DNA from: a virus
Taxonomy: Duplodnaviria > Heunggongvirae > Uroviricota > Caudoviricetes
Length of the DNA stretch: 64,000 nt
Virus record (IMG/VR): IMGVR_UViG_3300032050_000048
Coordinates: 8,476-72,475 of that record
Reading direction: 5' to 3' (one strand)
Part shown: positions 1 to 64,000 of the stretch, piece after piece
How positions within the stretch are numbered: position 1 is the first letter of the stretch
Layout of the letters: every line of letters begins with the position of its first letter
Program-made: the position numbers and the translations under genes
Notes under the pieces: generated by a model
Seen by the model: the letters and a program-made list of their open reading frames with translations, nothing else
Told to the model about the DNA's origin: nothing
Database searches by the model: none

Positions 1-569
1 TTATTACCGAATCACAATATAGTAGAATTGTTGACATTAAAGAATCTAAAGTACAAAATATTTTAATAGAACATAATTTTAATAAAATATACAATGAACT
101 TTATGATAAAATGTTAAAATCAGTTTGTTTAAAATATTCTGATGGTGATTATGAAAAAGCACAAGATTTTTGTCAAACAGGGTTTATTAAAGCTTATCAA
201 AAATTTGATCAATTTAGAGGTGAAAATGTTGCCGGTTGGGTATCAATGGTAATAAGAAATCATATTTTGGATGAATTAAGAAAAGAAAAAAATAAAAAAC
301 AGGTCAAAGATTTTGATTTTTCAAAATACAATCCAAAGGATGAAGAATATGACGATTTATTTATGGGTCAATATTCAGAAAAAGATATTAGAGATGCAAT
401 AGACACACTATCACCAATGTATAAAAAAGTTTTAGAGTTATATTATTTTGATGATTTAACACACGATGAAATTGCTAAAAAACTTGGAATATCAACCGGA
501 ACGTCTAAATCAAATCTATTTAAAGCGAAAGCTAATTTAAAGAATTACCTTGAAAAGAATTTTTTATAA
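1..569 (+). CDS. ECF-type sigma-70 family RNA polymerase sigma factor (5' partial; ORF open to window start in frame 3)
   Basis: Region 2-like segment FCQTGFIKAYQKFDQFRGENVAGWVSMVIRNHILDELRK. Region 4 HTH LTHDEIAKKLGISTGTSKSNLFKAKANL. No stop codon upstream in frame back to position 3. Confidence 0.7.
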   Translation, partial: ITESQYSRIVDIKESKVQNILIEHNFNKIYNELYDKMLKSVCLKYSDGDYEKAQDFCQTGFIKAYQKFDQFRGENVAGWVSMVIRNHILDELRKEKNKKQVKDFDFSKYNPKDEEYDDLFMGQYSEKDIRDAIDTLSPMYKKVLELYYFDDLTHDEIAKKLGISTGTSKSNLFKAKANLKNYLEKNFL

Positions 570-591
570 AAGTTAAATATTTATAAATGTT

Positions 592-1254
592 ATGAGCTAC
601 AAAAGAATTTTAATTGAAGAAAAAGAAAAACAGGAAATATTATCAAAATATTATCCCCAAAATAAAGTTGTTAGTGAACAATTTGATAAAACAAAAGGTA
701 CTTACACTTTAACTAGAGACCACGTTGTTGATAGAAGAGCTGGCGAATTTTACGAACCTAAACAGTATACACTACCAAAGGGAAGTAAAGTTTACAGAGA
801 CTTTAAAAATAACAACCCAGAAAATGGTGTATTCTTTAGTGAAGTAAAAAAAGGTGAGCGTAAAATATATAATGAAGCTATTATGTATTGTGATAAAGAT
901 GAATTTTATATTGAAGATAAGCAATATCACGAAAATATAACTCCAGGATCAAATGGTTTAATGTCATTTTTGAAAAAAACTTTCTGTAATGGTACAACAA
1001 TAAAACCTTGGGAAGATTTGACAGACAAAACAATTACTGATGATAAAGTAAAAATACCAAAAGATAAATATTGTATGTTAGGTGGTGATAGTAAATGGTT
1101 TTACGGTAGAGTTGGAAGTGATTGGTACGCAACCAAAAGAGATTTAATAAATTGGATTAAATTAGACCCAATTAAGTACGCTAGTGCTATTGAAAAATTA
1201 GAATTAGGTGCGACACGTAGTGATGGATCACCTTGTACACCAACTTTAGGTTAA
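592..1254 (+). CDS. Hypothetical protein; C-terminal ~50 aa module shared with CDS 4419..5138
   Basis: 220-aa ORF. C-terminus W(F/T)Y..WYATKRDLINWIKLDPIKYASAIEKLELGATRSDGSPCTPTLG is paralogous to the C-terminus of 4419..5138. Terminator follows. Confidence 0.55.
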   Translation: MSYKRILIEEKEKQEILSKYYPQNKVVSEQFDKTKGTYTLTRDHVVDRRAGEFYEPKQYTLPKGSKVYRDFKNNNPENGVFFSEVKKGERKIYNEAIMYCDKDEFYIEDKQYHENITPGSNGLMSFLKKTFCNGTTIKPWEDLTDKTITDDKVKIPKDKYCMLGGDSKWFYGRVGSDWYATKRDLINWIKLDPIKYASAIEKLELGATRSDGSPCTPTLG

Positions 1255-1263
1255 AAAAACAAT

Positions 1264-1288
1264 CCCCTCTAACCGGAGGGGTTTTTTA
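1264..1288 (+). terminator. Rho-independent terminator
   Basis: Hairpin cccctct-aacc-ggagggg followed by a T-run. Confidence 0.6.
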
Positions 1289-1317
1289 TTTAAAAAATAT
1301 TTCATATAATTGATTTT

Positions 1318-1539
1318 ATGAAAACACTATATCAATATTTTGCAATATTTCTATTAGATTTATTCTTACTTTACATCTTTATCCCAGTTATGATATTATC
1401 GTTTATTAATAATGATATTTTACTTTTAATTATATCATCAATTGTTGTTGCAACAGATCTAAACGAGTTAATAACAAGACATAGAAACTTTGTTTTGTAT
1501 TACCCTAACTTTGAAGATAAATGGTTAAAAATTTTTTAA
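1318..1539 (+). CDS. Small hydrophobic (membrane) protein
   Basis: 73-aa ORF, strongly hydrophobic N-terminal half; ORF track. Confidence 0.35.
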   Translation: MKTLYQYFAIFLLDLFLLYIFIPVMILSFINNDILLLIISSIVVATDLNELITRHRNFVLYYPNFEDKWLKIF

Positions 1540-1787
1540 TTGATATGGGAACAGTTACAAAAAAACTTTTTAATATTTTAGATAAATCAAAAGAGGATAA
1601 TCTTTCTCCAGAGACTCTTGAGTATGTGAATAAATTAAGATCCGAGGTTGAGACACTAAAAAAAATGGAAGAAGACATTGTTAATAGAGCATATATTAAT
1701 GGGTATGATGACTGTGAGGTTAAGAGGAATAGAAAAATGAATTATTTTCTTTATACTTACGATATGAATAAATTATTTAATCTATGA
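1521..1787 (+). CDS. Hypothetical protein
   Basis: 88-aa ORF in a co-oriented overlapping gene chain. Confidence 0.35.
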   Translation: MVKNFLIDMGTVTKKLFNILDKSKEDNLSPETLEYVNKLRSEVETLKKMEEDIVNRAYINGYDDCEVKRNRKMNYFLYTYDMNKLFNL

Positions 1788-2080
1788 TTAATCAAGAAGA
1801 AAGTATTCAGAAGTTTCTTAATAACATATTTAAAAATTCAAGAATTACCGACATTGACATAATCAAAGATGTTAAAATAATTAAAGTTGGGAATGAAGGA
1901 CAATTATTTATATTTGATAGTTGGGTTAAAATCTATAGAATAAGTCCTATGTTATTAGATTTAATTACAAATACATTTGGATTTATAGAGTTAGAACTTT
2001 TATATAGACTAACAACTAGGGTTGTTGAAACAAAATTCAATATGGATTTAAGTGATTATATCACATTTGAAGGTTTGTAA
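1784..2080 (+). CDS. Hypothetical protein
   Basis: 98-aa ORF with ATGA overlap to the preceding gene. Confidence 0.35.
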   Translation: MINQEESIQKFLNNIFKNSRITDIDIIKDVKIIKVGNEGQLFIFDSWVKIYRISPMLLDLITNTFGFIELELLYRLTTRVVETKFNMDLSDYITFEGL

Positions 2081-2116
2081 TTCTATTTACTAGATATTTA
2101 TATTAAAACTCTAGTA

Positions 2117-2407
2117 ATGAAAAAACAAATACGACTAACGGAATCTGAATTGATAAACCTAATAGAAAAAATTGTTAAGGAGAACGAATACTCTGTTGAA
2201 CCACAAATACCAACACAATCAAGGGAAAAGGATGTAAAACAAGTGTTTGGTCAAAAATATGGTGCCTACATTCCAATTGATGTTTTAAGGTATATGAGAA
2301 AAAGTCCAGCAAAAATATTTGCCAGACTATATGAAATCTATGGTGATAAAGCATATGAATATCTAGATAAGGCAAAAAATAAAAATCTACCTGGAGACGA
2401 TTTTTAA
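2117..2407 (+). CDS. Hypothetical protein with conserved N-terminal leader (MKKQIRLTESELINLIEKIV)
   Basis: N-terminal motif shared by at least 12 proteins in the window. Confidence 0.5.
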   Translation: MKKQIRLTESELINLIEKIVKENEYSVEPQIPTQSREKDVKQVFGQKYGAYIPIDVLRYMRKSPAKIFARLYEIYGDKAYEYLDKAKNKNLPGDDF

Positions 2408-2412
2408 TTTAT

Positions 2413-2634
2413 ATGAAAAATTATATTATCACTGAAGGTCAACTTAAATATATTTTATCTGAGAACTCGGATAAAATAAAAAAAGGTATTGCCTTTAAAA
2501 TCACACACGAAGATAATTTAGAACCAGTTTATGAATCAAAAATGATGACTTTTGACTCTGAAGTTGATTTTGAATCATTTAAAGATAACCTACCGGAAGA
2601 TCAAGAAATTATCGGTATTATAGATATTGATTAA
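2413..2634 (+). CDS. Hypothetical protein (weak leader-family N-terminus MKNYIITEGQLKYILSEN)
   Basis: 73-aa ORF. Confidence 0.4.
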   Translation: MKNYIITEGQLKYILSENSDKIKKGIAFKITHEDNLEPVYESKMMTFDSEVDFESFKDNLPEDQEIIGIIDID

Positions 2635-2636
2635 TT

Positions 2637-3155
2637 ATGGATAAATATAAAAAAGCCGGCTTCAAGTTACTTTTAAACCACATCAAAAAAAAGTATCCAT
2701 TTGTAACTGGACTCAAACCTAATTTTGAAGCTTTTGAAAGATATGGAACTTTTTTATCTTTTGATATTGAGTTTGACTTAGTTAAATTTTATAAATCCGG
2801 AGCACCATTCCCAAAAAATTATATTGTAAATAAATCATTATGGGAGATATTAGAGCAGGAGGGGTATTATTTAATGAGATATGTTGATGGATCAGCAGAT
2901 GAAAACTATTCGTCAGATTATAATGCGGAATTTATAAAACATATGAATAGTTTTTACTCACACTTACCAGATTATATGAGGTATTCAATATTTGAAGGTT
3001 ATTCAGATGATCAATTAGAAAAAGCGGTATCAATGAGTTTAGAAGGTGCAAAAAGATGGCAAAACGAAAAAGAACCAGTTAAAACGGAAATTTCTTACTG
3101 GCAACCAAAAGTTGATTTTGATAAACTTAATGAGATGGTAGAAAGTATTTATTAA
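2637..3155 (+). CDS. Hypothetical protein
   Basis: 172-aa ORF in the gene chain. Confidence 0.45.
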   Translation: MDKYKKAGFKLLLNHIKKKYPFVTGLKPNFEAFERYGTFLSFDIEFDLVKFYKSGAPFPKNYIVNKSLWEILEQEGYYLMRYVDGSADENYSSDYNAEFIKHMNSFYSHLPDYMRYSIFEGYSDDQLEKAVSMSLEGAKRWQNEKEPVKTEISYWQPKVDFDKLNEMVESIY

Positions 3156-3273
3156 TATGAAAAAAAAAGAATCAAAACCAAGAAACAAAAGAAACTTAAA
3201 AAAATTTCTTAAAAGACTTAAAAATAATGTTGAGTTACTTAACAAGTATACAAAAGAATTAAAAAAATAAATT

Positions 3274-3816
3274 ATGGGAAAAAAAATTATAATTTCTGAA
3301 AGTCAGCTAGAAAGACTAGCAAAATTAATTGCCGAAGCGGTATCTGGGTATGACGACATTGATACAATGATTATGCATGGAGGACATTCAATGATACTAC
3401 TTCACGAAACTGGAAAGGACTTACTTAAAGTTTTACAAGGAATGCGTATTATGTTAAATGATGGTGACATTTCTAGTGTTGATTTAAAAGAAAATATAAC
3501 CGCAGCAAACGATCTTATTGGTGAAATAGTTAAAATTATGGAGATTGTCTTAAATGACTTTTCTGAAAAACTAACAATAGAAAAAGGTGAAATTTTAATT
3601 GATAAATTAAAATCTTTTACAAACAGAACAAGACCGCTTTTACGATTTGGGGATGAAGACTTAAATAAAAAACAAGTTATAAATAAAGTAACCAAGTTAG
3701 TTAATGATTTATTTGACGATTTTCTTAGTTATTATCAAGAGTTATTAAAAACACATACAACTTTTAAAAATAGAATTGATAAATTTAGACCACAGGCTAG
3801 ACCGGAAGACAATTAA
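3274..3816 (+). CDS. Hypothetical protein with N-terminal leader (MGKKIIISESQLERLAKLIAEAV)
   Basis: Leader family member. Confidence 0.5.
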   Translation: MGKKIIISESQLERLAKLIAEAVSGYDDIDTMIMHGGHSMILLHETGKDLLKVLQGMRIMLNDGDISSVDLKENITAANDLIGEIVKIMEIVLNDFSEKLTIEKGEILIDKLKSFTNRTRPLLRFGDEDLNKKQVINKVTKLVNDLFDDFLSYYQELLKTHTTFKNRIDKFRPQARPEDN

Positions 3817-3822
3817 TTTTTT

Positions 3823-4380
3823 ATGAAAGTTATATTATCTGAATCACAAATAAATAGAACACAAAAAATGATAATAAGTTCAGTTAATCAAATTGGGGTT
3901 ATTAAGACTATGAAAAAATTTAATCTAAACTTAACTGGAATTAATAAAATTCTAAAAGATGTTGATTTAGAGGTTTTTGATTTAGATGTAGATAAAATTA
4001 GTGATATTATTATTCTTTTAATTCGTTATAAATTAACTGAAGTTAATTTTATGTTTGATAACGTTGAAATTGTTTTTGGTAGTGATAGAAATTATTACGT
4101 AACTATTGAGATAAACGTTTTTACTGACAAAGAAATGATTTCGTATTATGGTTATGCAACACCTTTTCTTGAAGGAGATGAAATGTTACCAATTGAAATT
4201 AGCGATAAATACGTACATAATAATAAAACAGAAGATGTTAAAAACTATAATATAGATTTTAAAAGTTATATTGATACACCAATGAATTTTAAAACATTCC
4301 AGGACCTTACAACTTGGGTTAAAGAAACATATCCTCAAATAATATATGAAGAAACAAAGAACTTAACTAAAAATATGTAA
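3823..4380 (+). CDS. Hypothetical protein with N-terminal leader (MKVILSESQINRTQKMI)
   Basis: Leader family member. Confidence 0.5.
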   Translation: MKVILSESQINRTQKMIISSVNQIGVIKTMKKFNLNLTGINKILKDVDLEVFDLDVDKISDIIILLIRYKLTEVNFMFDNVEIVFGSDRNYYVTIEINVFTDKEMISYYGYATPFLEGDEMLPIEISDKYVHNNKTEDVKNYNIDFKSYIDTPMNFKTFQDLTTWVKETYPQIIYEETKNLTKNM

Positions 4381-4418
4381 ATTTTCAATATAAACCCAAT
4401 ATTTATAAATAAAAATCA

Positions 4419-5138
4419 ATGAAAAGAATAATTACACTTACAGAAACAGATCTTACAAGAATTGTAAGAAGAGTTATAGAAGAACAGACTTATAAGTTAA
4501 ATTCCGACGGAACTTACACTTTAAAAAATACACAAACATTAAGCTTGGCTGGTACTGATGCTGATGATTTCACACAAAAAGCAACAATTGAAGGCAAACC
4601 AGTAACATTAACTGGTGATATGAAAGGTATTAAAATTAAAATCCCAACCGGTACTATTTTATCACCAGCTGCAGATGACAAACATATAATGTTTGATGGT
4701 CATATTGATTATACTCGCGGAAATGAAACTTTAACACAAAAGTTAGACGGAAAATTTTCAATGACTTGTGGTGATGTTACAGGAATGCAAAGTGGTGGTA
4801 AAGGAACAATAATGTATCATAACAATAAAAAACTAGTAGCTCTTGGGTCACCAGAAGGATTTGTTAAAACAATTTTGACTTTATTTTGCGACGGAACAAA
4901 ATTAAAGAAAAGACCAGTGGTTGATAACCAAATTGTCATACCAGCTAACCAACATTGTACGCTAAGTGGTGATAAAGAATGGACTTACGCCTTTAAAAAT
5001 AATAATTGGTACGCATCTAAAGATAAAGGTATAAAATGGATTAAACTTGACTCTACAAAGTACGCTAGCGCTATTGAAAAATTAAAGTTAGGTGCTACCC
5101 GTAAAGATGGGTCTCCTTGTATGCAAACATTAGGATAA
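4419..5138 (+). CDS. Hypothetical protein with N-terminal leader (MKRIITLTETDLTRIVRRVIEEQ) and C-terminal module shared with 592..1254
   Basis: Leader motif at the N-terminus. C-terminal EWTYAFKNNNWYASKDKGIKWIKLDSTKYASAIEKLKLGATRKDGSPCMQTLG. Confidence 0.55.
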   Translation: MKRIITLTETDLTRIVRRVIEEQTYKLNSDGTYTLKNTQTLSLAGTDADDFTQKATIEGKPVTLTGDMKGIKIKIPTGTILSPAADDKHIMFDGHIDYTRGNETLTQKLDGKFSMTCGDVTGMQSGGKGTIMYHNNKKLVALGSPEGFVKTILTLFCDGTKLKKRPVVDNQIVIPANQHCTLSGDKEWTYAFKNNNWYASKDKGIKWIKLDSTKYASAIEKLKLGATRKDGSPCMQTLG

Positions 5139-5146
5139 ACACATAA

Positions 5147-5181
5147 ATAAAAAAAAGGAGGTTTAAAACCTCCTTTTTTTT
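5147..5181. terminator. Bidirectional rho-independent terminator between convergent genes
   Basis: Hairpin aaggaggtttaaaacctcctt flanked by an A-run and a T-run. Confidence 0.65.
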
Positions 5182-5605
5182 ATTCTACCTCAACAACCTC
5201 AAGATCAAAAATTAATTTTTTACCAGCTAGTGGGTGATTTGCGTCAATTACAACAACCTCATCTTGGATTTCAGTTACTTTTACAACACTTGGACCATTA
5301 GGACCCATAGTTTGAAGTAGGGCACCTACTTGAACCCCTTCAGGAACTTGTGTTTTTGGGACTGTAATAAACAAATCATCAACAACATCCCCATATGCTT
5401 CAGTATGTGGGATTTCAATTGTTTTTTTATCACCAATAGTCATATCAATAAGACCGGACTCAAACCCAGGAATCAGCTGTCCTTGACCTAAAGTTGCTTT
5501 TAATGGTTCTCTACCCTCATTTAAAGAAGAATCAAAGATAGAACCATCATCTAATCTCCCGGTGTAATGAACAGTCACCGTGCTGTTTGCGTTAACTTTA
5601 CTCAT
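5180..5605 (-). CDS. FKBP-type peptidyl-prolyl cis-trans isomerase (SlyD-like)
   Basis: VTVHYTGRLDDGSIFDSS...LIPGFESGLIDMTIGDKKTIEIPHTEAYG, then an insert domain, then KLIFDLEVVEV; the classic FKBP fold signature. Confidence 0.85.
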   Translation of the reverse strand: MSKVNANSTVTVHYTGRLDDGSIFDSSLNEGREPLKATLGQGQLIPGFESGLIDMTIGDKKTIEIPHTEAYGDVVDDLFITVPKTQVPEGVQVGALLQTMGPNGPSVVKVTEIQDEVVVIDANHPLAGKKLIFDLEVVEVE

Positions 5606-5659
5606 AATTTAATGTTTTAATCAATTTTAATTCTTTTATATGTATTTGTAAATGTGTTT

Positions 5660-6004
5660 TTACTCATTTAAATCAAAAGATGACTTAATTATTATAGAAT
5701 TACCCAATCCTACTACTTTCCAGGCTGTTTGAACACATAAATTAACACCATCTGGGTATAAATCCTCCAATTTTTCCAAATTATCGGTATGTAAGGTAAC
5801 ATCTATAGCATATGAATCTGATTTTCTCACATAAAACACATTATTTATGTTAATTTTACTATTTTTACCAAAATATGACTCAATAGTCGGCCTTAACTGG
5901 GTATTTAGAAACTTTTGGAGTGTTTTTTTCTGTTTCATACCTAAAATATAGTACAATTTATATAAAATGTCAGTATTTGTTTGACTTTTCCTATAAATTA
6001 CCAT
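5660..6004 (-). CDS. Hypothetical protein
   Basis: 114-aa ORF co-oriented with the FKBP gene. Confidence 0.4.
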   Translation of the reverse strand: MVIYRKSQTNTDILYKLYYILGMKQKKTLQKFLNTQLRPTIESYFGKNSKININNVFYVRKSDSYAIDVTLHTDNLEKLEDLYPDGVNLCVQTAWKVVGLGNSIIIKSSFDLNE

Positions 6005-6030
6005 ATTTTTAGGTAAAATACAAGAAAATT

Positions 6031-6279
6031 ATGTTATTTACAATCGTTTTAATCGTTTTTACGTTAATTTTGGGTACAATGACCCTTATGATGTACCTTT
6101 GGTGGAGAAAATATGGTAGAGATCTCTTTAAAACCATAAAAAATATGGGAAATATGGTAAATTTTGGTAAAAATGACGCATTTTCGGCTAATTTTGGTAA
6201 AAAAATGCCAAATATTGATGAATATAAGCAACAAATCAAGATGTTACAGGATATTATGGGTAAAAAACCAAAAAAATAA
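6031..6279 (+). CDS. Small membrane protein (N-terminal TM helix, Lys-rich C-terminus)
   Basis: 82-aa ORF. Preferred over the overlapping minus-strand ORF 6009..6284, whose product is low-complexity and hydrophobic. Confidence 0.35.
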   Translation: MLFTIVLIVFTLILGTMTLMMYLWWRKYGRDLFKTIKNMGNMVNFGKNDAFSANFGKKMPNIDEYKQQIKMLQDIMGKKPKK

Positions 6280-6372
6280 CCCATTTTTACTCTTTTTTAA
6301 CCTAAAATAATGGGTTTTATTGTTAAAAAACACCGATAAAACCCTTGTTTTTAGGCCATATTAGGTATAAAA

Positions 6373-6528
6373 TTACCCCTTTTTAGGTGTATTTTTAACC
6401 TCAATTTCGTATGGTCCAGAGGTTGCTTTGTAATTATCGTATTTCCAGATGATAATACAATCATCATAAACAAAAGTTCTTTCGTATTTCTTTTGTTCTC
6501 CTTTGGTATTTGACTTACTTTTACTCAT
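6373..6528 (-). CDS. Small hypothetical protein (51 aa; not in ORF track)
   Basis: MSKSKSNTKGEQKKYERTFVYDDCIIIWKYDNYKATSGPYEIEVKNTPKKG. Read by hand; sits between a terminator hairpin and the upstream gene. Confidence 0.25.
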   Translation of the reverse strand: MSKSKSNTKGEQKKYERTFVYDDCIIIWKYDNYKATSGPYEIEVKNTPKKG

Positions 6529-6543
6529 AGTTTACAAATATAA

Positions 6544-6570
6544 TAAAAAACCCTCACATAATGAGGGTTT
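6544..6570 (-). terminator. Rho-independent terminator for minus-strand gene 6595..6831
   Basis: Hairpin ccctcacataatgaggg with a T-run on the minus strand. Confidence 0.55.
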
Positions 6571-6594
6571 AGCAAACAATTTTCCAGTAAATTT

Positions 6595-6831
6595 TTAATC
6601 TTTTTTAAATTTGTTCTTTGTAAACTTGTCAATTGAGGTCAATCCAAGACAACCAAAAGCAAGTAAAGCAACTGCGTCAACTAAAGCATCAGACGGTTTA
6701 ATATCTCCGTGAGTAAAGGTGTTTATAACTAGAGCTAAAACAAGTCCTAGTGTACAAATCAACCCAGAAATTCTCTTTGTTGATACAACTCCGTGTTCAT
6801 CCGTTAACATTTCTCTAAAAAATCCTTTCAT
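6595..6831 (-). CDS. Small two-TM membrane protein, holin-like
   Basis: 78 aa. Hydrophobic segments ISGLICTLGLVLALVINTF and AVALLAFGCLGLT, with a charged C-terminus KFTKNKFKKD. Confidence 0.45.
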   Translation of the reverse strand: MKGFFREMLTDEHGVVSTKRISGLICTLGLVLALVINTFTHGDIKPSDALVDAVALLAFGCLGLTSIDKFTKNKFKKD

Positions 6832-6880
6832 AATTATTGTTTTTTATATCAATAAATATTTACTTTTTAAAAAAAGAAAA

Positions 6881-6906
6881 GGGACAGTAGCGAATTGTCC
6901 CTTTTT
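6881..6906. terminator. Rho-independent terminator (hairpin gggacagtagcgaattgtccc)
   Basis: Perfect 7-bp stem; T-runs on both strands. Confidence 0.55.
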
Positions 6907-6943
6907 GTTCGTTGCCTTAACGACAACGGTCCTAAATAAACTC

Positions 6944-7480
6944 TTATTGTCCTTTAACTAGGTTAACGCATTGTTTTAAATACTCTTTAGCTCTTGGGGA
7001 TGGAGTGTATTCGTCATCCTTAGTCTGTAGATTCAAAATCCTTTCAATATCTTTAACAAGTTCTGTTCCGTGTTCGTTTTCTTTGTAAAGTTCAATGATT
7101 TTATCCATAGCTTTATGACATTCACCACTTGTTTCATCGTAGTAGTTTTTATTTCTAAAACGATTTAAGTTATGCATTATATCATAAGCAAGATGAGATC
7201 CACCATCTTTTACATCTTTAAATAATCTAATGTTGTTTAAGATTCCTAACGTATCAACCATTGAGTTAACACCCATTCTTCTTTTTGTGATTCCAGGGGA
7301 ATATTTAACATATTCATCGGCTTGACCAACAATTTCATCAAGTGGGATTATGTTTTCCGGAATACATCTAGGTTTTGGTGGTTCTTTTTTACCTTTATTT
7401 GATTCTGGCTGCTCGTTTTCGCTAAGAACCTTCTTTATCACCTTGACAAGATCATTTTCTGATAATCTAATTCTTTTCAT
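6944..7480 (-). CDS. Hypothetical protein with N-terminal leader (MKRIRLSENDLVKVIKKVLSENE)
   Basis: Leader family member on the minus strand. Confidence 0.55.
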   Translation of the reverse strand: MKRIRLSENDLVKVIKKVLSENEQPESNKGKKEPPKPRCIPENIIPLDEIVGQADEYVKYSPGITKRRMGVNSMVDTLGILNNIRLFKDVKDGGSHLAYDIMHNLNRFRNKNYYDETSGECHKAMDKIIELYKENEHGTELVKDIERILNLQTKDDEYTPSPRAKEYLKQCVNLVKGQ

Positions 7481-7557
7481 ATAATGATTTTAATAATAAA
7501 TATCTTTTATTTAAATATTTTTCAATGTATTTATAGATATAAATATCACAATAAGGT

Positions 7558-8169
7558 ATGAATTTAGAAAATAATATAAAGAAAATACTTTCTGAGGAAT
7601 TGGATTCTAAAATGGTATTAAAAGAATCGGTTGAAATATCAGATAATTTAAAATATCATTTAGACAATAAAATTACACTTTCGGAAAACGTTTTTAGAGT
7701 TTATTCCGAATCTTTTTTTGATTTAATTAATGAAGTTAGAAATCTTTATGAATTTGGTCTGATTGAATTAAATAAAGATGATAAATGGATTATTGAAAGT
7801 GATTTGGGTAAATCTATAACTCTTGATGATGGGAGAGTTGTTTATCTTGACGCTCCATTTGAAATTGAGGAAACTTTAACTGAAGTAAAACATCGTGGAA
7901 AAAATGTTAAATTAAATAGTCCATTTAGAACCCCAGGAGGACCAAAGAAATTTGCGGTATATGTTAAAACCCCGGGTGGTAATGTAAAAAAAGTTACTTT
8001 TGGAGATCCTAATTTGAGAGTAAGAAACGCAAGTAAAGCAAGAGCAAAGTCTTTTAGAGCAAGACATAAATGTGACCAAAAGAAAGATAGAACAACTGCC
8101 GGATACTGGAGTTGTAATGTCTCAAGATATAGAAAAAAACTTGGCTTAAAGTCATCAAGAAGTTGGTAA
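7558..8169 (+). CDS. Hypothetical protein with basic C-terminal region
   Basis: 203-aa ORF, C-terminus rich in K/R (KARAKSFRARHKCDQKKDRTTAGYW). Overlapping minus ORF 7842..8174 judged spurious. Confidence 0.5.
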   Translation: MNLENNIKKILSEELDSKMVLKESVEISDNLKYHLDNKITLSENVFRVYSESFFDLINEVRNLYEFGLIELNKDDKWIIESDLGKSITLDDGRVVYLDAPFEIEETLTEVKHRGKNVKLNSPFRTPGGPKKFAVYVKTPGGNVKKVTFGDPNLRVRNASKARAKSFRARHKCDQKKDRTTAGYWSCNVSRYRKKLGLKSSRSW

Positions 8170-8175
8170 TACAAA

Positions 8176-9411
8176 ATGAATTTATTTGATAAATTTACAA
8201 ACCCAAATTACATTAAAAAATTTAACTACTTTTTAAAAAAAGTGGTTGAGCCGGCTTTTAGTGAAAGGTATAAAAAAAATTATAGTGGTAAATTTGACTT
8301 TAGTTTATATGGAATTGACATAAAACCAAAGGAACCTTATATACCAGGTGAAGATTTTTCTGATTACAAGTCAGATGAGTTAGGGGTTACTTTTTTTATT
8401 GATAGCACATCAAACGATATACCTCAAAATTTTTTTTTAGAAGTAATGTTTGACAGAGGTTCAAAGATATTGGAGTTTAATCTGGATAATTACTTTGGAT
8501 TGGGAGGCACCTTTATGGTGAATTTTTTATTTAATCAAAGACCACCCAACCCAATTACATATGTCACTGGGAATAACATCCAGGAAAAGGTTAACCCATC
8601 TGGAAGAGCCATAAAAAATATTTGTGATTCTGAAAAGTTTTGTAAGGCACAAGGAAAAATAACTTTTGGTCAACTAGAAGCAATATTTGAATCTGCAACA
8701 AGAAAAAGAATTTTTACACATCTTGGTGTTGGTGGGTATAAAGCGACATTAAGATTATTACCCTGGTTTTTACCACAAATTGCATTAGCTGGAGCCGCCG
8801 CATCAATTACAAGGGCTATAAATAAAATTGTAAGACCGGCACTTGAGGATACTGAAAAATATAGAACCTGGTGGGGAAAGATGACCCTTAAGGCTTTTGA
8901 TGTATTTGAGGGTGAACTAAACGTTGAGGATCCATTATCTAAAATATTTTTTATATCGGACGGCCTTTTAGCTATGATTAGAGAAAACGACAAAATTCAA
9001 TTTGCTAGGTATATTGCTGATATCGCAAGTACGAAACCAGAAGATGAAGAGGTTCCGGAATACTTTGTTGAAAACGAATTAAGAAACTGGTTAAATGAAA
9101 AATATTTACTAGACCCCAAGTTAGGACCAAAACAACAAAATACAGATGACTTACCATTTGATGAGGTAAATGAAAGTGGTGTTAAACGTAGAACATTTAA
9201 AAGTGGTATAAATGAACACGAACTAAAATGGCATTTTGACGAAAGGGATAGAAAAGTAAAAGTTGTCAAATCAAATGGGTGGAAACTACAAATGGATAAT
9301 GAAATACCAAAACAACTAAAGGAAGGGCAAACAATATTTATCCCTAAAGGTGTTTACCACAGAGTAATCAAAGGTGATGGTGAACTAATTGTAAAAATTA
9401 AAGAATTTTAA
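8176..9411 (+). CDS. Hypothetical protein
   Basis: 411-aa ORF; internal minus-strand ORFs rejected. Confidence 0.5.
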   Translation: MNLFDKFTNPNYIKKFNYFLKKVVEPAFSERYKKNYSGKFDFSLYGIDIKPKEPYIPGEDFSDYKSDELGVTFFIDSTSNDIPQNFFLEVMFDRGSKILEFNLDNYFGLGGTFMVNFLFNQRPPNPITYVTGNNIQEKVNPSGRAIKNICDSEKFCKAQGKITFGQLEAIFESATRKRIFTHLGVGGYKATLRLLPWFLPQIALAGAAASITRAINKIVRPALEDTEKYRTWWGKMTLKAFDVFEGELNVEDPLSKIFFISDGLLAMIRENDKIQFARYIADIASTKPEDEEVPEYFVENELRNWLNEKYLLDPKLGPKQQNTDDLPFDEVNESGVKRRTFKSGINEHELKWHFDERDRKVKVVKSNGWKLQMDNEIPKQLKEGQTIFIPKGVYHRVIKGDGELIVKIKEF

Positions 9412-10332
9412 ATGAGTAAAAGATTTGTCATAACAGAAAGTGAAAAAAACCACATAAAAAATTTATATGGTATTGTAACTGAACAGACCGAAAACTCTTG
9501 TCTTAAATTTGACGAATCATCAAAAACTAATGTTGTTGATTACGATGAAATTATTGCAAAGTACAAAACAAAGTTAAATACTGATGATTTAAATGTTGTT
9601 TTTTCAGGAATAAATAATGATATTCAGTTATTTGCAACAAAATTAATTTCAGATGGGGTTGAAACTTATACGGCTTGCGAAATGGGACTCATTGCAATAA
9701 GACCAAGATTTAGAGATAAAAATATAATAATTATAAACTCTATGCGACATACAATTTATTTTTTTGATAAAGAATTAAACGATGTGACGCCATATGAAGA
9801 TTTACAAAAAAAATCCCCAATTCCAATTATTACCGGTAGAGAAAAACAAGCAACATCAGACGAATTTAAAAAATTTAATCTTTTAAATTTTGAAGAAAGA
9901 AGGGCTTATATTGCAAAATATAAAAATAAAAAAGTTAGTGATGTTTCCGATAAAGAGGTTTTTGAATTTAGTGGTGGAGCCTCTTTAAATCCTGGTATAT
10001 ATACAACAAGTAATTTAAGTGTTCCCTACACATATTTAAAAACATTAGATGGTAAGTTATTGTCACAAGCAATTCATAAAGTATTAAATGATCCAGAAAG
10101 AAAAGACGCATTAATTAAGGCAAAAGATAGAACAATTTTTGATTTAGATGATGAAAGTATAAATAAATCATCAAATTTATCATCCGGTTGTATAAATGTT
10201 CCAGAATGGGTAATTAACAATCCTAAATACCAAGAATTAATGAAAATACCTTCATATGTTTTTAATCTTGCAGACATTGGGTCTTATTATGTACAAAATG
10301 GTGATTTTTGCTCTAGTAAAAATCAAACTTAA
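9412..10332 (+). CDS. Hypothetical protein with N-terminal leader (MSKRFVITESEKNHIKNLYGIVTEQ)
   Basis: Leader family; the ATG overlaps the upstream stop. Confidence 0.5.
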   Translation: MSKRFVITESEKNHIKNLYGIVTEQTENSCLKFDESSKTNVVDYDEIIAKYKTKLNTDDLNVVFSGINNDIQLFATKLISDGVETYTACEMGLIAIRPRFRDKNIIIINSMRHTIYFFDKELNDVTPYEDLQKKSPIPIITGREKQATSDEFKKFNLLNFEERRAYIAKYKNKKVSDVSDKEVFEFSGGASLNPGIYTTSNLSVPYTYLKTLDGKLLSQAIHKVLNDPERKDALIKAKDRTIFDLDDESINKSSNLSSGCINVPEWVINNPKYQELMKIPSYVFNLADIGSYYVQNGDFCSSKNQT

Positions 10333-10376
10333 ATTATTTTTTTATAATCAAATATATTTATAATAAAAGTTAAATT

Positions 10377-11165
10377 ATGAACAAAAGAATTTTAATTTCA
10401 GAAGAAGAAAAAAGAAGAATATTAGATATGCACAAAAACTTATCTTTAAAGCCAATTCTTGAGCAATATAGTAAAGAAAAGGATATTCTTAACGAAAAAG
10501 GTCAATACATAACTCAAGGCGATGTTACTTTTAGAGGTCAAGAAATTGGACAAGGAGGTGGTAAAGGTGTAACAGCTGAATTAAAACTTGGAACGGTCGT
10601 TTGGGGAGATGAAAGATTTAATGCGATAACATTTTGGAATAATTTACAACGAGGTTATGCTTATCGGGAGTTATTAACAATAAAATGTGATTCTAATAAA
10701 GTAATTGGAAAATTGAAGGACGATAGCGGTAATTGGGTTGACAGATATGAGTATATATATACAGACCCGGTTGATTTTATAGGAAAAATGAAATCAATGT
10801 TTTGTTGTGGAACAAAATTAAAGCCTGATACCGATAGACCTGGAAGTAAAGCTTGGGCTAAACTAGGTGAGGATGGTTATAAATGTAAAGGATCACAAGT
10901 AAGCCCAACTAAAAAATGCCCTAGTGGAATTCCTGCTTGTCCAGCATACAAAGATTGTTCACAATCACAACATTACCACAAGTGTGATAAATGTGAAAAA
11001 ATAAAAGAAGTACAAAGATGTTTAGCTAAAAAATTACCAACACTTGGTATTAAAGATGATGGTTATTGGGGTTGTAAAACGCAAGACGCTCTTAATCAAT
11101 TGAAAATGGGTGAATCTTTAACGCCAGAACAAATAACAATGTTATGTACTGAAACTCTTGGTTAA
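10377..11165 (+). CDS. Cys-rich protein with N-terminal leader (MNKRILISEEEKRRILDMHKNLS) and a C-terminal peptidoglycan-binding-like segment
   Basis: C-terminal segment LAKKLPTLGIKDDGYWGCKTQDALNQL resembles the PG_binding_1 pattern; there are many Cys pairs. Confidence 0.5.
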   Translation: MNKRILISEEEKRRILDMHKNLSLKPILEQYSKEKDILNEKGQYITQGDVTFRGQEIGQGGGKGVTAELKLGTVVWGDERFNAITFWNNLQRGYAYRELLTIKCDSNKVIGKLKDDSGNWVDRYEYIYTDPVDFIGKMKSMFCCGTKLKPDTDRPGSKAWAKLGEDGYKCKGSQVSPTKKCPSGIPACPAYKDCSQSQHYHKCDKCEKIKEVQRCLAKKLPTLGIKDDGYWGCKTQDALNQLKMGESLTPEQITMLCTETLG

Positions 11166-11264
11166 AATAATTTTATTTTAATAAAAAATTAAAAAATACA
11201 CCATAATTTATTTTTGGTGTATTTTTTTTATAGTTATATTAATAACCTTTACATATTTATTTGT

Positions 11265-11861
11265 ATGACCAAAGAACAAATTTTACTTGAAGACAACAGA
11301 AGAAGAAATGTAATAAGACAAATAGTGTCTGGTATTACAAAAGTCTTTAAAATAGAAGAAGATGGTGAATTCTACCTTCCAAATTACTTTGATGAAGAAA
11401 AAGATTTTTATGAATTTAAAGAACTCCCAACACCACTATCGGTTGAAATGCAACTTGTAAAAAATGATGAGATCCAATCATTTATAATCAATGGGGAATA
11501 TTTACACGAGGATGATATAATTATTATCCGTATTGAATATAACCCAGAGGTAAAAATGCAGATTATGTATGATTTAATTGGTGAACTAAATGAGTTAATA
11601 GCTCACGAAATAAGACACGTAGATCAAAACATAAAGGGAACTTATGAACTTGGTGGGGATGAACCGGAAGACCCTTATGAGTATTACACACAACCAAAAG
11701 AACTTGATGCCCAATTATTCGGTTTTAAAAGACTTGCTAAAATAACACAAAAACCTCTTGATTTTGTAATTAAGAACTGGTTTGAAAAAAACAAAGAAGT
11801 TCACAGATTAAGTGATGAGCAAATACCAGATGTGATAAACAAAATATTAAATCATAGATAA
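11265..11861 (+). CDS. Hypothetical protein containing an HExxH motif (IAHEIRHVDQ)
   Basis: In-frame ATG at 11265 preferred over 11214. HEIRH could be a Zn-peptidase motif or chance. Confidence 0.4.
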   Translation: MTKEQILLEDNRRRNVIRQIVSGITKVFKIEEDGEFYLPNYFDEEKDFYEFKELPTPLSVEMQLVKNDEIQSFIINGEYLHEDDIIIIRIEYNPEVKMQIMYDLIGELNELIAHEIRHVDQNIKGTYELGGDEPEDPYEYYTQPKELDAQLFGFKRLAKITQKPLDFVIKNWFEKNKEVHRLSDEQIPDVINKILNHR

Positions 11862-12295
11862 TGAAACAAATCCCACAAGAATTACAAACAAGAATTGAAA
11901 CATTAAAAAACTATGTAACAGTAAATCTTGGTTTAAATCCACAAATTGATAGAGGTGATATTTTAATTCAATTAGACAACATTGATTTTGATTGGAAAGA
12001 AGGTAAAAAACGAGTTTATGAAATTAGTTTAGGTTTAACAATAAAAAACGCAGATTGTGATAATTGTGATTTTGAACCTGACGCAATTGGTGATAATTTA
12101 AAATGGTATTTTAATGTAGTTCAAGAGATTTGTCAAGTGGGTTTATCAAGAGACTTAAAACTTAATAAAAAGACAAATTCATTTAGGGGTATAATAATAC
12201 ACGAAGTTAATTTATCTTATTCAGAATTTAGTGAAATTACTTTAGGTCTATTCTGGGATCCAGAAGAAGCTTATGGTGATTACTCAAATTATTAA
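11861..12295 (+). CDS. Hypothetical protein
   Basis: 144-aa ORF with ATGA overlap. Confidence 0.45.
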   Translation: MKQIPQELQTRIETLKNYVTVNLGLNPQIDRGDILIQLDNIDFDWKEGKKRVYEISLGLTIKNADCDNCDFEPDAIGDNLKWYFNVVQEICQVGLSRDLKLNKKTNSFRGIIIHEVNLSYSEFSEITLGLFWDPEEAYGDYSNY

Positions 12296-12909
12296 GATTT
12301 AAATCTTCTTACAATTTCATTAAGAAGTCTTTTTGTTAAATTTCCACCATATGTGATACCAACAAAACCAAGAACTCTACCAACCATTTCAGATACATCC
12401 ATTGATTCATTTCCTTGAGCCATTTCATATAGTTCAGGAATTATCGGAATAATGAATGTATAAGCAAGCATATTTGATATCTTACTTATAGGGATTGCAA
12501 GACTATCAATAAAAGCAAAAAATACGTTTTTTAACTTATCCGCCTTTTCAAGAACTATGTCAAACTCAAAAATAAGATTCTTTTCTTTTATTAAATCAAG
12601 AACTTTTCTTAGTTTATCCTTGTTTGTTGTAAAGTAAGTTAAAATTACACCAGTTGACAAAAGAATTATTTCCGTTGATGTTAGTTCCGGAAATTCACCT
12701 TTCATAAATTCACTAATCGGTCTGACAAAACCAGCAATTGTAACACCCCAGGTCGCAAGAAATCCTAAGTCTAATCCTATTTGTTTTTTACTTTCAGAAG
12801 ATACGTTATCAAAGAATTCCTGAAGAGATTTTAATTTATTAATTGTTTCCCTACCTAAGTTTTCAAGTATTAAATTTTTATATTGTGATTCTGTAAGTAT
12901 TATCTTCAT
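12292..12909 (-). CDS. Membrane protein with N-terminal leader (MKIILTESQYKNLILENLG)
   Basis: Leader motif plus hydrophobic segments. Confidence 0.5.
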   Translation of the reverse strand: MKIILTESQYKNLILENLGRETINKLKSLQEFFDNVSSESKKQIGLDLGFLATWGVTIAGFVRPISEFMKGEFPELTSTEIILLSTGVILTYFTTNKDKLRKVLDLIKEKNLIFEFDIVLEKADKLKNVFFAFIDSLAIPISKISNMLAYTFIIPIIPELYEMAQGNESMDVSEMVGRVLGFVGITYGGNLTKRLLNEIVRRFKS

Positions 12910-12942
12910 AACAAATAAATATTACGCTATATTTATATTTGT

Positions 12943-13329
12943 ATGGCAAAGAAAGTTAAATATGAAAAAAACGTACTATTAGAACCTGGTGACAAAGTAA
13001 TTTGTATTAATATGTCTGATAAATTCTCTGGTGTTGCCGGAGGAACACCGGGTGTCGTAAAGTCAGTTTCAAACGTCTTCGGATTAAATCAGTACTATGT
13101 AAATTGGAAAAGTGGTTCTAGTTTAGCACTTATTGACGGTAGAATATGTAAACAATGTGGAAACGAACAAGGTTCTGAATTTCCAGAGTGTAAAAATTGT
13201 GGAAGTACAGAATTAGAACCTATTGATCAGTGGAGAAAGGTAGTTGAAATTGATGATGTTGAAGATATAAATGAAAGCGTTTTGTTTTTTAAAACAAAAA
13301 AACAAATAATAAAAGAATGTAAAAAATAA
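12943..13329 (+). CDS. Zinc-ribbon protein (CKQCG...CKNCG)
   Basis: 128-aa ORF with two CxxC pairs. Confidence 0.45.
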   Translation: MAKKVKYEKNVLLEPGDKVICINMSDKFSGVAGGTPGVVKSVSNVFGLNQYYVNWKSGSSLALIDGRICKQCGNEQGSEFPECKNCGSTELEPIDQWRKVVEIDDVEDINESVLFFKTKKQIIKECKK

Positions 13330-13333
13330 TAAT

Positions 13334-13903
13334 ATGGCACAATATTTCTTTAAGATGTCTCAAACTGAGAAAAATGATATTCTAGACAAACATAAATCAC
13401 TTTATGATGGTTATGTAACAGAATACGCAAATGGGTCCAACATGCAACCTCTTTATGTGCAAGATCTGGCAAATGATAAGAACGGAATTACAGTATCAAA
13501 TAAAGGTGAGGTAAAACATTATACAAATACAAAAATTAACGAAGATATTGATAGAAGAGATCAAATTGCTGATGGTTCGGATGATTTAGAAAATGGAACT
13601 GTTGATTTGGATAATCCAGATTTTATGCATGATTTATATCCTTCACCAAACGAGGATGAAATTGATTATATGTCTCTTGGAATGAAAGATGATGGTGAGT
13701 GTAAAAATTGTGATGACGACAATTTGGATATTGTTTTTGATATTGATACTGAAGAAATGATGGAGGACTATTATGAGTATGATATTGATGAGCTTGATGA
13801 TTTTAGTTCACAACCATTAGACGAATTTGATGAGGATAATAATCTAATGGAAAGTGTAAATAAATCTTTAGATATGTTTAAGAGATTTAAAAACTACAAT
13901 TAA
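13334..13903 (+). CDS. Acidic (D/E-rich) hypothetical protein
   Basis: 189-aa ORF. Confidence 0.45.
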   Translation: MAQYFFKMSQTEKNDILDKHKSLYDGYVTEYANGSNMQPLYVQDLANDKNGITVSNKGEVKHYTNTKINEDIDRRDQIADGSDDLENGTVDLDNPDFMHDLYPSPNEDEIDYMSLGMKDDGECKNCDDDNLDIVFDIDTEEMMEDYYEYDIDELDDFSSQPLDEFDEDNNLMESVNKSLDMFKRFKNYN

Positions 13904-13905
13904 AA

Positions 13906-14208
13906 ATGGAAATACAGGAGTTAGTTTCGTACTATCTTTTTGAGGATACTAAAAGAATTGAAATTTCTTTCAGGTTATCTAGTGATTCGGATGATGAAAT
14001 CAGAAATGATATTGTTGATTTAAATGAGGCAAAAGATTTTGGGTATGATTTAGTTGATGATACCAATGATTTTTTTGGGTTTGAGGACGAAGAAGATGAC
14101 TATTATGATGAAGAGTTCCAGTCAATAGATGAAGAGCAGCTTATATCCTTTCTAAATGAATATTACATTGTAAATCAAGACAAACTTCCAAAGTCAGAAA
14201 TCCTATAA
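13906..14208 (+). CDS. Acidic hypothetical protein
   Basis: 100-aa ORF. Confidence 0.4.
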   Translation: MEIQELVSYYLFEDTKRIEISFRLSSDSDDEIRNDIVDLNEAKDFGYDLVDDTNDFFGFEDEEDDYYDEEFQSIDEEQLISFLNEYYIVNQDKLPKSEIL

Positions 14209-14225
14209 TAAAAAAGGCCCGTTTA

Positions 14226-14729
14226 TCACGGACCAGTTCTTGTTAAAAATAATGTAATAGATTCGTTTGGTCCAGACGACCCTGAGAACCAGGCCCCTTT
14301 TGACCTAATTACAATATGCTCAAGACCATCTTCAATAATTGAGAACATTCTTTTTGAACCATTCATCTCAATTTCTAAATCACCAGCATATTGTGTTGTT
14401 TGATTATGAACGTGATAGAAATATTGTTCAGACCAAGTTGTTGACCCATCCATATTCTGATTTGGTGAAAAACTAACAATAGAATAATCAAAATGTAATT
14501 TGTAAAAACCAACCGGAATCGTATCAAATGGGTGTGAATCATTTGGGTTAATATACATATCACCCGGGTAAAATACCATATTATTTGAGTTAGTTGTATT
14601 ATCAGTCTGTTCGTACGTGATTTTATCTACACGATACTCGCCACTCAGACTAAGAAGACTAGGTTCTGCATATTTTGTACAAGAAGTTACAAGTCCAAGC
14701 AAAAAGAAAAGTACAAAAATTCGTTTCAT
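14226..14729 (-). CDS. Putative lipoprotein
   Basis: N-terminus MKRIFVLFFLLGLVTSC is a signal peptide with a lipobox Cys; convergent with the upstream genes, with a hairpin at 14212-14240. Confidence 0.55.
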   Translation of the reverse strand: MKRIFVLFFLLGLVTSCTKYAEPSLLSLSGEYRVDKITYEQTDNTTNSNNMVFYPGDMYINPNDSHPFDTIPVGFYKLHFDYSIVSFSPNQNMDGSTTWSEQYFYHVHNQTTQYAGDLEIEMNGSKRMFSIIEDGLEHIVIRSKGAWFSGSSGPNESITLFLTRTGP

Positions 14730-14810
14730 ATCTTATTATTTAAATATTATCTATATCACAAAGATACTATTTTTTTTCTATTTACAAATATTTATAAAAG
14801 AAAAATTTTT

Positions 14811-15056
14811 ATGGAGTTAGACCAATTAATAGGACTTCTTGAGAAATACACATTTAACCCAACAAACAATGGTGAATTGGGCGAGGAGGATGACGCTGGA
14901 GGAGGTGCAACATCATCTGGTGGTGGAGGTGCATATCCTGCTGTTACAAAATGGGAAACAGGGCTTGTTAGAAGTAATGCGAATACAATTGATGATAAGG
15001 TAACTTGGAAATCATTAAATAAAATTACACGAGGTAAAGCAAATACTTTATTATGA
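14811..15056 (+). CDS. Hypothetical protein (Gly-rich)
   Basis: 81-aa ORF. Confidence 0.35.
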   Translation: MELDQLIGLLEKYTFNPTNNGELGEEDDAGGGATSSGGGGAYPAVTKWETGLVRSNANTIDDKVTWKSLNKITRGKANTLL

Positions 15057-16558
15057 ATAATTCTGATGAAATACTGAAAAGAATACTTCTTAATATGAAA
15101 TATGACTCAAGAAAGACTTTGTCTGAACAACCGGTTAGTGCACAACCAGAAGTAACTATTACCGCAAAAAAACAATCAAACCAATCACCAAAAATAACAT
15201 CAAGTGAAGGTAATCAGAATCTAACTGATAGAACAATAATTGATTGTAAAACAGGTAAACAATACGTATCCCCAAATTTTGCTAGTGTTGTTCCATATAA
15301 AAATAAATCAACCAGTGAATACATTCAACAGCAACAAGATTTATTAGCACAAAATAAAGCTAATGAATTAACTGCTTGTAATTATTACGTACAAATAATC
15401 AAAGATCAAATATCAAAAAAAACCGGTATTTACGCAAAACTGAGTAATGATAAAATAATTCAAGACCAAATAAACAGCTCATTTGAAGAATTGGTCTACA
15501 ATTGTATGAATAACTCTTACCTTGTCGTCCAAAACAAACCAAAAGGGTGTACTATGAGTTTTTCGGTCTTTTCAAAAGCTCTAGAGAATACGGGTAATCA
15601 AAATCCTTTTTATGAAATATATTTATCATATACAAGTTGGTTTTTAACGGAATATAAAAAATATCAAGCAGATAATAATTATACACCTCAAGCACCATAT
15701 CTTATTCGTTCAGATATGAGTTACAGTTACACTGATCAAGGTAAAGTTAAAAAAATTGACATTGAAGACTTAAACTTGGACACTGAAAGTAAAAAATTAT
15801 CAATGGATTCAACCGCAATTGGTGGGTTTGATTTGGCATCACATTTACCACTAACAAATGATGAAAAAATGTTAATAAGTCAATCACCAGTTTCACAAAA
15901 TAATGAATTTATTGGTGGTGAATATATCTGTTTAAAACAAGGTGTTAATTATGTAAATTTAAGAACAACAAATGAGGTAAATGATGACACAGGACTTTTA
16001 GACCCTACTGATAATTTTATTAATTGGTCAAGTGATGAAGTTGTTGGAAAATATATCTCACAAAAAAGACAAAGACCGGTTTCGGCCTTTTACAACGGAC
16101 AAATACGTGATGATAACACACTTTTAAAGTTTTTTAAAAATATTATAGGATCAAAAACAGAACTAAATAAATTAATATCTCATTTAGATACTAAAGGGGT
16201 TTCAAATGAACCAGCACCAGGGTTTAAAGGAAAAACAATAAAAGATGTTCTATTAACAGGAAATCAAAAACAAAAAAACTATATACTTGGGATGGGTATT
16301 AATAATGCAATTGACTTCTACACAGATGAACTTTACAAAAAATTACCAAAAAAATACAAAAATATGCTTTGGTATCAAGTAGAATTTTTAAACCTACAAC
16401 AGGATATGCACGAAGGTGGTTTAGGTTATAAATATGGTTGGGTTAGAGAAGACAACGTTCAGTTCTGCAAGAAACCTAGCGAGATGGAGTCACAAACAAA
16501 TTATACTGTTGAATTTTTAAAAAGAGTCCCAATTAAACCTTTAGCCGACCCAAGATAA
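15053..16558 (+). CDS. Large hypothetical protein (possible virion protein)
   Basis: 501-aa ORF. Confidence 0.5.
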   Translation: MNNSDEILKRILLNMKYDSRKTLSEQPVSAQPEVTITAKKQSNQSPKITSSEGNQNLTDRTIIDCKTGKQYVSPNFASVVPYKNKSTSEYIQQQQDLLAQNKANELTACNYYVQIIKDQISKKTGIYAKLSNDKIIQDQINSSFEELVYNCMNNSYLVVQNKPKGCTMSFSVFSKALENTGNQNPFYEIYLSYTSWFLTEYKKYQADNNYTPQAPYLIRSDMSYSYTDQGKVKKIDIEDLNLDTESKKLSMDSTAIGGFDLASHLPLTNDEKMLISQSPVSQNNEFIGGEYICLKQGVNYVNLRTTNEVNDDTGLLDPTDNFINWSSDEVVGKYISQKRQRPVSAFYNGQIRDDNTLLKFFKNIIGSKTELNKLISHLDTKGVSNEPAPGFKGKTIKDVLLTGNQKQKNYILGMGINNAIDFYTDELYKKLPKKYKNMLWYQVEFLNLQQDMHEGGLGYKYGWVREDNVQFCKKPSEMESQTNYTVEFLKRVPIKPLADPR

Positions 16559-16599
16559 GATTAAAACATTTATTAAACAAAAGATTATAAAAATTTAAA

Positions 16600-18579
16600 A
16601 TGGATAAAAAAATAAATGATATAATAACTGAAATTGATAAATTAATTTATTTTAATAAATCAATTTTTTTATCTGAACAATCTGTTGATAATATAAATCA
16701 GTATAACCAAGATGGTACTGTAAACTTCAACTACGACCCAAAAGCAGCAAAACAAAAAGAAGTACTCAATAAGTTTACACCTATTAGTGGTAAAGAAAAA
16801 AAAGATGATAAAATAAAATATTTTGATTTTGGTGGATTAAGTAAAATACCATATGTTGTTGGCACCAAATTTTATCGTTTAACAGATATAGATACTGGTA
16901 GAATTCTTGGATTAACAAAAAAAGATAAATATGGTTACTATGATGAGATTGACGTTGAAAATTATGGAGAACCGGTAAGAAGGTATTACCCAACAAATGA
17001 TTGGGAAGATTGGAAATTTATTCAGAAAAAAGGAATTCCTTATTCATTTAAAACACCAGATGGAAAATATTTTCATTTAATTTTAAAACTAATTGAACCA
17101 ACAAAATCTGTTATTGATTTAGAAGACCCAAACAATAAAAGTCGTGGCTGGGCCTTAAGCTACCCAGGATCAAAAACAGCGTTAAGTAATGATGGTGGAT
17201 CCGGTTACTATAGAACAGAAGGAGAAACGCAGATTCCATATAACATAATAGCACCTATTGTTCCGGGTGATTACTCAACGTTTGATTTGGACACCAGAGG
17301 TGGGTTTGATAAATTTATGGATAGCGGGGTTGGTATTTTAGCACAAATTGGTCTTGCAATTGGTGTAACTCTTCTTACAAGAAATTTAGCTATAGCACGA
17401 TTAACCGCTCAAGAAATTGCTTCTGTAAATGCAATAAGATCTAGACTTTTTGCTGCTTCAATATTATCTGAGACAATTGTTAACGCACCAGTTGCAATAT
17501 ACTATTTCAATAGAGAAGGTTATGAAAGCGCTGGATGGTTATCATTAGCATTTATAGCATTACCAGTTGTTCAAAGATTTACACCACTTGTTAATATATT
17601 ACCAGATTTTAGTTTACAGACTTGTTATGGTATATCCACAAAAATAATGGCAAATAAACTTGAGACAAATATGACTCAAGCACAAATTAAAGCCTTTATG
17701 AACACACTAACAATGGAAGAAAAAGCATTATTCACACAAGTTATTAAAGAAGCTAATAATCTATCTCCAAAAATAATGAAAGCCGTTGATAATATTGCCA
17801 AAAAATCTTATAAAGGTGCGGATTATTTAGCTTATAAAGCAGAAATTGTTGCTTTACTTAAAAAGCCAACAGAAAGTTTATTTAAAACACTTGTAAAAGA
17901 TTTTGGTATAACATTAACTTACATAAAAGTAGTTGAAAACATACTAGGTGTTTATGAATCAATAAAGAAAAAACAAAATACTGATTTAAATCAATTACCA
18001 AAAGAACAAAAAGAAAAAATTGCAAAAAATATTAAAAAGATTGATGAGGAAATTAAATTATTACCAGAATGGACAAAATACTTTTTATCTGGAAAAAATG
18101 GAGAAACTGGTAATATTAAAACACCAAAATTCACAATATCAGATGAAGACACCAAGAATTTAGTTGAGAATGGTATTTTTGGTGAAGCCCTAAAAAAGAA
18201 ATTAGCTGATGAGGCCGCAAATTCTATGTTGATGTTAATGGAAGAAGCTAAAAAAAGAGGGATAAATCTTGGTAAACTAATTGGTTTAGATGAGTTTGAA
18301 TTGGTTACACAATATACGTCAAATCCAGATAAATTCTGTACTGATTATGGTCCTGAACAATGTGAAAAATTTAAAAAAATACTTGAGGAAAATAGAAATT
18401 TATATCTTAAACAAAAAGAACAACAACAAGAAATACCAACCGAATATGAAAATATGATATACCAGTATTTTAATACTGAACAAAATGAATGGAAAACAAT
18501 TTCAAAAACACAATATGAAATTTGGAAGAAAAAGGGTAAGAATACTAGAGAAGTTCCAAAAAACGTAGAACAAAAGTGA
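16600..18579 (+). CDS. Large protein with central hydrophobic segments (possible tape-measure-like or membrane-interacting virion protein)
   Basis: 659 aa; hydrophobic block around residues 240-320. Confidence 0.45.
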   Translation: MDKKINDIITEIDKLIYFNKSIFLSEQSVDNINQYNQDGTVNFNYDPKAAKQKEVLNKFTPISGKEKKDDKIKYFDFGGLSKIPYVVGTKFYRLTDIDTGRILGLTKKDKYGYYDEIDVENYGEPVRRYYPTNDWEDWKFIQKKGIPYSFKTPDGKYFHLILKLIEPTKSVIDLEDPNNKSRGWALSYPGSKTALSNDGGSGYYRTEGETQIPYNIIAPIVPGDYSTFDLDTRGGFDKFMDSGVGILAQIGLAIGVTLLTRNLAIARLTAQEIASVNAIRSRLFAASILSETIVNAPVAIYYFNREGYESAGWLSLAFIALPVVQRFTPLVNILPDFSLQTCYGISTKIMANKLETNMTQAQIKAFMNTLTMEEKALFTQVIKEANNLSPKIMKAVDNIAKKSYKGADYLAYKAEIVALLKKPTESLFKTLVKDFGITLTYIKVVENILGVYESIKKKQNTDLNQLPKEQKEKIAKNIKKIDEEIKLLPEWTKYFLSGKNGETGNIKTPKFTISDEDTKNLVENGIFGEALKKKLADEAANSMLMLMEEAKKRGINLGKLIGLDEFELVTQYTSNPDKFCTDYGPEQCEKFKKILEENRNLYLKQKEQQQEIPTEYENMIYQYFNTEQNEWKTISKTQYEIWKKKGKNTREVPKNVEQK

Positions 18580-18621
18580 AATATTAATAATAATAAACAT
18601 ATTTATATATAAAATTATATT

Positions 18622-20166
18622 ATGAGAAATACTCTTTTAATTGAAGAACTAGTAAGAATAAAAGAAATTATGGGTGTTAGATTAAACTCAAATGCGGTTA
18701 ATGAAGCGGTAACAATAGGAAACCCAACTAGAATTAAGGCTTTTGACGTAAACTTAAATCCGGCAATCAGAAATGAGATTGAAACTCAAATGGTTGATTG
18801 GGCAAATACAACAAATACACTATCAAGAACCGTTAGAAATTTTGATGAGTTAACAACTTTAGCTAGAGCTGAAGCTAGGGCTGCTGGTGAACAAATAACA
18901 ACTGATGCTGAGGCATTATACTGGTTAGCGGCAACATCAGGCAGGGACAATTTTAGTAATATTGTCAGAAGAATTAGTGATGTTAATATGTCAAATTTCA
19001 ATAGACAAGCAACGAACATTACCAACAACACTTTAGCCGGTAGTTTACAAAATCAGATGAATACATTTAATCGTACAATCGGTAGAGATATTGAGACTGG
19101 CGCTGTTAGTGATGCAACAGCAACATCACATGCGGCAAATTTAACCCGTTTAAAAAATAATATTATTAATGCTTCGTTATCCGATATTGATCAAGCAACA
19201 AAAGATAGATTAGTTAAACTAATTGACGATCAAATTGATATGATAGATACCGCAACAAATTCTGCTTATGTGTCAACAACCCCAACGACACGTACTGGAG
19301 CCGGCGGTGGAGGTCAACAAGGTGGCGGAGGTCAACAAGGTGGCGGAGGTCAACAAGGTGGCGGAGGTCAACAAGGTGGCGGAGGTCAACAAGGTGGCGG
19401 AGGAAACCAAGGTGGTGGAGGAAACCAAGGTGGTGGAGGAAACCAAGGTGGTGGTCAGCCACCAGCATTTAATGTTAGACAAGCATTAGATGACCAAATT
19501 GATTTAATAACTAACAACCCTATCTATGGTAGAGTTGCTCGTGAACAGAAAGATTTGATTGCCAATAATATTCGTAACAGATTTGGTAGTCTAACACCAG
19601 AAGAGTTTAACGAACAATTACCTATGATTCGTAGAGAATTAAATGATATGTGTGACGACCAAATAAACGGACTTCAGAGGGAAGCGGACAGACTTAGAAC
19701 TGAAGGTCGTACTGAAGAGGCAGACCAATTAACTAGACGAGCTAGGAATATTGAGCGTGCAAAAAATATTGCCGGTGATGTACTTGGTTTTTGTGTTGGT
19801 AAAAAAGCTGGTGGTGGGCAAGGTGGTAAACTATCTACTGCGGGTAAAATTGGTATTTGCGCATTTACTGGTTATATGGTTTGGGGTATCTTACACTCAA
19901 TTGTTAGTGGTGGTGACGTAACAGTGGGTGATTATTTATGTGATATACCTAAAATGCTTTCACATTATGAACCTGATTTCATTAGTAAAGCCTGTGGTAG
20001 AGAAGAGGTTACTGGTGAATATGAGAATACTAGCGAAGGATTCACTAAGTGGCTTGGAGATAACGGATTAAGTGGTACTTGGGACGATGATGGTTATCCT
20101 ATTGTTGTTATTAATGGGGAAGATACATTATATCAATACAAAGATGGAACTTTTAAACCGGTTTAA
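18622..20166 (+). CDS. Large protein with (GGGGQQ)5(GGGGNQ)3 repeat and a C-terminal TM segment
   Basis: 514 aa; in-frame 18-bp tandem repeat at 19303-19452. Confidence 0.5.
   Translation: MRNTLLIEELVRIKEIMGVRLNSNAVNEAVTIGNPTRIKAFDVNLNPAIRNEIETQMVDWANTTNTLSRTVRNFDELTTLARAEARAAGEQITTDAEALYWLAATSGRDNFSNIVRRISDVNMSNFNRQATNITNNTLAGSLQNQMNTFNRTIGRDIETGAVSDATATSHAANLTRLKNNIINASLSDIDQATKDRLVKLIDDQIDMIDTATNSAYVSTTPTTRTGAGGGGQQGGGGQQGGGGQQGGGGQQGGGGQQGGGGNQGGGGNQGGGGNQGGGQPPAFNVRQALDDQIDLITNNPIYGRVAREQKDLIANNIRNRFGSLTPEEFNEQLPMIRRELNDMCDDQINGLQREADRLRTEGRTEEADQLTRRARNIERAKNIAGDVLGFCVGKKAGGGQGGKLSTAGKIGICAFTGYMVWGILHSIVSGGDVTVGDYLCDIPKMLSHYEPDFISKACGREEVTGEYENTSEGFTKWLGDNGLSGTWDDDGYPIVVINGEDTLYQYKDGTFKPV
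19303..19452 (+). repeat. In-frame 18-bp tandem repeat (GGTGGCGGAGGTCAACAA x5, GGTGGTGGAGGAAACCAA x3)
   Basis: Direct reading; encodes a Gly/Gln/Asn linker. Confidence 0.9.
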
Positions 20167-20193
20167 TCTTTAAAAATTTAACATAGAATTAAA

Positions 20194-22254
20194 ATGGCAG
20201 AAATTAAAGATTGGCAATATAAAAATAAATCAACTGGTAATTGGGTTGATTGTACTAAATCACAAGCTGTTGCTTGGAAAAAGAAGGGTTATGATATTAG
20301 AAAAAAACCTGCTAATGTGGATACTATTGAAAAATGTAAGACAGATCTTGACGCTATAAAATCCGATGGATACACTAGAGTAAAGAAAGAATATTATGAC
20401 ACTTTAAGTACTACGAATTACGATAAAAAAACTTATTTGTGTAAATATAATAACACAACAAGTTATCACGTAAAAAGAAAAGGAGCACCAAACCCAGACC
20501 CTAACCCAGACCCTAACCCAGACCCTAACCCAACACCAGGACCTATTTCAAGTAAATACCAAGATTGTACTGGTAAGAAAATCAGGTTCAATGGGTGTAA
20601 AGATACCGATGGTATAATCAATAGAGTACAAGGATGTCTTGGTGTGAAACAAGATAATTTCTTTGGTCCAAAAACCGAAGAACAATTAAAACTAAAAACT
20701 GGTAAAGAATATTTTACAACGGATCAAGTTGATGCAATTTGTTCTGGAAAATTAACACCAGATGGTGAATCTGGAGCAGGTACAACAACATTTAGTTGGG
20801 ATACTTTAATTGAGAATGAGCAAATTTATAATAGTGGTCTTAAATACAAAATAAAAGACGGAACTGAAGTTTACATCATAAAAAGAGAACTTAACACAGA
20901 TAAAAAATTACCATTAGATACACTATCCGGAGCTGATCCAGAAAAGTTTGATTACTTTGTCTATTTCCCAATTCCTCAAGGACAAACAAGAGGTAATTAT
21001 GGTAAATTAATTTTCTATACAACACCAAATGGTGAAAGAAAAGTAAAGGTTGATAAGAATCAAAACTGGAAATGGGAAGCTGAAGAAAACATTGAGTCAT
21101 TTGATGTTATGGAAGGTAGTATAAAGAAACTATTAAATAATATTTTATCCGAACAAAAACATTATGGTGGTCCGGCAGATAGAAGAAGTTCTGACCAATC
21201 TGGAGGTAGTCCATCAACAAGTCAAACATCCGGAGTACAACAGACTGGTGGTTCTGGGGCATCCGGAGTGCAACAGACTGGCGGTTCTGGGGTTACAAAT
21301 GTAAAACCAAATCCTAATGATGTTAAAAAGGTTATTGAACCAATAAGACTTGAAACAATTGGATTATTAAACCAAATTAAAGAAAATCTTAAATTTAAGG
21401 CTGCGGCATCACCAGAAGATAGAAAAAATTTAGATGATGCAATAACTTTACTTAAGAATTTTGATTCTTCTAAAGCTTGTGATAATATCACTCTAATTGA
21501 TGAAAATTTAACATTTTTAAATCAAATGATTAAGGCTAATGAAGGTGGTTTTGGTAAAAAAGACATTGTTGATTTAGCAAAACAAGTAAGAACCAATTTA
21601 GAAAAAGTTAAATCTGAATGCCAGAGACTAGAAAATGAGGCTGTATCAAAATCTAAAATTAGTCAACAACAAGTGACACAACCTAATACAATGACTGGTA
21701 CACAAACCACAACACAACCTAATCAACAAGGTAGTGTGACAACAACATCACAAACTAATCAAACAACACAACAAAATAAAATGACAGGATCTGAAGAACC
21801 GATACAAGAGTTTGACTTATCAAGAGACGCATGTAGAAATAAAATTAAAGAACTTCATTTGGCCGCGTTCCCACCTAGACTTCGTGCTGATGAGTCAGAT
21901 ATTAAAGATATTCCATTAGCTAAAAAAGAGATAATCTGGTGCGCAAGAGAATACCCATTTGGAAAAGTATTTGGCGCTAAAGATGAACTTCAGGAATTGA
22001 TTAAATGTAGAACTGAAAAGAATAGAAAATTACAAAAAGGGCGTAACGAATACTGTTTGTATGATGTTAAAAATCAAATTGAACTTAAAACTGAAAGTAT
22101 TGTTAGTAACCAGGTTAATAACCTACTAACTGAAAAAAGAAATAATAAATCAAAAATTAGTTCTTTAATTTCTGAAGCGGTAGTTGCAAAAAGAAAAGAA
22201 AAGACAAGAGATGTAATAGCCGAAGATTTAATTAGAATGATTAAAGGTTATTAA
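20194..22254 (+). CDS. Large protein with PNPD repeats and Q/T-rich low-complexity segments
   Basis: 686 aa; 12-bp repeat at 20491-20533 and 33-bp repeat at 21228-21295. Confidence 0.5.
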   Translation: MAEIKDWQYKNKSTGNWVDCTKSQAVAWKKKGYDIRKKPANVDTIEKCKTDLDAIKSDGYTRVKKEYYDTLSTTNYDKKTYLCKYNNTTSYHVKRKGAPNPDPNPDPNPDPNPTPGPISSKYQDCTGKKIRFNGCKDTDGIINRVQGCLGVKQDNFFGPKTEEQLKLKTGKEYFTTDQVDAICSGKLTPDGESGAGTTTFSWDTLIENEQIYNSGLKYKIKDGTEVYIIKRELNTDKKLPLDTLSGADPEKFDYFVYFPIPQGQTRGNYGKLIFYTTPNGERKVKVDKNQNWKWEAEENIESFDVMEGSIKKLLNNILSEQKHYGGPADRRSSDQSGGSPSTSQTSGVQQTGGSGASGVQQTGGSGVTNVKPNPNDVKKVIEPIRLETIGLLNQIKENLKFKAAASPEDRKNLDDAITLLKNFDSSKACDNITLIDENLTFLNQMIKANEGGFGKKDIVDLAKQVRTNLEKVKSECQRLENEAVSKSKISQQQVTQPNTMTGTQTTTQPNQQGSVTTTSQTNQTTQQNKMTGSEEPIQEFDLSRDACRNKIKELHLAAFPPRLRADESDIKDIPLAKKEIIWCAREYPFGKVFGAKDELQELIKCRTEKNRKLQKGRNEYCLYDVKNQIELKTESIVSNQVNNLLTEKRNNKSKISSLISEAVVAKRKEKTRDVIAEDLIRMIKGY
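20491..20533 (+). repeat. 12-bp tandem repeat (AACCCAGACCCT x3.5) encoding PNPDPNPDPNPDPNP
   Basis: Direct reading. Confidence 0.85.
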
Positions 22255-22326
22255 TGAAACTTACCGGATGTAGTTGTCTGGTATGTATAAACCATCTAAA
22301 AGAAGGAGGTGTTCATTATCTAGCAA

Positions 22327-22355
22327 AATAGGAACTTAGGTTCCTATTTTGTTTT
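22327..22355 (+). terminator. Rho-independent terminator
   Basis: Hairpin aataggaacttaggttcctatt followed by a T-run. Confidence 0.6.
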
Positions 22356-23053
22356 TATAAAAGATATATTTTTTTTATATATTCAATATCTTCAATAGGT
22401 AATTTTTTTCCGGTGTAAATCCCATAATACCATTTCTCAATTAGTTTACCACCTTTTCTATATAAATGTCCAGTATCTAAAATCCAAGGACTTGACCCAA
22501 AAATTTTCCAGTCACTAGTTTTACTTAACTCAGATCCGCGTATTTCAAAATCCCAAAGTGTTGTACATTTTTTTGCATAATTAACAAAAAAATCTTTATT
22601 CCATATTGATGAGGTACAAGAAATTCTATATTCGGTATTATGTTCGTTTTCAAAAATATCTAAACCGTTTTTATGTTCTATATTTTTATGTAATCTTCTG
22701 AAATTATCTTTGGTCAGACCAATCCTACCAATTTTATCATTGTTTTTTATTACATCAACAAGAGTATTAAATAAATTATGATTAACTCTATCAACTAATG
22801 GCTTATCATCAACCTCAAAAACAAAAAACTTATCTGACACCGATTCAAAATATTCAGAAACTTGAGAACAAATAGTATCCACACCTAAATCTATTCCTAT
22901 AGAAACAAATTTAGCATGTACTGGCAGCTTGTCCGGGGACTTATAACCTAAAATCACAACTTCAATTTCAGGCCAATATTTTTTAAAACTATAGTCAATC
23001 ATTTTACAGGTTTCGTTGACTAATCTATCTGATGTTAAAATGTAAAACTTCAT
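22355..23053 (-). CDS. Hypothetical protein, divergent from the glycosyltransferase genes
   Basis: 232-aa ORF. Confidence 0.45.
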   Translation of the reverse strand: MKFYILTSDRLVNETCKMIDYSFKKYWPEIEVVILGYKSPDKLPVHAKFVSIGIDLGVDTICSQVSEYFESVSDKFFVFEVDDKPLVDRVNHNLFNTLVDVIKNNDKIGRIGLTKDNFRRLHKNIEHKNGLDIFENEHNTEYRISCTSSIWNKDFFVNYAKKCTTLWDFEIRGSELSKTSDWKIFGSSPWILDTGHLYRKGGKLIEKWYYGIYTGKKLPIEDIEYIKKIYLL

Positions 23054-23056
23054 TCA

Positions 23057-23872
23057 TTGGAAAATATACAATATAAATATTTATTTTATATATTATACAT
23101 AATGATATTAGTTGAAAACTTTAAAAAAAATCAAATTGTGGATTTAGAAATTGACTATTTTTTAGACCGAATTAAAAATAAAGACTTTTTTTCGTATTCA
23201 CGATTTAATGATGGTGAATTAATATGCGCCATTAAAAATTTTACAGAAGTTGGGTCAACACACAATTGTGATAAACACGAGTATTTCCCAGATTTAGGGT
23301 TAGATTTAATACAATCTTTAAATAACGCCGATAATAAAAATTATTTCATACAATACTTATCGGCATTTATAAACAACTCAAAATATATTGAGTACACTGA
23401 AACGTTATTAAAAAATAACAAATTAAATGGTCAATACGTTAGTAGTGATTTTCTACAAATTATGTTAAGGTACAAACCTGAAGAGTTTAAAAAGTTTATT
23501 GATATTTTAAATCAAAATCAAATTATGATTGTTGGTCCAGAATATTTAAATAAGTTTAAATTATTAAATATTACCGATTTTATTCAGGTACCAACTAAAA
23601 ATTGTTATTTACACAAAGATAGAATTCTGCATGAGATAAGAAATAAATTAAAAGAAAATCAAATAGTGTTATTTTCATCTTCTATGGCAACAAATTCATT
23701 TATTAATGTGCTGTTTGCTGAATATGGTAATACTAATTTTTTTATTGACGCCGGATCAATATGGGATATTTTTTTCTATAAAACAAATCCAGAAATAAAA
23801 CAGAGAAGTGTTAATTTTGATAAAATAACACAATTTAGTAACTGGTATAAAGATTTTTTTATTGATAATTAA
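23057..23872 (+). CDS. GT-D (DUF1792)-like glycosyltransferase candidate
   Basis: SRFNDGEL resembles the RFGDGE signature of DUF1792/GT-D enzymes. Confidence 0.4.
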   Translation: MENIQYKYLFYILYIMILVENFKKNQIVDLEIDYFLDRIKNKDFFSYSRFNDGELICAIKNFTEVGSTHNCDKHEYFPDLGLDLIQSLNNADNKNYFIQYLSAFINNSKYIEYTETLLKNNKLNGQYVSSDFLQIMLRYKPEEFKKFIDILNQNQIMIVGPEYLNKFKLLNITDFIQVPTKNCYLHKDRILHEIRNKLKENQIVLFSSSMATNSFINVLFAEYGNTNFFIDAGSIWDIFFYKTNPEIKQRSVNFDKITQFSNWYKDFFIDN

Positions 23873-23874
23873 AA

Positions 23875-24447
23875 ATGCAAAAATTTTTAATAAACTTAAA
23901 AAGAAGAAACGATAGATTAAAATTACTTAATCTACCATTTGAATATACCCTATTTGAGGCTACGGATGGTAAAACAAAATATTCTACCCACCCAGAAAAC
24001 GAACAGGGGTTTATGGGTTGTCTAGATAGTCATAGAAGATTATTTTCTTTTGCTAAAGAAAGTAAAATAAATACACTTATGGTACTTGAGGATGATGTTG
24101 TTGTTGACGAAAACTTTATTTCAAAATTAAACAAGGTTATGAGTGAACTTCCGGAAGATTGGGATTTACTTTACTTAGGTGGTTGGAATATTGGGGAAAA
24201 GGTAAAATATTCGGAATCTTTAGATATTGCACATAAAGTATATACAACTCACGCATTTATAGTTAAAAACAAATTTTTTGACACAATAATAAATAATATA
24301 AATTCTAGAGATTGGAAAGTTGATGTTTTAATAAGTGAAATTTTAGAAACTGGTAAATGTTTTATATGTAACCCAGTGATAGCGTGGCAAAGAGAGGGGT
24401 TTAGTGATATTGAAAATAAAATAACAAACAATATACATTTAATGTGA
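23875..24447 (+). CDS. Glycosyltransferase family 25 (LPS/LOS beta-glycosyltransferase-like)
   Basis: INLKRRNDR near the N-terminus, GCLDSHRRLF, and LMVLEDDVVV match GT25 motifs. Confidence 0.65.
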   Translation: MQKFLINLKRRNDRLKLLNLPFEYTLFEATDGKTKYSTHPENEQGFMGCLDSHRRLFSFAKESKINTLMVLEDDVVVDENFISKLNKVMSELPEDWDLLYLGGWNIGEKVKYSESLDIAHKVYTTHAFIVKNKFFDTIINNINSRDWKVDVLISEILETGKCFICNPVIAWQREGFSDIENKITNNIHLM

Positions 24448-24448
24448 T

Positions 24449-26101
24449 ATGGATAGGAGAATTGTAAATGTTGCGTCATATAATAGGGTTGATTCTTTAA
24501 TAATTTCATTAAAGTCAATTTACGACCAGTGTGATGAGATTAATGTTTGTTTGAACGACCATAAGGGTGTTATCCCAGATTTTTTACAACAACCAAAAAT
24601 TAATTTAACAATGACTGACAACTCAAAAGGTGACGCATTCAAGTTTTTAAAGTTAAATGATTCTAACGGATATTTTATTACAATAGATGATGATCTAGTT
24701 TACCCTCAAGGCTATGTTGAATTTATGGTTACAAAGTGTAAAGAAAATGATAACAAAAAAATCATAACACTACACGGAAGAAATTTTAATAAATTCCCAA
24801 TACCAAGTTATTATAATTCGGCATCAGAAGTATACCATTGTTTAAAGGAAGTTAAAAAAGACGTTGTAGTCCAATTCGGTGGAACCGGGGTTATGTGTTT
24901 TCATACATCTATTTTAAAAAAATCAATAGATGATTTCATATACCCTAATATGGCTGACGTTTGGATTGGTAAATTTGCTAAAGAAAATAAAATTGAAATA
25001 ATTTGTGTGGCACATAATTCTGGTTTTATAACTTACACATCACAAAAAACAACCATATATAATTCCGAAATAAATAAAGACACTTTACAAACTAAAATTG
25101 TTAATGAAATGTTTGGTTTTACAAAAAAACCAGAATTATCTGTGGTGATTCCAGCATATAACTGTAAAAACCATATTGATGATTGTATTATGTCAATTAT
25201 TAAATCAGGTAGAGATAATGATATTGAAATTTTGGTTGGTGTTGATGGATGTATTGATACGTTAAATCATATTAAGAATAAAAATTACCACAACGTTAAA
25301 TATTTTTATTTTACAGAAAACAAGGGTCCATACTCAATAAAAAACACTTTGGCTAATATGTCAAAGTCAGATAAACTATTATTTTTTGATTCTGATGACA
25401 TTATGAACCAAAATATGATTGGTCTAACAATAAAAGAACTCAATAACTATATTTGTGTTAAACCAAAATATGAAGAATTTGGTGACAGAAATAAAATACG
25501 TAAGTTTGGTGAGGGTGTTTTTGGTATTGGTAAAGAAACTTTTTTACAAATGAATGGGTTTGAACCTTGGATGATGGCAGCAGACTCAGATTTTATGGGG
25601 AGACTATATAAAACAAAACCAAGAATTCTACACACTGAACAAGTTTTGTTTAGAAGAAGAGTTCACTCAAGTAGTTTAACAAATAGAAAGGACACTGGAA
25701 TGAGTTCTCCGCTAAGAGCTTATTATGCAAACATAAGTAAAAACAAAAAAGGACACGGAAATCCAGATAAACTAAATGTTAGGGGTTACATTGAAATAAC
25801 TCCAAATGGGGACTACATATTCCAAACATCAGATGTTGACAACATAATTCCAACACCAGAACCACCAAAAGAAAAAAATTCTGTATTAAAAATACTAGAC
25901 AGACCGCAGGTTGCTACACCACAAAAAGAAGCTAAAGAAATAAATTACGAAGAAGTAAATAAAGTAATTTACAACAAACAAACAAATAAGAAAAACCAGG
26001 GTCAAGGGGTAAACAATCAATCTGCAAAAACACTTAATATTAAGAAAAAACTTTTTGAAAATATTAAAGGAGGTATTACTAGAGAGTCAAGAAGGATTTG
26101 A
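24449..26101 (+). CDS. Two-domain glycosyltransferase (C-terminal GT2 domain)
   Basis: LSVVIPAYNCKNHIDDCIMSI...VGVDGCIDT...FFDSDDIM gives the GT2 DxD context; the N-terminal half is a second GT-like domain. Confidence 0.6.
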   Translation: MDRRIVNVASYNRVDSLIISLKSIYDQCDEINVCLNDHKGVIPDFLQQPKINLTMTDNSKGDAFKFLKLNDSNGYFITIDDDLVYPQGYVEFMVTKCKENDNKKIITLHGRNFNKFPIPSYYNSASEVYHCLKEVKKDVVVQFGGTGVMCFHTSILKKSIDDFIYPNMADVWIGKFAKENKIEIICVAHNSGFITYTSQKTTIYNSEINKDTLQTKIVNEMFGFTKKPELSVVIPAYNCKNHIDDCIMSIIKSGRDNDIEILVGVDGCIDTLNHIKNKNYHNVKYFYFTENKGPYSIKNTLANMSKSDKLLFFDSDDIMNQNMIGLTIKELNNYICVKPKYEEFGDRNKIRKFGEGVFGIGKETFLQMNGFEPWMMAADSDFMGRLYKTKPRILHTEQVLFRRRVHSSSLTNRKDTGMSSPLRAYYANISKNKKGHGNPDKLNVRGYIEITPNGDYIFQTSDVDNIIPTPEPPKEKNSVLKILDRPQVATPQKEAKEINYEEVNKVIYNKQTNKKNQGQGVNNQSAKTLNIKKKLFENIKGGITRESRRI

Positions 26102-26143
26102 TAGTTATTAATTTTATTTATATTTTTATCTAAAATTAAACCT

Positions 26144-26329
26144 ATGTATGTTATTGTAAAATTTATTAAAAACAAAAAAACAAATAAACACCTTCCGGTT
26201 ATCCTTTTAAATACTCAAAGTGAGATTTGGGAGTTTAAAACAAAAAGTGAGGCCGATCAAATAAAAGATGTTTTTGAAAAAAATTCTGATTCTGGTTACA
26301 TTTATGATGTCAAAAAAATTGGTCAATAA
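26144..26329 (+). CDS. Small hypothetical protein
   Basis: 61-aa ORF. Confidence 0.35.
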   Translation: MYVIVKFIKNKKTNKHLPVILLNTQSEIWEFKTKSEADQIKDVFEKNSDSGYIYDVKKIGQ

Positions 26330-26451
26330 TGGATGATGTATTTGAAGAAATTCATAATGAATTTGTAAACTCCGAAGATTATTATTATTTCATAAAAGAA
26401 ATGATGGAATACAATTATGAAGAATCACAAGAATAGTGATATTTATAAAGT

Positions 26452-26895
26452 ATGAAAAGAAGAATAAGATTAACGGAAAGTCAATTAGTTTCTTTGATAC
26501 AACGAATTGTTGAGGAAGAAAAGTATTCAGAGGAAGATTTGACATTTCCAAATGAAGTTTACGGTAAGGATTGTATTATCCGGGCAGCAAGAAAAAAACG
26601 AACAAATATGCCTGGTCGTGAATATGGGGCTGTTGTATTATGTGATGTTAATGATACCGGCAATTTATTTGTTGTTGGTGAATTAACGGTTTTTGGAAAA
26701 ACTGAAGAAGAGGTTAACCAACGTATTTGTCAAAACATAGAACAGGTAAAAGCTGAGTACGATGAGCTATTCCAAGGAGAGGAAGAAACCCTTATGGAGT
26801 CAATTGAGAGTTCAAGATGGGACGTAAGTGATCGGCCAATTTCTTGTGATTTTTATGACCAGGAGTATGAAAATCCTTGGGAATATAGAGGATAA
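26452..26895 (+). CDS. Hypothetical protein with N-terminal leader (MKRRIRLTESQLVSLIQRIVEEEKY)
   Basis: Leader family member. Confidence 0.55.
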   Translation: MKRRIRLTESQLVSLIQRIVEEEKYSEEDLTFPNEVYGKDCIIRAARKKRTNMPGREYGAVVLCDVNDTGNLFVVGELTVFGKTEEEVNQRICQNIEQVKAEYDELFQGEEETLMESIESSRWDVSDRPISCDFYDQEYENPWEYRG

Positions 26896-27361
26896 TTAAA
26901 AAAACATTTGTCAATTAAAAAAAATAACCTATATTTGTAAAAGAAAATTAAACTTTTTGTAAAACACATATATTTATAACGAAATGAAAACAACACAGAT
27001 AAATATGAACTTTAATAACCCGTGTCAGAGCTGGGTCAAGTCGTATATTACGCTTCATAAATTTCCGTGTCTTTCATTTAATAGTACAATGTAACGTATC
27101 ATCAAATATAAAAGTGAAAGACCCGGATCCAAAAGACCCGGGTTTTTTGTTTTAAATTGGTCTCTTAGTTTAACTGGAAAAATACGACTCTTGTAAAGTT
27201 GAGTTGTCGGGTCAGTTCCGACAGGGACCTCAAAAAAGAAAATGTTCTTTGACATATCGGCCTTAAAAGGAGAGGTAATCACAGCGGCCTGTGATCCCGT
27301 CTTGAAAACGGTGAGTACCGAAAGGTATGGGGGTCGGCACCTCATCTCTCCTCTTTTATAA

Positions 27362-27435
27362 TGTCCTGTAGACGAATTGGCAGAGTCACCTCACTTTGAA
27401 CGAGGAGTATGGAGGTTCAACCCCTTCCGGGACAA
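27362..27435 (+). tRNA. tRNA-Gln (anticodon TTG)
   Basis: Cloverleaf read by hand. Acceptor tgtcctg/cgggaca (one G-U). Anticodon loop ctTTGaa. T arm ggagg-ttcaacc-ccttc. Confidence 0.65.
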
Positions 27436-27448
27436 CAATAATAAACAT

Positions 27449-27522
27449 AGGGTAGTTGGCTAATTGGCTAAGCCGCCTCGTTTGGGACGAGGAAGATGCA
27501 GGTTCAAGTCCTGTCTACCCTA
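27449..27522 (+). tRNA. tRNA-Pro (TGG)
   Basis: Acceptor agggtag/ctaccct. D stem ggct/agcc. Anticodon stem cctcg/cgagg, loop ttTGGga. T arm gcagg-ttcaagt-cctgt. Confidence 0.8.
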
Positions 27523-27539
27523 CTAAAAAACTATAAGTT

Positions 27540-27728
27540 ATGATAACAAACGAAGAATGTGAAAAAATTTCTATCAAAGGTAAGTTGAGTGGTTTAAATA
27601 ATTACTATATTAGCCTTGTTAAAATTAGTAAGGACCCATCATATCGTGGGGATTTAAGTGAAGAACTTAAAAGAGTGGAAACAGAAATAAAAATAAACAA
27701 TCAAAAACTAATGTCTTATGAAAAGTGA
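27540..27728 (+). CDS. Small hypothetical protein located between tRNA genes
   Basis: 62-aa ORF. Confidence 0.3.
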   Translation: MITNEECEKISIKGKLSGLNNYYISLVKISKDPSYRGDLSEELKRVETEIKINNQKLMSYEK

Positions 27729-27745
27729 CAAGTATGACAAACGAA

Positions 27746-27818
27746 ACCCCTCGTAGCTTAATCGGGAAAGCACCATACTTTTAATATGGGGAGAATCGGA
27801 TCGTAACCGGTCGGGGGG
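27746..27818 (+). tRNA. tRNA-Lys (TTT)
   Basis: Acceptor cccctcg/cgggggg (U-G). Anticodon stem ccata/tatgg, loop ctTTTaa. Unusual T loop atcgtaa. Confidence 0.7.
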
Positions 27819-27828
27819 ACAAAAAACA

Positions 27829-27902
27829 CACACTCTTAGCTCAGTTGGTAGTAGCGGTTGTTTTACATACAACAGGTCATAGGTTCAAGTCCTATAGGGT
27901 GT
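27829..27902 (+). tRNA. tRNA-Val (TAC)
   Basis: Acceptor acactct/agggtgt. Anticodon stem gttgt/acaac, loop ttTACat. T arm atagg-ttcaagt-cctat. Confidence 0.75.
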
Positions 27903-28036
27903 ACAATAGGTTGATTAGGGAAGTACATAACGTTAACGTGTCAGTAGTTCGTAGTTATGTGGGAGTTTTAACTGTCATAGTAAAGCTAATCGTAAAATCA
28001 GATGTCCACAGAACCATCTTCTGATTTCCTAAACTT

Positions 28037-28117
28037 GGGAGAGTTGAGCAATTGGTTGGCTCAGCAGACTGTAAATCTGTCGCGAAAGCCTTGGGGGTTC
28101 AAGTCCCTCCTCTCCCA
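28037..28117 (+). tRNA. tRNA-Tyr (GTA), bacterial type II with long variable arm
   Basis: Acceptor gggagag/ctctccc. D arm gagc-aattggttg-gctc. Anticodon loop ctGTAaa. 13-nt variable arm. Confidence 0.8.
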
Positions 28118-28126
28118 CAACAAAAT

Positions 28127-28199
28127 GGACAAGTAGCTCAATTGGTAGAGCAATCGGCTGTTAACCGATAGGTTGTAGGATCGTACCCTTCCTTGTCCG
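28127..28199 (+). tRNA. tRNA-Asn (GTT)
   Basis: Acceptor ggacaag/cttgtcc. D arm gctc-aattggta-gagc. Anticodon stem atcgg/ccgat, loop ctGTTaa. Confidence 0.8.
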
Positions 28200-28205
28200 C
28201 AATAA

Positions 28206-28278
28206 GTTCACGTAGCTCAATTGGTAGAGTGCCGATCTGATATGTCGGAGGTAATGGGATCGTAACCCGTCGTGAACA
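28206..28278 (+). tRNA. tRNA-Ile (GAT)
   Basis: Acceptor gttcacg/cgtgaac. Anticodon stem ccgat/gtcgg, loop ctGATat. T arm atggg-atcgtaa-cccgt. Confidence 0.75.
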
Positions 28279-28435
28279 CAAAAAGAGGAATAACTTGCGT
28301 AGGTGCCTCAAGGAACTGCAGTCCTACTACGCTCTATGGAAAGTAATCCCTGAAGGCGACGGGGCATGCCTGCTAAGCATTGCGATCGGTGAGAATCCGA
28401 TTGTGGATCGTTACCACTGCTTTCCTCAACATATG

Positions 28436-28508
28436 GTGTATGTAGCTCAATCGGTAGAGCGTTGGTTTGTGGAACCAAAGGTAATGGGATCGTAACCCAT
28501 CATACACA
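28436..28508 (+). tRNA. tRNA-His (GTG)
   Basis: Acceptor gtgtatg/catacac, with an extra G immediately 5' that could be the G-1. Anticodon stem ttggt/accaa, loop ttGTGga. Confidence 0.8.
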
Positions 28509-28703
28509 CAAATAGTTCACAACGGACAAGGCTTAGGCAAGTGAGTTGAGAATGAGTCGTAGGAGATATTACCAAAATGATTAAGTTCAATAAAGGAATC
28601 GTTTGGACTACAAAAAGTTTGATACAAGAGATTGGTGGGTGGCGAGTGGTTGACCAGAACTATTTAAATATCCGATGTCGGTCCCGAGCTAGGTCGGGCA
28701 TTT

Positions 28704-28774
28704 GCGTGGTACAGACAAGGTGTCGGGTAGGTCTCCAAAACCTCACTGGGTGGGTTCAATTCCTACACCACGCG
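28704..28774 (+). tRNA. tRNA-Trp-like (CCA) with degenerate D arm (possible pseudo-tRNA)
   Basis: Acceptor gcgtggt/accacgc, G73. Anticodon arm aggt-ctCCAaa-acct as in E. coli tRNA-Trp. T arm gtggg-ttcaatt-cctac. The D region does not fold canonically. Confidence 0.4.
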
Positions 28775-28820
28775 CTAAAAATAATTTTGGTGGTTAAAAA
28801 ACTTTTTGTATCTTTGAGAT

Positions 28821-29318
28821 ATGAAAAACAGACTACCATACGAAGCAACAGGAAAGGCAATCAAAGGGTATAGTGACTCTAAAATTGCAAAAGGTGAAAC
28901 AAACGATTGTGTTGTAAGAGCATTTGCGTCCTCATTTGAGGTTTCATATGACTATGCACACAAGTATGTCGCTGAAGAGTTTAATAGACAACCAAGAAGA
29001 GGGACATTTGGGACTCCATTAAAATTTGTTAAAATGTCCGATAACAGAGTTATGATAAACGGAAAAAAAGTTCATATTGTTGGTGAAAGAAAGAACGACT
29101 ATATGTTAAGATCTTTGGATTACCCCGTTAAGGTTAAAGGTGAAGTGGTTACAAGAAAAATGACTGTTGGTACCTTTGTTAAGAAAAATCCAAAGGGAAC
29201 TTTTTTTGTACTTGTTAAAGGTCACGCTTTTACAATTAAAGATGGTGTTGTTGTTGGAAACTTTGAGGATTCTCAAAAATTGAAAAGACCGATGCGTTGT
29301 GCATTTGAAATTAAATAA
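28821..29318 (+). CDS. Hypothetical protein
   Basis: 165-aa ORF inside the tRNA island. Confidence 0.5.
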   Translation: MKNRLPYEATGKAIKGYSDSKIAKGETNDCVVRAFASSFEVSYDYAHKYVAEEFNRQPRRGTFGTPLKFVKMSDNRVMINGKKVHIVGERKNDYMLRSLDYPVKVKGEVVTRKMTVGTFVKKNPKGTFFVLVKGHAFTIKDGVVVGNFEDSQKLKRPMRCAFEIK

Positions 29319-29320
29319 AA

Positions 29321-29396
29321 GGAACTATGGTGTAAGTGTGGTGTGTCACGTTGGACTGAAAATCCAAAGGTTGGGGTTCAACTCCCTATGGTTCCA
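29321..29396 (+). tRNA. tRNA-Phe (GAA) with an over-long D region
   Basis: Acceptor ggaacta/tggttcc. Anticodon stem ttgga/tccaa, loop ctGAAaa. T arm tgggg-ttcaact-cccta. The D region is 23 nt, GT-rich. Confidence 0.6.
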
Positions 29397-29419
29397 CAAA
29401 CAAATAAATTAAGGAAATT

Positions 29420-29875
29420 ATGAACAGAGTATTCAGAAAAGTAACCGGAGAATCTGTTCCTGACATTGTAAAACATACTGTTGATATATTAAAGGAATGT
29501 CCCTGGGTTGAGGTACACATTGGTACTGACTCTCAGAATCATAGAAGAAGTACTATATATGTTACAGCAATTGCTTATAGATTTGGGAATAGGGGGGTTC
29601 ATTATATCTATCACAAACAAAAGACAAAAAAGATTAAAGATAAATGGACCAGATTATGGAATGAGGCCGATTATTCAATTGAGGTTGCAGAGTGGTTAAC
29701 CACAAAAGTGAATGTAAAGGTGGAAATAGATTTAGATTACAACAGCGACTTAAAACACTTCAGCTCAAAATTAGTCCAACCGGCTGTTGGTTGGGCGACT
29801 TCACTGGGGTACAAGACAAACATTAAACCCCACAACCAAATTGCAACAAGGGCGGCAGACCACCACTGCCGCTAA
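29420..29875 (+). CDS. Hypothetical protein
   Basis: 151-aa ORF. Confidence 0.5.
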   Translation: MNRVFRKVTGESVPDIVKHTVDILKECPWVEVHIGTDSQNHRRSTIYVTAIAYRFGNRGVHYIYHKQKTKKIKDKWTRLWNEADYSIEVAEWLTTKVNVKVEIDLDYNSDLKHFSSKLVQPAVGWATSLGYKTNIKPHNQIATRAADHHCR

Positions 29876-29879
29876 TTAT

Positions 29880-29952
29880 GAGAGGTTGTCCGAGCGGCGT
29901 TAGGTCTGTGGTTGCAACCCACAGTACGGGGGTTCAAGTCCCTCACCTCTCT
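29880..29952 (+). tRNA. tRNA-Cys (GCA) with Ser-like D arm
   Basis: Acceptor gagaggt/acctctc. Anticodon stem tgtgg/ccaca, loop ttGCAac. T arm ggggg-ttcaagt-ccctc. Confidence 0.55.
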
Positions 29953-29961
29953 CAACAAAAT

Positions 29962-30035
29962 GCCCCTATGGCGGAATAGGTATACGCGTCAGATTTAGGA
30001 TCTGAATTTTGCAGGTTCAAGTCCTGCTAGGGGTA
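29962..30035 (+). tRNA. Type-I (short variable arm) tRNA with anticodon TAG (Leu codon CUA/CUG); identity uncertain
   Basis: Acceptor gccccta/taggggt, A73. D arm gcg-gaataggtata-cgc. Perfect anticodon stem tcaga/tctga with loop ttTAGga. 5-nt variable loop. T arm gcagg-ttcaagt-cctgc. Confidence 0.6.
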
Positions 30036-30403
30036 CAAAACTTTAAAAAAATAAACGATTATGAAAACGTATGACCAACATAAGATGAAAAGAACTCAGA
30101 TCAGGGAAGACCAGGTAAAAGCCGGATTCTTTGACGGTAGATTTGTTTCCCGGGTTGAGGAGTCAAAAAATACTTACACACGAAAGATTAAACATAAAAA
30201 ACAATTTTTTGTTTAATATTTACACTTTTTAAAAGTATTATATATTTATAACAAAAATAATAAAACTGCAAATGAAAAATTTACATATCATATCTTTGAG
30301 AGGGTTAGCAGAAGCTGAGGATTCTATCTATGTGAAGATGGTGTGATAAATTAATACATAAAATATTAGAAACCCATCTTCAAAAAAGATGGGTTTTTTG
30401 TTC

Positions 30404-30443
30404 TTTGACATATTGGAAATATAAAAAATTAAATATACCTTTG
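30404..30443 (+). promoter_or_regulatory. Promoter region: GTTCTTTGA motif and Bacteroidetes-type -7 element TAccTTTG, 5 nt upstream of ATG 30448
   Basis: TAccTTTG at 30436-30443 and TTTG/TTGG upstream; preceded by a terminator hairpin cccatcttcaaaaaagatggg at 30371-30399. Confidence 0.45.
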
Positions 30444-30447
30444 TTGT

Positions 30448-30741
30448 ATGGTAAAATTTAGTGATATAAAGTTTAAACCCCATAGCATGGGTGTTGGTCT
30501 TCAGGGTACTATTTTCTTTCCGGGAGGATATGGAATTTCTTGTGTTAGATTTAAATCTCCTTTTGGTGATAGATATATGTCTTATACAAGTAACGAAGAT
30601 GAGTGGGAAGTTGCAATCCTAAAAGGTGATGAAAACAACTGGGAACTTTGTTATGATACAATTTTAACAAATGATGTTTTGGGATACCAAACAAAAGAAG
30701 ATATTGAAAAAATTATGAGATATCTTATAAGATTACATTAA
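30448..30741 (+). CDS. Hypothetical protein
   Basis: 97-aa ORF. Confidence 0.45.
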   Translation: MVKFSDIKFKPHSMGVGLQGTIFFPGGYGISCVRFKSPFGDRYMSYTSNEDEWEVAILKGDENNWELCYDTILTNDVLGYQTKEDIEKIMRYLIRLH

Positions 30742-30745
30742 AAAG

Positions 30746-30777
30746 ATTTGGTAGATTAAAAAATTTGACATATCTTT
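30746..30777 (+). promoter_or_regulatory. Bacteroidetes-type promoter (TTTG, 20-nt spacer, TAtcTTTG)
   Basis: TTTG at 30746-30749, TAtcTTTG at 30770-30777. Followed by a gtaagacaaa leader and a GTTCTTTGA motif at 30844-30852. Confidence 0.5.
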
Positions 30778-30779
30778 GT

Positions 30780-31250
30780 AAGACAAACGATGGGGGTAGG
30801 AAGTTTAGAAATTGGTATCCTACCCCCAGATAAAGGGAAAAAAGTTCTTTGAAAACATTGTGATTTATTACACTAAAGCGAGGGGGAAAACTTTAGGTAG
30901 TATGTGTTGAACTAGCTTGCTCCGACTAGCACGGTCTAATCCGCCGTGAAGCATTTAATAATGGAGTAATGATGCTGATACATATAAATCACAACTTTTT
31001 AAAATATTGTGGTGGTAAGAAAAGGTGAACTCGTTAAGTTCATAGACCTGTTGACAAAAGATGGTGAAACGAGTGTGGTTGTCAACTACTGTATCACAGA
31101 TATAGCAGGCGGGAGGTAGAGGATCTCACCGGTCTCATAAGCCGGTTTAACTTGGTGCGATTCCAAGGCGTTGCTACAACAAAAAGGGTGGATAGGTGGG
31201 AGGGCCTTTCCTAAAAGACGGCACGCTAGGCCCGTGTTCACCCTTAAAAT
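30780..31250 (+). ncRNA. Candidate structured noncoding transcript A (about 470 nt between the promoter and tRNA-Asp; class unknown)
   Basis: No credible ORF. GC-enriched relative to the surrounding DNA. Hairpins such as gggggtagga...tcctaccccc. Ends at tRNA-Asp. Confidence 0.35.
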
Positions 31251-31322
31251 GGTCCATTGGTGTAGTGGCTAACATACATCCCTGTCACGGATGTGCTCCG
31301 GGTTCAATTCCCGGATGGACCG
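31251..31322 (+). tRNA. tRNA-Asp (GTC)
   Basis: Acceptor ggtccat/atggacc. Anticodon stem catcc/ggatg, loop ctGTCac. T arm ccggg-ttcaatt-cccgg. Confidence 0.8.
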
Positions 31323-31351
31323 CTAAACAATTAAAAACTAAACAAAATGAA

Positions 31352-31573
31352 ATGTTAAAGTTTAAACTGGGGTTGTGGGGTGTTGTAGGTACCACAATGA
31401 TTTACATCTACATAATGAATTTATTTTTCAGTTATGTAATCAACCGGGAGGTTGATGAAATCCTACAAATCGGTGCTAGTTTTATAGCTTTATTCTACAC
31501 CGTTTTTCAAATAAAGCTAATAGTAAAAGAAATAACAAATTTATTTAACAAAAAAGAAAAAGAAAATGATTAG
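31352..31573 (+). CDS. Small membrane protein
   Basis: The track ORF 31196..31573 overlaps tRNA-Asp, so an internal in-frame ATG at 31352 was chosen. MLKFKLGLWGVVGTTMIYIYIMNLFF is hydrophobic. Confidence 0.4.
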   Translation: MLKFKLGLWGVVGTTMIYIYIMNLFFSYVINREVDEILQIGASFIALFYTVFQIKLIVKEITNLFNKKEKEND

Positions 31574-32468
31574 TTTGATTGTAACATTAGTGTTTTTGAT
31601 TATCGCAGGGGTGATGATTGTAAAAGGTAAAATTAACGATGAGTCCTCAAGTATTCTAAAAGGAGTTGTTGTTGGTGTTGTGGGTGTATTGATTGGCGTA
31701 TTCCAACCATACTCACTTGAGAGAATTGACGCCGGTCACAAAGGTATTGTGGTTAACTTGTCCGGATCTGAAAGAGGGGTTGCTTCATATCAGTACAAAA
31801 CTGGGTGGGTTGTTTATAACACCTGGTTCACGCAAGTTCTTGAGTTCCCAACCTTTCAACAACATATTGAGTATGATGATCAGGTTGTAATTACAAAGGG
31901 TGGGTTCTCAGCAACTATTAAACCATCGTTTAACTACTCGTTGAAACCGGAAGCAATTGGTGATATGTTTGAAAACCTACGATTGGGTGTTAAAGAAATT
32001 GAACAAGGGTGGCTTAAAAACGCAATTGTTGGGGCGGTTAATGATGAAGCAAATAAATGGGAAGTTGATAGTATTTTTTCTAATCGTCAACAGTTTGAAG
32101 CGGCAATTGTTGTTGAGTGTAATAAACGATTAACAAAGTGGTTTGATGTGTCACAACTTAGAACAAACATTACACCACCGGAGGCGCTCCAGGAATCAAT
32201 TATTGCAAAAACAAAAGCTATCCAACAAGCTGAAGCCTCCGAGCAACAAGCAATTGCTGCAATTGCAGAAGGAAAACGTAAGGTGGCTGTCGCAAGAGCC
32301 GACTCGGCAGAAACAATTATCAACGCAAAAGCGGCATCACTTGCAATTGAGTTGAAACAACAAAAACTAACACCGATGTATATTGAGTATTTGAAGGCAA
32401 ATGCTTGGGATGGTAAACTTCCAACAACAATGGCAGGCAGTTCTGGAACGTTTTTGAATATTAAATAA
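31566..32468 (+). CDS. SPFH/band-7 (prohibitin/stomatin-like) family protein
   Basis: N-terminal TM helix, then GHKGIVVNLSGSERGV...; a coiled-coil AIQQAEASEQQAIAAIAEGKRKVAVARADSAE typical of the SPFH fold. Confidence 0.7.
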   Translation: MISLIVTLVFLIIAGVMIVKGKINDESSSILKGVVVGVVGVLIGVFQPYSLERIDAGHKGIVVNLSGSERGVASYQYKTGWVVYNTWFTQVLEFPTFQQHIEYDDQVVITKGGFSATIKPSFNYSLKPEAIGDMFENLRLGVKEIEQGWLKNAIVGAVNDEANKWEVDSIFSNRQQFEAAIVVECNKRLTKWFDVSQLRTNITPPEALQESIIAKTKAIQQAEASEQQAIAAIAEGKRKVAVARADSAETIINAKAASLAIELKQQKLTPMYIEYLKANAWDGKLPTTMAGSSGTFLNIK

Positions 32469-32473
32469 AAAGA

Positions 32474-32505
32474 TTTGGAGGATTGAAAAATTCTCCTTAT
32501 CTTTG
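32474..32505 (+). promoter_or_regulatory. Bacteroidetes-type promoter (TTTG, 20-nt spacer, TAtcTTTG)
   Basis: TTTG at 32474-32477, TAtcTTTG at 32498-32505. Followed by a gtaaaacaaa leader and GTTCTTTGA at 32526-32534. Confidence 0.5.
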
Positions 32506-32509
32506 TAAA

Positions 32510-32775
32510 ACAAATAAGGAAAGAAGTTCTTTGAAATAATAGATTGGTAAGATAGCAGATAGACCTACGTCAGCAGACTCTCATAGAGAATCAGAAATGA
32601 TGAGTAAAACGGAGCCCCTATCAGACTAACGTGTTGAGGAGGTACTCAAAGTTTTCCGGGAGGTTAACTGGTAATAAACGATGGTTTGGGTAGAACGGAT
32701 GTTAAAGGCGAGGTGTGGGTAGTAAGGATGGGGTAACCCACGAATAAGTAAATCTTAAGGTCTTACCATTTTTTA
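32510..32775 (+). ncRNA. Candidate noncoding RNA B (about 265 nt, promoter to terminator-like hairpin plus T-run)
   Basis: No ORF. Ends with gtaag...cttac followed by ATTTTTT around 32746-32775. Confidence 0.35.
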
Positions 32776-32928
32776 AAAATCTAAATCACGGGTGGCTCCC
32801 TTAATAGTTAAGGCTGACCTTAAGCATCTGACGCATGTCTATACAGGGGGCGAAAGTGATTTAAAATATTGTAATGAACAACGCGACCGCAGGAGTTGTA
32901 CCTTTATGGTTTTGTAATGTGGTTTTAT

Positions 32929-33003
32929 GTTCCGTTCGTCTAGCTGGTTTAGGACACTTCCCTTTCACGGAAGAGATCATGGGTTCAAATCCCATACGGA
33001 ATA
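32929..33003 (+). tRNA. tRNA-Glu (TTC)
   Basis: Acceptor gttccgt/acggaat. D arm gtc-tagctggtttag-gac. Anticodon stem cttcc/ggaag, loop ctTTCac. T arm atggg-ttcaaat-cccat. Confidence 0.8.
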
Positions 33004-33013
33004 CAAAAAATAT

Positions 33014-33087
33014 GGTCCCGTAGCTCAGCTGAATAGAGCAACGCCCTTCTAAGGCGAAGGTCACAGGTTTGAATCCTGTCGGGACTA
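33014..33087 (+). tRNA. tRNA-Arg (TCT)
   Basis: Acceptor ggtcccg/cgggact. D arm gctc-agctgaata-gagc. Anticodon loop ctTCTaa. T arm acagg-tttgaat-cctgt. Confidence 0.8.
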
Positions 33088-33233
33088 CAAAAAATTAAAA
33101 GTTATGAATTATACAATAGAAAAGAAATGTCATGCTTGGATAGGAATATGGTGGCAAGTTAAGGAAGATAAAGAGATAGTCTTTAAGAGCAAACGAAAAA
33201 AAGATTGTGTGTTCTACGTGAACAGTAAAAAAT

Positions 33234-33338
33234 AGTCAGGTGGCGGAATTGGTAGACGCACCTCAACACCCTGGGGTTGAGACATTAAATGAGGGTTAAC
33301 AATGGGTCTCTTATAGGTTCAAATCCTGTCCTGACTAC
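33234..33338 (+). tRNA. Atypical 105-nt type-II tRNA-like gene (Leu-type D arm; anticodon region expanded or unresolved)
   Basis: Acceptor agtcagg/cctgact. D arm gcggaattggtagacgc is identical to E. coli tRNA-Leu. T arm atagg-ttcaaat-cctgt. About 18 nt too long between the D and T arms; no clean 7-nt anticodon loop. Confidence 0.35.
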
Positions 33339-33601
33339 ACGTGGTAGGGTTCATCACCCCCTAGTGTGCCCCACATAATGAGAAACGGAGTGATATCCGT
33401 AGGGGAACGTACATTGTCGTATAGGGAGAACGACTGGGAAAGTAAGTTGTATTAGATACAGTGGAAACGCACATCTCAACAGAGGTGGACTGAAAGTTTG
33501 CCCGACCTGGGTTGAGGACGAAAGAAACTATTTCTAACCTACCTTTTTGGTGGGGACAACCGGAGCACCTGTAAGCTGAATAAATTAGGGTGTTAACAAA
33601 G
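33339..33601 (+). ncRNA. Candidate structured spacer RNA E between the two atypical type-II tRNA-like genes
   Basis: About 260 nt, GC-enriched, no ORF. Confidence 0.25.
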
Positions 33602-33690
33602 GCAAGTGGCGAAATCGGCAGACGCTAAGGTAGATCTAACTAAGATTGTACCGAGACAATGTAAAAGTTGTCGTATAGGTTCAAATCCTT
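33602..33690 (+). tRNA. Atypical type-II tRNA-like gene (Leu/Ser-type D arm gcgaaatcggcagacgc; anticodon unresolved)
   Basis: Acceptor aggcaag/cttgtct (G3-U70). T arm atagg-ttcaaat-ccttt. A hairpin gacaa...ttgtc in the variable region. No canonical anticodon arm found. Confidence 0.3.
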
Positions 33691-33879
33691 TCTTGTCTAC
33701 AAATACAATTAAAAGATGAATATGTTATTGTTTGTATCATTTGTTTTGTTTATACTTTTAATAGGTAGAAAAAAAAGAAAATATTAACTTCAGTACCCAT
33801 ACAGCGGTGAGACGGGCTAAGTAAGATACGATTCCTCGGGGCTGGGAGTAGAATGCTGAAGAAATATTTTCTAAAATAT

Positions 33880-33959
33880 GCTCCGATGGTGAAATTGGTA
33901 TACACGATGCGTTTAAGCCGCATTCCTACGGGGTGAGGGTTCAAATCCCTCTCGGAGTA
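33880..33959 (+). tRNA. tRNA-Leu (TAA), type II
   Basis: Acceptor gctccga/tcggagt. Anticodon stem atgcg/cgcat, loop ttTAAgc. 11-nt variable arm. T arm gaggg-ttcaaat-ccctc. Confidence 0.75.
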
Positions 33960-34062
33960 CTGTTGTGTTATTCCCTTGAGAAAGGAATTACGGTGGGATA
34001 TGGTCTTGATTTGGATTTAACCTAGTATGAATCACAACACAGAGGACTTCTCATCCTCAACC

Positions 34063-34136
34063 GGACCTTTAACTCAGTTGGTCAGAGTGCTTGACTCATA
34101 ATCAAGGAGTCGTAGGTTCAAACCCTACAAGGTCCA
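34063..34136 (+). tRNA. tRNA-Met (CAT); could instead be an fMet or Ile2 (lysidine) type
   Basis: Acceptor ggacctt/aaggtcc. D arm actc-agttggtca-gagt. Anticodon stem cttga/tcaag, loop ctCATaa. T arm gtagg-ttcaaac-cctac. Confidence 0.75.
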
Positions 34137-34151
34137 CACCGCTTAAGATGC

Positions 34152-34191
34152 AAACAACCACATTAATAGAAATATTGTGTGGTTGTTTTTT
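34152..34191 (+). terminator. Rho-independent terminator closing the tRNA island
   Basis: Hairpin aacaaccacat...tgtgtggttgtt followed by TTTTTT. Confidence 0.6.
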
Positions 34192-34232
34192 ATTTTCCTA
34201 TATGTAATAAATAAAAAATGAAAAAATATTAA

Positions 34233-34409
34233 ATGAGAAGAATTAGATTAATTAAAAGAAAGTTAAAAAAAATGTTAAAACACAATTGTAACAGAGAAGG
34301 AAGAATTGTTGGGATGTATTATGGTGATTCTACAGAGGATACAACCACAAAAGTAACATACAAATGTAGGGTATGTAATAATGTCTGGACAATGGAGCAA
34401 TTAGTATAA
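34233..34409 (+). CDS. Small basic zinc-ribbon-like protein (58 aa; not in ORF track)
   Basis: MRRIRLIKRKLKK...HNCNREG...KCRVCNNVW; the ATG of the next gene overlaps the stop. Confidence 0.35.
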   Translation: MRRIRLIKRKLKKMLKHNCNREGRIVGMYYGDSTEDTTTKVTYKCRVCNNVWTMEQLV

Positions 34410-34410
34410 T

Positions 34411-34785
34411 ATGGACACAAACCTTAAAATATTCCAGGAAATCTTTGACAACCTAAAAGGTGAACTTGTCATTTGTGATTTTTCTGTATATAGACTTATT
34501 GGAATGGTTGAAGATGAATATGATTATTATTATCTTTTATTTGATGGTAAAGAATTGTACTTATTTAGTTGTTTAATTAATTTGATTAGACTAAAAAATC
34601 AAATTGATGATGAGGATTATTCCGAAATGACTAGACTTGTAAAACTTAACCATCCGGATCAACCGGGATTTGACGGAATTACCGAAGAACTTACAACACT
34701 AAATGAAGAGTTTAAAAAAGAAATTATTTCTTCATTAAGAAACGATGTTAAATTTATTGTTGGACCATATTGGGATTTAAATTAA
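34411..34785 (+). CDS. Hypothetical protein
   Basis: 124-aa ORF. Confidence 0.45.
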   Translation: MDTNLKIFQEIFDNLKGELVICDFSVYRLIGMVEDEYDYYYLLFDGKELYLFSCLINLIRLKNQIDDEDYSEMTRLVKLNHPDQPGFDGITEELTTLNEEFKKEIISSLRNDVKFIVGPYWDLN

Positions 34786-35015
34786 ATAAAATGAATAAAG
34801 AACAAGTAAACCATCCAGAACATTACGGAGGATCTGATAATGTTTATGAAGCAATTAAGGTTATTGATGCCTGGGACCTTGGATTTTCTCTGGGAAATAC
34901 AGTTAAATACATCTCAAGAGCCGGAAAGAAAGAATCCGATAAAGAACTCCAGGATTTGAAAAAAGCTCTTTGGTATTTAAATCATCGTATTGAGCAACTT
35001 GAAAAAAATAGATAA
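34770..35015 (+). CDS. DUF3310-like phage protein
   Basis: NHPEHYGG...YEAIKVIDAW.LGFSLGNTVKYISRAGKK...DLKKALWYL matches the conserved DUF3310 pattern. Confidence 0.55.
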   Translation: MGFKLNKMNKEQVNHPEHYGGSDNVYEAIKVIDAWDLGFSLGNTVKYISRAGKKESDKELQDLKKALWYLNHRIEQLEKNR

Positions 35016-35287
35016 TGAACTACTTTTTGTTTTTAATTGGATTTTTATTTGTTGGTTGCACAACAACATATGTTGAAATTTATAACATTGAAAAATACCC
35101 GGTAACCTGGGATGATACAATAATTTATAAGGAGGATCACTGGCATTTTTGTGATAATGATAATATTTGGCATTGTGTTGAGCTTGAGGCTGACACAGTT
35201 CAAATTAATTGTAAAGATACATTGGTTATAAAACAATTAGTAACAAAATATAAAATAAGAAAAAATGACAACAGAAGAATTAAGTGA
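35015..35287 (+). CDS. Putative lipoprotein
   Basis: MNYFLFLIGFLFVGCTTT gives a signal peptide with a lipobox Cys. Confidence 0.4.
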   Translation: MNYFLFLIGFLFVGCTTTYVEIYNIEKYPVTWDDTIIYKEDHWHFCDNDNIWHCVELEADTVQINCKDTLVIKQLVTKYKIRKNDNRRIK

Positions 35288-35657
35288 GTATCTAGAATCA
35301 ATTGGTGGACTTAAAAATGGATATTACCCGGATAAACCACCAATTAAAAATGCGTATTATTTTAATTGTGATTCCGGATGGAATGAATTACTCAAAGAAC
35401 TTATTGAAGACTTAATAAGTCTTGGGTGGAATAAACAAGTATGTCAAGTTAAGGAAAAATTTGGCGGACTTAGATTTTATATAAATGAAGGGTCTGATGA
35501 GATTTTTGATAGAATAATAAAAGCTGAAAGGGATAGTTATAAAATCTGTGAAAAATGTGGTAAGGATGGTGAATTAAGGAATGATTTGGGTTGGTATTTA
35601 ACACTTTGTCCGGAACACTATAACGAAAAGCTAATTAAGAAAAACAGTACTTTGTAA
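35265..35657 (+). CDS. Hypothetical Cys-containing protein (CEKCGK...CPEH)
   Basis: 130-aa ORF. Confidence 0.45.
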   Translation: MTTEELSEYLESIGGLKNGYYPDKPPIKNAYYFNCDSGWNELLKELIEDLISLGWNKQVCQVKEKFGGLRFYINEGSDEIFDRIIKAERDSYKICEKCGKDGELRNDLGWYLTLCPEHYNEKLIKKNSTL

Positions 35658-35705
35658 GATTTTTAAATATTTATCATAATAAATAAACTTTAAAAAACAA
35701 AAATT

Positions 35706-35874
35706 ATGAAGTTAACAAAAGAACAAGCACTAGGTATTCTTAGACACGTATTAACGTTTGCCGGAGGTATCGTTGTTGCTAAAGGTTACGTTGATAACGC
35801 AGCAGTGGTTGAAATTATTGGTGGTGTTATGACATTAGCAGGTGCTGTTTGGTCTATAATTGACAAAAAGTAAT
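35706..35874 (+). pseudogene. Small holin-like membrane protein ORF, reading frame interrupted at a GGG run (35820-35822); frameshift or sequencing error
   Basis: Frame 1 gives MKLTKEQALGILRHVLTFAGGIVVAKGYVDNAAVVEII. Skipping one G continues as GGVMTLAGAVWSIIDKK with stop at 35872-35874. Unshifted, it ends at 35864 after a poor tail. Confidence 0.35.
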
Positions 35875-35897
35875 TTATTTGATAACATTTCTTACTT

Positions 35898-35925
35898 AAC
35901 CCCACTTAAACGGTGGGGTTTTTTA
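35898..35925 (+). terminator. Rho-independent terminator
   Basis: Hairpin aaccccac-ttaaacg-gtggggtt followed by a T-run. Confidence 0.6.
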
Positions 35926-35951
35926 TTTAATAATATATTTATATTATAATT

Positions 35952-36773
35952 ATGAAAAAAATACTTACAGAGTCTGAAGTTAAAAACATTAAAAATATGT
36001 ACTCAATTAATGAGTCATTACTTTCTGATGTTGTTGACAAAATAAAAGATTTACCGGATTTTGAAAATATCAAAAAAAAATTTAAGGAAGTTACAGGAAT
36101 TGATCTTGAATCAAAGGTCAATATTGGTGGCAAATCATCTAACACCAATTATAAAGGAAAAGTTGACTTTAGTCGTGGAGGGTTTAGTAGTGAACAAAAG
36201 GAAAATATTGAATACCTTTTATCTGAAATGGAGAAAAAGGGGATTAAGGACCCTTACACTCAAATAGGGATTTTATCTGTAATTATGAAAGAAACTAACT
36301 TCATTCAAAAAAGTGAAGTTGACTATTCAGATACCGCAAACTCAAGAATACGAAACACATTCGGTAAAAGAGTACGAAAATATTCCGATGAACAACTAAA
36401 TAAATTAAAAGCAAACCCAAAGAGATTTTTTAATGTTGTTTATGCAAATATAATTGGAAATGGTGATGTAGAAAGTGGTGATGGATATAAGTATCGTGGG
36501 AGAGGGTTTAATCAGTTAACAGGGAAGGGTAACTATAGAAAATATGGTTCACTTGCCGGTATTGATTTGGTAAGTAATCCAGATAAATTAAATGATAGAG
36601 AAGTTGCGGTAAAAGTTGCGTTACAATTTTTAACAAAAGGAAAAACAGATTTTCCTAAATTTGATAGTAAAAAAGAAGCAGCAGAATATTTTGCTGATAT
36701 AAATGCTGGTGGTGGTACAAGTACTCACAGATCAAATGCGGTTAAAGCGTCTGAAAATTTTGATATTAAATAA
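35952..36773 (+). CDS. Glycoside hydrolase family 19-like endolysin (peptidoglycan hydrolase) with leader-family N-terminus (MKKILTESEVKNIKNMY)
   Basis: YRGRGFNQLTGKGNYRKYGSLAGIDLVSNPDKL matches the GH19 catalytic core pattern (YKGRGxIQLTGxxNY). Confidence 0.65.
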   Translation: MKKILTESEVKNIKNMYSINESLLSDVVDKIKDLPDFENIKKKFKEVTGIDLESKVNIGGKSSNTNYKGKVDFSRGGFSSEQKENIEYLLSEMEKKGIKDPYTQIGILSVIMKETNFIQKSEVDYSDTANSRIRNTFGKRVRKYSDEQLNKLKANPKRFFNVVYANIIGNGDVESGDGYKYRGRGFNQLTGKGNYRKYGSLAGIDLVSNPDKLNDREVAVKVALQFLTKGKTDFPKFDSKKEAAEYFADINAGGGTSTHRSNAVKASENFDIK

Positions 36774-36776
36774 AGT

Positions 36777-37388
36777 ATGGAGAATTTATCTGGAATAATT
36801 ATTGCTTTTATAACTGGAGTCTTGGGACCGATTTCAATCCTACTTATTAAAAACTATTTTGATAAGAAAAAAAAGAAACCGGATATGGTTAGAGAAACAC
36901 TTAAAGTTTCTGAACTTGTAAATCAAAAAATAGAACATATTAAAGAAGAGTTTAATGCTGATCGTGTTTGGGTTACTCAATTTCATAATGGAGGCAACTT
37001 TTACCCAACTGGAAAATCAATGGCAAAATTCTCAATAATATATGAAGCTGTAAACCCTGGAATATCCTCAGTGCAGTCAAACTTTCATAATATACCAGTT
37101 AATCTATTTTCAAAATCAATCAATGAATTACTTGTAAATGACGTTATTGAAATTACAGATTATAAAGATGAAACAATTGCAACTTTCGGTCTTAAGTATA
37201 TTGCCGAAGACACTGGCTGTAAATCTGGTTATTTATTTGCAATTAAAACAATTGATGAAAAATTTATTGGTACATTAGGTCTTGATTACACAAAAAAGAA
37301 AACAAAACTTAATATTGAATCAATAAATCATCTTCAGGTTCACGCATCATCTTTGGGTGGTGTTTTAATGAACCATTTAAATCAATAA
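36777..37388 (+). CDS. N-terminally membrane-anchored protein in the lysis cassette
   Basis: TM helix LSGIIIAFITGVLGPISILLI followed by a KKKKKP stop-transfer. Confidence 0.5.
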   Translation: MENLSGIIIAFITGVLGPISILLIKNYFDKKKKKPDMVRETLKVSELVNQKIEHIKEEFNADRVWVTQFHNGGNFYPTGKSMAKFSIIYEAVNPGISSVQSNFHNIPVNLFSKSINELLVNDVIEITDYKDETIATFGLKYIAEDTGCKSGYLFAIKTIDEKFIGTLGLDYTKKKTKLNIESINHLQVHASSLGGVLMNHLNQ

Positions 37389-37418
37389 TTTTTACAATCT
37401 TAGTATATTTATTGTAGT

Positions 37419-38102
37419 ATGAATTTAGTCTATCCATTAGAAAAAAAAGGAGTTAAAACATCTGGATTTGGGAATAGAAAGCACCCGGTTAAAGGTAGCA
37501 CTATTCACCATAATGGTATTGATATTGGTATTCCAGACGGAACAAGTGTTATATCAGTCGCTAACGGTGAGGTTGTTAGATCAGATATGAAAGACAAAAA
37601 TGGGTATGGAAATTTTATTATTGTAAAACATAATGTTGATGGTGAAACCTTTTTTTCTTGTTATGCACATTTAACAAAAAGACTTGTTGATGTTGGTGAT
37701 AAGGTTAAAAAAGGAGAGAAAATTGCCGAATCCGGTGGAGGTCAGGGTATTTCTGGTGGTGGGGGTATGTCAACAGGACCACATTTACATTTTGAGATAA
37801 GAAAATCAGTTACTGGTGGTTGGGTAAATCCAGAACCATACATTAATGGAGCACCAATCACAAAAGGTTTTGGTGGTAAGGAAAATAAAAAAGATTTGAG
37901 TGATGATGGTTTAGCGGCAACACTAATGAGTATCGCTAATGATTATGTCCTTAAACCAGTTGGGGATTTGTTGGACAAATCAGAAACAATCAAGTTATTC
38001 AAAAAAATGGCTGCCGATGTTGAGAAGGAATACGAAGCATCCGATAAGGGAATGTGGGAACAAAATGAGAGATTAAAAAAAATTATTAAAAAAATTCTCT
38101 AA
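37419..38102 (+). CDS. M23 family peptidase (lysostaphin-like endopeptidase)
   Basis: HNGIDIGIPDGTSV...GNFIIVKHNVDGETFFSCYAHL...GPHLHFEIRK carries the HxxxD and HxH M23 signatures. Confidence 0.8.
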   Translation: MNLVYPLEKKGVKTSGFGNRKHPVKGSTIHHNGIDIGIPDGTSVISVANGEVVRSDMKDKNGYGNFIIVKHNVDGETFFSCYAHLTKRLVDVGDKVKKGEKIAESGGGQGISGGGGMSTGPHLHFEIRKSVTGGWVNPEPYINGAPITKGFGGKENKKDLSDDGLAATLMSIANDYVLKPVGDLLDKSETIKLFKKMAADVEKEYEASDKGMWEQNERLKKIIKKIL

Positions 38103-38193
38103 CTTCTTGTCAAATCAAAATATTTATCATAACTTTGTAATGTATTTAAAACAGATAGTTCTTTAATTTATTAACCCTTAAAACCACATTAAG

Positions 38194-38352
38194 ATGTCAG
38201 AAGATAATTTTAATGAAGTAGAAAATAAGGAACCCCAAATGTTTGGGTATCGTGATTCTGCTGGGAACCTACTTTGGACTCCCAACCAGGAATTTGCGAA
38301 ACTTAGAGCATACCATTTTGGGACTTATGATGTCTACACAGAAAAAAATTAA
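38194..38352 (+). CDS. Small hypothetical protein (52 aa; not in ORF track)
   Basis: MSEDNFNEVENKEPQMFGYRDSAGNLLWTPNQEFAKLRAYHFGTYDVYTEKN. Confidence 0.3.
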   Translation: MSEDNFNEVENKEPQMFGYRDSAGNLLWTPNQEFAKLRAYHFGTYDVYTEKN

Positions 38353-38370
38353 AAAAAAGTTCATAAAGTA

Positions 38371-38402
38371 CTTGACAAACTGAAAAAAGTGTCGTAACTT
38401 TG
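38371..38402 (+). promoter_or_regulatory. Bacteroidetes-type promoter (CTTG, 20-nt spacer, TAacTTTG)
   Basis: TAacTTTG at 38395-38402. Followed by a gtaaaacaaa leader and GTTCTTTGA at 38431-38439. Confidence 0.5.
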
Positions 38403-38404
38403 TA

Positions 38405-39372
38405 AAACAAATTCGGAAACGTCCGAAATCGTTCTTTGAAAAATTAGAATATCCATTCAGAATGTTTGATGATGAAATCCTTGCGGTTGATTCTGAGTAA
38501 CAAACTGATAAAGATATTTGGCCGTATATAGTCAATAAATAAACTGGGAAACCAGGATAAAGTGGGTCAGTAGTGTAACTGATCTGCGGTTTGGGTAACC
38601 GAACTTAAGTATACAAGCGGGATACCGTTTAACCTTTAGTACCGAGGGCAACGCTGTAGGGAAAGTGGTTAGATGATTGGGCGATGTGGGTCGTCCGGTT
38701 GAGGTGGGAACACCAATAGGAATAACTCGTAGGGATATTGCAAAAAATAAGATTATCCAATTTTATTATTGCGTGTCCCAATATCAGAGGATACTTAAAA
38801 CCGAAAGGTATGATAACAAACAGGTGGTGCTGACATTATCCTTGACCCTTGCCTACCAAGGCATAAGTCACGAAGTAATCTTAAAATATTGAGATGGGGA
38901 CATTTCAGAGAGTAGTTGAGTATCGGCTCGTTCAAAAGATGAGCTGGCTCTGGTGGCGGACCACTACTTTCATAATCCACGACACAAAAACCTAAGAAAA
39001 AATTATGAAATTAATTTAATCAGAAAGGAAAAGTGTCCGTCAGGTTTGGATGAAAGGTGACTACATAGTAATGAGCCGTTCATTGCACACAAGGATCCCA
39101 AGTCTAAGTGTAATTATCCGAAAAACCTTTAGTCCCGCAAGGACGAACTGGGGAGGCATCCTCGGAAAGAGTCAAGTAAGGTGAGAGTAGTCCAAATCTC
39201 AAGGAGTGGTTCCCCTAAGTGACCGTCACTGAGAAATACTTCTCAAAAGGAAGTGGATAGGAGTAGAATAAATAATGACTCTAAAGGTTCTCAATAAAAC
39301 GTGTAATCTCAACGTTCTTTTTAGGTTTAATCTTATAAGACAAAAAAAATTAGTAGGGACAGGAAACTGATC
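38405..39372 (+). ncRNA. Candidate large (about 0.95 kb) structured noncoding RNA, promoter to terminator (GOLLD/ROOL-like?)
   Basis: No ORF over 71 aa, and the reading frames are broken. GC-enriched. Ends with the aggga...tccct hairpin plus TTTTTTT at 39345-39372. Sits beside the tmRNA and the tRNA island. Confidence 0.35.
39345..39372 (+). terminator. Rho-independent terminator of the large candidate ncRNA
   Basis: Hairpin aggga-caggaaactga-tccct followed by TTTTTTT. Confidence 0.55.
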
Positions 39373-39439
39373 CCTTTTTTTGTTTACACAAAAATATAGA
39401 AATCGTACAGCAATAATATATAATTTTAAGACATAAAAA

Positions 39440-39467
39440 AACCCCATCGTATGATGAGGTTATTAAT
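39440..39467 (-). terminator. Rho-independent terminator of tmRNA (minus strand)
   Basis: Minus-strand hairpin cctcatc-atac-gatgggg followed by TTTTTTT, directly after the CCA end. Confidence 0.65.
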
Positions 39468-39858
39468 TGGTGGAGATGCGGGGCTCCGACTCCCCGGTCC
39501 AGCTCGTCTTGTTTAAAAGACCACTACATGCTTAGGTTGGTATTTTCTAATACCCCAAAATAGTTGATTTGTTCTTTTCCATCGTAAATCAACAACCAAT
39601 GGTTTCTAATCCGGATTTAGAGAGCCGACCAGGTTGCTCTATAAAACTACGACTTCTGTTGCTAGGCTATATGTCTGCCGGCCCCCGGTTTTTGTTGCGA
39701 TTACGCTACAGCAACCTCAGAAGTGCGGATTAACCCAACAGCTTCCATTTTGTTTAGCACATTGCCATTTAAAAAGTGAATCAGTTTTTAACGAGATTAA
39801 TTCAGTCCCGACATGCTCCTTTTATTCAACCAACGCCTGTCAAATCCAATACATCCCC
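39468..39858 (-). ncRNA. ssrA: tmRNA (transfer-messenger RNA, SsrA), one-piece, CCA-encoded
   Basis: Minus-strand 5' end GGGGATGTATTGGATTTGACAGG matches the E. coli tmRNA 5' end GGGGCUGAUUCUGGAUUCGACGGG. The 3' end CTAAGCATGTAGT...GGACCGGGGAGTCGGAGCCCCGCATCTCCACCA matches the conserved 3' end. Acceptor ggggatg/catctcc has G3-U70. Internal tag frame ...TSEVAVA-TAA. Confidence 0.85.
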
Positions 39859-39924
39859 GTATATTGTAAATGACTATTATCAAAGAACTATATATAAATA
39901 CAAATATAAACATATTTATACTAT

Positions 39925-40959
39925 ATGCCAACAAATACATACGAATTTTTAAAACAAATTGCAAAAGGTGAGGACTCAGGGTATAATAGATGGAATTACC
40001 CGGATGACTTAATCCACGATATTCGTATTAACGAAAAAAACCCATTGGCATCACAAATTACTTTAGATTTTGATAAGGACAGTGACTTCCTAGAGATATT
40101 AGGTGTTGATGAAAATGACGCCTGGACATATAACTATATAATGTATGGCGACTCTAGTGACTGGGATTGGTATACCTATAGAGATGAATGGAAAGAAGGA
40201 TACATTTTAGATGGTTTTAACAATGAGAATAAAGAAAAATTTGAAAAAATTGTAAGACTATCACTTTCACCAAAAACTTCAGTAAGAAGTGATATTTTAA
40301 ATGGAATACTTGGGATTTATGAAGATCAAGTAGAAAATATCATTTCGGCATATGCAAATGAAAATGAAAGATGTCAAATTGATGGGGCTAAAGAAATTAT
40401 AAGACGAGAAACAGAAAAACCATTTGATAGATTTGGAATTATTGAAGTATGGCACGGATCCAGATTTAAAACAACAGTTGGTATTTTACTTAATTGGTAT
40501 AGAATGTTAAAAATGGAAGATGATGATATTAAACATCTTCTTAAATCTTTATTTGAAAAATATAACCCAAAAAGTGATATTGGTGGTTGGGAAGAGATTA
40601 GATATAACTCATTTTGTGATGACTATGATTCAGAAGGAGTCCAAATGGAGATTAGTCACGAACTTGACAAAATAATTGAGATAATTGAAGAAGAAGGGGT
40701 TCACGACGAGTTTCAAAAAATATATGATGTTGTTGTAAAACTTGGAGGGTTCAATAAAATGCTTGATTTAAAAGAAAAGGAAATATCTGTTATATTTGAT
40801 AGTATTGATCCACATACCGGACAACTAGTTTTTAAATTATATAAAAAAGGTGGTAAGATGGAAAAAAGAAGTGTTGACAATCTTGAGGATCTTTATTTAA
40901 ATTTATACCACCCAGAATTATTTGAAAGTGTTAAAGATATTTTAAATAGAATTTTGTAG
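39925..40959 (+). CDS. Hypothetical protein
   Basis: 344-aa ORF. Confidence 0.5.
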   Translation: MPTNTYEFLKQIAKGEDSGYNRWNYPDDLIHDIRINEKNPLASQITLDFDKDSDFLEILGVDENDAWTYNYIMYGDSSDWDWYTYRDEWKEGYILDGFNNENKEKFEKIVRLSLSPKTSVRSDILNGILGIYEDQVENIISAYANENERCQIDGAKEIIRRETEKPFDRFGIIEVWHGSRFKTTVGILLNWYRMLKMEDDDIKHLLKSLFEKYNPKSDIGGWEEIRYNSFCDDYDSEGVQMEISHELDKIIEIIEEEGVHDEFQKIYDVVVKLGGFNKMLDLKEKEISVIFDSIDPHTGQLVFKLYKKGGKMEKRSVDNLEDLYLNLYHPELFESVKDILNRIL

Positions 40960-40987
40960 TATCAAATAAGTTTATTATATTTGGGCT

Positions 40988-41773
40988 ATGGAAAGAAATT
41001 TTGAATTACTAAAAAAGGTCCTTTCGGTTCCGACTAAGACCTACCAGGAAGATTTAATGATTGAGTTTATTGTTGACTGGCTTGAGTCAAAGAATATTCC
41101 ATTTTATCTGGACCAATACTATAATGTATATGCTACAAAACAAACAGATACCAATATTGAGTATTTTCCTTGTGTTGTAGCCCACACAGACACTGTTCAC
41201 AATATTGATACAATAAATGTCGTTGAGGAGATGCTTCCAAACGCACAGAAAGAGATAAAACTAGCACTTAAAGCTTATAACGATAAAGGAGAACCAACCG
41301 GTATTGGTGGTGATGATAAATGTGGCGTATTTGCCTGTCTTGAACTTCTTGAGGAAATGCCAAACCTAAAAGCTGCGTTCTTTGTTGCTGAAGAAACTGG
41401 ATGTAAAGGGTCATTTAACTCAGATTCGGCTTTCTTTGAAAACGTGGGTTATGTTATTCAGTTTGATGCACCAGAAAATAATATGATTTCTGAGTTTCTT
41501 ATGAGTGCGCCAATGTTTACCCGGGATAGTGATTTCTTTAAGGTTGGTGGAAGGTTGATTACAGAACATTTCCCAAAGGACACAAAATACCATAGACATC
41601 CATATACGGATATTTATCCTTTAAATCAAAGATATAAGATATCTTGTTTTAATATCTCAATTGGTTATTACAACTACCACACAAGAAATGAGTACGTTGT
41701 TATTGATGATACATACAACGGAATAAAGGTAGGTAAGTTAATGATTGAGGAACTTGGTTATACCAAACATTAA
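40988..41773 (+). CDS. MH-clan zinc peptidase (M20/M28/M42-like aminopeptidase/hydrolase)
   Basis: VAHTDTVH, GGDDKCGVFACLELLEE and AEETGCKGS give the His/Asp metal ligands, the GxDDKxG motif and the Glu-Glu pair. Confidence 0.6.
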   Translation: MERNFELLKKVLSVPTKTYQEDLMIEFIVDWLESKNIPFYLDQYYNVYATKQTDTNIEYFPCVVAHTDTVHNIDTINVVEEMLPNAQKEIKLALKAYNDKGEPTGIGGDDKCGVFACLELLEEMPNLKAAFFVAEETGCKGSFNSDSAFFENVGYVIQFDAPENNMISEFLMSAPMFTRDSDFFKVGGRLITEHFPKDTKYHRHPYTDIYPLNQRYKISCFNISIGYYNYHTRNEYVVIDDTYNGIKVGKLMIEELGYTKH

Positions 41774-41776
41774 AAA

Positions 41777-41799
41777 AGGAGGGTTTTTAACCCTCCTTT
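41777..41799. terminator. Bidirectional terminator between convergent peptidase and Clp ATPase genes
   Basis: Hairpin aaggagggtttttaaccctcctt. Confidence 0.6.
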
Positions 41800-43832
41800 T
41801 TCTTTCTACCCCTTTTAGGTTTATTCTCAATAAGAACATCAATCTTAATTTCCTTATCTACAACTGTCAATTTATAATCAACATCTTCTAGAACTTCATT
41901 TAGTAATATTTTCTCAGAGATAAGGTCTTCAATTTTATCCTGGATTGCCCTTTTAATTGGTCTTGCACCAAATTGTTCATCAAACCCAACCTCAGATATC
42001 AATTCAACAACTGACTCATCGTATGTAATTTTATATTTCATTGACTCAATTCTGTTAACTAACTTCTCAATTTCAATTTTAACAATCCGGTCAACGTGCT
42101 CTTTTTTAAGCGAGTTAAAGACAATAACGTCATCAATTCTATTTAGGAATTCTGGAGCGAAGAACTTACTTAATTCTTTTTTGAGGATATCTCTTTTTTC
42201 TTCTTCTCTTACTGCTTCACTACTATTTGATTTAAACCCAACTCCAGTTCCAAAATCCTGTAATTTTCTAACACCAATATTTGATGTCATAATAATTAAA
42301 CAATTTTTGAAGTTAATTTTTCTTCCAAGTCCGTCGGTCATATGCCCGTCATCAAGCATTTGAAGAAGTGTTGAGAAGATATCTTTATTTGCCTTTTCAA
42401 TCTCATCAAATAAGATAACAGAGTATGGTTTATTTTTAACCTGTTCTGTAAGCTGTCCACCCTCTTCGTGACCAACATATCCTGGAGGAGAACCGATAAG
42501 CCTTGATATAGTATGTTTTTCCTGATATTCAGACATATCAACACGAATCAAACTATCTTCACTACCAAAAATTTCTTTTGCTAGTTTCTTTGCAAGATAT
42601 GTTTTACCAACACCGGTTGACCCAAGGAAGATAAATGAACCAATTGGTCTATTTGGGTCCTTAATTCCAATTCTATTTCTTCTAATGGATTTTGATATTT
42701 TTGTTACCGCTTCAGCCTGACCAATTACATAGCTATTTAGTGCGTTCTCTAAATTAACAAGAGAGTTTTTCTCGTCAACATTAATTTTGCTTACCGGGAT
42801 TTTAGTCATTTTAGAAACAACCTCATAAATTAAATCTTCCGGAATTACTCTTTTACTATTTCTAAGTTCTTCCTCAAATTTTAATCTTTCGGCATCAAGT
42901 GATGACATTACTGATTTTTCCCGGTCCCTTAACTCAGCAGCCATTTCGTATTTCTGTTTTTTTATAACGTCAGACTTCTCCTTTTTAATTTCAAGAAGTT
43001 CTTGTTTTAGATTTTCAATACTTTCAGGAAGTTTAATATCAATTTGCATTCTTGACCCAACCTCATCAATAATATCAAAAGCTTTATCCGGAAACTCACG
43101 ATCTGTAATATATCTATCGGCAAGTTCTACACATAAAAGAAGTGATTCGTCTGAATATGTTACCTTGTGATGTTCTTCATACTTTTCTTTACTATTTTTT
43201 AAAATTTGAAAAGTTTCAGCCTTTGTTGATGGTTCTACAATTACTTTCTGGAATCTTCTCTCAAGAGCTCCATCCTTCTCAAAATGCTTTCTATATTCAT
43301 CAAGGGTTGTAGCACCAATACATTGGATTTCACCCCTAGAAAGGGCCGGTTTAAAGATGTTTGAGGCATCAAGTGAACCAGAACTATTACCAGCACCAAC
43401 CATTGTATGAATCTCATCAATAAAAAGAATAATGTTTGGATTACTTTGAAGTTCCTCAATTATTACTTTCATTCTTTCCTCAAATTGTCCACGATATTTT
43501 GTACCGGCAACAATTGAATTCATCTCAAGGGAAACAATTCTTTTCTCTGAAAGATTTTTAGGACATTCACCACTATGAATCATCATTGCCAACCCTTCTA
43601 CAATTGCTGTTTTACCACAACCTGGTTCACCGATAATAATAGGGTTGTTTTTCTTTCTTCTAGATAAAATTTGTGCAATTCTAATAATTTCATCTTCTCT
43701 ACCTATTACAGGGTCTAATTTACCTTCTTGAGCTAACTTATTTAAGTCTTTACTAAAGTTGTCTAGAACCGGAGTTCCACTATCACTTTTTTTCTTGTTC
43801 TTGTCGTTGTCATCAATGAATTCTATTGCCAT
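41787..43832 (-). CDS. ClpC/ClpA-like class I AAA+ unfoldase (two ATPase domains, UVR-type middle domain, VGF ClpP-docking loop; no Clp_N domain)
   Basis: Walker A motifs [15 protein letters not shown] and [15 protein letters not shown]. Middle domain [21 protein letters not shown] tripeptide loop. N-terminus begins about 50 residues before the first Walker A. Confidence 0.85.
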
Positions 43833-43991
43833 AATGTTTTTTATTTAAATTTAGTAATTTTTATTTTTTTAGTAAAGTATTGACACAATGTCATAATGTC
43901 TTGTGTTATATGACAAAATGTCAGGTTTATAAATTTTGGTATCCTTTTAGTATAAATATTAACCAAAATAAACCAAATAAAAAAATAAAAA

Positions 43992-44375
43992 ATGGATAGA
44001 TTTAATTTTAACAAATTTAACAGATTATTTGACGACTTTTTTTCTAGAAATGAGTCCTTTAACTTTGATCAGTTTTTAACTGGTGATAATAACCTTGAGA
44101 AAAGGGTTTACACAAACGAAGATGGGTCAGTAAACGTTGTCTACATTAAAAATGGAAAAAATAGAAATGAGATTGATGAATTAAAACAAAAACTTGATAT
44201 GGTAATTGAGAATCAAGAGTTTGAACTTGCGGTTGAGTTAAGGGATAAGATTAAAAATCTTGAACAAAACCAAGAAGAAATTAAAAAGTTAAACGACGAG
44301 TTAAAAAGTCACATTCAAAACCAAGACTTTGAAAAGTGTATTGAACTCCGAGACAAAATAAAATCGTTAAAATAA
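43992..44375 (+). CDS. Stand-alone protein with two UVR motifs (FELAVELRDKIKNLE; FEKCIELRDKIKSL)
   Basis: 127 aa; the motifs match the UvrB/ClpC UVR helix-hairpin signature. Terminator at 44381-44403. Confidence 0.5.
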   Translation: MDRFNFNKFNRLFDDFFSRNESFNFDQFLTGDNNLEKRVYTNEDGSVNVVYIKNGKNRNEIDELKQKLDMVIENQEFELAVELRDKIKNLEQNQEEIKKLNDELKSHIQNQDFEKCIELRDKIKSLK

Positions 44376-44380
44376 TAAGG

Positions 44381-44403
44381 ACCTCTTCGGAGGTTTTTTT
44401 TTA
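44381..44403 (+). terminator. Rho-independent terminator
   Basis: Hairpin acctc-ttcg-gaggt followed by a T-run. Confidence 0.6.
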
Positions 44404-44428
44404 TGTGTATATTTATAATAAAAAAACT

Positions 44429-45016
44429 ATGAATAAGAACTTATTTACTATAGATGATTCTGAAAGACAAAGAATTCTTGAGATGCACCAATCCGCAACA
44501 AATAGACAGTACTTAGTTGAGCAAACTGGAAGTGATTTTACGAATTGGGCTGAGGACACTGGGTGGTCTGCAAAAACAAGAAATGAAGATCCACAACAGA
44601 GAAGCTATGAGGAGCAATTAAGCGCTGAAAATTATGATAGATTTTTAGAATATTACCACACAGGTGAAAGAGTTTCAAATGGAGATTTAACATACTATAA
44701 TGCAGTTGGTAAAAAGGCTTATTTGTTTAACAATATTAACTACCCATTTTCAAAATCAAATTTAGTTGACAACCTTACATTTACAATCAATAATATACAA
44801 CCCGGTAAAGCAAATGTTCAAACAAGTGACGTTAAATTATATTTACTATCAGCGGCACCAAATGAACCTAATCCGTATGAGAAACCTTATTTAGCGGTTT
44901 TCCCAAATGGAAAGGTTGAGTATCACGTTAATAATAAAACTAAAAATACAAATGTTACATCCCCAGTTGGTGTTATTAGATTTATTACCTTAGAACCTGA
45001 CGTAACTGATAAGTAA
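44429..45016 (+). CDS. Hypothetical protein, N-terminus paralogous to 10377..11165 (DDSERQRILEMHQ vs SEEEKRRILDMHK)
   Basis: In-frame ATG at 44429 chosen over 44405. Confidence 0.45.
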   Translation: MNKNLFTIDDSERQRILEMHQSATNRQYLVEQTGSDFTNWAEDTGWSAKTRNEDPQQRSYEEQLSAENYDRFLEYYHTGERVSNGDLTYYNAVGKKAYLFNNINYPFSKSNLVDNLTFTINNIQPGKANVQTSDVKLYLLSAAPNEPNPYEKPYLAVFPNGKVEYHVNNKTKNTNVTSPVGVIRFITLEPDVTDK

Positions 45017-45019
45017 TTA

Positions 45020-45418
45020 TTAAAGAACTGAAAAGACTTTAGTGTACTCCTCAGTTAAAGTCTTTTTATTTTTAATTTTAATGATAGAACAAAAAGGTAT
45101 AATTACACTATCATCACCATTACCAACCTCCAACCAGATATCAGAAATGTATTCGGTGTTACCATTATAAGTAATTACATAAGCCTTATACTTATCCAAA
45201 CTAAATTCCTTTTGGATTGCAGCTTCAAACAACTCAATTCCATTTTTATCGTTAGATTGTGGTATTTTAAAGTTTTTATAATCTAAGTTAATTGAGCTAT
45301 CACAATACGAAAATAAAGCTGGTGAAACAACAGACAAGTCAATTATATTTGTATCCTTTTGGGAAAATCCAACAAAAGAACAAAACGTAAAGACAAAAGA
45401 AATAATAATATTTTTCAT
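45020..45418 (-). CDS. Secreted hypothetical protein (signal peptide)
   Basis: MKNIIISFVFTFCSFVGFSQ is a signal peptide. Confidence 0.5.
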   Translation of the reverse strand: MKNIIISFVFTFCSFVGFSQKDTNIIDLSVVSPALFSYCDSSINLDYKNFKIPQSNDKNGIELFEAAIQKEFSLDKYKAYVITYNGNTEYISDIWLEVGNGDDSVIIPFCSIIKIKNKKTLTEEYTKVFSVL

Positions 45419-45492
45419 AACGAGTTTTATTAAATGATTATTTCTACAAATATAAACAAATTATTTAATTTACAAAAAGAAATATACTTTTT

Positions 45493-64000: not shown

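Follow-up and report, generated by a model that had tools for sequence, protein, structure and literature searches.

A probable Bacteroidota boxA precedes stable RNA genes in the genome of a tailed phage

We analysed a window of 64,000 nucleotides, the whole stretch of phage DNA considered here, in which the motif AGTTCTTTGA(A/C) recurs ahead of stable RNA genes. Judged by its position and conservation, this motif is very probably the boxA element of Bacteroidota, which the phage has put at the start of untranslated transcription units. The motif is identical to boxA of host rRNA operons and CRISPR arrays, and its position, strand and conservation, together with covariation of the hairpin next to it, are directly observed. 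In rRNA operons, boxA is an element of the nascent transcript that loads the NusB-S10 (NusE) dimer, and thereby NusA and NusG, on RNA polymerase. Polymerase modified in this way is resistant to Rho termination, elongates fast and aids RNA folding.

Abundance and distribution of the motif

The motif is far more common in the window than expected by chance: there are seven exact copies of GTTCTTTGA, whereas 100 dinucleotide shuffles gave 0.94 +/- 0.94 and never as many as seven. Six of these copies are found within the stable-RNA region, which encodes 17 tRNAs, a GOLLD RNA and a tmRNA, and all six share their strand with the RNA gene downstream. The positions given for them in the original prediction (27244, 30400, 30844, 32526 and 38431 on the plus strand and 39880-39888 on the minus strand) are all exact, and the specific tie of the motif to stable-RNA genes that it proposed is supported. 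It went too far in stating that the motif never occurs in protein-gene blocks, because it overlooked the seventh exact copy (35392-35400, minus strand), which lies antisense within a protein ORF (35265-35657). This single copy fits the chance expectation and is regarded here as standing outside the system. The claim that every copy lies 20-45 nt ahead of an RNA start does not extend to the copy at 30400, for which the next feature is a 97-aa ORF (30448-30741), 40 nt downstream.

Correspondence to boxA of Bacteroidota

A genome scan with the Bacteroidota ITS 17-mer AGTTCTTTGACATATTG yielded at least 120 loci, and 73 of the 80 titles among those listed were from Bacteroidota. Among the 121 matches listed, 84 fall within the spacer between 16S and 23S, on the same strand as the rRNA, nearly all of them in Bacteroidota; other matches precede CRISPR arrays, and one is found between two tRNAs in Algoriphagus. 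The sequences AGTTCTTTGACATATTGAAA, upstream of a Tannerella CRISPR array, and AGTTCTTTGACATGTTGAAA, upstream of an Odoribacter CRISPR array, have been called boxA (PMC7665894, Supplementary file 4). A second form, A(A/C)GTTCTTTGAA(A/G), is present in 14 of 49 16S leaders, 93-165 nt ahead of 16S, and in several of those 14 it follows a TAnnTTTG box and a hairpin. Copies 3-5 of the window are of this leader type (GTTCTTTGAAA). Both rRNA boxA types are represented in the window in matching contexts, the leader type after promoters and the spacer type within the tRNA array. The phage boxA is predicted to be unpaired and to adjoin stable hairpins, which are found upstream of copies 2, 3 and 5 and are lacking upstream of copies 1, 4 and 6. 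No counterpart of boxC was recognised.

The tRNA array

The phage tRNA array (27159-34137, plus strand) comprises 17 tRNAs identified by ARAGORN, between which lie small ORFs and unannotated stretches richer in G+C. The first boxA (27244-27260, plus strand; spacer type GTTCTTTGACATATCGG) starts 12 nt past tRNA-Thr and ends 8 nt ahead of a cloverleaf-like element (27269-27351), which is followed by tRNA-Gln at 27362. No recognisable promoter was found upstream of this copy. Its layout, with a tRNA, boxA and another tRNA at +16 to +20, recurs in four related phages (L024, L037, L042 and L078).

Copy 2 (30400-30416, plus strand; spacer type GTTCTTTGACATATTGG) is identical to the last 16 bases of the spacer 17-mer, the preceding base being T, not A. 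A terminator-like hairpin with a U-run (30368-30398, plus strand; -15.9 kcal/mol, z -3.2) occupies the boxB position directly 5' of it, and a lone TATCTTTG box, without a -33 TTTG, is located 101 nt upstream. The same order of hairpin, T-run, boxA and tRNA is seen in relatives L049, L061 and L077. Copy 1, in lacking a recognisable promoter, and copy 2, with its lone -7 box, terminator-like hairpin upstream and protein ORF downstream, count against the function proposed below.

Copies 3 and 4 each follow a predicted Bacteroidetes-type promoter of the form TTTG-N20-TATCTTTG. In the first of these units, the promoter (30747-30778, plus strand) is followed by an 11-bp hairpin in the boxB position (30791-30828, plus strand; -22.1 kcal/mol, z -3.0), by boxA copy 3 (30843-30855, plus strand; leader type AGTTCTTTGAAAA), 65 nt past the -7 box, and by an unannotated stretch of 43% G+C (30853-31250) that leads into tRNA-Asp. 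In the second, boxA copy 4 (32525-32537, plus strand; leader type AGTTCTTTGAAAT) lies 20 nt past the -7 box of its promoter (32474-32505, plus strand) and precedes an unannotated stretch of 41% G+C (32535-32928), followed by tRNA-Glu and tRNA-Arg. This unit has no hairpin, and such a hairpin-less version is also present in L012, L017, L077 and L088.

GOLLD, tmRNA and related phages

The predicted promoter of the GOLLD cassette, TTGACA-N17-TAACTTTG (38372-38402, plus strand), is conserved in about 100 viral contigs. It is followed by a 6-bp hairpin in the boxB position, TTCGGA-AACG-TCCGAA (38412-38427, plus strand), whose pairing is kept with other bases in relatives, and by boxA copy 5 (38431-38443, plus strand; leader type GTTCTTTGAAAAA), 28 nt past the -7 box and at the 5' edge of GOLLD. 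The GOLLD RNA itself (plus strand, approximate limits 38444-39330) consists of a variable 5' domain and a 3' domain (38908-39315, plus strand) that matches RF02032 with 319.1 bits against an Rfam gathering threshold of 150. The tmRNA gene, placed by Rfam at 39468-39858 on the minus strand, is convergent with GOLLD, and a like arrangement is found in L011, L016, L049 and L061. Its boxA (copy 6, AGTTCTTTGA; 39880-39889, minus strand) lies 12 nt past a -7 box (TATATTTG, 39908-39901) and, as originally stated, 21 nt ahead of the tmRNA 5' end. One further boxA may be present, with a single mismatch (GTTCTTTAA; 38158-38166, plus strand); it is located 20 nt past a TAACTTTG -7 box (38130) and is followed, 27 nt downstream, by a 52-aa ORF; the same variant is also seen ahead of the tmRNA in L054.

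The cassette, consisting of the promoter, TAAAACAAA, a covarying hairpin and GTTCTTTGA, is common to more than 115 viral contigs, where it occurs in 70 distinct versions, mostly just upstream of GOLLD. The hairpin is present in 40 of 46 spacer variants, and its stem bases change with pairing retained (TCGGA/TCCGA, TCAGA/TCTGA, TCAGGA/TCCTGA, TCTCA/TGAGA). GOLLD directly follows 103 of 117 copies of the cassette and was verified by Rfam at all seven loci checked. Relatives also retain the boxA variants GTTATTTGA, GTTCTTTAA and GTTCTTTGA just upstream of tmRNA and between tRNAs. No boxA was found upstream of the GOLLD of Acinetobacter phage Herod, so that, on this one case, the link between GOLLD and boxA appears to be lineage-specific, not a general GOLLD trait.

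Host

The suggested Bacteroidota host is supported by three features of the window. TAnnTTTG -7 boxes are found in its intergenic regions, and Shine-Dalgarno-like 4-mers are scarce, being located upstream of 2 of 57 ORFs, which is no enrichment over random positions (3.2 +/- 1.8). In addition, the extended motif is that of the Bacteroidota rRNA-spacer boxA, in agreement with such a host.

Proposed function

In known cases, boxA recruits NusB/E and protects rrn and CRISPR transcripts, which are untranslated, against Rho (PMC7665894, PMC12360218, PMC10250234). Rho has been reported for Bacteroidota, and NusB is described in the literature as broadly conserved across bacteria. By analogy, the phage boxA would recruit host NusB/S10, allowing long untranslated RNAs to escape Rho termination; that is, we infer Nus-factor binding to AAGUUCUUUGAAAAA-type RNA and protection from Rho in this phage. 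Four units, namely GOLLD, the two unannotated stretches of about 400 nt leading into tRNAs, and tmRNA, each have a predicted promoter followed by a candidate boxA, with a putative boxB-like hairpin between the two in two of the four. The candidate boxA ahead of the three long ncRNAs is of the leader type GTTCTTTGAAA and that of tmRNA reads GTTCTTTGAT; within the tRNA array, the spacer type GTTCTTTGACATATYGG would be used, as in the host between 16S and 23S. The tmRNA, highly structured and 390 nt long, is not itself an obvious target of Rho, so antitermination itself may not be the benefit there.

More tentatively, and with somewhat less than even confidence, we suggest that many freshwater Bacteroidota phages carry a portable module that mimics the rRNA operon, in which a strong promoter of host type is followed by a boxB-like hairpin and boxA. 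Such a module would hand stable RNAs, chiefly the giant, cage-forming GOLLD, to the antitermination and RNA-chaperone machinery of the host. If this is true, GOLLD would be made in the manner of rRNA, that is, fast, Rho-proof and folded during transcription, and its mass production could vie with the synthesis of host rRNA for Nus factors.

Alternative interpretations

The motif is very unlikely to be an RNA-processing signal, that is, a site recognised or cut by a host or phage endoribonuclease to release tRNAs, tmRNA and GOLLD from precursor RNAs. Such a role would fit its location 5-21 nt upstream of mature tRNA and tmRNA 5' ends, seen in relatives as well as in the window, and its presence between the genes of polycistronic RNA units. 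However, the distance from the motif to the downstream RNA is variable, from 5 to about 110 nt, RNase P does not require a leader motif, and, in other phyla, the same element, ahead of CRISPR arrays as well as in leaders and spacers of rRNA, is an established NusB/E site. Processing and boxA roles of the motif can coexist.

There is likewise only a slight chance that Nus factors are bound for another purpose, with boxA acting as a decoy that titrates NusB/S10 from host rRNA synthesis or as a suhB-like repressor (through Rho termination or a translation block) of the ORFs at 30448 and 38194. Published work describes boxA as promoting termination by Rho or repressing translation at suhB and hisG. 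ORF start codons lie 40 nt downstream of copy 2 and 27 nt downstream of the one-mismatch copy at 38158. RNAs of the GOLLD type can also accumulate to high levels, the related ROOL RNA being reported at rRNA-level abundance (PMC12286853). Nevertheless, in the window as in relatives, what lies downstream of most copies is untranslated RNA, not an ORF, and the order of promoter, hairpin and boxA mirrors that of the rRNA leader, the outcome of which is antitermination.

We consider it highly improbable that the motif is a promoter element, whether its TTTG core is taken, as originally proposed, for the -33 box of a second promoter class reserved for stable RNAs, or all of GTTCTTTG is taken for a variant -7 box. 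The motif does include TTTG, its last six bases resemble TAnnTTTG, it is always oriented toward an RNA gene, and a convincing upstream promoter is wanting at copies 1 and 2. Yet none of the six copies has a TAnnTTTG box 17-22 nt downstream of its TTTG. Instead, four of them lie downstream of the -7 boxes of predicted canonical promoters, at variable distances of 12-65 nt, and are therefore probably transcribed. Among 26 promoter-like sites in the window, the motif occurs within 120 nt only at the three that face long ncRNAs. The original description of these three as perfect TTTG-N20-TAnnTTTG promoters holds for those at 30747 and 32474, whereas the one at 38372 is of the TTGACA-N17-TAACTTTG form; the gaps between -7 box and motif are 65, 20 and 28 nt, as opposed to the 70 nt or so that had been claimed, and the supposedly conserved leader GTAAAACAAA is exact at two copies and reads GTAAGACAAA at the third. 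The distance from the motif to the mature tmRNA 5' end, 21 nt in the window, is only 5-6 nt in L049, L054 and L061, where a -33 role would place the transcription start inside tmRNA. The identical 17-mer is located within a transcription unit, between 16S and 23S of Bacteroidota rRNA operons, and the 20 largest ORFs of the window include no recognised sigma factor or RNA polymerase.

Finally, the motif is exceedingly unlikely to be a DNA operator bound by a dimeric regulator, from phage or host, that reads the near-palindrome TTC-N3-GAA. The imperfect palindrome TTCTTTGAA of copies 3-5 loses its symmetry in copies 1, 2 and 6 (GAC, GAT); both in the window and in viral loci the motif keeps strictly to the strand of the RNA gene that follows it; and the element is conserved in rRNA spacers.

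Comparison with known systems

With the motif read as boxA, its closest counterpart is found in rRNA operons, which carry boxB-boxA-boxC signals both in the leader of 16S and in the spacer between 16S and 23S, and are served by an antitermination complex containing NusA/B/E/G, S4 and SuhB. The phage shares with them the core sequence of the Bacteroidota spacer and leader boxA, the order of promoter, hairpin and boxA, the two contexts (a leader close to the promoter and, after a tRNA, an internal spacer), and a cargo of long untranslated structured RNA. In contrast to rRNA operons, the elements described here are phage-carried and drive GOLLD, tmRNA, tRNAs and unannotated RNAs, not rRNA, and neither boxC nor a leader-trailer helix was found in the phage.

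As in other descriptions of GOLLD (RF02032), the RNA at about 38444-39330 is phage-borne and adjoins a tRNA island (PMC12286853), but the conserved leader of promoter, hairpin and boxA is absent from that description, and our literature search found no paper connecting GOLLD and boxA. The boxA of CRISPR arrays (Stringer et al. 2020, eLife, PMC7665894) is likewise a host boxA reused outside rRNA operons, where it guards a long non-coding transcript from Rho, and its Bacteroidetes examples are identical in sequence to copies 1 and 2 of the window. Those elements, however, are chromosomal and lie ahead of CRISPR arrays, and the demonstration of their function comes from Salmonella and Vibrio rather than from Bacteroidota.

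Like the nut sites of phage lambda, the elements described here would exploit host Nus factors through boxA in the transcripts of the phage itself. No N-like protein was identified, there being no informative Pfam or PHROG matches among the 20 largest ORFs, and a lambda-type nut site is ruled against by the hairpin that precedes boxA. In lambda, boxA is followed by boxB, the phage N protein is required, and the targets are protein-coding early operons, whereas here stable RNAs would be targeted and the hairpin comes before boxA, the order of rRNA operons.

Copies of the motif in the stable-RNA region

The motif GTTCTTTGA, which we read as the boxA element of Bacteroidota (AAGUUCUUUGAAAAAUU and UGUUCUUUGACAUAUUGG are two candidate boxA-type sequences, predicted targets of NusB-S10), has seven copies in the 64-kb window, as opposed to 0.94 ± 0.94 expected from 100 dinucleotide-preserving shuffles, none of which reached seven. 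The six positions of the original prediction are all exact, and the enrichment over shuffled controls proposed there as a check is evident from these counts. The accompanying claim that the motif never occurs in protein-gene blocks overlooked a seventh copy, located on the minus strand at 35392–35400, antisense within the protein ORF 35265–35657; this is the single copy predicted by chance. Copies 1–6 are confined to 27.2–39.9 kb and share the strand of their respective downstream RNA genes; this region encompasses 17 tRNA genes, a GOLLD RNA (Rfam match at 38908–39315, plus strand, 319 bits), a tmRNA (39468–39858, minus strand, identified with Rfam) and several unannotated stretches with 40–49% G+C, compared with 31.5% for the genome.

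Copy 1 (27244, plus strand) is found 12 nt past tRNA-Thr and is followed by a cloverleaf-like element and tRNA-Gln. Copy 2 (30400, plus) abuts a hairpin that carries a U-run (−15.9 kcal/mol, z −3.2) and has a 97-aa ORF 40 nt downstream. These two copies share the extended form GTTCTTTGACATAT(C/T)GG; the sequence is GTTCTTTGAAA in copies 3–5 and GTTCTTTGAT in copy 6. Copy 3 (30844, plus) lies 65 nt past TATCTTTG, with an 11-bp hairpin in between (−22.1 kcal/mol, z −3.0), and precedes an unannotated stretch of ~400 nt and tRNA-Asp. Copy 4 (32526, plus), 20 nt past TATCTTTG and without a hairpin, likewise precedes an unannotated stretch of ~400 nt, followed by tRNA-Glu and tRNA-Arg. Copy 5 (38431, plus) is separated from TAACTTTG by 28 nt that include a 6-bp hairpin and is followed by GOLLD, and copy 6 (39880, minus) lies 12 nt past TATATTTG, with the tmRNA 21 nt downstream. 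A one-mismatch copy, GTTCTTTAA (38158, plus), is located ahead of a small ORF. Of three promoters originally described as perfect, those at 30747 and 32474 do have the form TTTG-N20-TAnnTTTG, but the one at 38372 is TTGACA-N17-TAACTTTG. Among the 26 promoter-like sites in the window, the motif is found within 120 nt only at the three that face long non-coding RNAs; it is absent at promoter-like sites just upstream of protein ORFs (28786 and 40953, plus; 45476 and 14788, minus). GOLLD (38444–39330, plus) and the tmRNA are arranged tail to tail, and both have a boxA and a terminator-like hairpin of their own; such a convergent pair is also present in four of the loci compared with the window (L011, L016, L049 and L061).

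Identity of the motif

Enterobacterial boxA has the form (T/C)GCTCTTTAACAA, and the motifs designated boxA upstream of Bacteroidetes CRISPR arrays are AGTTCTTTGACATATTGAAA in Tannerella forsythia and AGTTCTTTGACATGTTGAAA in Odoribacter (Stringer et al. 2020, PMC7665894, Supplementary file 4). A genome scan for AGTTCTTTGACATATTG, with one genome per species, returned at least 120 loci. Among the matches listed, 73 of 80 titles were from Bacteroidota, including Chitinophagia, Sphingobacteriia, Bacteroidales, Flavobacteriales, Cytophagales and Saprospiraceae, and 84 of 121 matches mapped to the rRNA strand of the 16S-23S spacer, 270–880 nt past the 16S 3' marker and 55–240 nt ahead of the 23S 5' marker. 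Another 34 listed loci had no rRNA markers; these include at least four located ahead of CRISPR arrays, two spacer fragments past tRNA-Ala and one, in Algoriphagus, between tRNA-Arg and tRNA-Leu. Loci with the 17-mer between tRNA genes or ahead of CRISPR arrays are an Algoriphagus MAG (L140) and L128, L141, L163 and L191. Its presence between tRNAs and at CRISPR arrays indicates that the host clade already uses boxA beyond rRNA operons.

In operons with enough upstream sequence, A(A/C)GTTCTTTGAA(A/G) was found in 14 of 49 16S leaders, 93–165 nt ahead of 16S, in several cases with a TAnnTTTG box and a hairpin upstream of boxA. Together, these results show two forms of the element in the host clade, one in leaders (GAAA/GAAG) and one in spacers (GACATATTGG). 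Judging by sequence, the phage motif is boxA, and the phage matches form to context, with the leader form past promoters and the spacer form within the tRNA array.

A boxA cassette in related viral contigs

A megablast search with 27000–40000 revealed no close relative among annotated phages, only tRNA-sized matches. The protein encoded at 39925–40959 had no relatives in the viral-contig scan, and an exact-protein look-up retrieved nothing but this same phage, present in several metagenomes from JGI and ENA. A pattern scan for CTTTGTAAAACAAA-N(5–35)-GTTCTTTGA, which gives a lower bound, matched more than 115 viral contigs. Among the matches listed, at least 117 represent 70 distinct versions of one cassette, which consists of TTGACA or TTTGG, ~19 nt, TAnnCTTTG, TAAAACAAA, a hairpin, 2–5 nt and GTTCTTTGA. 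The hairpin is formed by 40 of the 46 spacer variants listed, and its stem bases vary with pairing kept (TCGGA/TCCGA, TCAGA/TCTGA, TCAGGA/TCCTGA, TCTCA/TGAGA). The GOLLD 5' domain directly follows the cassette in 103 of the 117 listed matches, and the 3' domain is found ~450–500 nt further on in 91 of them; Rfam detected GOLLD in all seven loci examined. The remaining listed cassettes are located ahead of an RNA of the 32535–32928 type with tRNAs, or of tRNAs directly.

The same viral loci contain 55 additional exact copies of GTTCTTTGA outside the cassette, typically either immediately past a tRNA and 14–21 nt ahead of the next one, or past a hairpin with a T-run ahead of a tRNA, or just upstream of tmRNA genes, which were confirmed with Rfam. 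Three other phage tmRNAs have GTTATTTGA, GTTCTTTAA or GTTCTTTGA 5 nt ahead of the mature 5' end, in each case past a TAnnTTTG box.

No boxA-like sequence was found upstream of GOLLD in Acinetobacter phage Herod, a single case that suggests a lineage-specific association of GOLLD with boxA. The Herod GOLLD (L246 2272–2640, MW316732.1 ~26253–26621; Rfam 225 bits) is one example of an unannotated GOLLD located within the tRNA island of the cultured Acinetobacter baumannii phages Herod, Ab15, AM24, YMC13/03/R2096, Bestia and P577, and in Ab15 a 'hypothetical protein' is annotated across it.

Other features of the window

The non-coding stretches 30853–31250 (43% G+C) and 32535–32928 (41% G+C), both on the plus strand of the 31.5% G+C window and each flanked by a boxA and a tRNA, may be large phage RNAs of new types. 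Neither had an Rfam match at E ≤ 1, and single-sequence folding of the stretches past copies 3 and 4 was not significant (z −1.3 and −0.3). The second is ~89% conserved across 240 nt in L012, L105 and L118. The element at 27269–27351 (plus) is an 83-nt multi-branched structure with a 9-bp closing stem and the loop CUUGAAA (anticodon UGA if a tRNA), which tRNA finders did not call; it may be a non-canonical tRNA-Ser because L042 has tRNA-Ser at the equivalent place past boxA. Two tRNA-like genes with insertions (33234–33338, Rfam tRNA 38 bits, and 33600–33700, plus) were called by ARAGORN, run with the intron option, as tRNA-Leu(taa), interrupted by an intron of 19 nt, and tRNA-Arg(tct), interrupted by one of 9 nt; the intervening 260 nt (33339–33599, plus, 46% G+C) are unannotated. 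A weak tRNA-Sec-like match (28703–28774, plus; 31.3 bits against a gathering threshold of 47) sits within the unannotated 45% G+C stretch 28510–28780. The freshwater-1 RNA of Rfam (87.7 bits) is present in the tRNA island of a related phage contig (L061 3348–3409). The 12-mer TATATTTATAAC occurs twice (26969 and 30241, plus), both times in A/T-rich intergenic regions, and may represent a regulatory site or a further class of promoter. Precomputed Pfam hits to the same gene in L001 identify 41787–43832 (minus) as a 681-aa ClpB-like double AAA+ protein.

Proposed function and alternatives

In E. coli and its relatives (PMC7665894, PMC10250234, PMC12360218, PMC6614801), boxA in nascent RNA recruits NusB/NusE and, with NusA, NusG and other factors, renders RNA polymerase Rho-resistant and improves RNA folding; rRNA and CRISPR transcripts need it because they are untranslated. 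Published work reports Rho from Bacteroidota and describes NusB as broadly conserved among bacteria. By analogy with rRNA and CRISPR transcripts, host boxA would shield the long untranslated transcripts of the phage from Rho, namely GOLLD (~0.9 kb), the multi-kb tRNA array and the tmRNA. Nus binding and Rho sensitivity of these transcripts are what we infer, and the transcription starts are predicted. For the short, structured tmRNA, the gain may lie in speed or folding and not in antitermination. Elsewhere, as in suhB, boxA can promote termination or repress translation, an effect that may be relevant to copy 2 and to GTTCTTTAA at 38158, both ahead of small ORFs.

The motif could also be an RNA-processing signal, a role that could coexist with boxA function. 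The original prediction took its TTTG core for the −33 element of a second promoter class. This does not hold, as no TAnnTTTG is found 17–22 nt past any copy. A −7 box past each copy and a −33 box before each were both sought, and neither fits; four copies follow a canonical −7 box, from which their distance varies. The motif lies 5–21 nt from tmRNA 5' ends, where a −33 element would imply transcription starting within the tmRNA, and the identical 17-mer is found mid-way within rRNA operons. Neither a sigma factor nor an RNA polymerase was detected by Pfam and PHROG scans among the 20 largest ORFs of the window; the hits were limited to a glycosyltransferase, two lectin-fold proteins and a single PHROG family without assigned function. 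A DNA operator (TTC-N3-GAA) fits neither the strict strand dependence nor the broken symmetry of copies 1, 2 and 6.

Host and significance of boxA

The proposed Bacteroidota host is supported on three independent grounds: predicted TAnnTTTG promoters, a consensus that comes from Bacteroides and Flavobacterium promoter studies; the lack of enrichment in Shine-Dalgarno sequences (2 of 57 ORFs, where random positions give 3.2 ± 1.8), with ORF leaders A-rich and G-poor; and the clade-specific boxA variant. The latter offers a simple sequence marker for host prediction of uncultured phages.

To our knowledge, GOLLD has been without a known function since 2009, and our literature search found no description of its expression signals. 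The 2025 cryo-EM paper on GOLLD (PMC12286853) mentions neither antitermination nor Rho. The rRNA-style leader conserved in more than 100 phages is probably the mode of GOLLD transcription and provides a concrete handle to express or perturb GOLLD in a Bacteroidota host, through boxA mutants or manipulation of NusB or Rho. Nor did the same search turn up any publication that connects boxA with GOLLD, phage tRNA genes or islands, or phage tmRNA. The element itself, its use by lambda and its presence at CRISPR arrays are already known; what is new is its widespread phage stable-RNA context, which would add phage tmRNA and tRNA islands to rRNA, CRISPR arrays and lambda as settings of boxA-dependent control.

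Follow-up and report, generated by a model that had tools for sequence, protein, structure and literature searches.

The gene at positions 29962 to 30035 of the window (the whole 64,000-nucleotide stretch of viral DNA analysed here) very probably encodes a working phage leucine tRNA, in which a Leu body of the bacterial type carries a 5-nt loop in place of the long variable arm and keeps the features that LeuRS reads. The gene is an ordinary part of a large phage tRNA array, with no change of the genetic code involved. It does not point to a changed code, because the evidence says that CUN is read as leucine and because hundreds of other phages carry similar genes. The textbook rule that every bacterial-type tRNA-Leu has a long arm fails for phages and mobile tRNA arrays, and pipelines or readers who take a short Leu tRNA as a signal of recoding will meet false alarms.

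From the features described below, the following course of events is proposed. The gene is presumably expressed; the host LeuRS would charge its product with leucine, and the host CCA-adding enzyme would supply the 3' end, since the gene encodes none. Through U34 the tRNA would then read CUA, CUG and probably also the other two CUN codons, CUU and CUC. Together with the tRNA-Leu(UAA) of the same 17-tRNA array, the gene could thus give an AT-rich phage its own cover for all six Leu codons.

The tRNA gene and its array

The original prediction had read from the letters a tRNA with a UAG anticodon, a 5-nt variable loop and A73, and this is confirmed by ARAGORN, which called tRNA-Leu(tag) at window 29962-30036, by Rfam, and by the minimum free energy (MFE) fold. 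The match to RF00005 at 29962-30035 (+) covers the full model (1-71) with 66.0 bits against a gathering score of 29 (E 4e-12), and the MFE fold is a cloverleaf of -27.4 kcal/mol (z = -2.76), with 3 of 200 shuffles folding equally well. The parts of the gene, read from the sequence unless another basis is given, are as follows.

29962..30035 (+): tRNA-Leu(UAG), type I body, 74 nt, no encoded CCA (ARAGORN, Rfam, MFE fold, Leu isotype model)
29962-29968 with 30028-30034 (+): acceptor stem GCCCCTA/TAGGGGT
29969-29970 (+): U8 G9
29971-29987 (+): Leu-type D-arm, 17 nt, GCGG AATAGGTAT ACGC, with A14, A15, G18, G19 and A20a
29989-30005 (+): anticodon arm TCAGA-TTTAGGA-TCTGA (stem 29989-29993 with 30001-30005)
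29996-29998 (+): anticodon TAG
30006-30010 (+): variable loop ATTTT, 5 nt, instead of a long arm (Rfam alignment)
30011-30027 (+): T arm GCAGG-TTCAAGT-CCTGC
30035 (+): discriminator A73

The cloverleaf, described beforehand as clean, deserves that word as a whole but not in its details. A G-U wobble at pair 1:72 opens the acceptor stem, and the D stem consists of three Watson-Crick pairs (GCG/CGC) plus G13-A22, closing a 9-nt loop, AATAGGTAT. By alignment, G1-U72 is common to the window's long-arm Leu(UAA) and to E. coli leuZ, and a D stem of three pairs plus G13-A22 is present in ordinary Leu tRNAs too. The variable loop ends in U48, which forms the Levitt pair with A15. A refolding with a long arm, named in advance as a possible refutation, is ruled out, since 74 nt are too short to hold one; the MFE fold is the type I cloverleaf.

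The window has a G+C content of 31.5%, and its source is a large uncultured phage. Around the gene we found the following features.

27159..34137 (+): array of 17 tRNA genes, all on one strand, which includes the short tRNA-Leu(UAG) (ARAGORN, Rfam)
29420-29875 (+): RNase H-like protein, 151 aa, PF04308 (E 1.6e-24), between the Phe and Cys tRNA genes (profile match)
29880..29953 (+): tRNA-Cys(GCA), ending 8 nt upstream of the short tRNA-Leu(UAG) (ARAGORN, Rfam)
33880..33960 (+): tRNA-Leu(UAA), the second Leu tRNA of the window, 81 nt, with a long arm (ARAGORN, alignment)
35952-38102 (+): weak glycoside hydrolase 19 (chitinase-like) match beside a Peptidase M23 protein, just past the array (domain match)
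38908-39315 (+): GOLLD RNA, full-length, RF02032 319 bits, E 1.4e-90, about 5 kb downstream of the array (Rfam)
39468-39858 (-): phage-encoded tmRNA, RF00023 86.7 bits, adjoining the GOLLD RNA on the opposite strand (Rfam)
41787-43832 (-): ClpC-like double AAA+ ATPase, 681 aa (alignment)

Within the array, U34 is found in every tRNA for a four-codon box (Thr, Pro, Val and Leu-CUN), and the Ile tRNA is a GAU gene of 74 nt. Tools found no Ala, Gly, Ser or Trp tRNA in the window; relatives carry Gly, Ala, Trp and Ser tRNAs in the corresponding region of their arrays. The ORFs interleaved among the tRNA genes encode the RNase H-like (PF04308) and SPFH/Band 7 proteins, and none of them suggests a dedicated synthetase or tRNA modifier. 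Two of the relatives discussed below (L114 and L118) have the Phe tRNA followed directly by Cys, with no RNase H-like gene between.

Past the array, the GH19-like and Peptidase M23 pair may serve cell-wall-degrading functions, and the tmRNA at 39468-39858 (-) drew no ARAGORN call. The ClpC-like ATPase aligns with S. aureus ClpC only from residue 149 on, and thus seems, from its sequence, to be without the ClpC N-terminal domain. In viral contigs it is very common, with at least 597 confirmed relatives; an identical copy occurs on contigs of up to 170 kb and relatives on IMG/VR contigs of up to 321 kb. When the 7.5-kb array was compared with GenBank phages by megablast, a tRNA-Asn fragment was the sole match, and hence the array has no close sequenced relative there.

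Leucine identity and the family of short-arm genes

In the present study, the identity of the body was assessed with isotype profiles built from 2,095 tRNAs harvested from the fetched loci, with one HMM per isotype and the anticodon masked. These models are home-made, with phage tRNAs labelled by their anticodon, and are not the curated models of tRNAscan-SE; as a classifier, they assigned 271 of 297 held-out tRNAs correctly (91%). The Leu profile was trained on long-arm Leu genes alone. On these home-made models the gene nevertheless scored 41.5 bits as Leu over its full length, against 21.8 for Cys, 19.9 for Gln and 11.0 for Arg. A mismatch between anticodon and isotype, which the idea of recoding had led one to look for, is thus replaced by a lead of about 20 bits for Leu, the outcome named beforehand as refuting recoding. 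Leu was also the best isotype, by the same home-made HMMs, for 87 of 101 unique short Leu tRNAs.

The same identity comes out when the gene is aligned with leuV and leuZ of E. coli K-12, both taken by coordinate. Positions 8-27 of the gene, TGGCGGAATAGGTATACGCG, which take in U8, G9 and G26 beside the D-arm, match 18 of 20 bases of leuV, TGGCGGAATTGGTAGACGCG, at equal length; the T-loop core, GGTTCAAGTCC, is identical in leuV and leuZ, and A73 is common too. As a whole the 74-nt gene had no blastn match in 28 Gb of E. coli genomes. The Leu identity set of E. coli consists of A73 (the major determinant), the A15-U48 Levitt pair, G18G19, A20a and the tertiary pairs between D and T loops, whereas the long arm is no identity element and its sequence and fold are uncorrelated with leucylation; SerRS depends on the size of the arm and LeuRS does not (PMC9976931). 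All of the E. coli LeuRS elements are present in the gene (A73, U8-A14, A15-U48, G18G19, A20a, U54-A58, U55 and C56), and what is absent is the long variable arm, that is, the class II shape, the variable loop being 5 nt. Judged by these positions, we class it as a tRNA-Leu by function and as type I by shape. The first of the two readings offered beforehand, a Leu tRNA which escapes the LeuRS rules on the arm, was therefore right about a Leu tRNA without the arm and wrong about the escape: no identity rule is bypassed, because the arm is no identity element for E. coli LeuRS and the gene keeps the real ones.

Such genes are far from rare. A scan of IMG/VR for a Leu D-arm, a UAR anticodon loop and NTTTT, written as one degenerate pattern, matched more than 118 viral contigs. 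With a short Leu tRNA defined as one of at most 79 nt, the fetched loci held 127 with UAG, 22 with UAA, 29 with CAA and one with GAG; the CAA and GAG genes co-occur independently of the search, because they could not match a UAR pattern. A73 is present in 100 of the 101 unique short Leu tRNAs and a 17-nt D-arm in 98, the variable loop nearly always ends in U, and pair 1:72 is G-C in 58 and G-U, as here, in 37. Eighty-four family members align without gaps, and among them U8, A14, A15, G18, G19, A20a, U48 and A73 are invariant and the columns of the LeuRS elements are invariant or at least 90% conserved, although for the UAG and UAA members this conservation is partly built in where the pattern fixed parts of the D-arm, anticodon loop and variable loop. 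U48 (column 49) is invariant also in the 14 members whose variable loop lay outside the constraint of the pattern.

In the family cloverleaf as a whole, 99.4% of the cells are paired against 32-48% in slid controls. The acceptor, anticodon and T stems were left unconstrained by the pattern, with the proviso that ARAGORN detection itself favours paired stems. Changes have occurred on both sides in 19 of 20 family pairs, and covariation is seen in 7/7 acceptor pairs and 4/5 T-stem pairs.

Outside the viral contigs, genomes taken one per species (about 185,000 species) gave the pattern at 44 loci, of which 42 are short Leu tRNAs; most of them sit in dense multi-isotype tRNA arrays, about half come from Bacteroidota, and the closest are identical to the gene at 57 of 74 positions. 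By blastn against GenBank phages, short Leu genes turned up in phages infecting Vibrio, Maribacter, E. coli (TrudiRoth) and Leptolyngbya, the last with both UAG and UAA. A query with the family majority sequence matched 80 GenBank phage records, and ARAGORN bore out Leu genes of 74 nt followed by CCA in 4MG (E. coli), PVP-SE1 (Salmonella) and Thalassa (Vibrio), in Cronobacter phage S13 (UAA and CAA) and in Xanthomonas phage X1 (CAG). The short-arm genes of the named phages are all annotated plainly as tRNA-Leu. Megablast with the TrudiRoth tRNA matched three records, T5 not among them, so that classical T5 is unsupported as a carrier of a short Leu gene.

Several other oddities turned up in the same material. 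A Tolypothrix sp. contig of 1069 nt (L289) has four Leu tRNAs in a row, UAA of 80 nt and GAG, CAG and UAG of 75-77 nt. Arrays in which Leu has lost its arm hold about 23 distinct tRNA-Ile(UAU) genes of 90-97 nt with an extra arm of about 20 nt and a conserved loop CAGAT[TA]A (viral loci L168, L169, L171, L181, L187, L196, L208, L226 and others; genome loci L290 and L306). Four tRNAs with the amber-reading anticodon CUA, labelled Pyl by ARAGORN, occur in the harvested phage arrays (L312 and others), as do several tRNAs with 8-nt anticodon loops.

A further comparison came from the relatives of the array, which were anchored on the SPFH gene. Their order Phe-Cys-Leu(UAG) is kept. In the window, L089, L118 and L086, the last of which has an identical gene, the Leu slot holds a short gene of 75 nt; L114 has a normal 83-nt long-arm Leu(UAG) there, and the more distant relatives L130-L134 have a long-arm Leu(UAG) of 84 nt. 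L114 and L118 are 94.8-98% identical over 500 nt on each side of the slot, and 58.5% identical within the Leu gene.

L118:1474-1548 (short) versus L114:2042-2124 (long): exchanged Leu(UAG) alleles, with boundaries at the gene ends

The tRNA gene alone was here exchanged as a cassette. The T arm and most of the acceptor stem of the L118 allele are common to the window's gene, so that the short allele moves as a unit and is not the product of a local deletion. Since short and long alleles fill one slot in near-identical backgrounds, the comparison argues that both do the same job.

Across the 126 loci with a short Leu tRNA, short genes make up 179/240 Leu, 0/109 Ser and 4/52 Tyr, the Tyr calls being doubtful. 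These counts fit a loss confined to isotypes whose synthetase can do without the arm, as bacterial LeuRS can and SerRS cannot, and the simplest reading is a permitted loss of the arm, neutral or driven by compaction.

Another scenario would leave the gene a leucine tRNA and have the loss of the arm selected: effectors that read or cut the arm would spare the phage copy, and the decoding of Leu would go on. Recognition of the class II variable arm has lately been demonstrated for several defence systems. The PtuAB of Septu and of retron-Eco7 cleaves tRNA-Tyr in its variable arm, a cut which the tRNA-Tyr of T5 escapes through its distinctive variable loop (PMC13096335); MenT3 requires the long loop of tRNA-Ser (PMC11541572); and the abortive-infection toxin AbiEii reportedly has a likely preference for class II long-arm tRNAs (bioRxiv 10.64898/2026.01.19.700257). 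Short Leu genes are, moreover, common in viral contigs and scarce in the species genomes, where the matches lie mostly in tRNA arrays, and the exchange of a tRNA gene alone between near-identical relatives is the turnover expected under an arms race. However, we found no effector that targets tRNA-Leu through its arm, and no defence or anti-defence gene linked to the tRNA within the window; a neutral loss, which LeuRS would permit, accounts for this distribution as well, the retained arm of Ser included; and many such phages still have, as well as the short Leu(UAG), a Leu(UAA) with a long arm. We therefore hold selection by defence to be a tentative explanation of this gene, rather less than probable, and the broader notion that the short-arm family is a widespread, unrecognised class of anti-defence tRNAs to be doubtful. 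Leucine is the one class II isotype able to shed its arm, LeuRS not needing it. Because defence systems recognise the class II arm, the cultured coliphages 4MG and TrudiRoth allow a direct test of whether its loss protects.

Could the gene instead be a decaying or non-translational copy, i.e., a pseudogene, a decoy or a processing signal? It encodes no CCA, and no promoter-like site lies directly upstream of it, as such a copy would lead one to expect. But CCA is unencoded in 10 of the 101 unique family members as well; compensatory changes keep every stem paired, both in the family at large and in the close lineage (L089 and L118 compared with the window); the tertiary and identity positions are invariant; and the gene is retained in relatives and follows tRNA-Cys closely in a same-strand array. 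A decayed or non-translational copy is accordingly very unlikely.

The meaning of CUN codons

The second reading offered beforehand was that some amino acid besides leucine is loaded onto the tRNA, the phage thereby reassigning CUN. Its sole point is the unusual short body on a Leu anticodon. We examined it through the codons of two window genes, those of the ClpC-like ATPase and of the 300-aa SPFH protein inside the array, as aligned with 159 relatives whose identity lies below 97%. The loci anchored on the ClpC-like gene (L006-L085) end about 2 kb short of the tRNA and served for this test only. The share of aligned positions at which relatives have a Leu codon was as follows, TTA and TTG being the controls.

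Window CTA: 67%, from only 10 CTA codons in the window copies; commonest partners TTA (277) and TTG (134)
Window CTT: 79%
Window CTC: 99%
Window TTA (control): 81%
Window TTG (control): 65.5%
Window ATT: 11%
Window GTT: 4%
Window ATG: 17%
Window TTT: 2.6%

Because CUN interchanges freely with codons read by an ordinary long-arm tRNA, it would stand for the same amino acid as TTA and TTG. In the alignment with the cellular ClpC of S. aureus (PDB 6em8), window CTA falls on Leu at 4/7 sites and on Ile at 2/7, CTT on Leu at 16/28 and TTA on Leu at 11/16. The use of CUA and CUG, compared ORF by ORF in place of early with late genes, showed no significant unevenness across 36 ORFs of the window (chi-square p = 0.46). 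In these alignments the CUN codons behave as leucine codons and nothing points to reassignment, with the sample of CTA being small.

To these observations the body of the tRNA adds its own. It has neither G3-U70, by which it might pass for Ala, nor the long arm that would suit Ser, and most other synthetases read anticodon bases, ones which UAG does not offer (PMC9976931). With a Leu-type body, with CUN aligned to leucine and the use of CUA/CUG not uneven, and with the slot filled by a long-arm Leu(UAG) in a relative that is nearly identical, the recoding that had been proposed falls away, and we consider it highly improbable. Just as improbable is that a type I tRNA of another isotype, e.g., Arg, gained a UAG anticodon: a tRNA-Arg(CCU) at L005:304-376 (LR756511, a 595-kb uncultured phage) does have the identical acceptor GCCCCTA/TAGGGGT and about 76% identity overall, but its D-arm is one base shorter, whereas the 17-nt D-arm, A20a and U48 of our gene are Leu features, and the Arg model lies far below that of Leu. 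The preferred reading thus stays that of a leucine tRNA without the arm.

Comparison with known systems

Set beside canonical type II tRNA-Leu (E. coli leuV CAG and leuZ UAA, the window's Leu(UAA) and the Leu(UAG) of L114), the gene agrees in the length of the D-arm, the T loop, A73, A14, A15, G18G19 and A20a, and with L114 it has both the anticodon arm and the genomic slot in common. Where the canonical genes have a variable stem-loop of 13-18 nt, it has ATTTT. Its acceptor and T stems are unlike those of the syntenic long-arm allele, and it is thus no simple in-place deletion of that allele.

The view that bacterial tRNA-Leu is always type II, from which the original prediction set out, is contradicted by the short Leu genes in harvested loci and in loci of bacterial genomes, and also by a chromosomal example: the type I tRNALeu(CAA) of S. 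coelicolor stands beside long-arm isoacceptors and accepts leucine from the LeuRS of that species (Fan et al. 2019, PMC6614811). Like the phage gene, it has a 5-nt variable loop and coexists with long-arm Leu, in our case the Leu(UAA) of the same array. The Streptomyces gene differs in its CAA anticodon, in a variable loop of ACAGC (hence C48) and in that A73 is no identity element there (PMC6614811), while in the phage family U48 and A73 are nearly invariant, the anticodon is mostly UAG, and the genes lie on phages and tRNA arrays; the likeness noted here is one of architecture. In vitro, the LeuRS of E. coli and that of S. purpurogeneiscleroticus failed to charge the Streptomyces short-arm tRNALeu(CAA) (PMC6614811), and so a short arm is not tolerated by every pairing of LeuRS and tRNA. 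The difference of C48 from U48 may explain this failure, and the coliphages 4MG and TrudiRoth offer, in addition, a test of the very E. coli LeuRS that is reported not to charge the Streptomyces tRNA.

Arm-deleted E. coli tRNALeu is described, in the account that PMC9976931 gives of earlier work (Asahara 1993, 1998; Tocchini-Valentini 2000; Larkin 2002), as remaining a LeuRS substrate if A73 and the D/T-loop tertiary pairs are intact. On that account these are laboratory constructs, whereas the phage family, with the same features kept, is natural and widespread. Also close are the short Leu genes of the named phages (4MG, TrudiRoth, PVP-SE1, Thalassa, 1.208.B of Vibrio, S13, X1, Panino of Maribacter and Lbo-JY46 of Leptolyngbya), which agree with it in their 74-nt layout and invariant positions and, for the most part, in the loop ATTTT; they differ in being 55-80% identical to our gene, in that most encode CCA, and in their anticodons, which include UAA, CAA and CAG as well.

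Animal mitochondria have a dedicated LeuRS and a tRNA-Leu of floppy structure, for which no sequence relationship to the phage gene is to be expected. Their tRNA-Leu is type I too, and is recognised via A73 and A14 (PMC9976931). A parallel of another sort is the tRNA-Tyr of phage T5, a class II phage copy with a variable region unlike that of the host, which resists retron-Eco7 PtuAB (PMC13096335); it is of a different isotype, its arm is kept and its resistance has been demonstrated, whereas Leu is without a known nuclease.

In the searchable literature, outside which most subscription journals lie, we found no paper that describes the short-arm Leu tRNAs of phages as a group. A paper on tRNA arrays does not discuss Leu arms (PMC8421152), and a cyanobacterial survey lists 5-nt variable loops of Leu without comment (PMC6933170). 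Nevertheless, since the tRNALeu(CAA) of S. coelicolor and the type I Leu of animal mitochondria are documented, the short-arm tRNA-Leu is a known, if little-discussed, kind, and one that is common in phages.

Follow-up and report, generated by a model that had tools for sequence, protein, structure and literature searches.

The region at 35706-38102 of the window, by which we mean the whole 64,000-nucleotide stretch that was analysed, raises two questions: whether its genes form an intact lysis cassette or one broken by a frameshift, and what an N-terminal leader found on unrelated proteins does on a muralytic enzyme. The earlier note had listed, in order, a small transmembrane (TM) ORF, a terminator, a GH19 muramidase starting with MKKILTESEV, a TM-anchored protein and an M23 endopeptidase, and each of these elements was recovered:

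35667-35679, plus strand: promoter-like motif ATATTTATCATAA, 27 nt upstream of the holin start
35706-35873, plus strand: holin, 55 aa, Pfam PF23987 Phage_holin_10, intact ORF
35898-35930, plus strand: intrinsic-terminator-like hairpin (9-bp stem with 5 GC pairs, 5-nt loop, then a T-run)
35935-35942, plus strand: promoter-like octamer ATATTTAT, 10 nt upstream of the GH19 start
35952-36773, plus strand: GH19 enzyme, N-terminus MKKILTESEV
35952-36017, plus strand: GH19 leader, residues 1-22, MKKILTESEVKNIKNMYSINES, 32 bits with the leader profile
36018-36182, plus strand: second part of the N-terminal module and variable linker, residues 23-77
36183-36773, plus strand: GH19 catalytic domain, residues 78-273, with the Glu114/Glu122 pair
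36777-37388, plus strand: TM203, 203 aa, one N-terminal TM helix at about residues 5-25 and a KKKKK cluster
37405-37412, plus strand: promoter-like octamer ATATTTAT, 7 nt upstream of the M23 start
37419-38102, plus strand: M23 metallo-endopeptidase, catalytic residues within about 25-140 and a helical C-terminal tail of ~85 aa

The first gene had been thought to continue only if one G was skipped in a GGG run at 35820-35822. These bases are GGT, however, and the surrounding ATT ATT GGT GGT GTT ATG reads ..IIGGVM.. in a single frame. The ORF is uninterrupted to its stop, and its product is the very peptide that was believed to depend on a shift. It has two hydrophobic segments, one at about residues 8-25 and one at 32-53, where Kyte-Doolittle windows score at least 1.6, and it ends in a charged DKK. 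It matches PF23987 over positions 1-50 of 52 (E = 4.9e-17; 62.1 bits against the curated cutoff of 27 bits); independent ENA and JGI assemblies have yielded the exact 55-aa sequence on 22 contigs, and there are four further 55-aa variants of at least 90% identity. No evidence was found in favour of a frameshift, be it a sequencing error, phase variation or a programmed shift, and because the holin is ordinary and intact we dropped this reading as having practically no chance of being correct. In its full-length match, its length and its two hydrophobic segments the protein resembles the Phage_holin_10 family of cyanophage Pam3 gp28, but it is paired here with TM203. Its family membership predicts a hole-forming protein that carries out a timed, lethal permeabilisation of the membrane, and a muralytic enzyme, the GH19 protein, starts 79 nt downstream of it.

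The hairpin behind the holin folds with an MFE of -14.3 kcal/mol (z = -3.3), and none of 200 shuffled sequences was as stable. The octamer ATATTTAT is present in 41 copies where 16.5 would be expected, and about 25 of these are located just upstream of co-oriented ORF starts, so that both it and ATATTTATCATAA probably represent promoters. The holin and GH19 genes do not form one operon, because they are separated by a terminator and GH19 has a promoter-like motif of its own.

The same octamer, at 6852, accompanies the ORF that had been put forward as a second holin-like gene:

6595-6831, minus strand: ORF of 78 aa, two hydrophobic stretches, basic C-terminus

The two hydrophobic stretches are indeed present, but searches of Pfam, PHROGs and NCBIfam assign the ORF to no holin family.

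The GH19 assignment is borne out by both sequence and fold. The Pfam score is marginal (25.7 bits, cutoff 25.5); the enzyme also matches the phrog_181 endolysin (1.9e-30) and the PWe1 endolysin in the PDB (6.3e-16). Glu114 and Glu122 are invariant in 42 sequences, Glu114 being aligned with the Glu in the 'vEsg' segment of PWe1. The AF2 model has a pLDDT above 90 for residues 71-273, and its top Foldseek matches, all with a probability of 1.00, are the phage endolysins KTN6 gp46 (8p8e), SPN1S (4ok7) and PWe1 (9ms6). In its catalytic fold, its Glu pair and its YRGRGxxQLTG motif, the window's enzyme agrees with these Pseudomonas KTN6, Salmonella SPN1S and PWe1 proteins. It differs from them in a flexible N-terminal extension of ~77 residues, comprising the leader and the linker, in place of which they have nothing or a PG_binding_1 domain. 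Residues 23-77 are modelled with a pLDDT of 48-75, and the linker is hypervariable in the family alignment; the leader, which contains LTE/S and INE/S (the slash following the Glu), is kept across the whole GH19 family with E7 and I13 nearly invariant. We therefore predict, from sequence, a muramidase that cuts glycan strands.

The GH19 protein has no 17-residue window at a Kyte-Doolittle value of 1.6, that is, no hydrophobic segment and no export signal. As in SAR endolysin/pinholin systems, its N-terminal extension could control timing. However, the leader is charged and amphipathic and has no hydrophobic stretch, so that it cannot be a signal-arrest-release anchor, and this candidate was excluded.

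TM203 starts 3 nt past the GH19 stop. It has 4853 homologues, the best 120 clusters of which are at least 80% identical, and at 80 IMG/VR loci its identity is 76-86%; it has no relatives in Pfam, NCBIfam or the PDB. Its AF2 model is poor (pLDDT 46), and the mixed alpha/beta structure predicted there is of low confidence. Like an i-spanin, TM203 carries an N-terminal TM anchor, but the KKKKK cluster that follows the helix suggests a cytoplasmic rather than periplasmic domain. The small ORFs within or after 36777-37388 contain no lipobox Cys that would mark an o-spanin partner, and no spanin-like outer-membrane component was found.

The M23 protein, which has no leader, matches PF01551 (1.2e-25, 89.9 bits, cutoff 28.7) and NCBIfam MepM (1.5e-25). 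Its zinc-ligand motifs, HxxxD (HNGID, H31-D35) and HxH (HLH, H122/H124), are intact, and it is predicted to be an endopeptidase that cuts peptide bridges.

Taken as a whole, the region is reasonably likely to be an intact lysis module. The phage would be a large, uncultured one with a T4-like head, and it probably infects a member of the Bacteroidota. The two-TM holin would build up in the inner membrane and permeabilise it upon triggering, which would let the signal-less cytoplasmic GH19 and M23 enzymes reach the wall. There, GH19 would cut the glycan strands and M23 the peptide bridges. TM203, the conserved partner of the holin, would regulate or organise its action.

Related loci strengthen the original description of a lysis cassette. 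Across 83 of them, the conserved core consists of the holin and TM203 (the latter 76-95% identical). In 51 of the 75 loci informative for gene order, the holin lies within 1.5 kb upstream of TM203; it is directly upstream in 30, and a single ORF is inserted between the two in 13. A clear leader is present on 12 of these 13 inserted ORFs and a degenerate version of it on the thirteenth, and a muralytic gene recurs among them: the body inserted in the window is GH19, that in L010 and similar loci GH24+LysM, and two unassigned families also occur. Where no holin is found within 1.5 kb, SLT-type tagged lysins lie directly upstream of TM203 (L015; Pfam 25.6 bits, cutoff 21.3). Between the window and L010 the holin is 71%, TM203 84% and M23 69% identical, and the lysin has been replaced. 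Over residues 1-68, the GH19 protein shares 49% identity (E = 4e-15) with the start of a 218-aa protein from the same slot whose body is unrelated. Relatives carry GH24+LysM after the holin or PG_binding_1-GH19 before it, and the same GH19 core also occurs fused to an M23 or an Amidase_2 domain. Leader-tagged lysins and the canonical leaderless PG_binding_1-GH19 endolysin (as in L033) never occur together (0 of 14 versus 25 of 69 loci; Fisher p = 0.004-0.008, approximate because the loci include near-duplicate phages).

By its sequence, the GH19 protein is a predicted modular endolysin, in which an N-terminal module of ~60 residues is kept in the slot while the catalytic bodies are swapped. 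It is most likely the endolysin of the window's phage, because tagged lysins fill the holin-TM203 slot and exclude the canonical leaderless enzyme; its missing export signal also favours this role. Such natural modularity has a short N-terminal tag and no cell-wall-binding domain as its constant part, and at least three catalytic classes are exchanged behind it.

Cassettes of the lambda S-R type likewise place a small multi-TM holin beside a signal-less cytoplasmic muralytic enzyme and undergo non-orthologous replacement in the enzyme slot (here GH19, GH24+LysM and SLT). In contrast to them, in the window the holin and the lysin each have their own promoter-like motif and are divided by a terminator, the hyper-conserved TM203 is the holin's constant neighbour, M23 provides a second hydrolase, no spanin genes were found, and the lysin carries a leader common to unrelated proteins. 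This separation of holin and GH19 also speaks against a lysis module, as do the more distant loci L005 and L007, where neither holin nor TM203 nor M23 is found within 10 kb of a solitary leader-GH19 gene, and the presence of the leader on many proteins that have no evident role in lysis.

The first 22 residues of the GH19 module represent a variant of a generic leader of 23 residues with the consensus MKKIIRLTESDLxRIVKRVIxEQ. The earlier note had recognised that the enzyme shares it with other proteins, and a profile search places it at residue 1 of at least 12 ORFs in the window, namely GH19 and the following:

592-1254, plus strand: leader ORF MSYKRILIEEKEKQEILSKYY, 220 aa, 4 Cys
2117-2407, plus strand: leader ORF MKKQIRLTESELINLIEKIVKENE, 96 aa
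2413-2634, plus strand: leader ORF MKNYIITEGQLKYILSEN, 73 aa
3274-3816, plus strand: leader ORF MGKKIIISESQLERLAKLIAE, 180 aa, 15.3 bits with the independent profile
3823-4380, plus strand: leader ORF MKVILSESQINRTQKMII, 185 aa
4419-5138, plus strand: leader ORF MKRIITLTETDLTRIVRRVIEEQ, 239 aa, 4 Cys, 12.4 bits, P0265 in the global search
6944-7480, minus strand: leader ORF MKRIRLSENDLVKVIKKVLSENE, 178 aa
9412-10332, plus strand: leader ORF MSKRFVITESEKNHIKNLYG, 306 aa, 4 Cys, 32.2 bits with the profile from GH19-family leaders
10377-11165, plus strand: leader ORF MNKRILISEEEKRRILDMHK, 262 aa, 12 Cys, 15.4 bits
12292-12909, minus strand: leader ORF MKIILTESQYKNLILENLG, 205 aa, 11.4 bits
26452-26895, plus strand: leader ORF MKRRIRLTESQLVSLIQRIVEEE, 147 aa, 4 Cys

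An independently built profile scores the window ORFs at 11-32 bits, and shuffled translations reach at most 9.4 bits; the leader and the matches of the cassette genes are far beyond chance. Worldwide, 555 protein families (50% clusters) match the leader, which stands at residue 1 in about 140 of the best 150. The leader is among the short linear motifs most widely distributed on phage proteins. It features LTE at positions 7-9, with E9 conserved at 100%, E22 at 95% and I, V or L at P3, and conservation ends right after the invariant Glu. Another 31 copies are internal or located at C-termini. No Pfam model, cultured phage or open-access text carrying the leader was found. In a Pfam census the cargo is hyperdiverse and consists mostly of small ORFans; the recognised domains are GH19, GH24+LysM, SLT, LysM, PG_binding_1 and a periplasmic-binding-protein fold. 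Of 57 leader proteins, 49 have an even number of Cys, an indication of disulfides and thus of a life outside the cytoplasm.

From these patterns, the leader is most likely a sorting signal. Tentatively, and with a confidence that stops just short of even, we take it for a previously undescribed general signal of very abundant uncultured aquatic phages with T4-like heads, which would route hundreds of families of mostly small, disulfide-type and often wall-directed proteins, including an endolysin of any catalytic class, out of the cytoplasm. The likeliest destination would be the prohead, with gp21-type cleavage after the terminal Glu, and the alternative would be the holin-TM203 pair.

If the prohead is the destination, the leader would be a T4-type capsid-targeting sequence (CTS). 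GH19 and the other leader proteins would be loaded into the prohead core, trimmed after Glu at LTE/S and/or INE/S by a gp21-type protease, and ejected at infection to open the wall, while M23 or unpackaged GH19 would perform lysis at the end of the cycle. We regard this reading as possible, if somewhat doubtful. The machinery is at hand: Portal_T4 and terminase genes of the same phage are located 6.6 kb past the window, and a relative with a 90% identical portal encodes a gp21-type protease (PDB 5jbl, 3.9e-13) and a gp23-type capsid protein (9e-27). The end of the leader, [IV][IVL]xE, is like T4-type maturation sites and like head-module N-termini of the same phage group, where the capsid protein has ..FLINE/ATSEG, p434 begins M..KILNE/ATSD (one p434 contains a full internal leader), p154 starts with MRNLDRLIKKVIRE/T and p238 with MKFGILKSKIEKxLTE/SY. 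Both invariant sites, LTE/S and VIxE/Q, resemble T4-type cleavage sites, and the proteases of T4, phiKZ and SPN3US cut after Glu, the T4 CTS being 10-20 residues long (PMC5694885, PMC9958956). T-even internal proteins have nothing but the CTS in common (PMC3012670), and the leader cargo matches this description. The mainly N-terminal position of the leader, the halt of conservation after the Glu, the small-ORFan cargo with a promoter-like motif for each gene and the even Cys counts all fit as well.

Like the CTS of T4 IPI-III and Alt, which is removed by gp21, the leader is a short conserved N-terminal peptide on unrelated, fast-evolving proteins and ends at a Glu in an [L/I]-x-E context, in a phage group with a T4-type portal, protease and capsid protein. 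However, it is 23 residues long where the T4 sequence, MKTYQEFIAE, has about 10, and the two are not similar. Furthermore, it occurs on hundreds of families, muralytic and wall-binding ones among them, and its internal and C-terminal copies count against packaging. So do the recognised wall-binding cargo (LysM, PG_binding_1) and a putative OmpA-like C-terminal motif, read by eye, in leader protein P0385; T4 capsid-internal proteins are aimed at cytoplasmic targets. In addition, the GH19 gene adjoins the holin and is not part of a structural module, and it takes the place of the canonical endolysin instead of supplementing it. Virion-associated hydrolases such as phi29 gp13 pair glycosidase and M23 activities, as does this locus, and in relatives M23 and GH19 are fused in a single protein of 407-413 aa, but the window's GH19 and M23 are separate genes that lie beside a holin and outside any tail module. 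Because the leader resembles T4-type capsid-targeting propeptides, GH19 may be packaged, and the idea of the earlier note that it could be a virion-associated, injected hydrolase is plausible. The packaging and endolysin roles can coexist, and a dual role is conceivable.

The other destination, the membrane, appears unlikely. Here the leader would be recognised as a docking or export signal, either by the holin and TM203 together or by the cytoplasmic domain of TM203, and wall-directed proteins, endolysins included, would be concentrated at the periplasm or passed to it by a phage-encoded, holin-linked route. The conservation of TM203 greatly exceeds that of its neighbours, as would be expected of a hub that recognises a conserved peptide on many clients, the ORFs between the holin and TM203 are almost all leader-bearing, the recognised cargo is extracytoplasmic in kind, and the even Cys bias fits. 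However, this support is purely circumstantial, and the association breaks down in L009, where TM203 has no adjacent lysin or holin, and in L007, which has several leader proteins and no TM203 within 20 kb. Passage through holin lesions normally needs no targeting signal, and we know of no precedent for a signal of this kind.

TM203 is a candidate for a new component of lysis or sorting. If the leader does target proteins to the capsid, the proteins that a major uncultured group of phages injects could be read directly from sequence, engineers would gain a ready-made tag for packaging, and the T4 CTS principle would extend far beyond T-even phages. Also of note is that a GOLLD RNA is located just downstream of the lysis module in 9 of the 16 relatives scanned, an adjacency that provides a handle on the function of this RNA, a question since 2009.

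The genes that the earlier note had listed for the lysis region do stand in that order, and together they form a genuine lysis module that is intact. The parts are as follows:

35706-35873, 55-aa holin with two hydrophobic segments, as the earlier note had anticipated for a small transmembrane (TM) ORF
directly after the holin, terminator made of a 9-bp hairpin and a T-run (fold -14.3 kcal/mol, z = -3.3)
35952-36773, GH19 enzyme carrying the N-terminal leader
36777-37388, TM203, a 203-aa protein that begins 3 nt past the GH19 stop and has a single TM helix at its N-terminus, with KKKKK after it
37419-38102, M23 peptidase with intact HxxxD and HxH motifs

The frameshifted holin that headlined the earlier note, in which one G of a GGG run at 35820-35822 had to be skipped, is an artefact of manual reading. 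These three positions are GGT, not GGG (codons ATT ATT GGT GGT GTT ATG), and one uninterrupted frame at 35706-35873 encodes MKLTKEQALGILRHVLTFAGGIVVAKGYVDNAAVVEIIGGVMTLAGAVWSIIDKK. The 55-aa product aligns with positions 1-50 of 52 of Pfam PF23987 (Phage_holin_10, the Pam3 gp28 family; E = 4.9e-17), and 22 contigs of independent ENA and JGI assemblies contain the identical holin sequence; four further 55-aa variants exist. Hence, the holin is intact, as its single frame, full family match and identical copies in independent assemblies demonstrate, and a frameshift, phase variation or a programmed shift is ruled out by the sequence and these assemblies.

The GH19 ORF matches the phrog_181 endolysin family (1.9e-30), passes the Pfam GH19 cutoff only barely and has phage GH19 endolysins as its nearest solved structures. 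Its AlphaFold model is confident at residues 71-273, where it structurally matches KTN6 gp46, SPN1S and PWe1, and Glu114 and Glu122 are invariant among 42 homologues. Residues 1-70 form a flexible extension of low model confidence. Over residues 1-68 the enzyme is 49% identical to the N-terminus of a 218-aa protein that occupies the slot between holin and TM203 in a related phage, while the remainder of the two proteins is unrelated; a scan of IMG/VR with the 60-residue N-terminal module returned 8 loci, mostly duplicates. In some GH19 homologues (protein hits P0017-P0040, P0069 and related ones) the core is fused to an N-terminal M23 (390-414 aa) or Amidase_2 (465-473 aa) domain. These fusions keep a leader-like helix, ..LINADLIKRLIEKLKEKNF.., between the domains and also carry a short N-terminal peptide, FxKFIKTLNES or FKQFINES.

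A comparison of related loci shows what occupies the slot. Among 75 TM203 loci whose upstream sequence was long enough, 30 have a Phage_holin_10 gene no more than 120 nt upstream of TM203, 13 have it upstream with a single intervening ORF of 100 aa or longer, and in 8 a shorter gap separates the two genes. All but one of the 13 inserted ORFs score as leader-bearing, the exception having a degenerate version of the leader. Catalytic domains are exchanged behind the leader, the leader-bearing (tagged) bodies at the related loci (L-handles) being:

GH19, in the window
GH24 with LysM, at L010 and seven similar loci
SLT, at L015, L016, L040 and L060, where it immediately precedes TM203 and a holin is absent within 1.5 kb
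a 281-aa protein without a class match, in the L008 slot
a 217-234-aa family with four conserved Cys, at L088 (3343-3999), L045, L075, L043 and L011

A GH108 assignment of the 281-aa protein, based on an EGGY motif, found no support from Pfam, PHROGs, NCBIfam or the PDB. No known family matches the 217-234-aa proteins, which combine the leader module with a C-terminal domain containing the motif AWRQAEG..NPFNTT; the phages that encode them keep a canonical endolysin.

Between the window and L010 the holin (71% identical), TM203 (84%) and M23 peptidase (69%) are conserved, and the lysin is replaced. A conserved frame with an exchanged lysin is characteristic of a lysis module whose enzyme can be swapped, and mainly for this reason the GH19 enzyme is most likely the endolysin of this phage. 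In many other members of the group, the gene upstream of the holin is a canonical PG_binding_1-GH19 endolysin, which has no leader. This endolysin is found in 0 of 14 loci with a tagged lysin versus 25 of 69 others (Fisher p = 0.004-0.008, the loci not being fully independent).

The leader itself is a widespread, undescribed peptide that makes this endolysin unusual. That other window proteins share it, as the earlier note had claimed, was borne out: at least 12 ORFs bear it (starts at 592, 2117, 2413, 3274, 3823, 4419, 7480 (-), 9412, 10377, 12909 (-), 26452 and 35952), a count that takes in weaker but positionally exact matches. A profile built solely from the N-termini of GH19 homologues of other phages matched six window ORFs at 11-32 bits, all at their first residues, compared with a maximum of 9.4 bits in shuffled translations. 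The leader codons differ between the window ORFs; therefore, the conservation is at the protein level, and a DNA-level repeat behind the shared N-termini is ruled out. The absence of a hydrophobic core likewise rules out a SAR anchor or a Sec signal.

We then searched 1.84 billion cluster representatives with a profile of the 12 window N-termini (E of 0.001 or better), and 555 families matched, about 140 of the best 150 from residue 1. The consensus is M-K-K-I-I-R-L-T-E-S-D-L-x-R-I-V-K-R-V-I-x-E-Q, with E9 at 100% and E22 at 95%, and the conservation stops at position 23. Orthologous GH19 enzymes swap an 'ITExEKxxIKxLYxLNE' for a 'RLTExDLxxLIKxIV' version. The cargo is almost devoid of Pfam domains, with LysM, PG_binding_1, GNAT, a periplasmic-binding fold and annexin-like repeats as the exceptions. 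The motif was not found in cultured phages (GenBank/INPHARED) or among Pfam and NCBIfam models, the literature text searched contained no leader-like strings, and no literature linking a capsid-targeting sequence with an endolysin was found.

A further 31 leader copies are internal or C-terminal. Among the global hits P0259-P0408, the internal ones are often preceded by Met as if derived from gene fusion, others stand at true C-termini, and some proteins have copies at both ends. Three leader proteins of the window (592-1254, 4419-5138 and 10377-11165) also end alike, in ..SPCTPTLG, ..SPCMQTLG and ..MLCTETLG, and the ORFs at 592 and 4419 resemble each other over about 40 residues before this motif, which may be a second conserved terminal signal.

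The key question is a possible targeting of leader proteins to the capsid. The earlier note had suggested a virion-associated enzyme, and evidence from outside the window lends this idea real support: the leader could be a packaging signal of the T4 type, with GH19 packaged in the virion. T4 internal proteins have only a 10-20-residue N-terminal capsid-targeting sequence in common, which loads them into the scaffolding core and is removed by gp21, and the proteases of T4, phiKZ and SPN3US all cleave after Glu (PMC3012670, PMC5694885, PMC9958956). A contig of this same phage encodes a terminase and a Portal_T4 protein 6.6 kb beyond the point where the window stops, and a T4-like head module (contigs L100, 14823-20726, and L104, 10001-19718) is situated a short way past the right-hand end of the window. 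A relative with a 90% identical portal has the order portal, p238, p155, gp21-type protease, scaffold-like protein, gp23-type capsid protein, p434. Its protease is of the T4 gp21 type (PDB 5jbl, 3.9e-13), its capsid protein matches gp23 at 9e-27, the scaffold-like protein is extremely acidic, and the N-terminal 60 residues of the capsid protein are nearly invariant across the group. In L104, the homologue of the gp21-type protease is encoded at 13301-14038. The gp21 cleavage consensus is L/I-x-E. As far as its sequence goes, the two invariant features of the leader, RLTE↓S and RVIxE↓Q, would fit cleavage after Glu (arrow), and similar motifs are found at the N-termini of head-module proteins of this group:

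capsid protein, N-terminal region, conserved ..FLINE↓ATSEG
p434, start, M..KILNE↓ATSD or ..KVIKE↓ATSQ
p154, start, MRNLDRLIKKVIRE↓T
p238, start, MKFGILKSKIEKxLTE↓SY

One p434 contains a complete internal leader. The number of Cys residues is even in 49 of the 57 leader proteins with two or more Cys (binomial p = 3e-8) versus 97 of 153 neighbouring non-leader ORFs (Fisher p = 0.001), which suggests disulfide-bonded proteins that act outside the reducing cytoplasm. However, the GH19 gene sits beside the holin, the tagged lysin and the canonical endolysin are mutually exclusive, and leader copies are also internal and C-terminal, all of which argues against packaging as the sole role. GH19 may serve two roles, a packaged fraction acting in entry and a cytoplasmic fraction in lysis. 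PRD1 P15 and phi6 P5 are precedents for such an arrangement.

Alternatively, the leader could be a signal for docking at the holin-TM203 pair, as the extreme conservation of TM203 and the wall-directed nature of the recognisable cargo would suggest, but this case is circumstantial and is weakened by the related loci L009 and L007.

TM203 has 4853 homologues, the best 120 clusters being at least 80% identical, and 406 copies in IMG/VR, the best 80 of which (L011-L090) are 76-86% identical. It is 76-95% identical across phages whose holin, M23 peptidase and lysin have diverged or been replaced. The 185,579 bacterial and archaeal species genomes contain one distant copy only (in a MAG, 49%), and TM203 is therefore a gene of lytic phages. 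No relatives were detected in Pfam or NCBIfam, nor in the PDB, which was searched with profiles too. Unfortunately, the AlphaFold model from 24 close homologues reached a pLDDT of only 46, which makes Foldseek on it meaningless; our impression is of a GAF-like pattern as a candidate fold. A spanin is not supported, as TM203 is without a lipoprotein partner and its domain, residues 27-203, is probably cytoplasmic.

The window is AT-rich (31.5% GC), and most of its large ORFs are without a match among known phage families. No GenBank/INPHARED phage carries the cassette region, nor was the 686-aa ORF at 20194-22251 found there. Members of the group are abundant in metagenomes of both freshwater and marine origin. 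Because type IX secretion sorting domains occur in proteins of relatives and a tail-fibre-like ORF of the window has a short, weak match to a Flavobacterium phage tail fibre, we infer that the hosts are probably Bacteroidota. A tandem array at 54468-60579 consists of six paralogous ORFs, each about 240 aa long, that have Laminin_G_3/concanavalin-like domains (one of them confirmed within the window); the array probably belongs to a tail-fibre or receptor-binding module. The phage also encodes a ClpB/ClpA-like AAA+ protein (41787-43832 (-); phrog_4871, 7e-239) and an M20/M28-like peptidase (40988-41773).

The octamer ATATTTAT occurs 41 times in the window versus 16.5 expected (2.5-fold over-represented), for example at 577, 2094, 4399, 10354, 26439, 35667, 35935, 37405, 38120, 39912 and 47137, and about 25 co-oriented ORF starts have a copy 6-40 nt upstream. 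It is probably a phage promoter element that leaves the 5' untranslated regions very short. Each of the holin, GH19 and M23 genes has its own upstream copy and TM203 has none; an extended form, ATATTTATCATAA, stands at 35667 and 38120, on either side of the cassette.

A GOLLD RNA (Rfam RF02032, 312-328 bits, full model) is located at 38908-39315 (+). In the window, and in 9 of the 16 related loci that were scanned (L008, L010, L015, L017, L018, L021, L026, L045 and L088), it is found 1.2-2.9 kb downstream of TM203 and shares its strand. GOLLD has been reported to increase in phage lysis (PMC12286853), and its synteny with the lysis module may be a lead on this RNA. The conserved order is tRNA array, holin-(lysin)-TM203, GOLLD, tmRNA. 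In the window, 17 tRNA genes form the array at 27159-34137, upstream of the lysis module, and the tmRNA (86.7 bits) at 39468-39858 (-) adjoins GOLLD, as it does in relatives. L010 also encodes SmpB.

Follow-up and report, generated by a model that had tools for sequence, protein, structure and literature searches.

The RNA gene and its transcription unit

The window, i.e. the whole 64,000-nt stretch of viral DNA that was analysed, almost certainly carries a stand-alone GOLLD RNA gene (Rfam RF02032) at 38372-39381 on the plus strand, in the genome of an uncultured low-G+C phage with Bacteroidota-type promoters. A conserved gene for a 52-aa protein (38194-38352, plus strand), recognized from the ORF list, tblastn and an HMM, is a neighbour of the RNA and not part of it. 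On the other side lies a tmRNA gene (39468-39858, minus strand; Rfam RF00023, 86.7 bits) that is convergent with GOLLD. Genes for a GH19 enzyme, a 203-aa protein and an M23 peptidase are found just upstream of the locus. The GOLLD family was reportedly described in 2009, and its structure was solved by cryo-EM in 2025.

In an Rfam scan of the whole window, RF02032 matches positions 38908-39315 (plus strand) with 319.1 bits, against a gathering score of 150 (E = 1.4e-90). The match spans model positions 1-416 of 416 with few non-standard pairs marked in the Rfam alignment, and apart from tRNAs nothing else in the interval matches strongly. When 38100-39930 was scanned permissively (E <= 1), GOLLD, the tmRNA and two weak sub-threshold sRNA matches were all that appeared; in particular, there was no match to ROOL, HEARO, OLE, group I or II introns, or RNase P. 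ROOL is likewise a large ornate phage or prophage RNA that occurs near tRNAs and forms an RNA-only cage (PMC12286853), and is unrelated to this RNA in sequence and fold. An earlier, sequence-only reading of this DNA had suspected a large ornate phage ncRNA, naming GOLLD first, or else a possible new class, and had proposed the Rfam comparison. Its first suggestion agrees with the RF02032 score and with the collinearity and 5′-half covariation described below. By the RF02032 match, the GOLLD gene is a new member of a known family, and the idea of a new class is without support.

The promoter of the gene is of the Bacteroidota type (38372-38402, plus strand), with a −33 element TTG(ACA) at 38372-38377 and a −7 element TAACTTTG at 38395-38402. 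CTTG (38371-38374) is separated from the −7 element by a 20-nt spacer, exactly where it had been placed before (38371-38402), and transcription would start at about 38406-38410. There are 27 full promoter motifs on the two strands of the window vs. 13.2 ± 3.9 in Markov shuffles, i.e. about twofold, and the motif by itself is not statistically decisive and proves little. The promoter is credible because both boxes are kept in nearly all of 63 homologues, in which the A-rich spacer varies.

At the other end, an intrinsic terminator (39356-39381, plus strand) is formed by GGGACAG-GAAA-CUGAUCCC followed by U7 (39375-39381). It is hidden from a simple scan by a bulged A in the stem, and was resolved by folding. 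The sequence-only reading had correctly closed the unit with a stem-loop and T7, and had set them at 39345-39372, about 10 nt to the left of their true position. In 52 of 62 homologues, a hairpin and U-tract lie 30-120 nt past the GOLLD end, with differing stem sequences. Since promoter and terminator are both kept in homologues, they are well supported, and far better so than by the motifs themselves.

The primary transcript predicted from these signals, which is about 970 nt long, is bounded by promoter and terminator and is non-coding. From 5′ to 3′, it comprises the leader (110 nt), the 5′ domain (390 nt), the 3′ domain (408 nt) and a trailer of 65 nt with the terminator at its end. G+C is 0.41-0.42 over 38500-39250 vs. 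0.27-0.33 in the flanks, in line with the GC enrichment noted previously, and the 974-nt transcript has a minimum free energy of −268.9 kcal/mol (z = −4.5 vs. shuffles).

Relatives were gathered by scanning IMG/VR for an exact pattern, a conserved motif of the 3′ core, which gave 102 stretches; all are IMG/VR viral contigs, and the relatives are from lake metagenomes. In most of the 102 stretches, BLAST shows 75-90% conservation of both halves of the unit along their entire length. At most loci the alignment begins at 38340-38365, just 5′ of the promoter, and ends at 39311-39324, while about 15 loci align only from 38508-38520. Conservation is high over 38360-39319 and falls after 39320, with dips at a hairpin (38460-38499) and at a linker (38980-39019). 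In INPHARED, no match was found for 20 kb of the window or for the downstream 344-aa protein. Among 185,579 species genomes, none matches the 3′ core pattern, and a pattern of the type of env-38, a solved GOLLD RNA, is likewise without a match in the viral contigs scanned. A distant DNA search with the unit gave only matches of 100-140 nt, to the GOLLD 3′ core, in Acinetobacter phages and one megaphage.

A small protein gene upstream of the RNA

The sequence-only reading had seen no credible ORF from 38103 to 39924. This holds inside 38403-39372 and fails at 38194-38352, where the conserved 52-aa gene is located; the right part of this 1.8-kb “ORF-free” stretch is the minus-strand tmRNA gene. 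A motif scan places a promoter-like site for the 52-aa gene, TTG-N20-TAACTTTG, at 38107-38137 (plus strand).

Homologues of the 52-aa protein with 35-65% identity lie just 5′ of GOLLD in many loci (tblastn). An ORF survey and an HMM search covered the 87 loci that include the 5′ end of GOLLD; in 66 of them a member of the family lies immediately before GOLLD in the same orientation, and the family occurs at no other place in the 87. A profile search of a large protein collection yielded 220 protein clusters in the family, 40-67 aa long and all unnamed. The reverse test started from the protein and drew on contigs of 8 of the 220 clusters: all 46 loci in which the sequence continues for 180 nt or more past the ORF have the GOLLD 5′ domain on the same strand, beginning 135-310 nt downstream. 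Rfam was run on 13 of the loci; in the 12 with a complete RNA it confirms GOLLD with 311-328 bits, and the 13th (L113) ends within the RNA. The flanking genes differ among groups of these loci, so the protein-GOLLD pair persists through rearrangements. The contexts include a holin, 203-aa protein, Pyr_excise and M23 peptidase; an N6_N4 methyltransferase, 499-aa protein and DUF192; a methyltransferase with a 566- or 605-aa protein; and others.

The 52-aa protein is acidic, with a net charge of about −4, and AF2 predicts a small unit with the order strand-strand-helix-strand (pLDDT 77). Neither Pfam nor PHROGs has a match for it, and no informative fold relative was found for the predicted structure. 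The ORF is absent from 21 of the 87 clade loci, many of which have tRNA-Met there instead. The linkage could be functional or merely inherited within a subclade. We tentatively raise the possibility that the 43-67-aa upstream protein is a dedicated partner of this GOLLD lineage, serving as cargo, as an assembly or opening factor, or as a regulator. No protein partner of GOLLD is proposed in the literature searched, which leaves aside the 2009 discovery and 2020 Mycobacterium papers.

The proximity of the two genes may also be read in other ways. The mRNA of the 52-aa protein might run on into GOLLD as its long structured 3′ part, the two forming one unit in which the RNA stabilizes or localizes the mRNA or controls translation of the ORF. 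The ORF stop at 38352 is only 19 nt before the −33 box with no terminator seen between them, and both surveys, in which the ORF precedes GOLLD (66/87) and GOLLD follows the ORF (46/46), would fit such an arrangement. We consider it improbable, however, as a promoter for GOLLD itself is kept in nearly all homologues, among them loci without the ORF and loci in which tRNA-Met comes directly before GOLLD. Furthermore, the ORF is missing from the 21 clade loci mentioned above and from Acinetobacter phage Herod, where GOLLD lies inside a tRNA array, and the solved GOLLD RNAs assemble without any mRNA part (PMC12286853).

It is more improbable still that the ORF and GOLLD form a mobile or selfish cassette that persists by its own spread. 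The block does sit between different neighbour genes, but module shuffling is common in phage genomes anyway, conservation ends at the promoter and terminator, and no integrase, endonuclease or repeat boundary was seen.

Domains, assembly motifs and leader of the RNA

We now return to the stand-alone GOLLD gene and its structure. The 3′ domain (P14-P27) is the stretch matched by RF02032. Because this model describes only the conserved 3′ half of GOLLD, the 5′ half needed a separate test and was examined on its own. env-38 is collinear with window positions 38519-39315, at 62% identity over the whole RNA; the query was an 815-nt copy of the 833-nt RNA from the supplement of Kretsch et al. 2025 (PMC12286853), the text of which is imperfect. 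The collinear alignment thus sets the canonical GOLLD at about 38518-39315. Within it, the 5′ domain (38518-38907, plus strand), the equivalent of P1-P13, is collinear with env-38 nt 1-420 and shares with it the strings GGAUAAAGUG, CUGCGGUUU, GGAAUAACUC and GGUGGUGC. Homology of the 5′ domain to P1-P13 is supported by collinearity and covariation over the domain as a whole.

Covariation was assessed in an alignment of 51 distinct sequences of 38403-38915, for which RNAalifold gave a consensus of 108 pairs. Four spurious pairs between the leader and 38909-38912 were dropped, leaving 104 pairs in 20 helices. The dropped pairing, of leader CUUU with AGAG at 38909-38912, is an artefact: the true partner of AGAG in the Rfam alignment is 38968-38971, outside the alignment used here. 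For the 104 pairs, 97.3% of the cells form a standard pair vs. 35-42% with the partners slid by 1-3 columns, and 65 pairs have changed on both sides vs. 18-25 when slid. None of 500 shuffles reaches the observed pairing and covariation values. Conservation and covariation in related phages, which the sequence-only reading had singled out as informative, are both present, with compensatory change in 65 of the 104 pairs.

It is very unlikely that only the 3′ half is GOLLD and that the 5′ 500 nt are a separate, unrelated RNA or a fused new class. Such a reading takes its cue from the restriction of the RF02032 match to 38908-39315 and from the variation of GOLLD 5′ regions between members (PMC12286853, PMC12990946). 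However, the alignment of 38518-38907 with env-38 nt 1-420 holds at the level of single bases, no homologue shows a break in conservation between the two halves, and the 110-nt leader alone is without a counterpart in the env-38 construct. That the interval hides a protein-coding gene, with conservation due to the protein, can practically be dismissed: homologues do have stop-free stretches of 56-159 aa and in the window the interval is overlapped by ORFs with 71, 73 and 88 aa, but the six longest ORFs in 38403-39372 are intact in only 3-31 of 63 homologues, substitutions in the homologue alignment have no 3-base periodicity (codon-position variability is flat at 0.139, 0.156 and 0.152), changes are compensatory across helices, and the RF02032 match covers the 3′ half completely.

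The 3′ domain of GOLLD contains several elements with known roles in env-38. An A-rich variable linker (38972-39030, plus strand) is unpaired in the Rfam alignment, and its conservation drops to 0.36-0.59 at 38980-39019. Some mycobacterial GOLLD copies carry a tRNA in the linker (PMC12990946), whereas none is embedded in 38972-39030. The Rfam alignment pairs 39039-39052 (J13/15 side) with 39189-39200 (L20 side), both on the plus strand, in a 10-bp pseudoknot or kissing interaction. The two halves covary in more than 10 combinations, e.g. AGGUUUGGA/UCCAAAUCU, AGGUAAUAG/CUAUUAUCU and AGUUGUAGG/GCUACAACU. A hairpin with a GGCA loop (39148-39165, plus strand) is tentatively assigned to L21a of env-38 by its position in the Rfam alignment; the loop is kept in nearly all of 64 sequences, and its closing A-U covaries with U-A. 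P27 covaries around the conserved L27 loop UAAUCUCA.

The cryo-EM structure of env-38 (PDB 9MEE; PMC12990946) is a closed 14-mer with D7 symmetry, in which the 5′ domains are the caps and the 3′ domains the rings (PMC12286853). In that structure, the linker is disordered and points into the cage interior, the L20-J13/15 kiss is the intermolecular bridge B7, and a self-complementary GC or CG dinucleotide in L21a makes a symmetric kiss between the half-shells, bridge B8 (PMC12286853). The RNA described here resembles env-38 in its collinearity over the full length (62%) and in being built of two domains, the 3′ one with a variable A-rich linker; the covarying loop-linker kiss of 10 bp, the L27 loop and the GC loop assigned to L21a are also common to both. 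A GAAA loop at the presumed L11a position (CC-GAAA-GG, 38801-38808), phage origin and the closeness of tRNA genes are further likenesses.

The differences from env-38 are also several. This RNA has a 3-bp CC-GAAA-GG hairpin whereas env-38 has GGGG-AAA-CCCC, and several of its helices are shorter or longer. These differences in helix length matter because such differences change the oligomer number among known members (PMC12990946). Unlike env-38, which is placed just after tRNA-Met, this RNA has a dedicated promoter and terminator, and its clade has the extra 110-nt leader with a near-invariant motif, lake-metagenome relatives and Bacteroidota-type promoters; here, the small protein gene lies directly upstream.

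Among other members, the GOLLD RNA of Acinetobacter phages has the same 3′ domain, matching window positions 39175-39316 at 72-74%, and those of Streptococcus agalactiae and of Mycobacterium tRNA arrays also have the 3′ domain in common with this RNA. These other copies are located within tRNA arrays and, as Herod shows, have no small ORF in front of them. The S. agalactiae RNA is without P9, P11a-c and P21b and is a 12-mer (PMC12990946). The subunit number of 10, 12 or 14 depends on the helices present in a member (2026 review, PMC12990946). By analogy with the env-38 and S. agalactiae structures, copies of the RNA would self-assemble, with no protein required, into a closed cage of dihedral symmetry, perhaps with 12-14 subunits, with the 5′ domains as caps and the 3′ domains as rings. 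In such a cage, neighbouring subunits would touch through the 10-bp loop-linker kiss and the self-complementary GC loop, with the A-rich linker facing the interior.

The conserved leader (38408-38517, plus strand; 110 nt) lies outside both the RF02032 model and the env-38 construct, and reaches from the presumed start site to the first base aligned with env-38. Its first hairpin (helix 1, 38412-38427) covaries, with UUCGGA/UCCGAA, UCAGGA/UCCUGA and CUUGGU/ACCAAG, and a variable hairpin region follows at 38460-38499. Between them is a near-invariant 11-nt motif, GUUCUUUGAAA (38431-38441, plus strand), in which GTTCTTT is present in 63 of 64 sequences; about 15 loci with a different leader still keep the motif. 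A covariation scan gave no partner for it among hundreds of trivial matches, and covariation is silent on this point because the motif never varies.

Two further candidates in the leader were set aside. UUUGAA in the leader could pair with UUCAAA in the conserved L14 loop, a match to which we give no weight since a 6-mer match is expected by chance and L14 has a known contact (PMC12990946). A direct repeat, CGTTCTTT, at 38430-38437 and 39313-39320 might have marked processing sites on either side of the GOLLD core; its 3′ copy occurs in just 7 of 64 homologues, and the repeat is most likely due to chance.

Genomic setting and possible role

The window contains 17 tRNA genes at 27159-34137. Within this array, Bacteroidota-type promoter motifs with A-rich spacers occur on the plus strand (26908-32505) at 26908, 28787, 30413, 30748 and 32475, and suggest that the array is transcribed in several units. 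The promoter type would also point to a Bacteroidota host. The nearest tRNA-Met gene in the window is 4.2 kb upstream of GOLLD (34063-34137). In many relatives tRNA-Met abuts GOLLD, either downstream (L023, L068, L039, L067, L099 and L074) or upstream (L056, L028, L101, L076 and L046). In L023, L068 and L039, the terminator comes only after the adjoining tRNA-Met, which suggests that GOLLD and tRNA-Met are co-transcribed there.

The tmRNA gene has a promoter-like site of its own (39931-39901) and a terminator (39461-39440). The tag that it encodes, as read manually off the Rfam alignment, has 21 residues, GNVLNKMEAVGLIRTSEVAVA. The tmRNA of the window escaped ARAGORN, which found homologous tmRNAs with near-identical tags beside GOLLD in L077, L017, L039 and L067. 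The convergent GOLLD-tmRNA pairing is also seen in L077, L017, L103, L104, L107, L110 and L128. Next to the tmRNA gene is a protein-turnover cluster, in which 40988-41773 encodes a peptidase of the M20/M28 type and 41787-43832 (minus strand) a ClpB/ClpA-like AAA+ ATPase of 681 aa that contains two AAA modules. Some relatives (L103-L110, at about 3684-4353) encode a protein with an ATE_C domain (arginyl-tRNA-protein transferase family) between GOLLD and the tmRNA.

Taken together, the tRNAs, the tmRNA, the Clp-like ATPase, the peptidases and the ATE_C protein of the relatives direct attention to translation and protein turnover. In another member, GOLLD expression rises during phage-induced lysis (PMC12286853, PMC12990946). 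Judging from the gene neighbourhood, the cage would be made during lytic growth and act on the translation or protein-quality machinery, and it would hold or shield, for example, tRNA, ribosomes or a small protein.

The GOLLD assignment in itself only enlarges a known family by a single member, which comes from an unsequenced lake phage. Beyond this, the clade displays a complete unit with promoter, leader and terminator, and a small gene welded to the RNA across several genome contexts. If the upstream protein is indeed a partner of GOLLD, it would be the first protein component tied to a GOLLD system, and the leader with its GUUCUUUGAAA motif may be where the RNA is processed or engaged. The co-inherited protein of about 50 residues and the near-invariant 11-nt leader motif are both objects that can be tested in vitro.

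Follow-up and report, generated by a model that had tools for sequence, protein, structure and literature searches.

The window analysed here is a stretch of 64,000 nucleotides from a tailed phage, and its minus strand carries a real, selected tmRNA (ssrA) gene, with a fold shown by covariation and a tag reading frame under purifying selection at the protein level. The gene belongs to an essentially viral lineage, in which it keeps company with genes for a ClpC-type unfoldase without the N-terminal domain and for an M20-family peptidase. This co-inheritance of tmRNA, ClpC and M20 suggests a viral tag-and-destroy kit, whose tag would most likely be a phage-specific degron. tmRNAs have been described from phages before; the novelty of this one lies in its ClpC/M20/GOLLD context. 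That conserved neighbourhood and the non-canonical T-loop of the RNA, the parts of interest here, were absent from an earlier note made from the sequence alone. Table 1 collects the features discussed.

Table 1. Features of the tmRNA locus, in window coordinates
Feature	Position	Strand	Description or basis
GOLLD RNA, conserved 3′ domain	38908–39315	+	Convergent with tmRNA; Rfam RF02032, 319.1 bits (threshold 150)
Intrinsic terminator	39433–39461	−	9-bp hairpin (39461–39440) and T-run, 6 nt 3′ of CCA; terminator scan
tmRNA (ssrA) gene	39468–39858	−	391 nt, one-piece, CCA encoded; Rfam RF00023 and covariation
T-arm, acceptor 3′ strand, discriminator A, CCA	39468–39496	−	Stem CGGGG/CCCCG, 8-nt loop
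Tag frame	39701–39766	−	Resume codon GGC (39766–39764), 21 codons, stop UAA (39703–39701)
Frame-setting adenosine	39770	−	4 nt 5′ of resume codon; equivalent to E. coli A86
Pseudoknot PK1	39777–39810	−	nt 49–53/63–67 and 55–60/77–82, upstream of tag
Acceptor stem, 5′ strand	39852–39858	−	GGGGAUG (tmRNA nt 1–7); pairs with CAUCUCC (39472–39478), 7 bp
Upstream signals	39880–39908	−	TATATTTG (39908–39901, TAnnTTTG type) and motif GTTCTTTGA (39888–39880)
Protein of 344 aa	39925–40959	+	Function unassigned; directly 5′ of tmRNA
M20-family metallopeptidase, 261 aa	40988–41773	+	Catalytic domain only; Pfam, phrog_4191, motifs
ClpC-type double-ring AAA+ unfoldase without N-domain, 681 aa	41787–43832	−	Structure relatives, Pfam
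Protein with two UVR motifs, 127 aa	43992–44375	+	Like McsA C-terminus and ClpC M-domain

The tmRNA gene and its fold

Rfam model RF00023 matches the minus strand exactly at the ends given in Table 1, aligning over the full model (positions 1–374 of 374) with 86.7 bits against a gathering score of 47 (E 2.9e-32); relatives in the family score 52–115 bits. Read from 39858 to 39468, the gene starts GGGGATGTATTGGATTTGACAGG and ends ...CTAAGCATGTAGTGG...GGACCGGGGAGTCGGAGCCCCGCATCTCCACCA. The earlier note had placed a minus-strand tmRNA with these boundaries and ends and had named a covariance-model search as the check, and the full-length match bears it out. Its reading of an alanine-identity G3–U70 pair and an encoded CCA likewise stands: the third acceptor pair is G3·U70 in the window and G·U in all 30 relatives compared, and the stem is followed by the discriminator A and CCA (ACCA).

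Covariation was scored in 30 diverse relatives over 63 modelled pairs. Overall 91.2% of cells were paired, against 36–47% in slid controls, with 39 compensated pairs, and none of 500 shuffles matched the observed covariation values. The acceptor helix is 97.6% paired, its pairs 4–7 covarying (CG/GC/UA and others), and the five base pairs of the T-stem are 99.2% paired, with compensatory changes in three of the four pairs scored. Two helices 3′ of the tag are well supported (columns 186–189/205–208, 100% paired; columns 372–380/388–397, 99.2%). Of the pseudoknots, whose folding the earlier note had also proposed, PK1 is supported: its stems pair in 84.7 and 82.2% of cells and show compensatory changes, and the cells that do not pair belong mainly to the seven most distant, poorly aligned sequences. 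Helix H5 in the form read off the window (nt 144–148/161–165) is not conserved (47.6% paired). Since there are at least 136 distinct homologues with compensatory covariation, the match is far beyond chance. In five relatives, group I introns interrupt the tmRNA in its T-arm region, which implies that the gene must be spliced to work.

The RNA has in common with E. coli SsrA and other bacterial one-piece tmRNAs (RF00023) a tRNA-like domain (TLD) with G3·U70 and CCA, a long H2 and PK1. Shared with them too are a conserved A that precedes the resume codon by four nucleotides, an internal open reading frame running to a stop, and additional helices before the T-arm.

A minus-strand terminator directly after the gene, as claimed earlier, was found as a hairpin and T-run, and nearly all of the 30 relatives inspected have the same arrangement 3′ of the tmRNA. 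On the 5′ side, GTTCTTTGA precedes the tmRNA in almost all 30. This motif occurs seven times in the window, at the tRNA array, at GOLLD and at the tmRNA, against 0.94 expected, and none of 100 shuffles reached seven. A scan for sigma-70-type promoters gave weak candidates only; GTTCTTTGA and the TAnnTTTG box look more relevant than these.

The tag frame and the T-loop

From GGC to GCG UAA the tag frame reads GNVLNKMEAVGLIRTSEVAVA-stop, or 22 residues together with the tmRNA-borne alanine. That the frame ends in AVA, and that the tag might be unusually long, had both been noticed from the letters; it is now the sole conserved frame, open in all 95 unique relatives, whereas the other two are closed in 95 and 89 of the 95. 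Its pN/pS is 0.58; the other frames give 0.85 and 2.5, and a downstream non-coding control gives about 1.1. The entropies of the codon positions of the tag frame (0.94/0.45/1.10) mark the second position as the most constrained. Selection therefore acts on the encoded peptide, which we take as strong indication that the tag is translated. An A stands four nucleotides before the resume codon in 95 of 95 relatives, with variable flanking positions except that −5 is always a pyrimidine; the role of the E. coli counterpart, A86, in setting the tmRNA frame has been described (PMC2481249).

All 21 residues are conserved along the whole length of the tag, beyond the C-terminal tripeptide. The search pattern behind the first family sample fixed the last three codons, making the conserved C-terminus partly an ascertainment artefact in that sample; re-sampling with a pattern outside the tag returned the same tags and C-termini. 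At 21 encoded residues against the 10 of E. coli SsrA (ANDENYALAA), the tag is more than twice the typical length, and it ends in V-A/T-V-A across the family rather than in ALAA. None of the proteins of the window ends in a tag-like peptide.

The T-loop of the window tmRNA is a non-canonical 8-nt AGUCGGAG (39484–39491, minus strand) instead of the canonical 7-nt UUCRANN of bacterial tmRNAs (RF00023). It keeps the U-C of positions 55–56, has one extra 5′ base and carries G in place of A58. Such an 8-nt loop, AGUCRRAG, is present in 25 of the 136 unique relatives, the others being canonical; within this sub-clade the loop sequence stays the same as the T-stem covaries. Because stem, covariance-model score and tag are all conserved, we treat the 8-nt loop as a variant inside the tmRNA family.

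ARAGORN, the other check named in the earlier note, called no tmRNA on the native window sequence, the 8-nt loop being what blinds it: when the loop was swapped in silico to UUCGAAU, the gene was detected. The tag that ARAGORN then reported, ATKTGGRQTYSLATEVVVL, was rejected, as its frame is stopped in 74 of 95 relatives and lies in a region without coding signature; in two relatives, L033 and L024, the program does call the homologous tag frame. It misses 106 of the 136 family members (about 78%), including all 25 with the 8-nt loop. Published surveys used ARAGORN, so the frequency of phage tmRNAs is probably underestimated.

Distribution and neighbouring genes

At least 136 distinct relatives were found in viral contigs, the contigs of family members reaching 321 kb, and more than 117 viral contigs, among the matches listed, fit the tmRNA pattern. 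A scan of cellular genomes (185,579 species, 596 Gb) gave a single relative, on a 668-bp fragment, the other 58 of its 59 pattern matches being chance matches, and blastn of the window tmRNA found nothing similar among 50,697 deposited phages. The carriers are probably a large group of aquatic phages with Bacteroidota hosts. Bacteroidetes had been guessed before as the host phylum, and the guess fits the rarity of Shine–Dalgarno use (3 of 57 window ORFs), the TAnnTTTG boxes and the Cellulophaga hosts of the nearest cultured relatives.

Phage tmRNAs have been reported from Bxz1-group mycobacteriophages, Bacillus phage G and huge phages, and in two-piece form from the pelagiphage/OM43 phage Melnitz (PMC4131195, PMC7162821, PMC9004378). 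The earlier note called them rare; they are uncommon, at about 2.3% of phage genomes, yet well documented (PMC9004378). All are phage-borne ssrA genes, usually accompanied by tRNA arrays, and some huge phages also carry SmpB; the lineage of the window differs in belonging to another tag family and in having no blastn likeness to deposited phages. Linkage to ClpC(ΔN), M20 and GOLLD is a property of the window family that goes unreported in those papers (PMC4131195, PMC7162821, PMC9004378).

The window unfoldase has S. aureus and B. subtilis ClpC as its best solved relatives (E 1.6e-216, ClpC residues 149–806), with Pfam domains AAA, AAA_lid_9, AAA_2 and ClpB_D2-small and an alignment that spans the M-domain region. 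Its N-terminal Clp repeat domain was not found: there is no Clp_N match, and the protein starts at about ClpC residue 149. That domain is the binding site for MecA and phospho-arginine. Because Clp_N is absent we call the protein ClpC-like and N-domain-less rather than canonical ClpC. All 80 phage homologues keep the Walker A and B motifs of either ring intact, along with conserved pore loops, KYRG and GY[VI]G. Residues 530–533 of the window protein read GVGF, and G[VIM]GF is present in 80 of 80 homologues, corresponding to the [VIL]-G-[FL] loop that we take to be the ClpP-docking element of ClpC.

The M20 assignment draws on a marginal match to Pfam Peptidase_M20 (25.8 bits; cut-off 24.6), on phrog_4191 ‘peptidase’ (E 2.6e-34) and on the HxD, bridging Asp and Glu-Glu motifs, of which AHTDTVH, GGDDKCG and AEETG align with those of PepD; the lid/dimerisation domain is missing. 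The UVR protein matches Pfam UVR (E 9.4e-13), with 8wtb_B, a protein-arginine kinase activator, as best PDB match and the McsA C-terminus as best NCBIfam match, at 47 bits, which is far under the cut-off; it occurs in 28 of 65 family loci.

The linkage of the first two genes to the tmRNA is tight. Among family loci with enough flank, ClpC is present in 84 of 85, always upstream and on the tmRNA strand, and M20 in 101 of 103, always between ClpC and the tmRNA and in either orientation relative to the latter (48 opposite, 53 same). Where at least 4.5 kb of upstream sequence is available, ClpC(ΔN) is found in 67 of 69 loci and M20 in 68 of 69; conversely, 51 of 52 ClpC-like loci have the tmRNA, so that tmRNA and ClpC are linked at about 98% both ways. 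The association outlasts divergence of the proteins (47% identity for M20, 33% for the 344-aa protein), inversion of M20 and turnover of nearby genes.

GOLLD, whose transcript probably starts near 38440, lies downstream of the tmRNA in 53 of the 94 family loci with enough flank, convergent in 52 of the 53, and is missing from about 40%. It forms nanocages and is reported to pull down ribosomes (PMC12286853). About 10 relatives encode SmpB (Pfam PF01668, 151–177 bits) 0.3–1.3 kb from the tmRNA, which points to use of the RNA in trans-translation. Neither SmpB nor ClpP was found in the window, and a search of 2.7 Mb of related flanks with an E. coli ClpP sequence likewise turned up no ClpP. In the huge phage LR745206 a ClpC homologue lies beside GOLLD with no tmRNA within 12 kb of it; on this evidence the ClpC–tmRNA link does not extend to huge phages.

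The flavobacterial phages phi38:1, phi40:1 and Calle (Pervagoviridae) of Cellulophaga, of which phi38:1 and Calle are cultured, have, besides a tRNA array, a one-piece tmRNA that Rfam scores at 87 bits and that is too diverged in nucleotide sequence for the family profile. Their tag of 22 residues, AQIEANMEAVNAILNLEVAVGV, is in the same register as that of the family from the resume codon (MEAV..I...EVAV), and tagged proteins of phi38:1 and Calle would end ...AAQIEANMEAVNAILNLEVAVGV. When tested by shuffling, the Calle tag resembles the family only modestly: p is about 0.01 over all columns and rises to about 0.11 when the last four are dropped. The tmRNA of Calle and phi38:1 lies ~1.25 kb from a homologue of the window M20 peptidase, the only one of 89 ORFs that these two have in common with the window. 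These phages differ from the window family in having no annotated ClpC and no GOLLD; their T-loop is canonical and CCA is not encoded.

Proposed function and alternatives

We consider it probable, on present sequence evidence, that this is a functional phage tmRNA that adds a phage-specific degron by trans-translation, and that the degron is read by the linked ClpC(ΔN) with help from M20. The anatomy of the RNA leads us to infer the following life cycle. Transcription would start from the gene's own promoter region with GTTCTTTGA and stop at the intrinsic terminator; the RNA would mature to GGGG...CCA and be charged with alanine by host AlaRS through G3·U70. SmpB, coming from the host in the window phage and supplied by some relatives themselves, would bring it to stalled ribosomes, where translation would restart at GGC, four nucleotides past the invariant A, add alanine plus GNVLNKMEAVGLIRTSEVAVA and stop at UAA. 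A role for ClpC and M20 is suggested by gene linkage: the N-domain-less unfoldase would recognise the tag, dock on host ClpP and degrade the tagged chains, and M20 would help to cut the resulting peptides to amino acids. During infection, ribosomes would be freed and amino acids recycled. With neither ClpP nor SmpB found in the window, the model needs both from the host, and a SmpB that accepts the abnormal T-loop.

Tag reading by AAA+ unfoldases has precedents. ClpA and ClpX recognise the ssrA tag; that of E. coli is read by ClpXP/SspB and by ClpAP, and the long tags of Mycoplasma tmRNA are read by Lon. The concept of a tmRNA tag as a degron read by an AAA+ unfoldase, at times helped by an adaptor on the N-terminal part of the tag, is common to these systems and to ours, and they show that tag and protease are able to co-evolve. 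The proposed reader here would differ from them in being virus-encoded, beside the tmRNA, and a ClpC without the adaptor-binding N-domain.

A more far-reaching version, which we put forward only tentatively, is that of an orthogonal, portable viral kit: the tmRNA would write a private 22-residue degron onto each stalled chain, ClpC(ΔN) would read it and commandeer host ClpP, and M20 would finish the work, down to amino acids. GOLLD and the occasional SmpB would then belong to the same ribosome-directed module, and the 8-nt T-loop would be an adaptation, for example an escape from a host factor that targets canonical T-loops, and no defect.

A working phage tmRNA could instead merely keep ribosomes free, its products being handled by host ClpXP, Lon, FtsH or Tsp, with ClpC and M20 linked by ancestry and given to other jobs such as host takeover or the folding and quality control of phage proteins. 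The phages that supplied the family loci are all related, and the synteny may reflect the ancestry of one large phage group. Calle and phi38:1 carry tmRNA and M20 with no annotated ClpC, LR745206 has its ClpC homologue without a nearby tmRNA, and M20-like peptidases are also found in many unrelated phages, including those of other hosts (Klebsiella, Vibrio). Host ClpX, moreover, might plausibly read the small hydrophobic V-A/T-V-A end, which we take to resemble canonical ssrA ends. Ancestry has to contend, however, with a linkage that holds in both directions through protein divergence, M20 inversion and gene turnover, and the conservation of all 21 tag residues suggests a dedicated reader, something more than the general C-terminal contact that a ClpX-type unfoldase would make. 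We think this explanation rather unlikely.

Returning to the degron, the length of the tag and its conservation throughout would also suit a translated peptide that is no degradation signal and, for instance, directs rescued chains to a phage structure or the GOLLD cage, or stabilises or inactivates them. The conserved convergent position of GOLLD, its nanocage and the reported ribosome pull-down (PMC12286853) lend this some appeal. Yet in its C-terminal chemistry the tag resembles known degrons, a peptidase and an unfoldase with a ClpP-docking loop stand out as the most strongly conserved neighbours, and GOLLD is lacking at two loci in five or so; we regard such a role as improbable.

Less probable still is a decoy: instead of serving as a template, the RNA would tie up host SmpB, AlaRS or EF-Tu and so shut down host trans-translation, its abnormal T-loop making it defective on the ribosome. 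Mycobacteriophage DS6A has a molecule with the TLD only, for which a decoy role was suggested (PMC4131195), and the departure of the T-loop from the canonical sequence and the lack of SmpB in the window would agree with one; but the tag frame is under purifying selection with its frame-setting A kept, most family members combine a canonical T-loop with the same tag, and some relatives add their own SmpB. Finally, although prophage borders often carry host ssrA 3′ ends, many ssrA matches lie at contig ends and ARAGORN is silent on the window, the reading as a pseudogene in decay, or as a piece of host ssrA acquired at a prophage attachment site, is effectively refuted by the scarcity of the lineage in cellular genomes (that one short fragment), by selection on the tag frame and by the extensive covariation, in a full-length gene with its own promoter motif and terminator and with no integrase found nearby.

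Why phages carry tmRNAs has been debated since the first mycobacteriophage cases, with the freeing of ribosomes and the recycling of host protein among the proposals, but with little that could be put to the test. The probable tag-and-degradation function set out above would give that debate a concrete handle, as a long virus-specific tag is inherited with an unfoldase, a peptidase and sometimes SmpB. The question becomes directly testable as whether or not the viral ClpC degrades proteins that bear the tag, and phi38:1 or Calle on Cellulophaga may be a suitable cultured system. GOLLD, an RNA nanocage of unassigned function, is now tied to a neighbourhood of ribosome rescue and proteolysis.

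The tmRNA gene and its unusual T-loop

The earlier note proposed a phage tmRNA gene on the minus strand, and the sequence from 39858 down to 39468 reads exactly as described there. Rfam model RF00023 (gathering score 47) matches this interval over model positions 1-374 of 374, with 86.7 bits (E 2.9e-32), and the terminator said to follow at once was found as a 9-bp hairpin and T-run, 6 nt past the encoded CCA. ARAGORN, the other check suggested, called 17 tRNAs in the window and no tmRNA. It is blind to the native gene because the T-arm carries, within a CGGGG/CCCCG stem, the 8-nt loop AGUCGGAG in place of the canonical 7-nt loop; when the loop was swapped in silico for UUCGAAU or UUCGGAG, a 390-nt tmRNA was detected in the same place. 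Among 136 unique members of the family of homologous viral tmRNAs, ARAGORN misses 106, including all 25 with an 8-nt loop, and it recovers the complete family tag in only about nine.

The CCA is encoded in all 3′-end types with the 8-nt T-loop and unencoded in about half of the distinct types with canonical T-loops. In five family tmRNAs (L066, L084, L142, L039 and L106) the T-arm region is interrupted by a group I intron (Rfam Intron_gpI, 71-95 bits). Several mechanical ORFs of 54-79 aa overlap the window tmRNA, and a 191-aa gene called across the GOLLD/tmRNA region of a near-identical metagenome contig (L310:4267-4842) is probably spurious, lying over RNA genes.

A different phage tmRNA (L001:1957-2314, Rfam 115 bits), on the 152-kb viral contig IMGVR_UViG_3300008255_002756, matches the window tmRNA exactly over the 34 nt of its 3′ end, 8-nt T-loop and acceptor strand included. 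It has a short, canonical-looking tag, ANDNAFAPVAQAA, and neither M20 nor ClpC was found in its 1.9-kb upstream flank. This case suggests that the tRNA-like domain and tag module are exchangeable, or that the tRNA-like domain is tuned to a shared host.

Features of the window around the tmRNA gene and elsewhere
Feature	Coordinates	Strand	Remarks
Sigma-70-family factor	111-569
tRNA array	27159-34137	+	17 genes
RNaseH_like ORF	29420-29875		within tRNA array
Band_7 ORF	31566-32468		within tRNA array
GTTCTTTGA sites	27244, 30400, 30844, 32526, 38431	+
GTTCTTTGA sites	35400, 39888	-
'ORF' near GOLLD	38269-38535	-
'ORF' near GOLLD	38677-38892	+
GOLLD RNA	38908-39315	+	Rfam 319 bits; 150 nt from tmRNA 3′ end, convergent
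Terminator hairpin	39461-39440	-
tmRNA	39468-39858	-
Mechanical ORFs	39569-39964	both	overlap tmRNA
M20 metallopeptidase	40988-41773		261 aa, catalytic domain only; between ClpC and tmRNA
ClpC-like AAA+ ATPase	41787-43832	-	681 aa, double-ring; 2 kb upstream of tmRNA, same strand
UVR protein			127 aa, two UVR motifs; beyond ClpC
Fibre-like ORF	52346-54466
Laminin_G_3 proteins	54468-60579	+	paralogues of ~240 aa
Fibre-like ORF	58470-59849

The viral family, its tag and its fold

A blastn search of 50,697 deposited phages returned nothing similar. Relatives were retrieved from IMG/VR viral contigs by DNA patterns: one anchored on the tag end and a conserved downstream element matched more than 117 contigs, and a second, lying wholly outside the tag, matched 33, of which 18 were new. 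The total is 210 loci with a family member (136 distinct full-length sequences), on contigs of 4 to 321 kb; a near-identical module is found in environmental metagenomes (ENA ERZ28593657, JGI 3300045029). The tag-anchored pattern was also run on one genome per species for 185,579 bacterial and archaeal species. Among its 59 matches, 58 were rejected by the family profile and one was accepted, on a 668-bp contig in the bin of a Nanopelagicales MAG. As far as that pattern can show, the tmRNA lineage is viral.

Every family member has an ORF in the same frame, of 21 or occasionally 22 codons. The tag is GNVLNKMEAVGLIRTSEVAVA in the window and, for example, GNVLNKMETLGLLRGSEVTVA, GNVLNNLETLGLISTQEVTVA and GETFAKLQAVGLLRTEEVTVA in relatives; the homologous frame is called independently by ARAGORN in two relatives with canonical T-loops (L033 and L024). 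Translation would resume at GGC in 93 of 100 unique sequences, and mean entropy at codon positions 1, 2 and 3 is 0.94, 0.45 and 1.10. Over codons 1-18, which the search pattern leaves unconstrained, the proposed frame has a Nei-Gojobori pN/pS of 0.58; the values for the other two are 0.85 and 2.5, and all frames of a downstream non-coding control give approximately 1.1. In 95/95 sequences the proposed frame is open, and the other two are closed in 95/95 and 89/95. The C-termini VTVA, VAVA and EVVA recur in a family sample drawn independently of the tag, and the conserved C-terminus is therefore no ascertainment artefact.

An A stands 4 nt upstream of the resume codon in 95/95 sequences, always preceded by a pyrimidine, while its neighbours vary; in E. 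coli, frame choice depends mainly on A86, which likewise stands 4 nt before the resume codon (PMC2481249). After the loop swap ARAGORN called a rival tag, which a stop interrupts in 74 of 95 relatives. With the tmRNA-borne alanine the tag has 22 residues; it is more than twice the length of E. coli ANDENYALAA and ends in V-A/T-V-A rather than ALAA.

RNAalifold on an alignment of 30 diverse members gave 47 pairs, 33 with compensatory changes, and PK1 and H5 were added by hand for a total of 63 scored pairs. Over these, 91.2% of cells are paired, versus 36-47% after sliding the 3′ partners by 1-3 columns; both sides change in 39 pairs, and 0/500 shuffles attained the observed pairing values. By element, pairing is 97.6% in the acceptor stem (G3·U70 in 30/30; four pairs covary), 95.2% in H2 and 100% at its top, 84.7% and 82.2% in stems 1 and 2 of PK1, 100% in an internal helix (columns 186-189/205-208), and 99.2% in both an internal hairpin (columns 372-380/388-397) and the T-stem. 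H5 as drawn from the window is unsupported across relatives, because just 47.6% of its cells pair.

Neighbouring genes, linkage and likely host

Among solved structures the ClpC-like protein is closest to ClpC of S. aureus and of B. subtilis (E 1.6e-216); the alignment covers ClpC residues 149-806, so the phage protein has no N-domain, the part of ClpC to which the adaptor MecA and phospho-arginine substrates bind. All 80 phage homologues examined keep both Walker A/B pairs intact, conserve pore loops KYRG and GY[VI]G, and have a G[VIM]GF tripeptide where ClpC carries its ClpP-docking VGF loop. The M20 protein keeps its HxD, bridging-Asp and Glu-Glu motifs, and the UVR protein weakly resembles the McsA C-terminus and ClpC M-domain.

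Among family loci with enough flank, ClpC is present in 84/85, without exception on the tmRNA strand and upstream of the tmRNA, and M20 in 101/103, always between the two, in opposite orientation in 48 and the same in 53. A 344-aa protein (45/117) always lies directly upstream of the tmRNA, and the UVR protein (28/65) upstream on the opposite strand. With at least 4.5 kb upstream, the counts are 67/69 for ClpC and 68/69 for M20. In the reverse search, which began with the ATPase, relatives are encoded on at least 598 viral contigs. Of the closest 80 (68-87% identity), 52 extend at least 4 kb downstream; in 51 of the 52 a family tmRNA lies 1.7-5.7 kb off on the strand of the ATPase.

Of 94 loci with enough flank, 53 have GOLLD (RF02032) downstream of the tmRNA, convergent in 52 of the 53; in the window GOLLD probably extends 5′ to ~38440. 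The two 'ORFs' listed near it are probably portions of its variable 5′ domain rather than genes; in the huge phage LR745206, too, a match to the 38677 'protein' lies just upstream of GOLLD. SmpB (144-145 aa; Pfam PF01668, 151-177 bits) is encoded in approximately ten family loci, 0.3-1.3 kb downstream of the tmRNA and convergent with it (L043:6557-6961, L229:639-1043, L273-L275, L281, L302). Neither SmpB nor ClpP was found in the window; ClpP was not found in 2.7 Mb of related flanks either, a weak negative, the query being an E. coli sequence.

The best cultured M20 matches (32-33% identity) are in Cellulophaga phages Calle, phi38:1 and phi40:1 (Pervagoviridae), in none of which a Clp ATPase is annotated. 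Calle has an annotated tmRNA ~1.25 kb from its M20 homologue, and phi38:1 has the same tmRNA (L316:4327-4686, Rfam 87.6 bits; NC_021796.1, roughly 26805-27164), unannotated in RefSeq, with hypothetical CDS gp041 called over it. Their identical tag, AQIEANMEAVNAILNLEVAVGV, is in register with the family tags when aligned from the resume codon (MEAV..I...EVAV); its homology to the family tags is suggestive rather than established, because the shuffle test gives p ~0.01, and ~0.11 without the last four columns. The Calle tmRNA does not match the family nucleotide profile. The M20 gene is the only one of 89 window ORFs with a detectable Calle homologue, and the occurrence of a tmRNA beside M20 in a genome so unrelated in other respects speaks for a pairing that goes beyond block inheritance; by rough estimate, such proximity would arise by chance in a 73-kb genome a few per cent of the time.

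The uncultured 635-kb LR745206 (L317; LR745206.1, 411341-437215) encodes an N-domain-less ClpC homologue, 60% identical, with GOLLD and tRNAs 2 kb away. No tmRNA lies within 12 kb of this gene, so the ClpC-tmRNA link is strong inside the window's phage group, not universal; a ClpC-GOLLD link may exist that does not depend on the tmRNA.

The window has a G+C content of ~30%, and its proteins include a holin of the Pam3 gp28 family, a DUF3310 protein, GH19 and M23 lysis-type enzymes and glycosyltransferases; many ORFs match nothing. The Laminin_G_3 (concanavalin-like) proteins form a fibre-like run adjoining large fibre-like ORFs, probably a diversified set of receptor-binding proteins. The tRNA array (Thr, Gln, Pro, Lys, Val, Tyr, Asn, Ile, His, Phe, Cys, two Leu, Asp, Glu, Arg, Met; no tRNA-Ala) is interspersed with small ORFs.

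A Shine-Dalgarno core precedes 3/57 ORFs of at least 100 aa, the 6% background level. The 9-mer GTTCTTTGA lies 5 or ~22 nt upstream of the mature tmRNA 5′ end in almost all of 30 relatives inspected, usually with TAnnTTTG before it. It occurs seven times in the window (0.94 expected; 0/100 shuffles attain seven), four times in the tRNA array, once ~480 nt upstream of the GOLLD match, where GOLLD is presumed to start, and once upstream of the tmRNA, with TAnnTTTG before three of the seven. GTTCTTTGA is probably a shared promoter or leader signal of the phage's RNA genes. TAnnTTTG is the -7 promoter box of Bacteroidota; since it is present and the nearest cultured phages with the neighbouring peptidase infect Cellulophaga (Flavobacteriaceae), we infer that the host is likely a member of the Bacteroidota.

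A phage tmRNA and the possible fate of tagged proteins

Phage tmRNAs are known in mycobacteriophages and Bacillus phage G (PMC4131195), together with SmpB in huge phages (PMC7162821), and in ~2.3% of phage genomes by ARAGORN (PMC9004378); that of Calle is mentioned solely as a count (PMC8776804). The open-access papers and preprints that we found do not discuss this tag or the variant T-loop, nor any linkage to ClpC, M20 or GOLLD. The window very probably encodes a functional phage tmRNA with this tag. Good support for a working tmRNA comes from the fold, from selection on the frame, from the frame-setting A, from the SmpB genes of some relatives, and from the retention of group I introns in the T-arm region of five relatives.

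For the fate of tagged proteins, which we infer, the main alternative is that linkage to ClpC and M20 is historical and that host proteases handle the tag. We favour, tentatively and at somewhat less than even confidence, a coupling of ClpC and M20 to the tag specifically, because 21/21 residues are conserved, the C-terminus is small and hydrophobic, and linkage to a peptidase and an unfoldase with a presumed ClpP-docking loop is near-invariant. Under such coupling the tag would be a degron read by the phage's own ClpC-type motor with host ClpP, and the M20 enzyme would act on peptides from ClpC/ClpP degradation.

Follow-up and report, generated by a model that had tools for sequence, protein, structure and literature searches.

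An auxiliary gene block with a ClpC-type unfoldase lacking the N-domain, a long-tag tmRNA and a minimal exopeptidase in a freshwater jumbo-phage lineage

A freshwater jumbo-phage lineage carries in close proximity a tmRNA, a minimal di-zinc exopeptidase and a ClpC-type unfoldase devoid of an N-domain, accompanied in some members by a small double-UVR protein. The individual parts are confirmed and conserved; their functional coupling is putative. The best overall explanation, to which we give a probability of about 0.4, is an auxiliary block of the jumbo phage comprising a ClpC-derived unfoldase, a tmRNA, an exopeptidase and an optional UVR modulator. In this reading, auxiliary genes that serve translation and protein quality control, each transcribed independently, are kept as a block beside the tRNA island and the lysis cassette. 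They follow one another as GOLLD RNA, tmRNA, g344, exopeptidase, unfoldase and KTSC protein, with the double-UVR gene inserted between ClpC and KTSC in approximately 40% of the members.

The DNA analyzed here (the window, 64,000 nucleotides) comes from this lineage, whose related contigs reach 321 kb and for which Bacteroidota are probably the host or the gene donor. A megablast search with the cluster region against deposited phages gave no match. Contamination by cellular DNA was rejected because the genes lie in a phage context (lysis, tail-fiber and tRNA genes) and because GTDB genomes hold no ClpC relative above 59% identity. The region is located between the tRNA island with the lysis cassette and the structural genes. 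A first-pass annotation had reported a cluster of four elements, the tmRNA, the peptidase, the ATPase and the UVR protein, and all four were found where it had placed them; the GOLLD RNA, the KTSC gene and the palindromes listed below were absent from it.

38520..39315, + strand: GOLLD RNA (conserved 3' half 38908-39315; 5' boundary approximate)
39440..39461, - strand: terminator-like hairpin directly 3' of the tmRNA (9-bp stem, then a T-run)
39468-39858, - strand: tmRNA (ssrA)
39766-39701, - strand: tag frame, from the resume codon GGC (39766-39764) through 21 codons to 39704, stop TAA at 39703-39701; reads GNVLNKMEAVGLIRTSEVAVA
39925..40959, + strand: g344, conserved 344-aa protein, an ORF within the interval of the first-pass annotation
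40988..41773, + strand: minimal MH-clan (M20/M42-like) di-zinc exopeptidase, 261 aa
41772..41802: bidirectional terminator-like hairpin (14-bp stem) between the convergent peptidase and ClpC genes
41787..43832, - strand: ClpC-type double-AAA+ unfoldase without Clp_N, 681 aa
43881-43893 and 43911-43923: two palindromes, TGACACAATGTCA and TGACAAAATGTCA, a candidate operator in the divergent ClpC/UVR intergenic region
43992..44375, + strand: stand-alone double-UVR protein, 127 aa
44377..44398, + strand: terminator-like hairpin after the UVR gene
46879..47124, + strand: KTSC-domain protein, 81 aa

Gene order and transcription units

In the clade of the window, ClpC is syntenic with the peptidase in 74 of 74 loci, with g344 in 60 of 61, with the tmRNA in 42 of 42 and with KTSC in 73 of 73. 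The g344 protein yielded neither a family match nor a structural neighbor. The KTSC protein (Pfam KTSC, 60.2 bits) is the most consistent upstream neighbor of phage ClpC genes. It also adjoins ClpC in 31 loci of another viral clade, whose ClpC is full-length, and in none of 80 cellular ClpC loci. A candidate Pth2-like peptidyl-tRNA hydrolase beside ClpC in another locus, L001 (8863-9468), was rejected for want of a Pfam match.

The GOLLD RNA abuts the tmRNA. Its match to Rfam RF02032 (319.1 bits, for a gathering score of 150) covers the full model, and an 800-nt query (38520-39320) retrieved full-length matches from 30 clade loci as well as from L001 and a second locus, L002. GOLLD is a nanocage RNA with reported ribosome binding, and its proximity to a tmRNA and to ClpC provides a fresh contextual clue for an RNA of obscure function.

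The elements of the cluster are separate transcription units on both strands, each followed by its own predicted terminator. The palindrome pattern TGACA-N3-TGTCA is specific to ClpC: it occurs twice in the whole window, both times in the ClpC/UVR intergenic region, for 0.09 expected occurrences. The ~110 bp upstream of ClpC hold 54 exact palindromes in 43 of 80 loci, as opposed to a single one in the remaining 1.33 Mb; allowing one mismatch raises the number of ClpC loci to 57 of 80. A conserved palindrome dedicated to the region upstream of ClpC argues for specific regulation. A role of KTSC as the palindrome-binding regulator is unsupported, since no palindrome is common to the stretches between KTSC and ClpC in the full-length clade.

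A plausible alternative is that there is no module, i.e., that unrelated auxiliary genes retain an inherited order in a miscellaneous region and each act alone with host partners. As the strict synteny is confined to one clade in which gene order is generally shared, common descent would suffice as its explanation, and g203a and g52, two genes without a link to proteostasis, are syntenic as well. Separate transcription units, mixed orientation and individual terminators are also consistent with independent genes, as are the dispensability of the UVR protein and the frequency of the peptidase family in small phages. Furthermore, tmRNA, UVR protein and small peptidase were not found near ClpC in the sister clade of N-less phage ClpCs. 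LR745206.1, one complete genome of 635 kb from this sister clade, contains two ClpP genes, SmpB and a ClpS-like gene besides its N-less ClpC gene. Its Clp and trans-translation genes are spread across hundreds of kb, and no tmRNA was detectable in a whole-genome search that included ARAGORN. In LR756504, the peptidase gene lies 270 kb away from the ClpC gene. Independent neighbors do not readily account, however, for the persistence of four elements at 100% down to 68% ClpC identity while the intervening genes come and go, nor for a KTSC-ClpC adjacency that reaches a second viral clade. In addition, we judge the shared theme of a tagging RNA, an unfoldase with a ClpP loop and an exopeptidase to be unlikely for random neighbors.

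A ClpC-type unfoldase without its N-domain

Pfam recognizes AAA, AAA_lid_9, AAA_2 and ClpB_D2-small in the 681-aa ATPase but no Clp_N (PF02861), which is likewise missing from the 120 homologues listed, and no upstream ORF supplies this domain. The protein aligns with ClpC in one uninterrupted stretch (704-724 bits) and with ClpB in two pieces (645 bits). Its residue 10 pairs with residue 149 of Staphylococcus aureus ClpC, which sets its start at ClpC residue ~140-149. The Walker A and B motifs and both pore loops (KYRG and GYVG) are intact, and they are kept in 78 to 80 of 80 relatives. The M-domain is short and carries a UVR motif conserved in 80/80, and the long ClpB type is absent. Judged by its sequence, the ATPase is thus ClpC-type and not ClpB-type. 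This agrees with the initial description of a ClpC/ClpA-type pair of AAA+ modules without Clp_N, with a UVR middle domain and a VGF loop, and runs counter to the objection raised with it, a best match to ClpB-type proteins without a functional ClpP loop.

The 80 N-less relatives measure 664 to 719 aa, versus 844 to 853 aa for cellular Bacteroidota ClpCs with Clp_N, and the N-less length persists across more than 120 viral loci. Loss of the N-domain is therefore a conserved feature, in which the two Clp_N repeats have been precisely removed. The closest cellular relatives are Bacteroidota ClpCs, with 56 to 59% identity; they came from a scan of genome contigs (GTDB), the homologue list being saturated by close metagenomic relatives. 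In common with bacterial ClpC (Bacillus subtilis and S. aureus ClpC, Mycobacterium tuberculosis ClpC1, Bacteroidota ClpC), the protein has two AAA+ modules, the pore loops, a UVR-type M-domain, the [VI]GF ClpP-docking loop and an end-to-end, single-stretch alignment. Unlike them, it is phage-encoded and lacks the ~145-residue N-domain made of two Clp_N repeats, and its gene has a palindromic upstream element of its own and a phage-specific KTSC neighbor. A basic C-terminal tail was dismissed as a distinctive trait, as it is variable and also present in some cellular ClpCs.

N-domain-less viral ClpCs form a large, apparently undescribed family. More than 120 of its loci were inspected, matches extend to at least 597 viral stretches, and the N-domain has probably been lost more than once among them. 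ClpP, ClpS, ClpA and ClpX have already been reported in jumbo or huge phages (Iyer et al. 2021, PMC7824862), where a phage Clp ATPase is similarly thought to redirect proteolysis or to aid assembly; that article makes no mention of an N-domain-less ClpC lineage. The window protein matches PHROG 4871, "ATP-dependent protease" (phrog_4871), with 796 bits from position 161 of 764 onward; this profile therefore includes the N-terminal region missing here.

The GTGVGF(KS) loop aligns with the ClpP-docking loop of S. aureus and Bacteroidota ClpCs, and a G[VILM]GF loop is found in 80/80 ClpCs of the window clade and in 46/46 other N-less viral proteins. The phage ClpC is thus predicted to dock ClpP through this loop. 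Precomputed Pfam matches and tblastn revealed no ClpP within the window, and a ClpP of LR745206 used as bait, whose reach is limited to close relatives, identified 23 contigs, none from the window clade.

It is improbable that the N-less ClpC acts mainly as a ClpP-independent chaperone or remodeler, for assembly of the very large virion or for disaggregation, with an inherited ClpP loop of minor importance. Assembly or translocase roles have been proposed for jumbo-phage ClpA and ClpX (Iyer et al., PMC7824862), the ClpC gene adjoins a long block of structural and tail-fiber genes, and no ClpP was detected in the window, all of which would fit such a role. Nevertheless, all N-less viral proteins (126/126) carry the loop, which points to selection on ClpP docking. 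Their window member has an M-domain of the short ClpC type rather than the long, DnaK-coupling ClpB type, and a related huge phage has two ClpPs.

The tmRNA, its tag and the exopeptidase

The tmRNA proposed from the initial reading of the locus is corroborated by Rfam RF00023 (86.7 bits, for a gathering score of 47), with the full model (positions 1-374) covered. In the PK1 region the alignment has a high posterior probability, and in the PK2-PK4 region it is poor. The ends are readable in the sequence, 5' GGGGAUG and 3' CAUCUCCACCA, and form an acceptor stem (5' GGGGAUG / 3' CAUCUCC-ACCA) with a G3.U pair and an encoded CCA. ARAGORN, with default or relaxed threshold, did not detect this tmRNA in the window, and blastn revealed no similarity to deposited phages. 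Homologues are present in all 42 relatives with enough flanking sequence, six of them confirmed by Rfam.

The tag is a conserved peptide of 21 or 22 residues. Reading the frame from GGC to TAA bears out the C-terminal AVA noted previously. The 21-22-codon frame is kept in 40 of 41 tmRNA homologues, both alternative frames being closed, and codon variability is highest at the third position (6.4, 4.3 and 8.7 for positions one to three), a coding-type substitution pattern. A G-L-[ILV]-R motif is conserved inside the tag, which ends in V-A or A-A.

Phage tmRNAs are known from Bacillus phage G, cluster C mycobacteriophages and the huge phages of Al-Shayeb et al. (2020), whose survey, performed with ARAGORN, also reported SmpB. 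The tmRNA described here resembles them in being one-piece and in belonging to a large phage with tRNA genes nearby. It differs by its conserved 21-22-aa tag with the internal motif and the V-A or A-A end and, from those of the huge-phage survey, by having been missed by ARAGORN. As a long-tag tmRNA escapes the standard tool, surveys of phage tmRNAs are incomplete. No SmpB was found within the window (precomputed Pfam and tblastn); the partner could be the host SmpB or encoded elsewhere in the phage genome. With phage tmRNA and SmpB, as well as phage ClpP, ClpS, ClpA and ClpX, already published, the first-pass proposal of a previously undescribed system was overstated.

The peptidase exceeds the Pfam Peptidase_M20 cut-off (25.8 versus 24.6 bits), with sub-threshold matches to M42 and M28 and NCBIfam matches far under their cut-offs, and it matches phrog_4191, "peptidase", with 119.8 bits. 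Residues H66, D68, D109, E135, E136, D160 and H231 do not vary among 29 sequences and make up the complete set of co-catalytic metal ligands plus the catalytic Glu, individual ligand roles being assigned by analogy. The GGDDKCG and EETG motifs, on which the M20/M28/M42-like zinc peptidase had originally been recognized, fall within invariant alignment columns, in agreement with that assignment. The AF2 model (pLDDT 90) consists of the catalytic domain alone, without the M20 lid/dimerization domain. Foldseek places it closest to PepT, TET/M42 and the catalytic domain of DapE (probability 1.0); the alignment with PepT spans ~380 columns, with TM scores of 0.75 (query) and 0.54 (target). The phage enzyme thus shares the fold (TM up to 0.76 on the query) and the metal and catalytic residues of these proteins, but it has no lid/dimerization domain, measures 261 rather than 330 to 410 aa and is 11 to 22% identical to them. 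Many small deposited phages carry a member of its family, the phage-wide phrog_4191, among them 43-kb podophages of Klebsiella and Vibrio.

The most ambitious reading of these data, an orthogonal tag-and-destroy pathway, is unlikely. The N-less ClpC would specifically read a K-M-x-x-x-G-L-[ILV]-R signature and the V-A end of the 22-residue degron added by the phage tmRNA, deliver the protein to ClpP and, through the exopeptidase, provide amino acids for phage translation; KTSC and the UVR protein might be accessory, and GOLLD might join in a takeover of the ribosome. Recognition of the phage tag by the phage ClpC is possible but speculative, and it is the weakest step.

The double-UVR protein and a possible mode of action

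The UVR protein (Pfam UVR, 47.9 bits over two stretches) is a divergently encoded 127-aa protein with two UVR motifs, as annotated initially, yet it is not "little more" than those motifs, because a conserved F-rich N-terminal region of ~55 residues precedes them. Its family comprises 203 cluster representatives, and its profile also matches the M-domain of every ClpC (43 to 63 bits). Lack of co-conservation of the peptidase or the UVR protein with the ATPase had been named as evidence against a system; in the window clade, the peptidase is co-conserved and the UVR protein is not, being present in 30 of 79 relatives (38%) and absent from 49. It is therefore not an obligatory part. Where present, its gene is always divergent from and adjacent to that of ClpC.

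Small UvrB/C-motif proteins with a genetic or physical association to UVR-bearing ClpCs include McsA in Firmicutes and CLPF, EXE and UVR1-4 in plastids, where UVR-domain proteins are prominent interactors or adaptors of CLPC1 (PMC8889267). In contrast with McsA, the phage protein has no zinc fingers (one Cys, no CxxC) and scores 47 bits with NF053706 (NCBIfam) for a cut-off of 210, with only its C-terminal UVR part matched. It also has no YccV or DUF151 domain (Pfam detects UVR only), and it differs from these known partners by its two tandem UVR motifs and family-specific N terminus.

That the host ClpC is the target of the double-UVR protein is the least likely alternative. The protein would then mimic the M-domain and either unlock or block the M-domain-mediated resting state of the host enzyme, whose place the phage ClpC would take. 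The UVR repeats do closely resemble the M-domain motif of phage and Bacteroidota ClpCs, and structurally the ATPase comes closest to two entries of S. aureus ClpC, 6em8 and 6em9, which we take to be resting-state assemblies built on head-to-head M-domain contacts. Gp53 of phage SPO1, presented in PMC6873191 as a modulator of host ClpCP, sets a precedent. However, the protein exists in only 38% of the relatives, and the fact that its gene always adjoins the phage ClpC gene and shares the palindrome-bearing region with it suggests a link to the phage enzyme.

In the explanation favored here, hexamers of the phage ClpC would dock on ClpP, possibly that of the host, a related huge phage having two of its own. 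They would feed degradation without the inputs that pass through the N-domain, i.e., ClpS- or MecA/McsB-type adaptors and N-domain-bound signals, and the M-domain would be the remaining control point. In M. tuberculosis, ClpC1 deprived of the N-domain retains the ability to unfold an SsrA-tagged substrate and is under regulation through its M-domain (PMC6274998). In the simplest reading, the double-UVR protein would be an optional modulator that touches the ClpC M-domain by UVR-UVR pairing. The tmRNA would rescue stalled ribosomes in infection and add a degron of 22 residues particular to the phage (Ala and the 21 residues encoded, with a V-A or A-A end), and the exopeptidase would trim the resulting peptides down to amino acids.

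Should the parts cooperate, this would be the first virus to bring both a tagging RNA and a matching unfoldase, and thus a private protein-degradation channel. Whether or not they are coupled, the family of N-less viral ClpCs represents a natural experiment on the purpose of the N-domain.

The ClpC locus and its relatives

The window has a tRNA island, a lysis cassette of the holin/GH19/M23 type and tail-fibre genes with Laminin_G_3, and its counterparts were found in contigs from freshwater metagenomes that reach 85 to 170 kb. The features around the ClpC gene are as follows.

27159-34137, + strand: tRNA island, 17 tRNA genes (ARAGORN) with small ORFs in between
35952-38102, + strand: lysis cassette directly upstream of GOLLD, with a holin (PF23987), a GH19 endolysin, a conserved 203-aa protein and an M23 peptidase
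38520-39315, + strand: GOLLD RNA (Rfam match 38908-39315, 319 bits), not mentioned in the first-pass annotation
39468-39858, - strand: tmRNA
39925-40959, + strand: g344, a conserved 344-aa protein between tmRNA and peptidase (in 60/61 relatives)
40988-41773: peptidase, 261 aa
41787-43832, - strand: ClpC-type ATPase, 681 aa
43881-43893 and 43911-43923: palindrome TGACA-N3-TGTCA, twice, in the ClpC/UVR intergenic region
43992-44375: UVR protein, 127 aa, two Pfam UVR motifs (47.9 bits)
46879-47124, + strand: KTSC-domain protein, 81 aa, a neighbour of ClpC likewise unmentioned before

The ATPase has relatives on no fewer than 597 IMG/VR stretches; the top 80 share 68 to 87% identity with it and lie on contigs of up to 321 kb. 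The top deposited matches are 635- to 642-kb "uncultured phage" genomes (~59% identity). Because the nearest cellular proteins are ClpCs of Bacteroidota (Aquimarina, Pedobacter, Sphingobacterium and Mucilaginibacter; 56 to 59% identity), we infer a Bacteroidota host or gene donor.

A ClpC without its N-domain

The ATPase had been described as a double AAA+ protein devoid of Clp_N repeats, and its Pfam domains (AAA, AAA_lid_9, AAA_2 and ClpB_D2-small, with no match to Clp_N) bear this out. It is of the ClpC rather than the ClpB type. In a comparison with the PDB, residues 10 to 667 aligned with residues 149 to 806 of Staphylococcus aureus ClpC in a single unbroken stretch (724 bits), followed by Bacillus subtilis ClpC (704 bits) and Mycobacterium tuberculosis ClpC1 (671 bits), whereas matches to ClpB scored lower and were broken into two parts, owing to its longer M-domain. 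The result named beforehand as refuting the proposal, a best alignment to ClpB, therefore did not occur. Cellular ClpCs of Bacteroidota have 844 to 853 residues and two Clp_N repeats, while those of the window clade have 664 to 719 residues, and every one of them starts in the linker just ahead of TPVLDNF. The claim that the UVR-type M-domain and the ClpP-docking loop are retained also held: Walker A and B, both pore loops, the M-domain motif and the G[VILM]GF ClpP loop are kept in 78 to 80 of the 80 relatives, and the loop is present in 46/46 N-domain-less proteins from other viral clades.

In a rough neighbour-joining tree computed without bootstrap or other support values, the window clade grouped next to viral ClpCs in which an N-domain is retained, and the N-domain-less clade around L001, a distant huge-phage locus, was closer to cellular ClpCs; a third viral clade retains a divergent N-domain. 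The separate placement of the two N-domain-less clades suggests, as far as such a tree allows, that the domain was lost independently at least twice. An M. tuberculosis ClpC1 lacking the N-domain can still unfold an SsrA-tagged substrate, and it is regulated by way of the M-domain (PMC6274998).

The palindrome upstream of clpC has no further copies in the window (0.09 expected). Among the relatives, exact copies number 54 within about 110 bp upstream of ClpC, spread over 43/80 loci, and the other 1.33 Mb have just one; with up to one mismatch, 57/80 loci have it, at a density of 5.2 versus 0.029 per kb. Some cellular clpC/clpB-type genes of Bacteroidota also show an enrichment of similar sites upstream (8/34 loci; 1.34 versus 0.022 per kb). 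This concentration upstream of phage and some cellular clp genes suggests that the phage ClpC is under dedicated control through a candidate operator, possibly borrowed from the host.

The tmRNA and other neighbours

The Rfam tmRNA model matched over its full length (86.7 bits versus a gathering score of 47), in agreement with the earlier call. The molecule has a GGGGAUG/CAUCUCC acceptor stem with a G3.U pair, and its CCA end is encoded. ARAGORN, the tool on which the huge-phage survey relied, did not detect it in the window, even at a relaxed threshold. In an alignment of 41 full-length homologues, the tag frame starting at GGC (39766-39764) is open for 21 to 22 codons in 40/41, ending in TAA, TAG or TGA, whereas the two alternative frames are closed (open in 3/41), and variability is highest at the third codon position (6.4, 4.3 and 8.7 for the three positions). 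The window tag reads GNVLNKMEAVGLIRTSEVAVA, and the family follows the pattern G-N-[VT]-[LF]-x-K-[ML]-x-x-x-G-L-[ILVT]-[RKA]-x-x-[EA]-x-x-[V/x]-A, most commonly ending in TVA, VVA, AVA or VAA. Bacteroidota tags typically have about 10 residues, and E. coli tag variants with C-terminal ...VA still act as degrons.

The GOLLD RNA abuts the tmRNA, the two 3′ ends converging about 150 bp apart, and the tRNA island lies ~4.4 kb upstream of it, in agreement with GOLLD's known association with such islands. GOLLD was also found 2 to 4 kb upstream of the N-domain-less ClpC in L001, in the distant huge-phage locus L002 and in 8 other loci (of 80). Its expression has been tied to lysis, and the GOLLD cryo-EM paper mentions neither tmRNA nor Clp. 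The KTSC domain has been predicted by the Aravind laboratory to bind DNA.

The peptidase, described before as an MH-type zinc enzyme, is likewise real: Peptidase_M20 narrowly passed its Pfam cut-off (25.8 versus 24.6 bits), and the putative metal-site and catalytic residues are invariant (H66, D68, D109, E135, E136, D160 and H231 in 29 homologues). Its AF2 model (pLDDT 90) matches PepT, TET/M42 aminopeptidases and the isolated DapE catalytic domain, but without the lid/dimerisation insert of those enzymes. Members of this family (phrog_4191) are common among deposited phages, for instance in Cellulophaga phages and in 43-kb podophages of Klebsiella and Vibrio, and in the deposited relative LR756504 the peptidase lies 270 kb away from the ClpC gene. 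The g344 protein, which had gone unmentioned within the interval of the proposed module, yielded a confident AF2 model (pLDDT 87), with no match in family searches and no structural neighbour.

One machine or linked auxiliaries

Neighbour counts within the window clade, corrected for contig ends, placed beside ClpC the peptidase (74/74 loci), the tmRNA (42/42), KTSC (73/73), g344 (60/61), GOLLD (20/36) and the UVR protein (30/79). Co-location with the ATPase was strict for the peptidase and the tmRNA; the UVR protein is present in a minority of the relatives. An Rfam check of six divergent members confirmed the tmRNA and found no GOLLD.

The main rival reading is that these genes are functionally independent auxiliaries linked through descent. 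Several observations argue against one machine: the genes form units with separate terminators and mixed orientation; gene order is generally common to the window clade; across 80 loci with relatives of the ClpC of L001, the N-domain-less ClpCs are without a tmRNA, UVR protein or small peptidase close by; and KTSC is the immediate divergent neighbour of a full-length ClpC at 31 loci of the third viral clade (it adjoins cellular ClpC at 0/80). Lastly, the complete 635-kb genome LR745206.1 encodes an N-domain-less ClpC, two ClpPs (with 45% and 37% identity to that of E. coli), SmpB, a ClpS-like protein, GOLLD and about 60 tRNAs, yet neither Rfam nor ARAGORN nor a window-clade profile detected a tmRNA in it. 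Its SmpB is thus without a detected cognate phage tmRNA. The ClpP, ClpS-like and SmpB genes together occupy sites at ~75.2-75.8, ~123.6-124.1, ~180.5 and ~333 kb. At ~344.0 kb, within the tRNA island, an Rfam tRNA-Sec match barely exceeds its gathering score (47.4 versus 47 bits). The L001-type loci and LR745206.1 therefore argue that the N-domain-less ClpC is not generally dependent on a phage tmRNA.

A ClpP-independent role of ClpC in chaperoning or assembly (PMC7824862) is a lesser rival; the docking loop is conserved across viral clades, and in LR745206.1 the N-domain-less ClpC co-occurs with phage ClpP.

Another lesser rival has the UVR protein aimed at host ClpC.

Said to be little more than two UVR motifs, the UVR protein does have both, together with an F-rich N-terminal segment and a short beta region, a layout shared by its family (203 cluster representatives in an exhaustive HMMER search, nearly all of 60 to 190 aa). 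A profile search found stand-alone homologues in 30 of 79 to 80 relatives, always adjoining ClpC divergently, and the profile also matched the M-domain of 82/82 ClpCs (43 to 63 bits). In plastids, UVR-domain proteins are prominent among CLPC1 interactors (PMC8889267). Identity with McsA was ruled out (47 bits versus a cut-off of 210, no zinc fingers).

Clp components encoded by phages have been known before, as have phage tmRNAs (in phage G, in cluster C mycobacteriophages and in huge phages), and the JGI annotation of these proteins is already "ClpC". In the literature searched, we found no description of N-domain-less ClpC as a conserved phage lineage, of the long conserved tmRNA tag, of the ClpC-specific palindrome, of the KTSC-ClpC association or of the GOLLD-tmRNA adjacency.

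The best-supported reading of these sequence data is that the phage ClpC would be a ClpP-coupled unfoldase released from N-domain-dependent inputs. Its transcription would be regulated through the palindrome and its activity post-translationally through the M-domain, with the double-UVR protein as an optional modulator of the latter. Specific reading of the phage tag by ClpC is only a possibility, and the "rewired degradation machine" a hypothesis. The tmRNA and the exopeptidase would share a physiological theme of ribosome rescue, tagging and amino-acid recovery.
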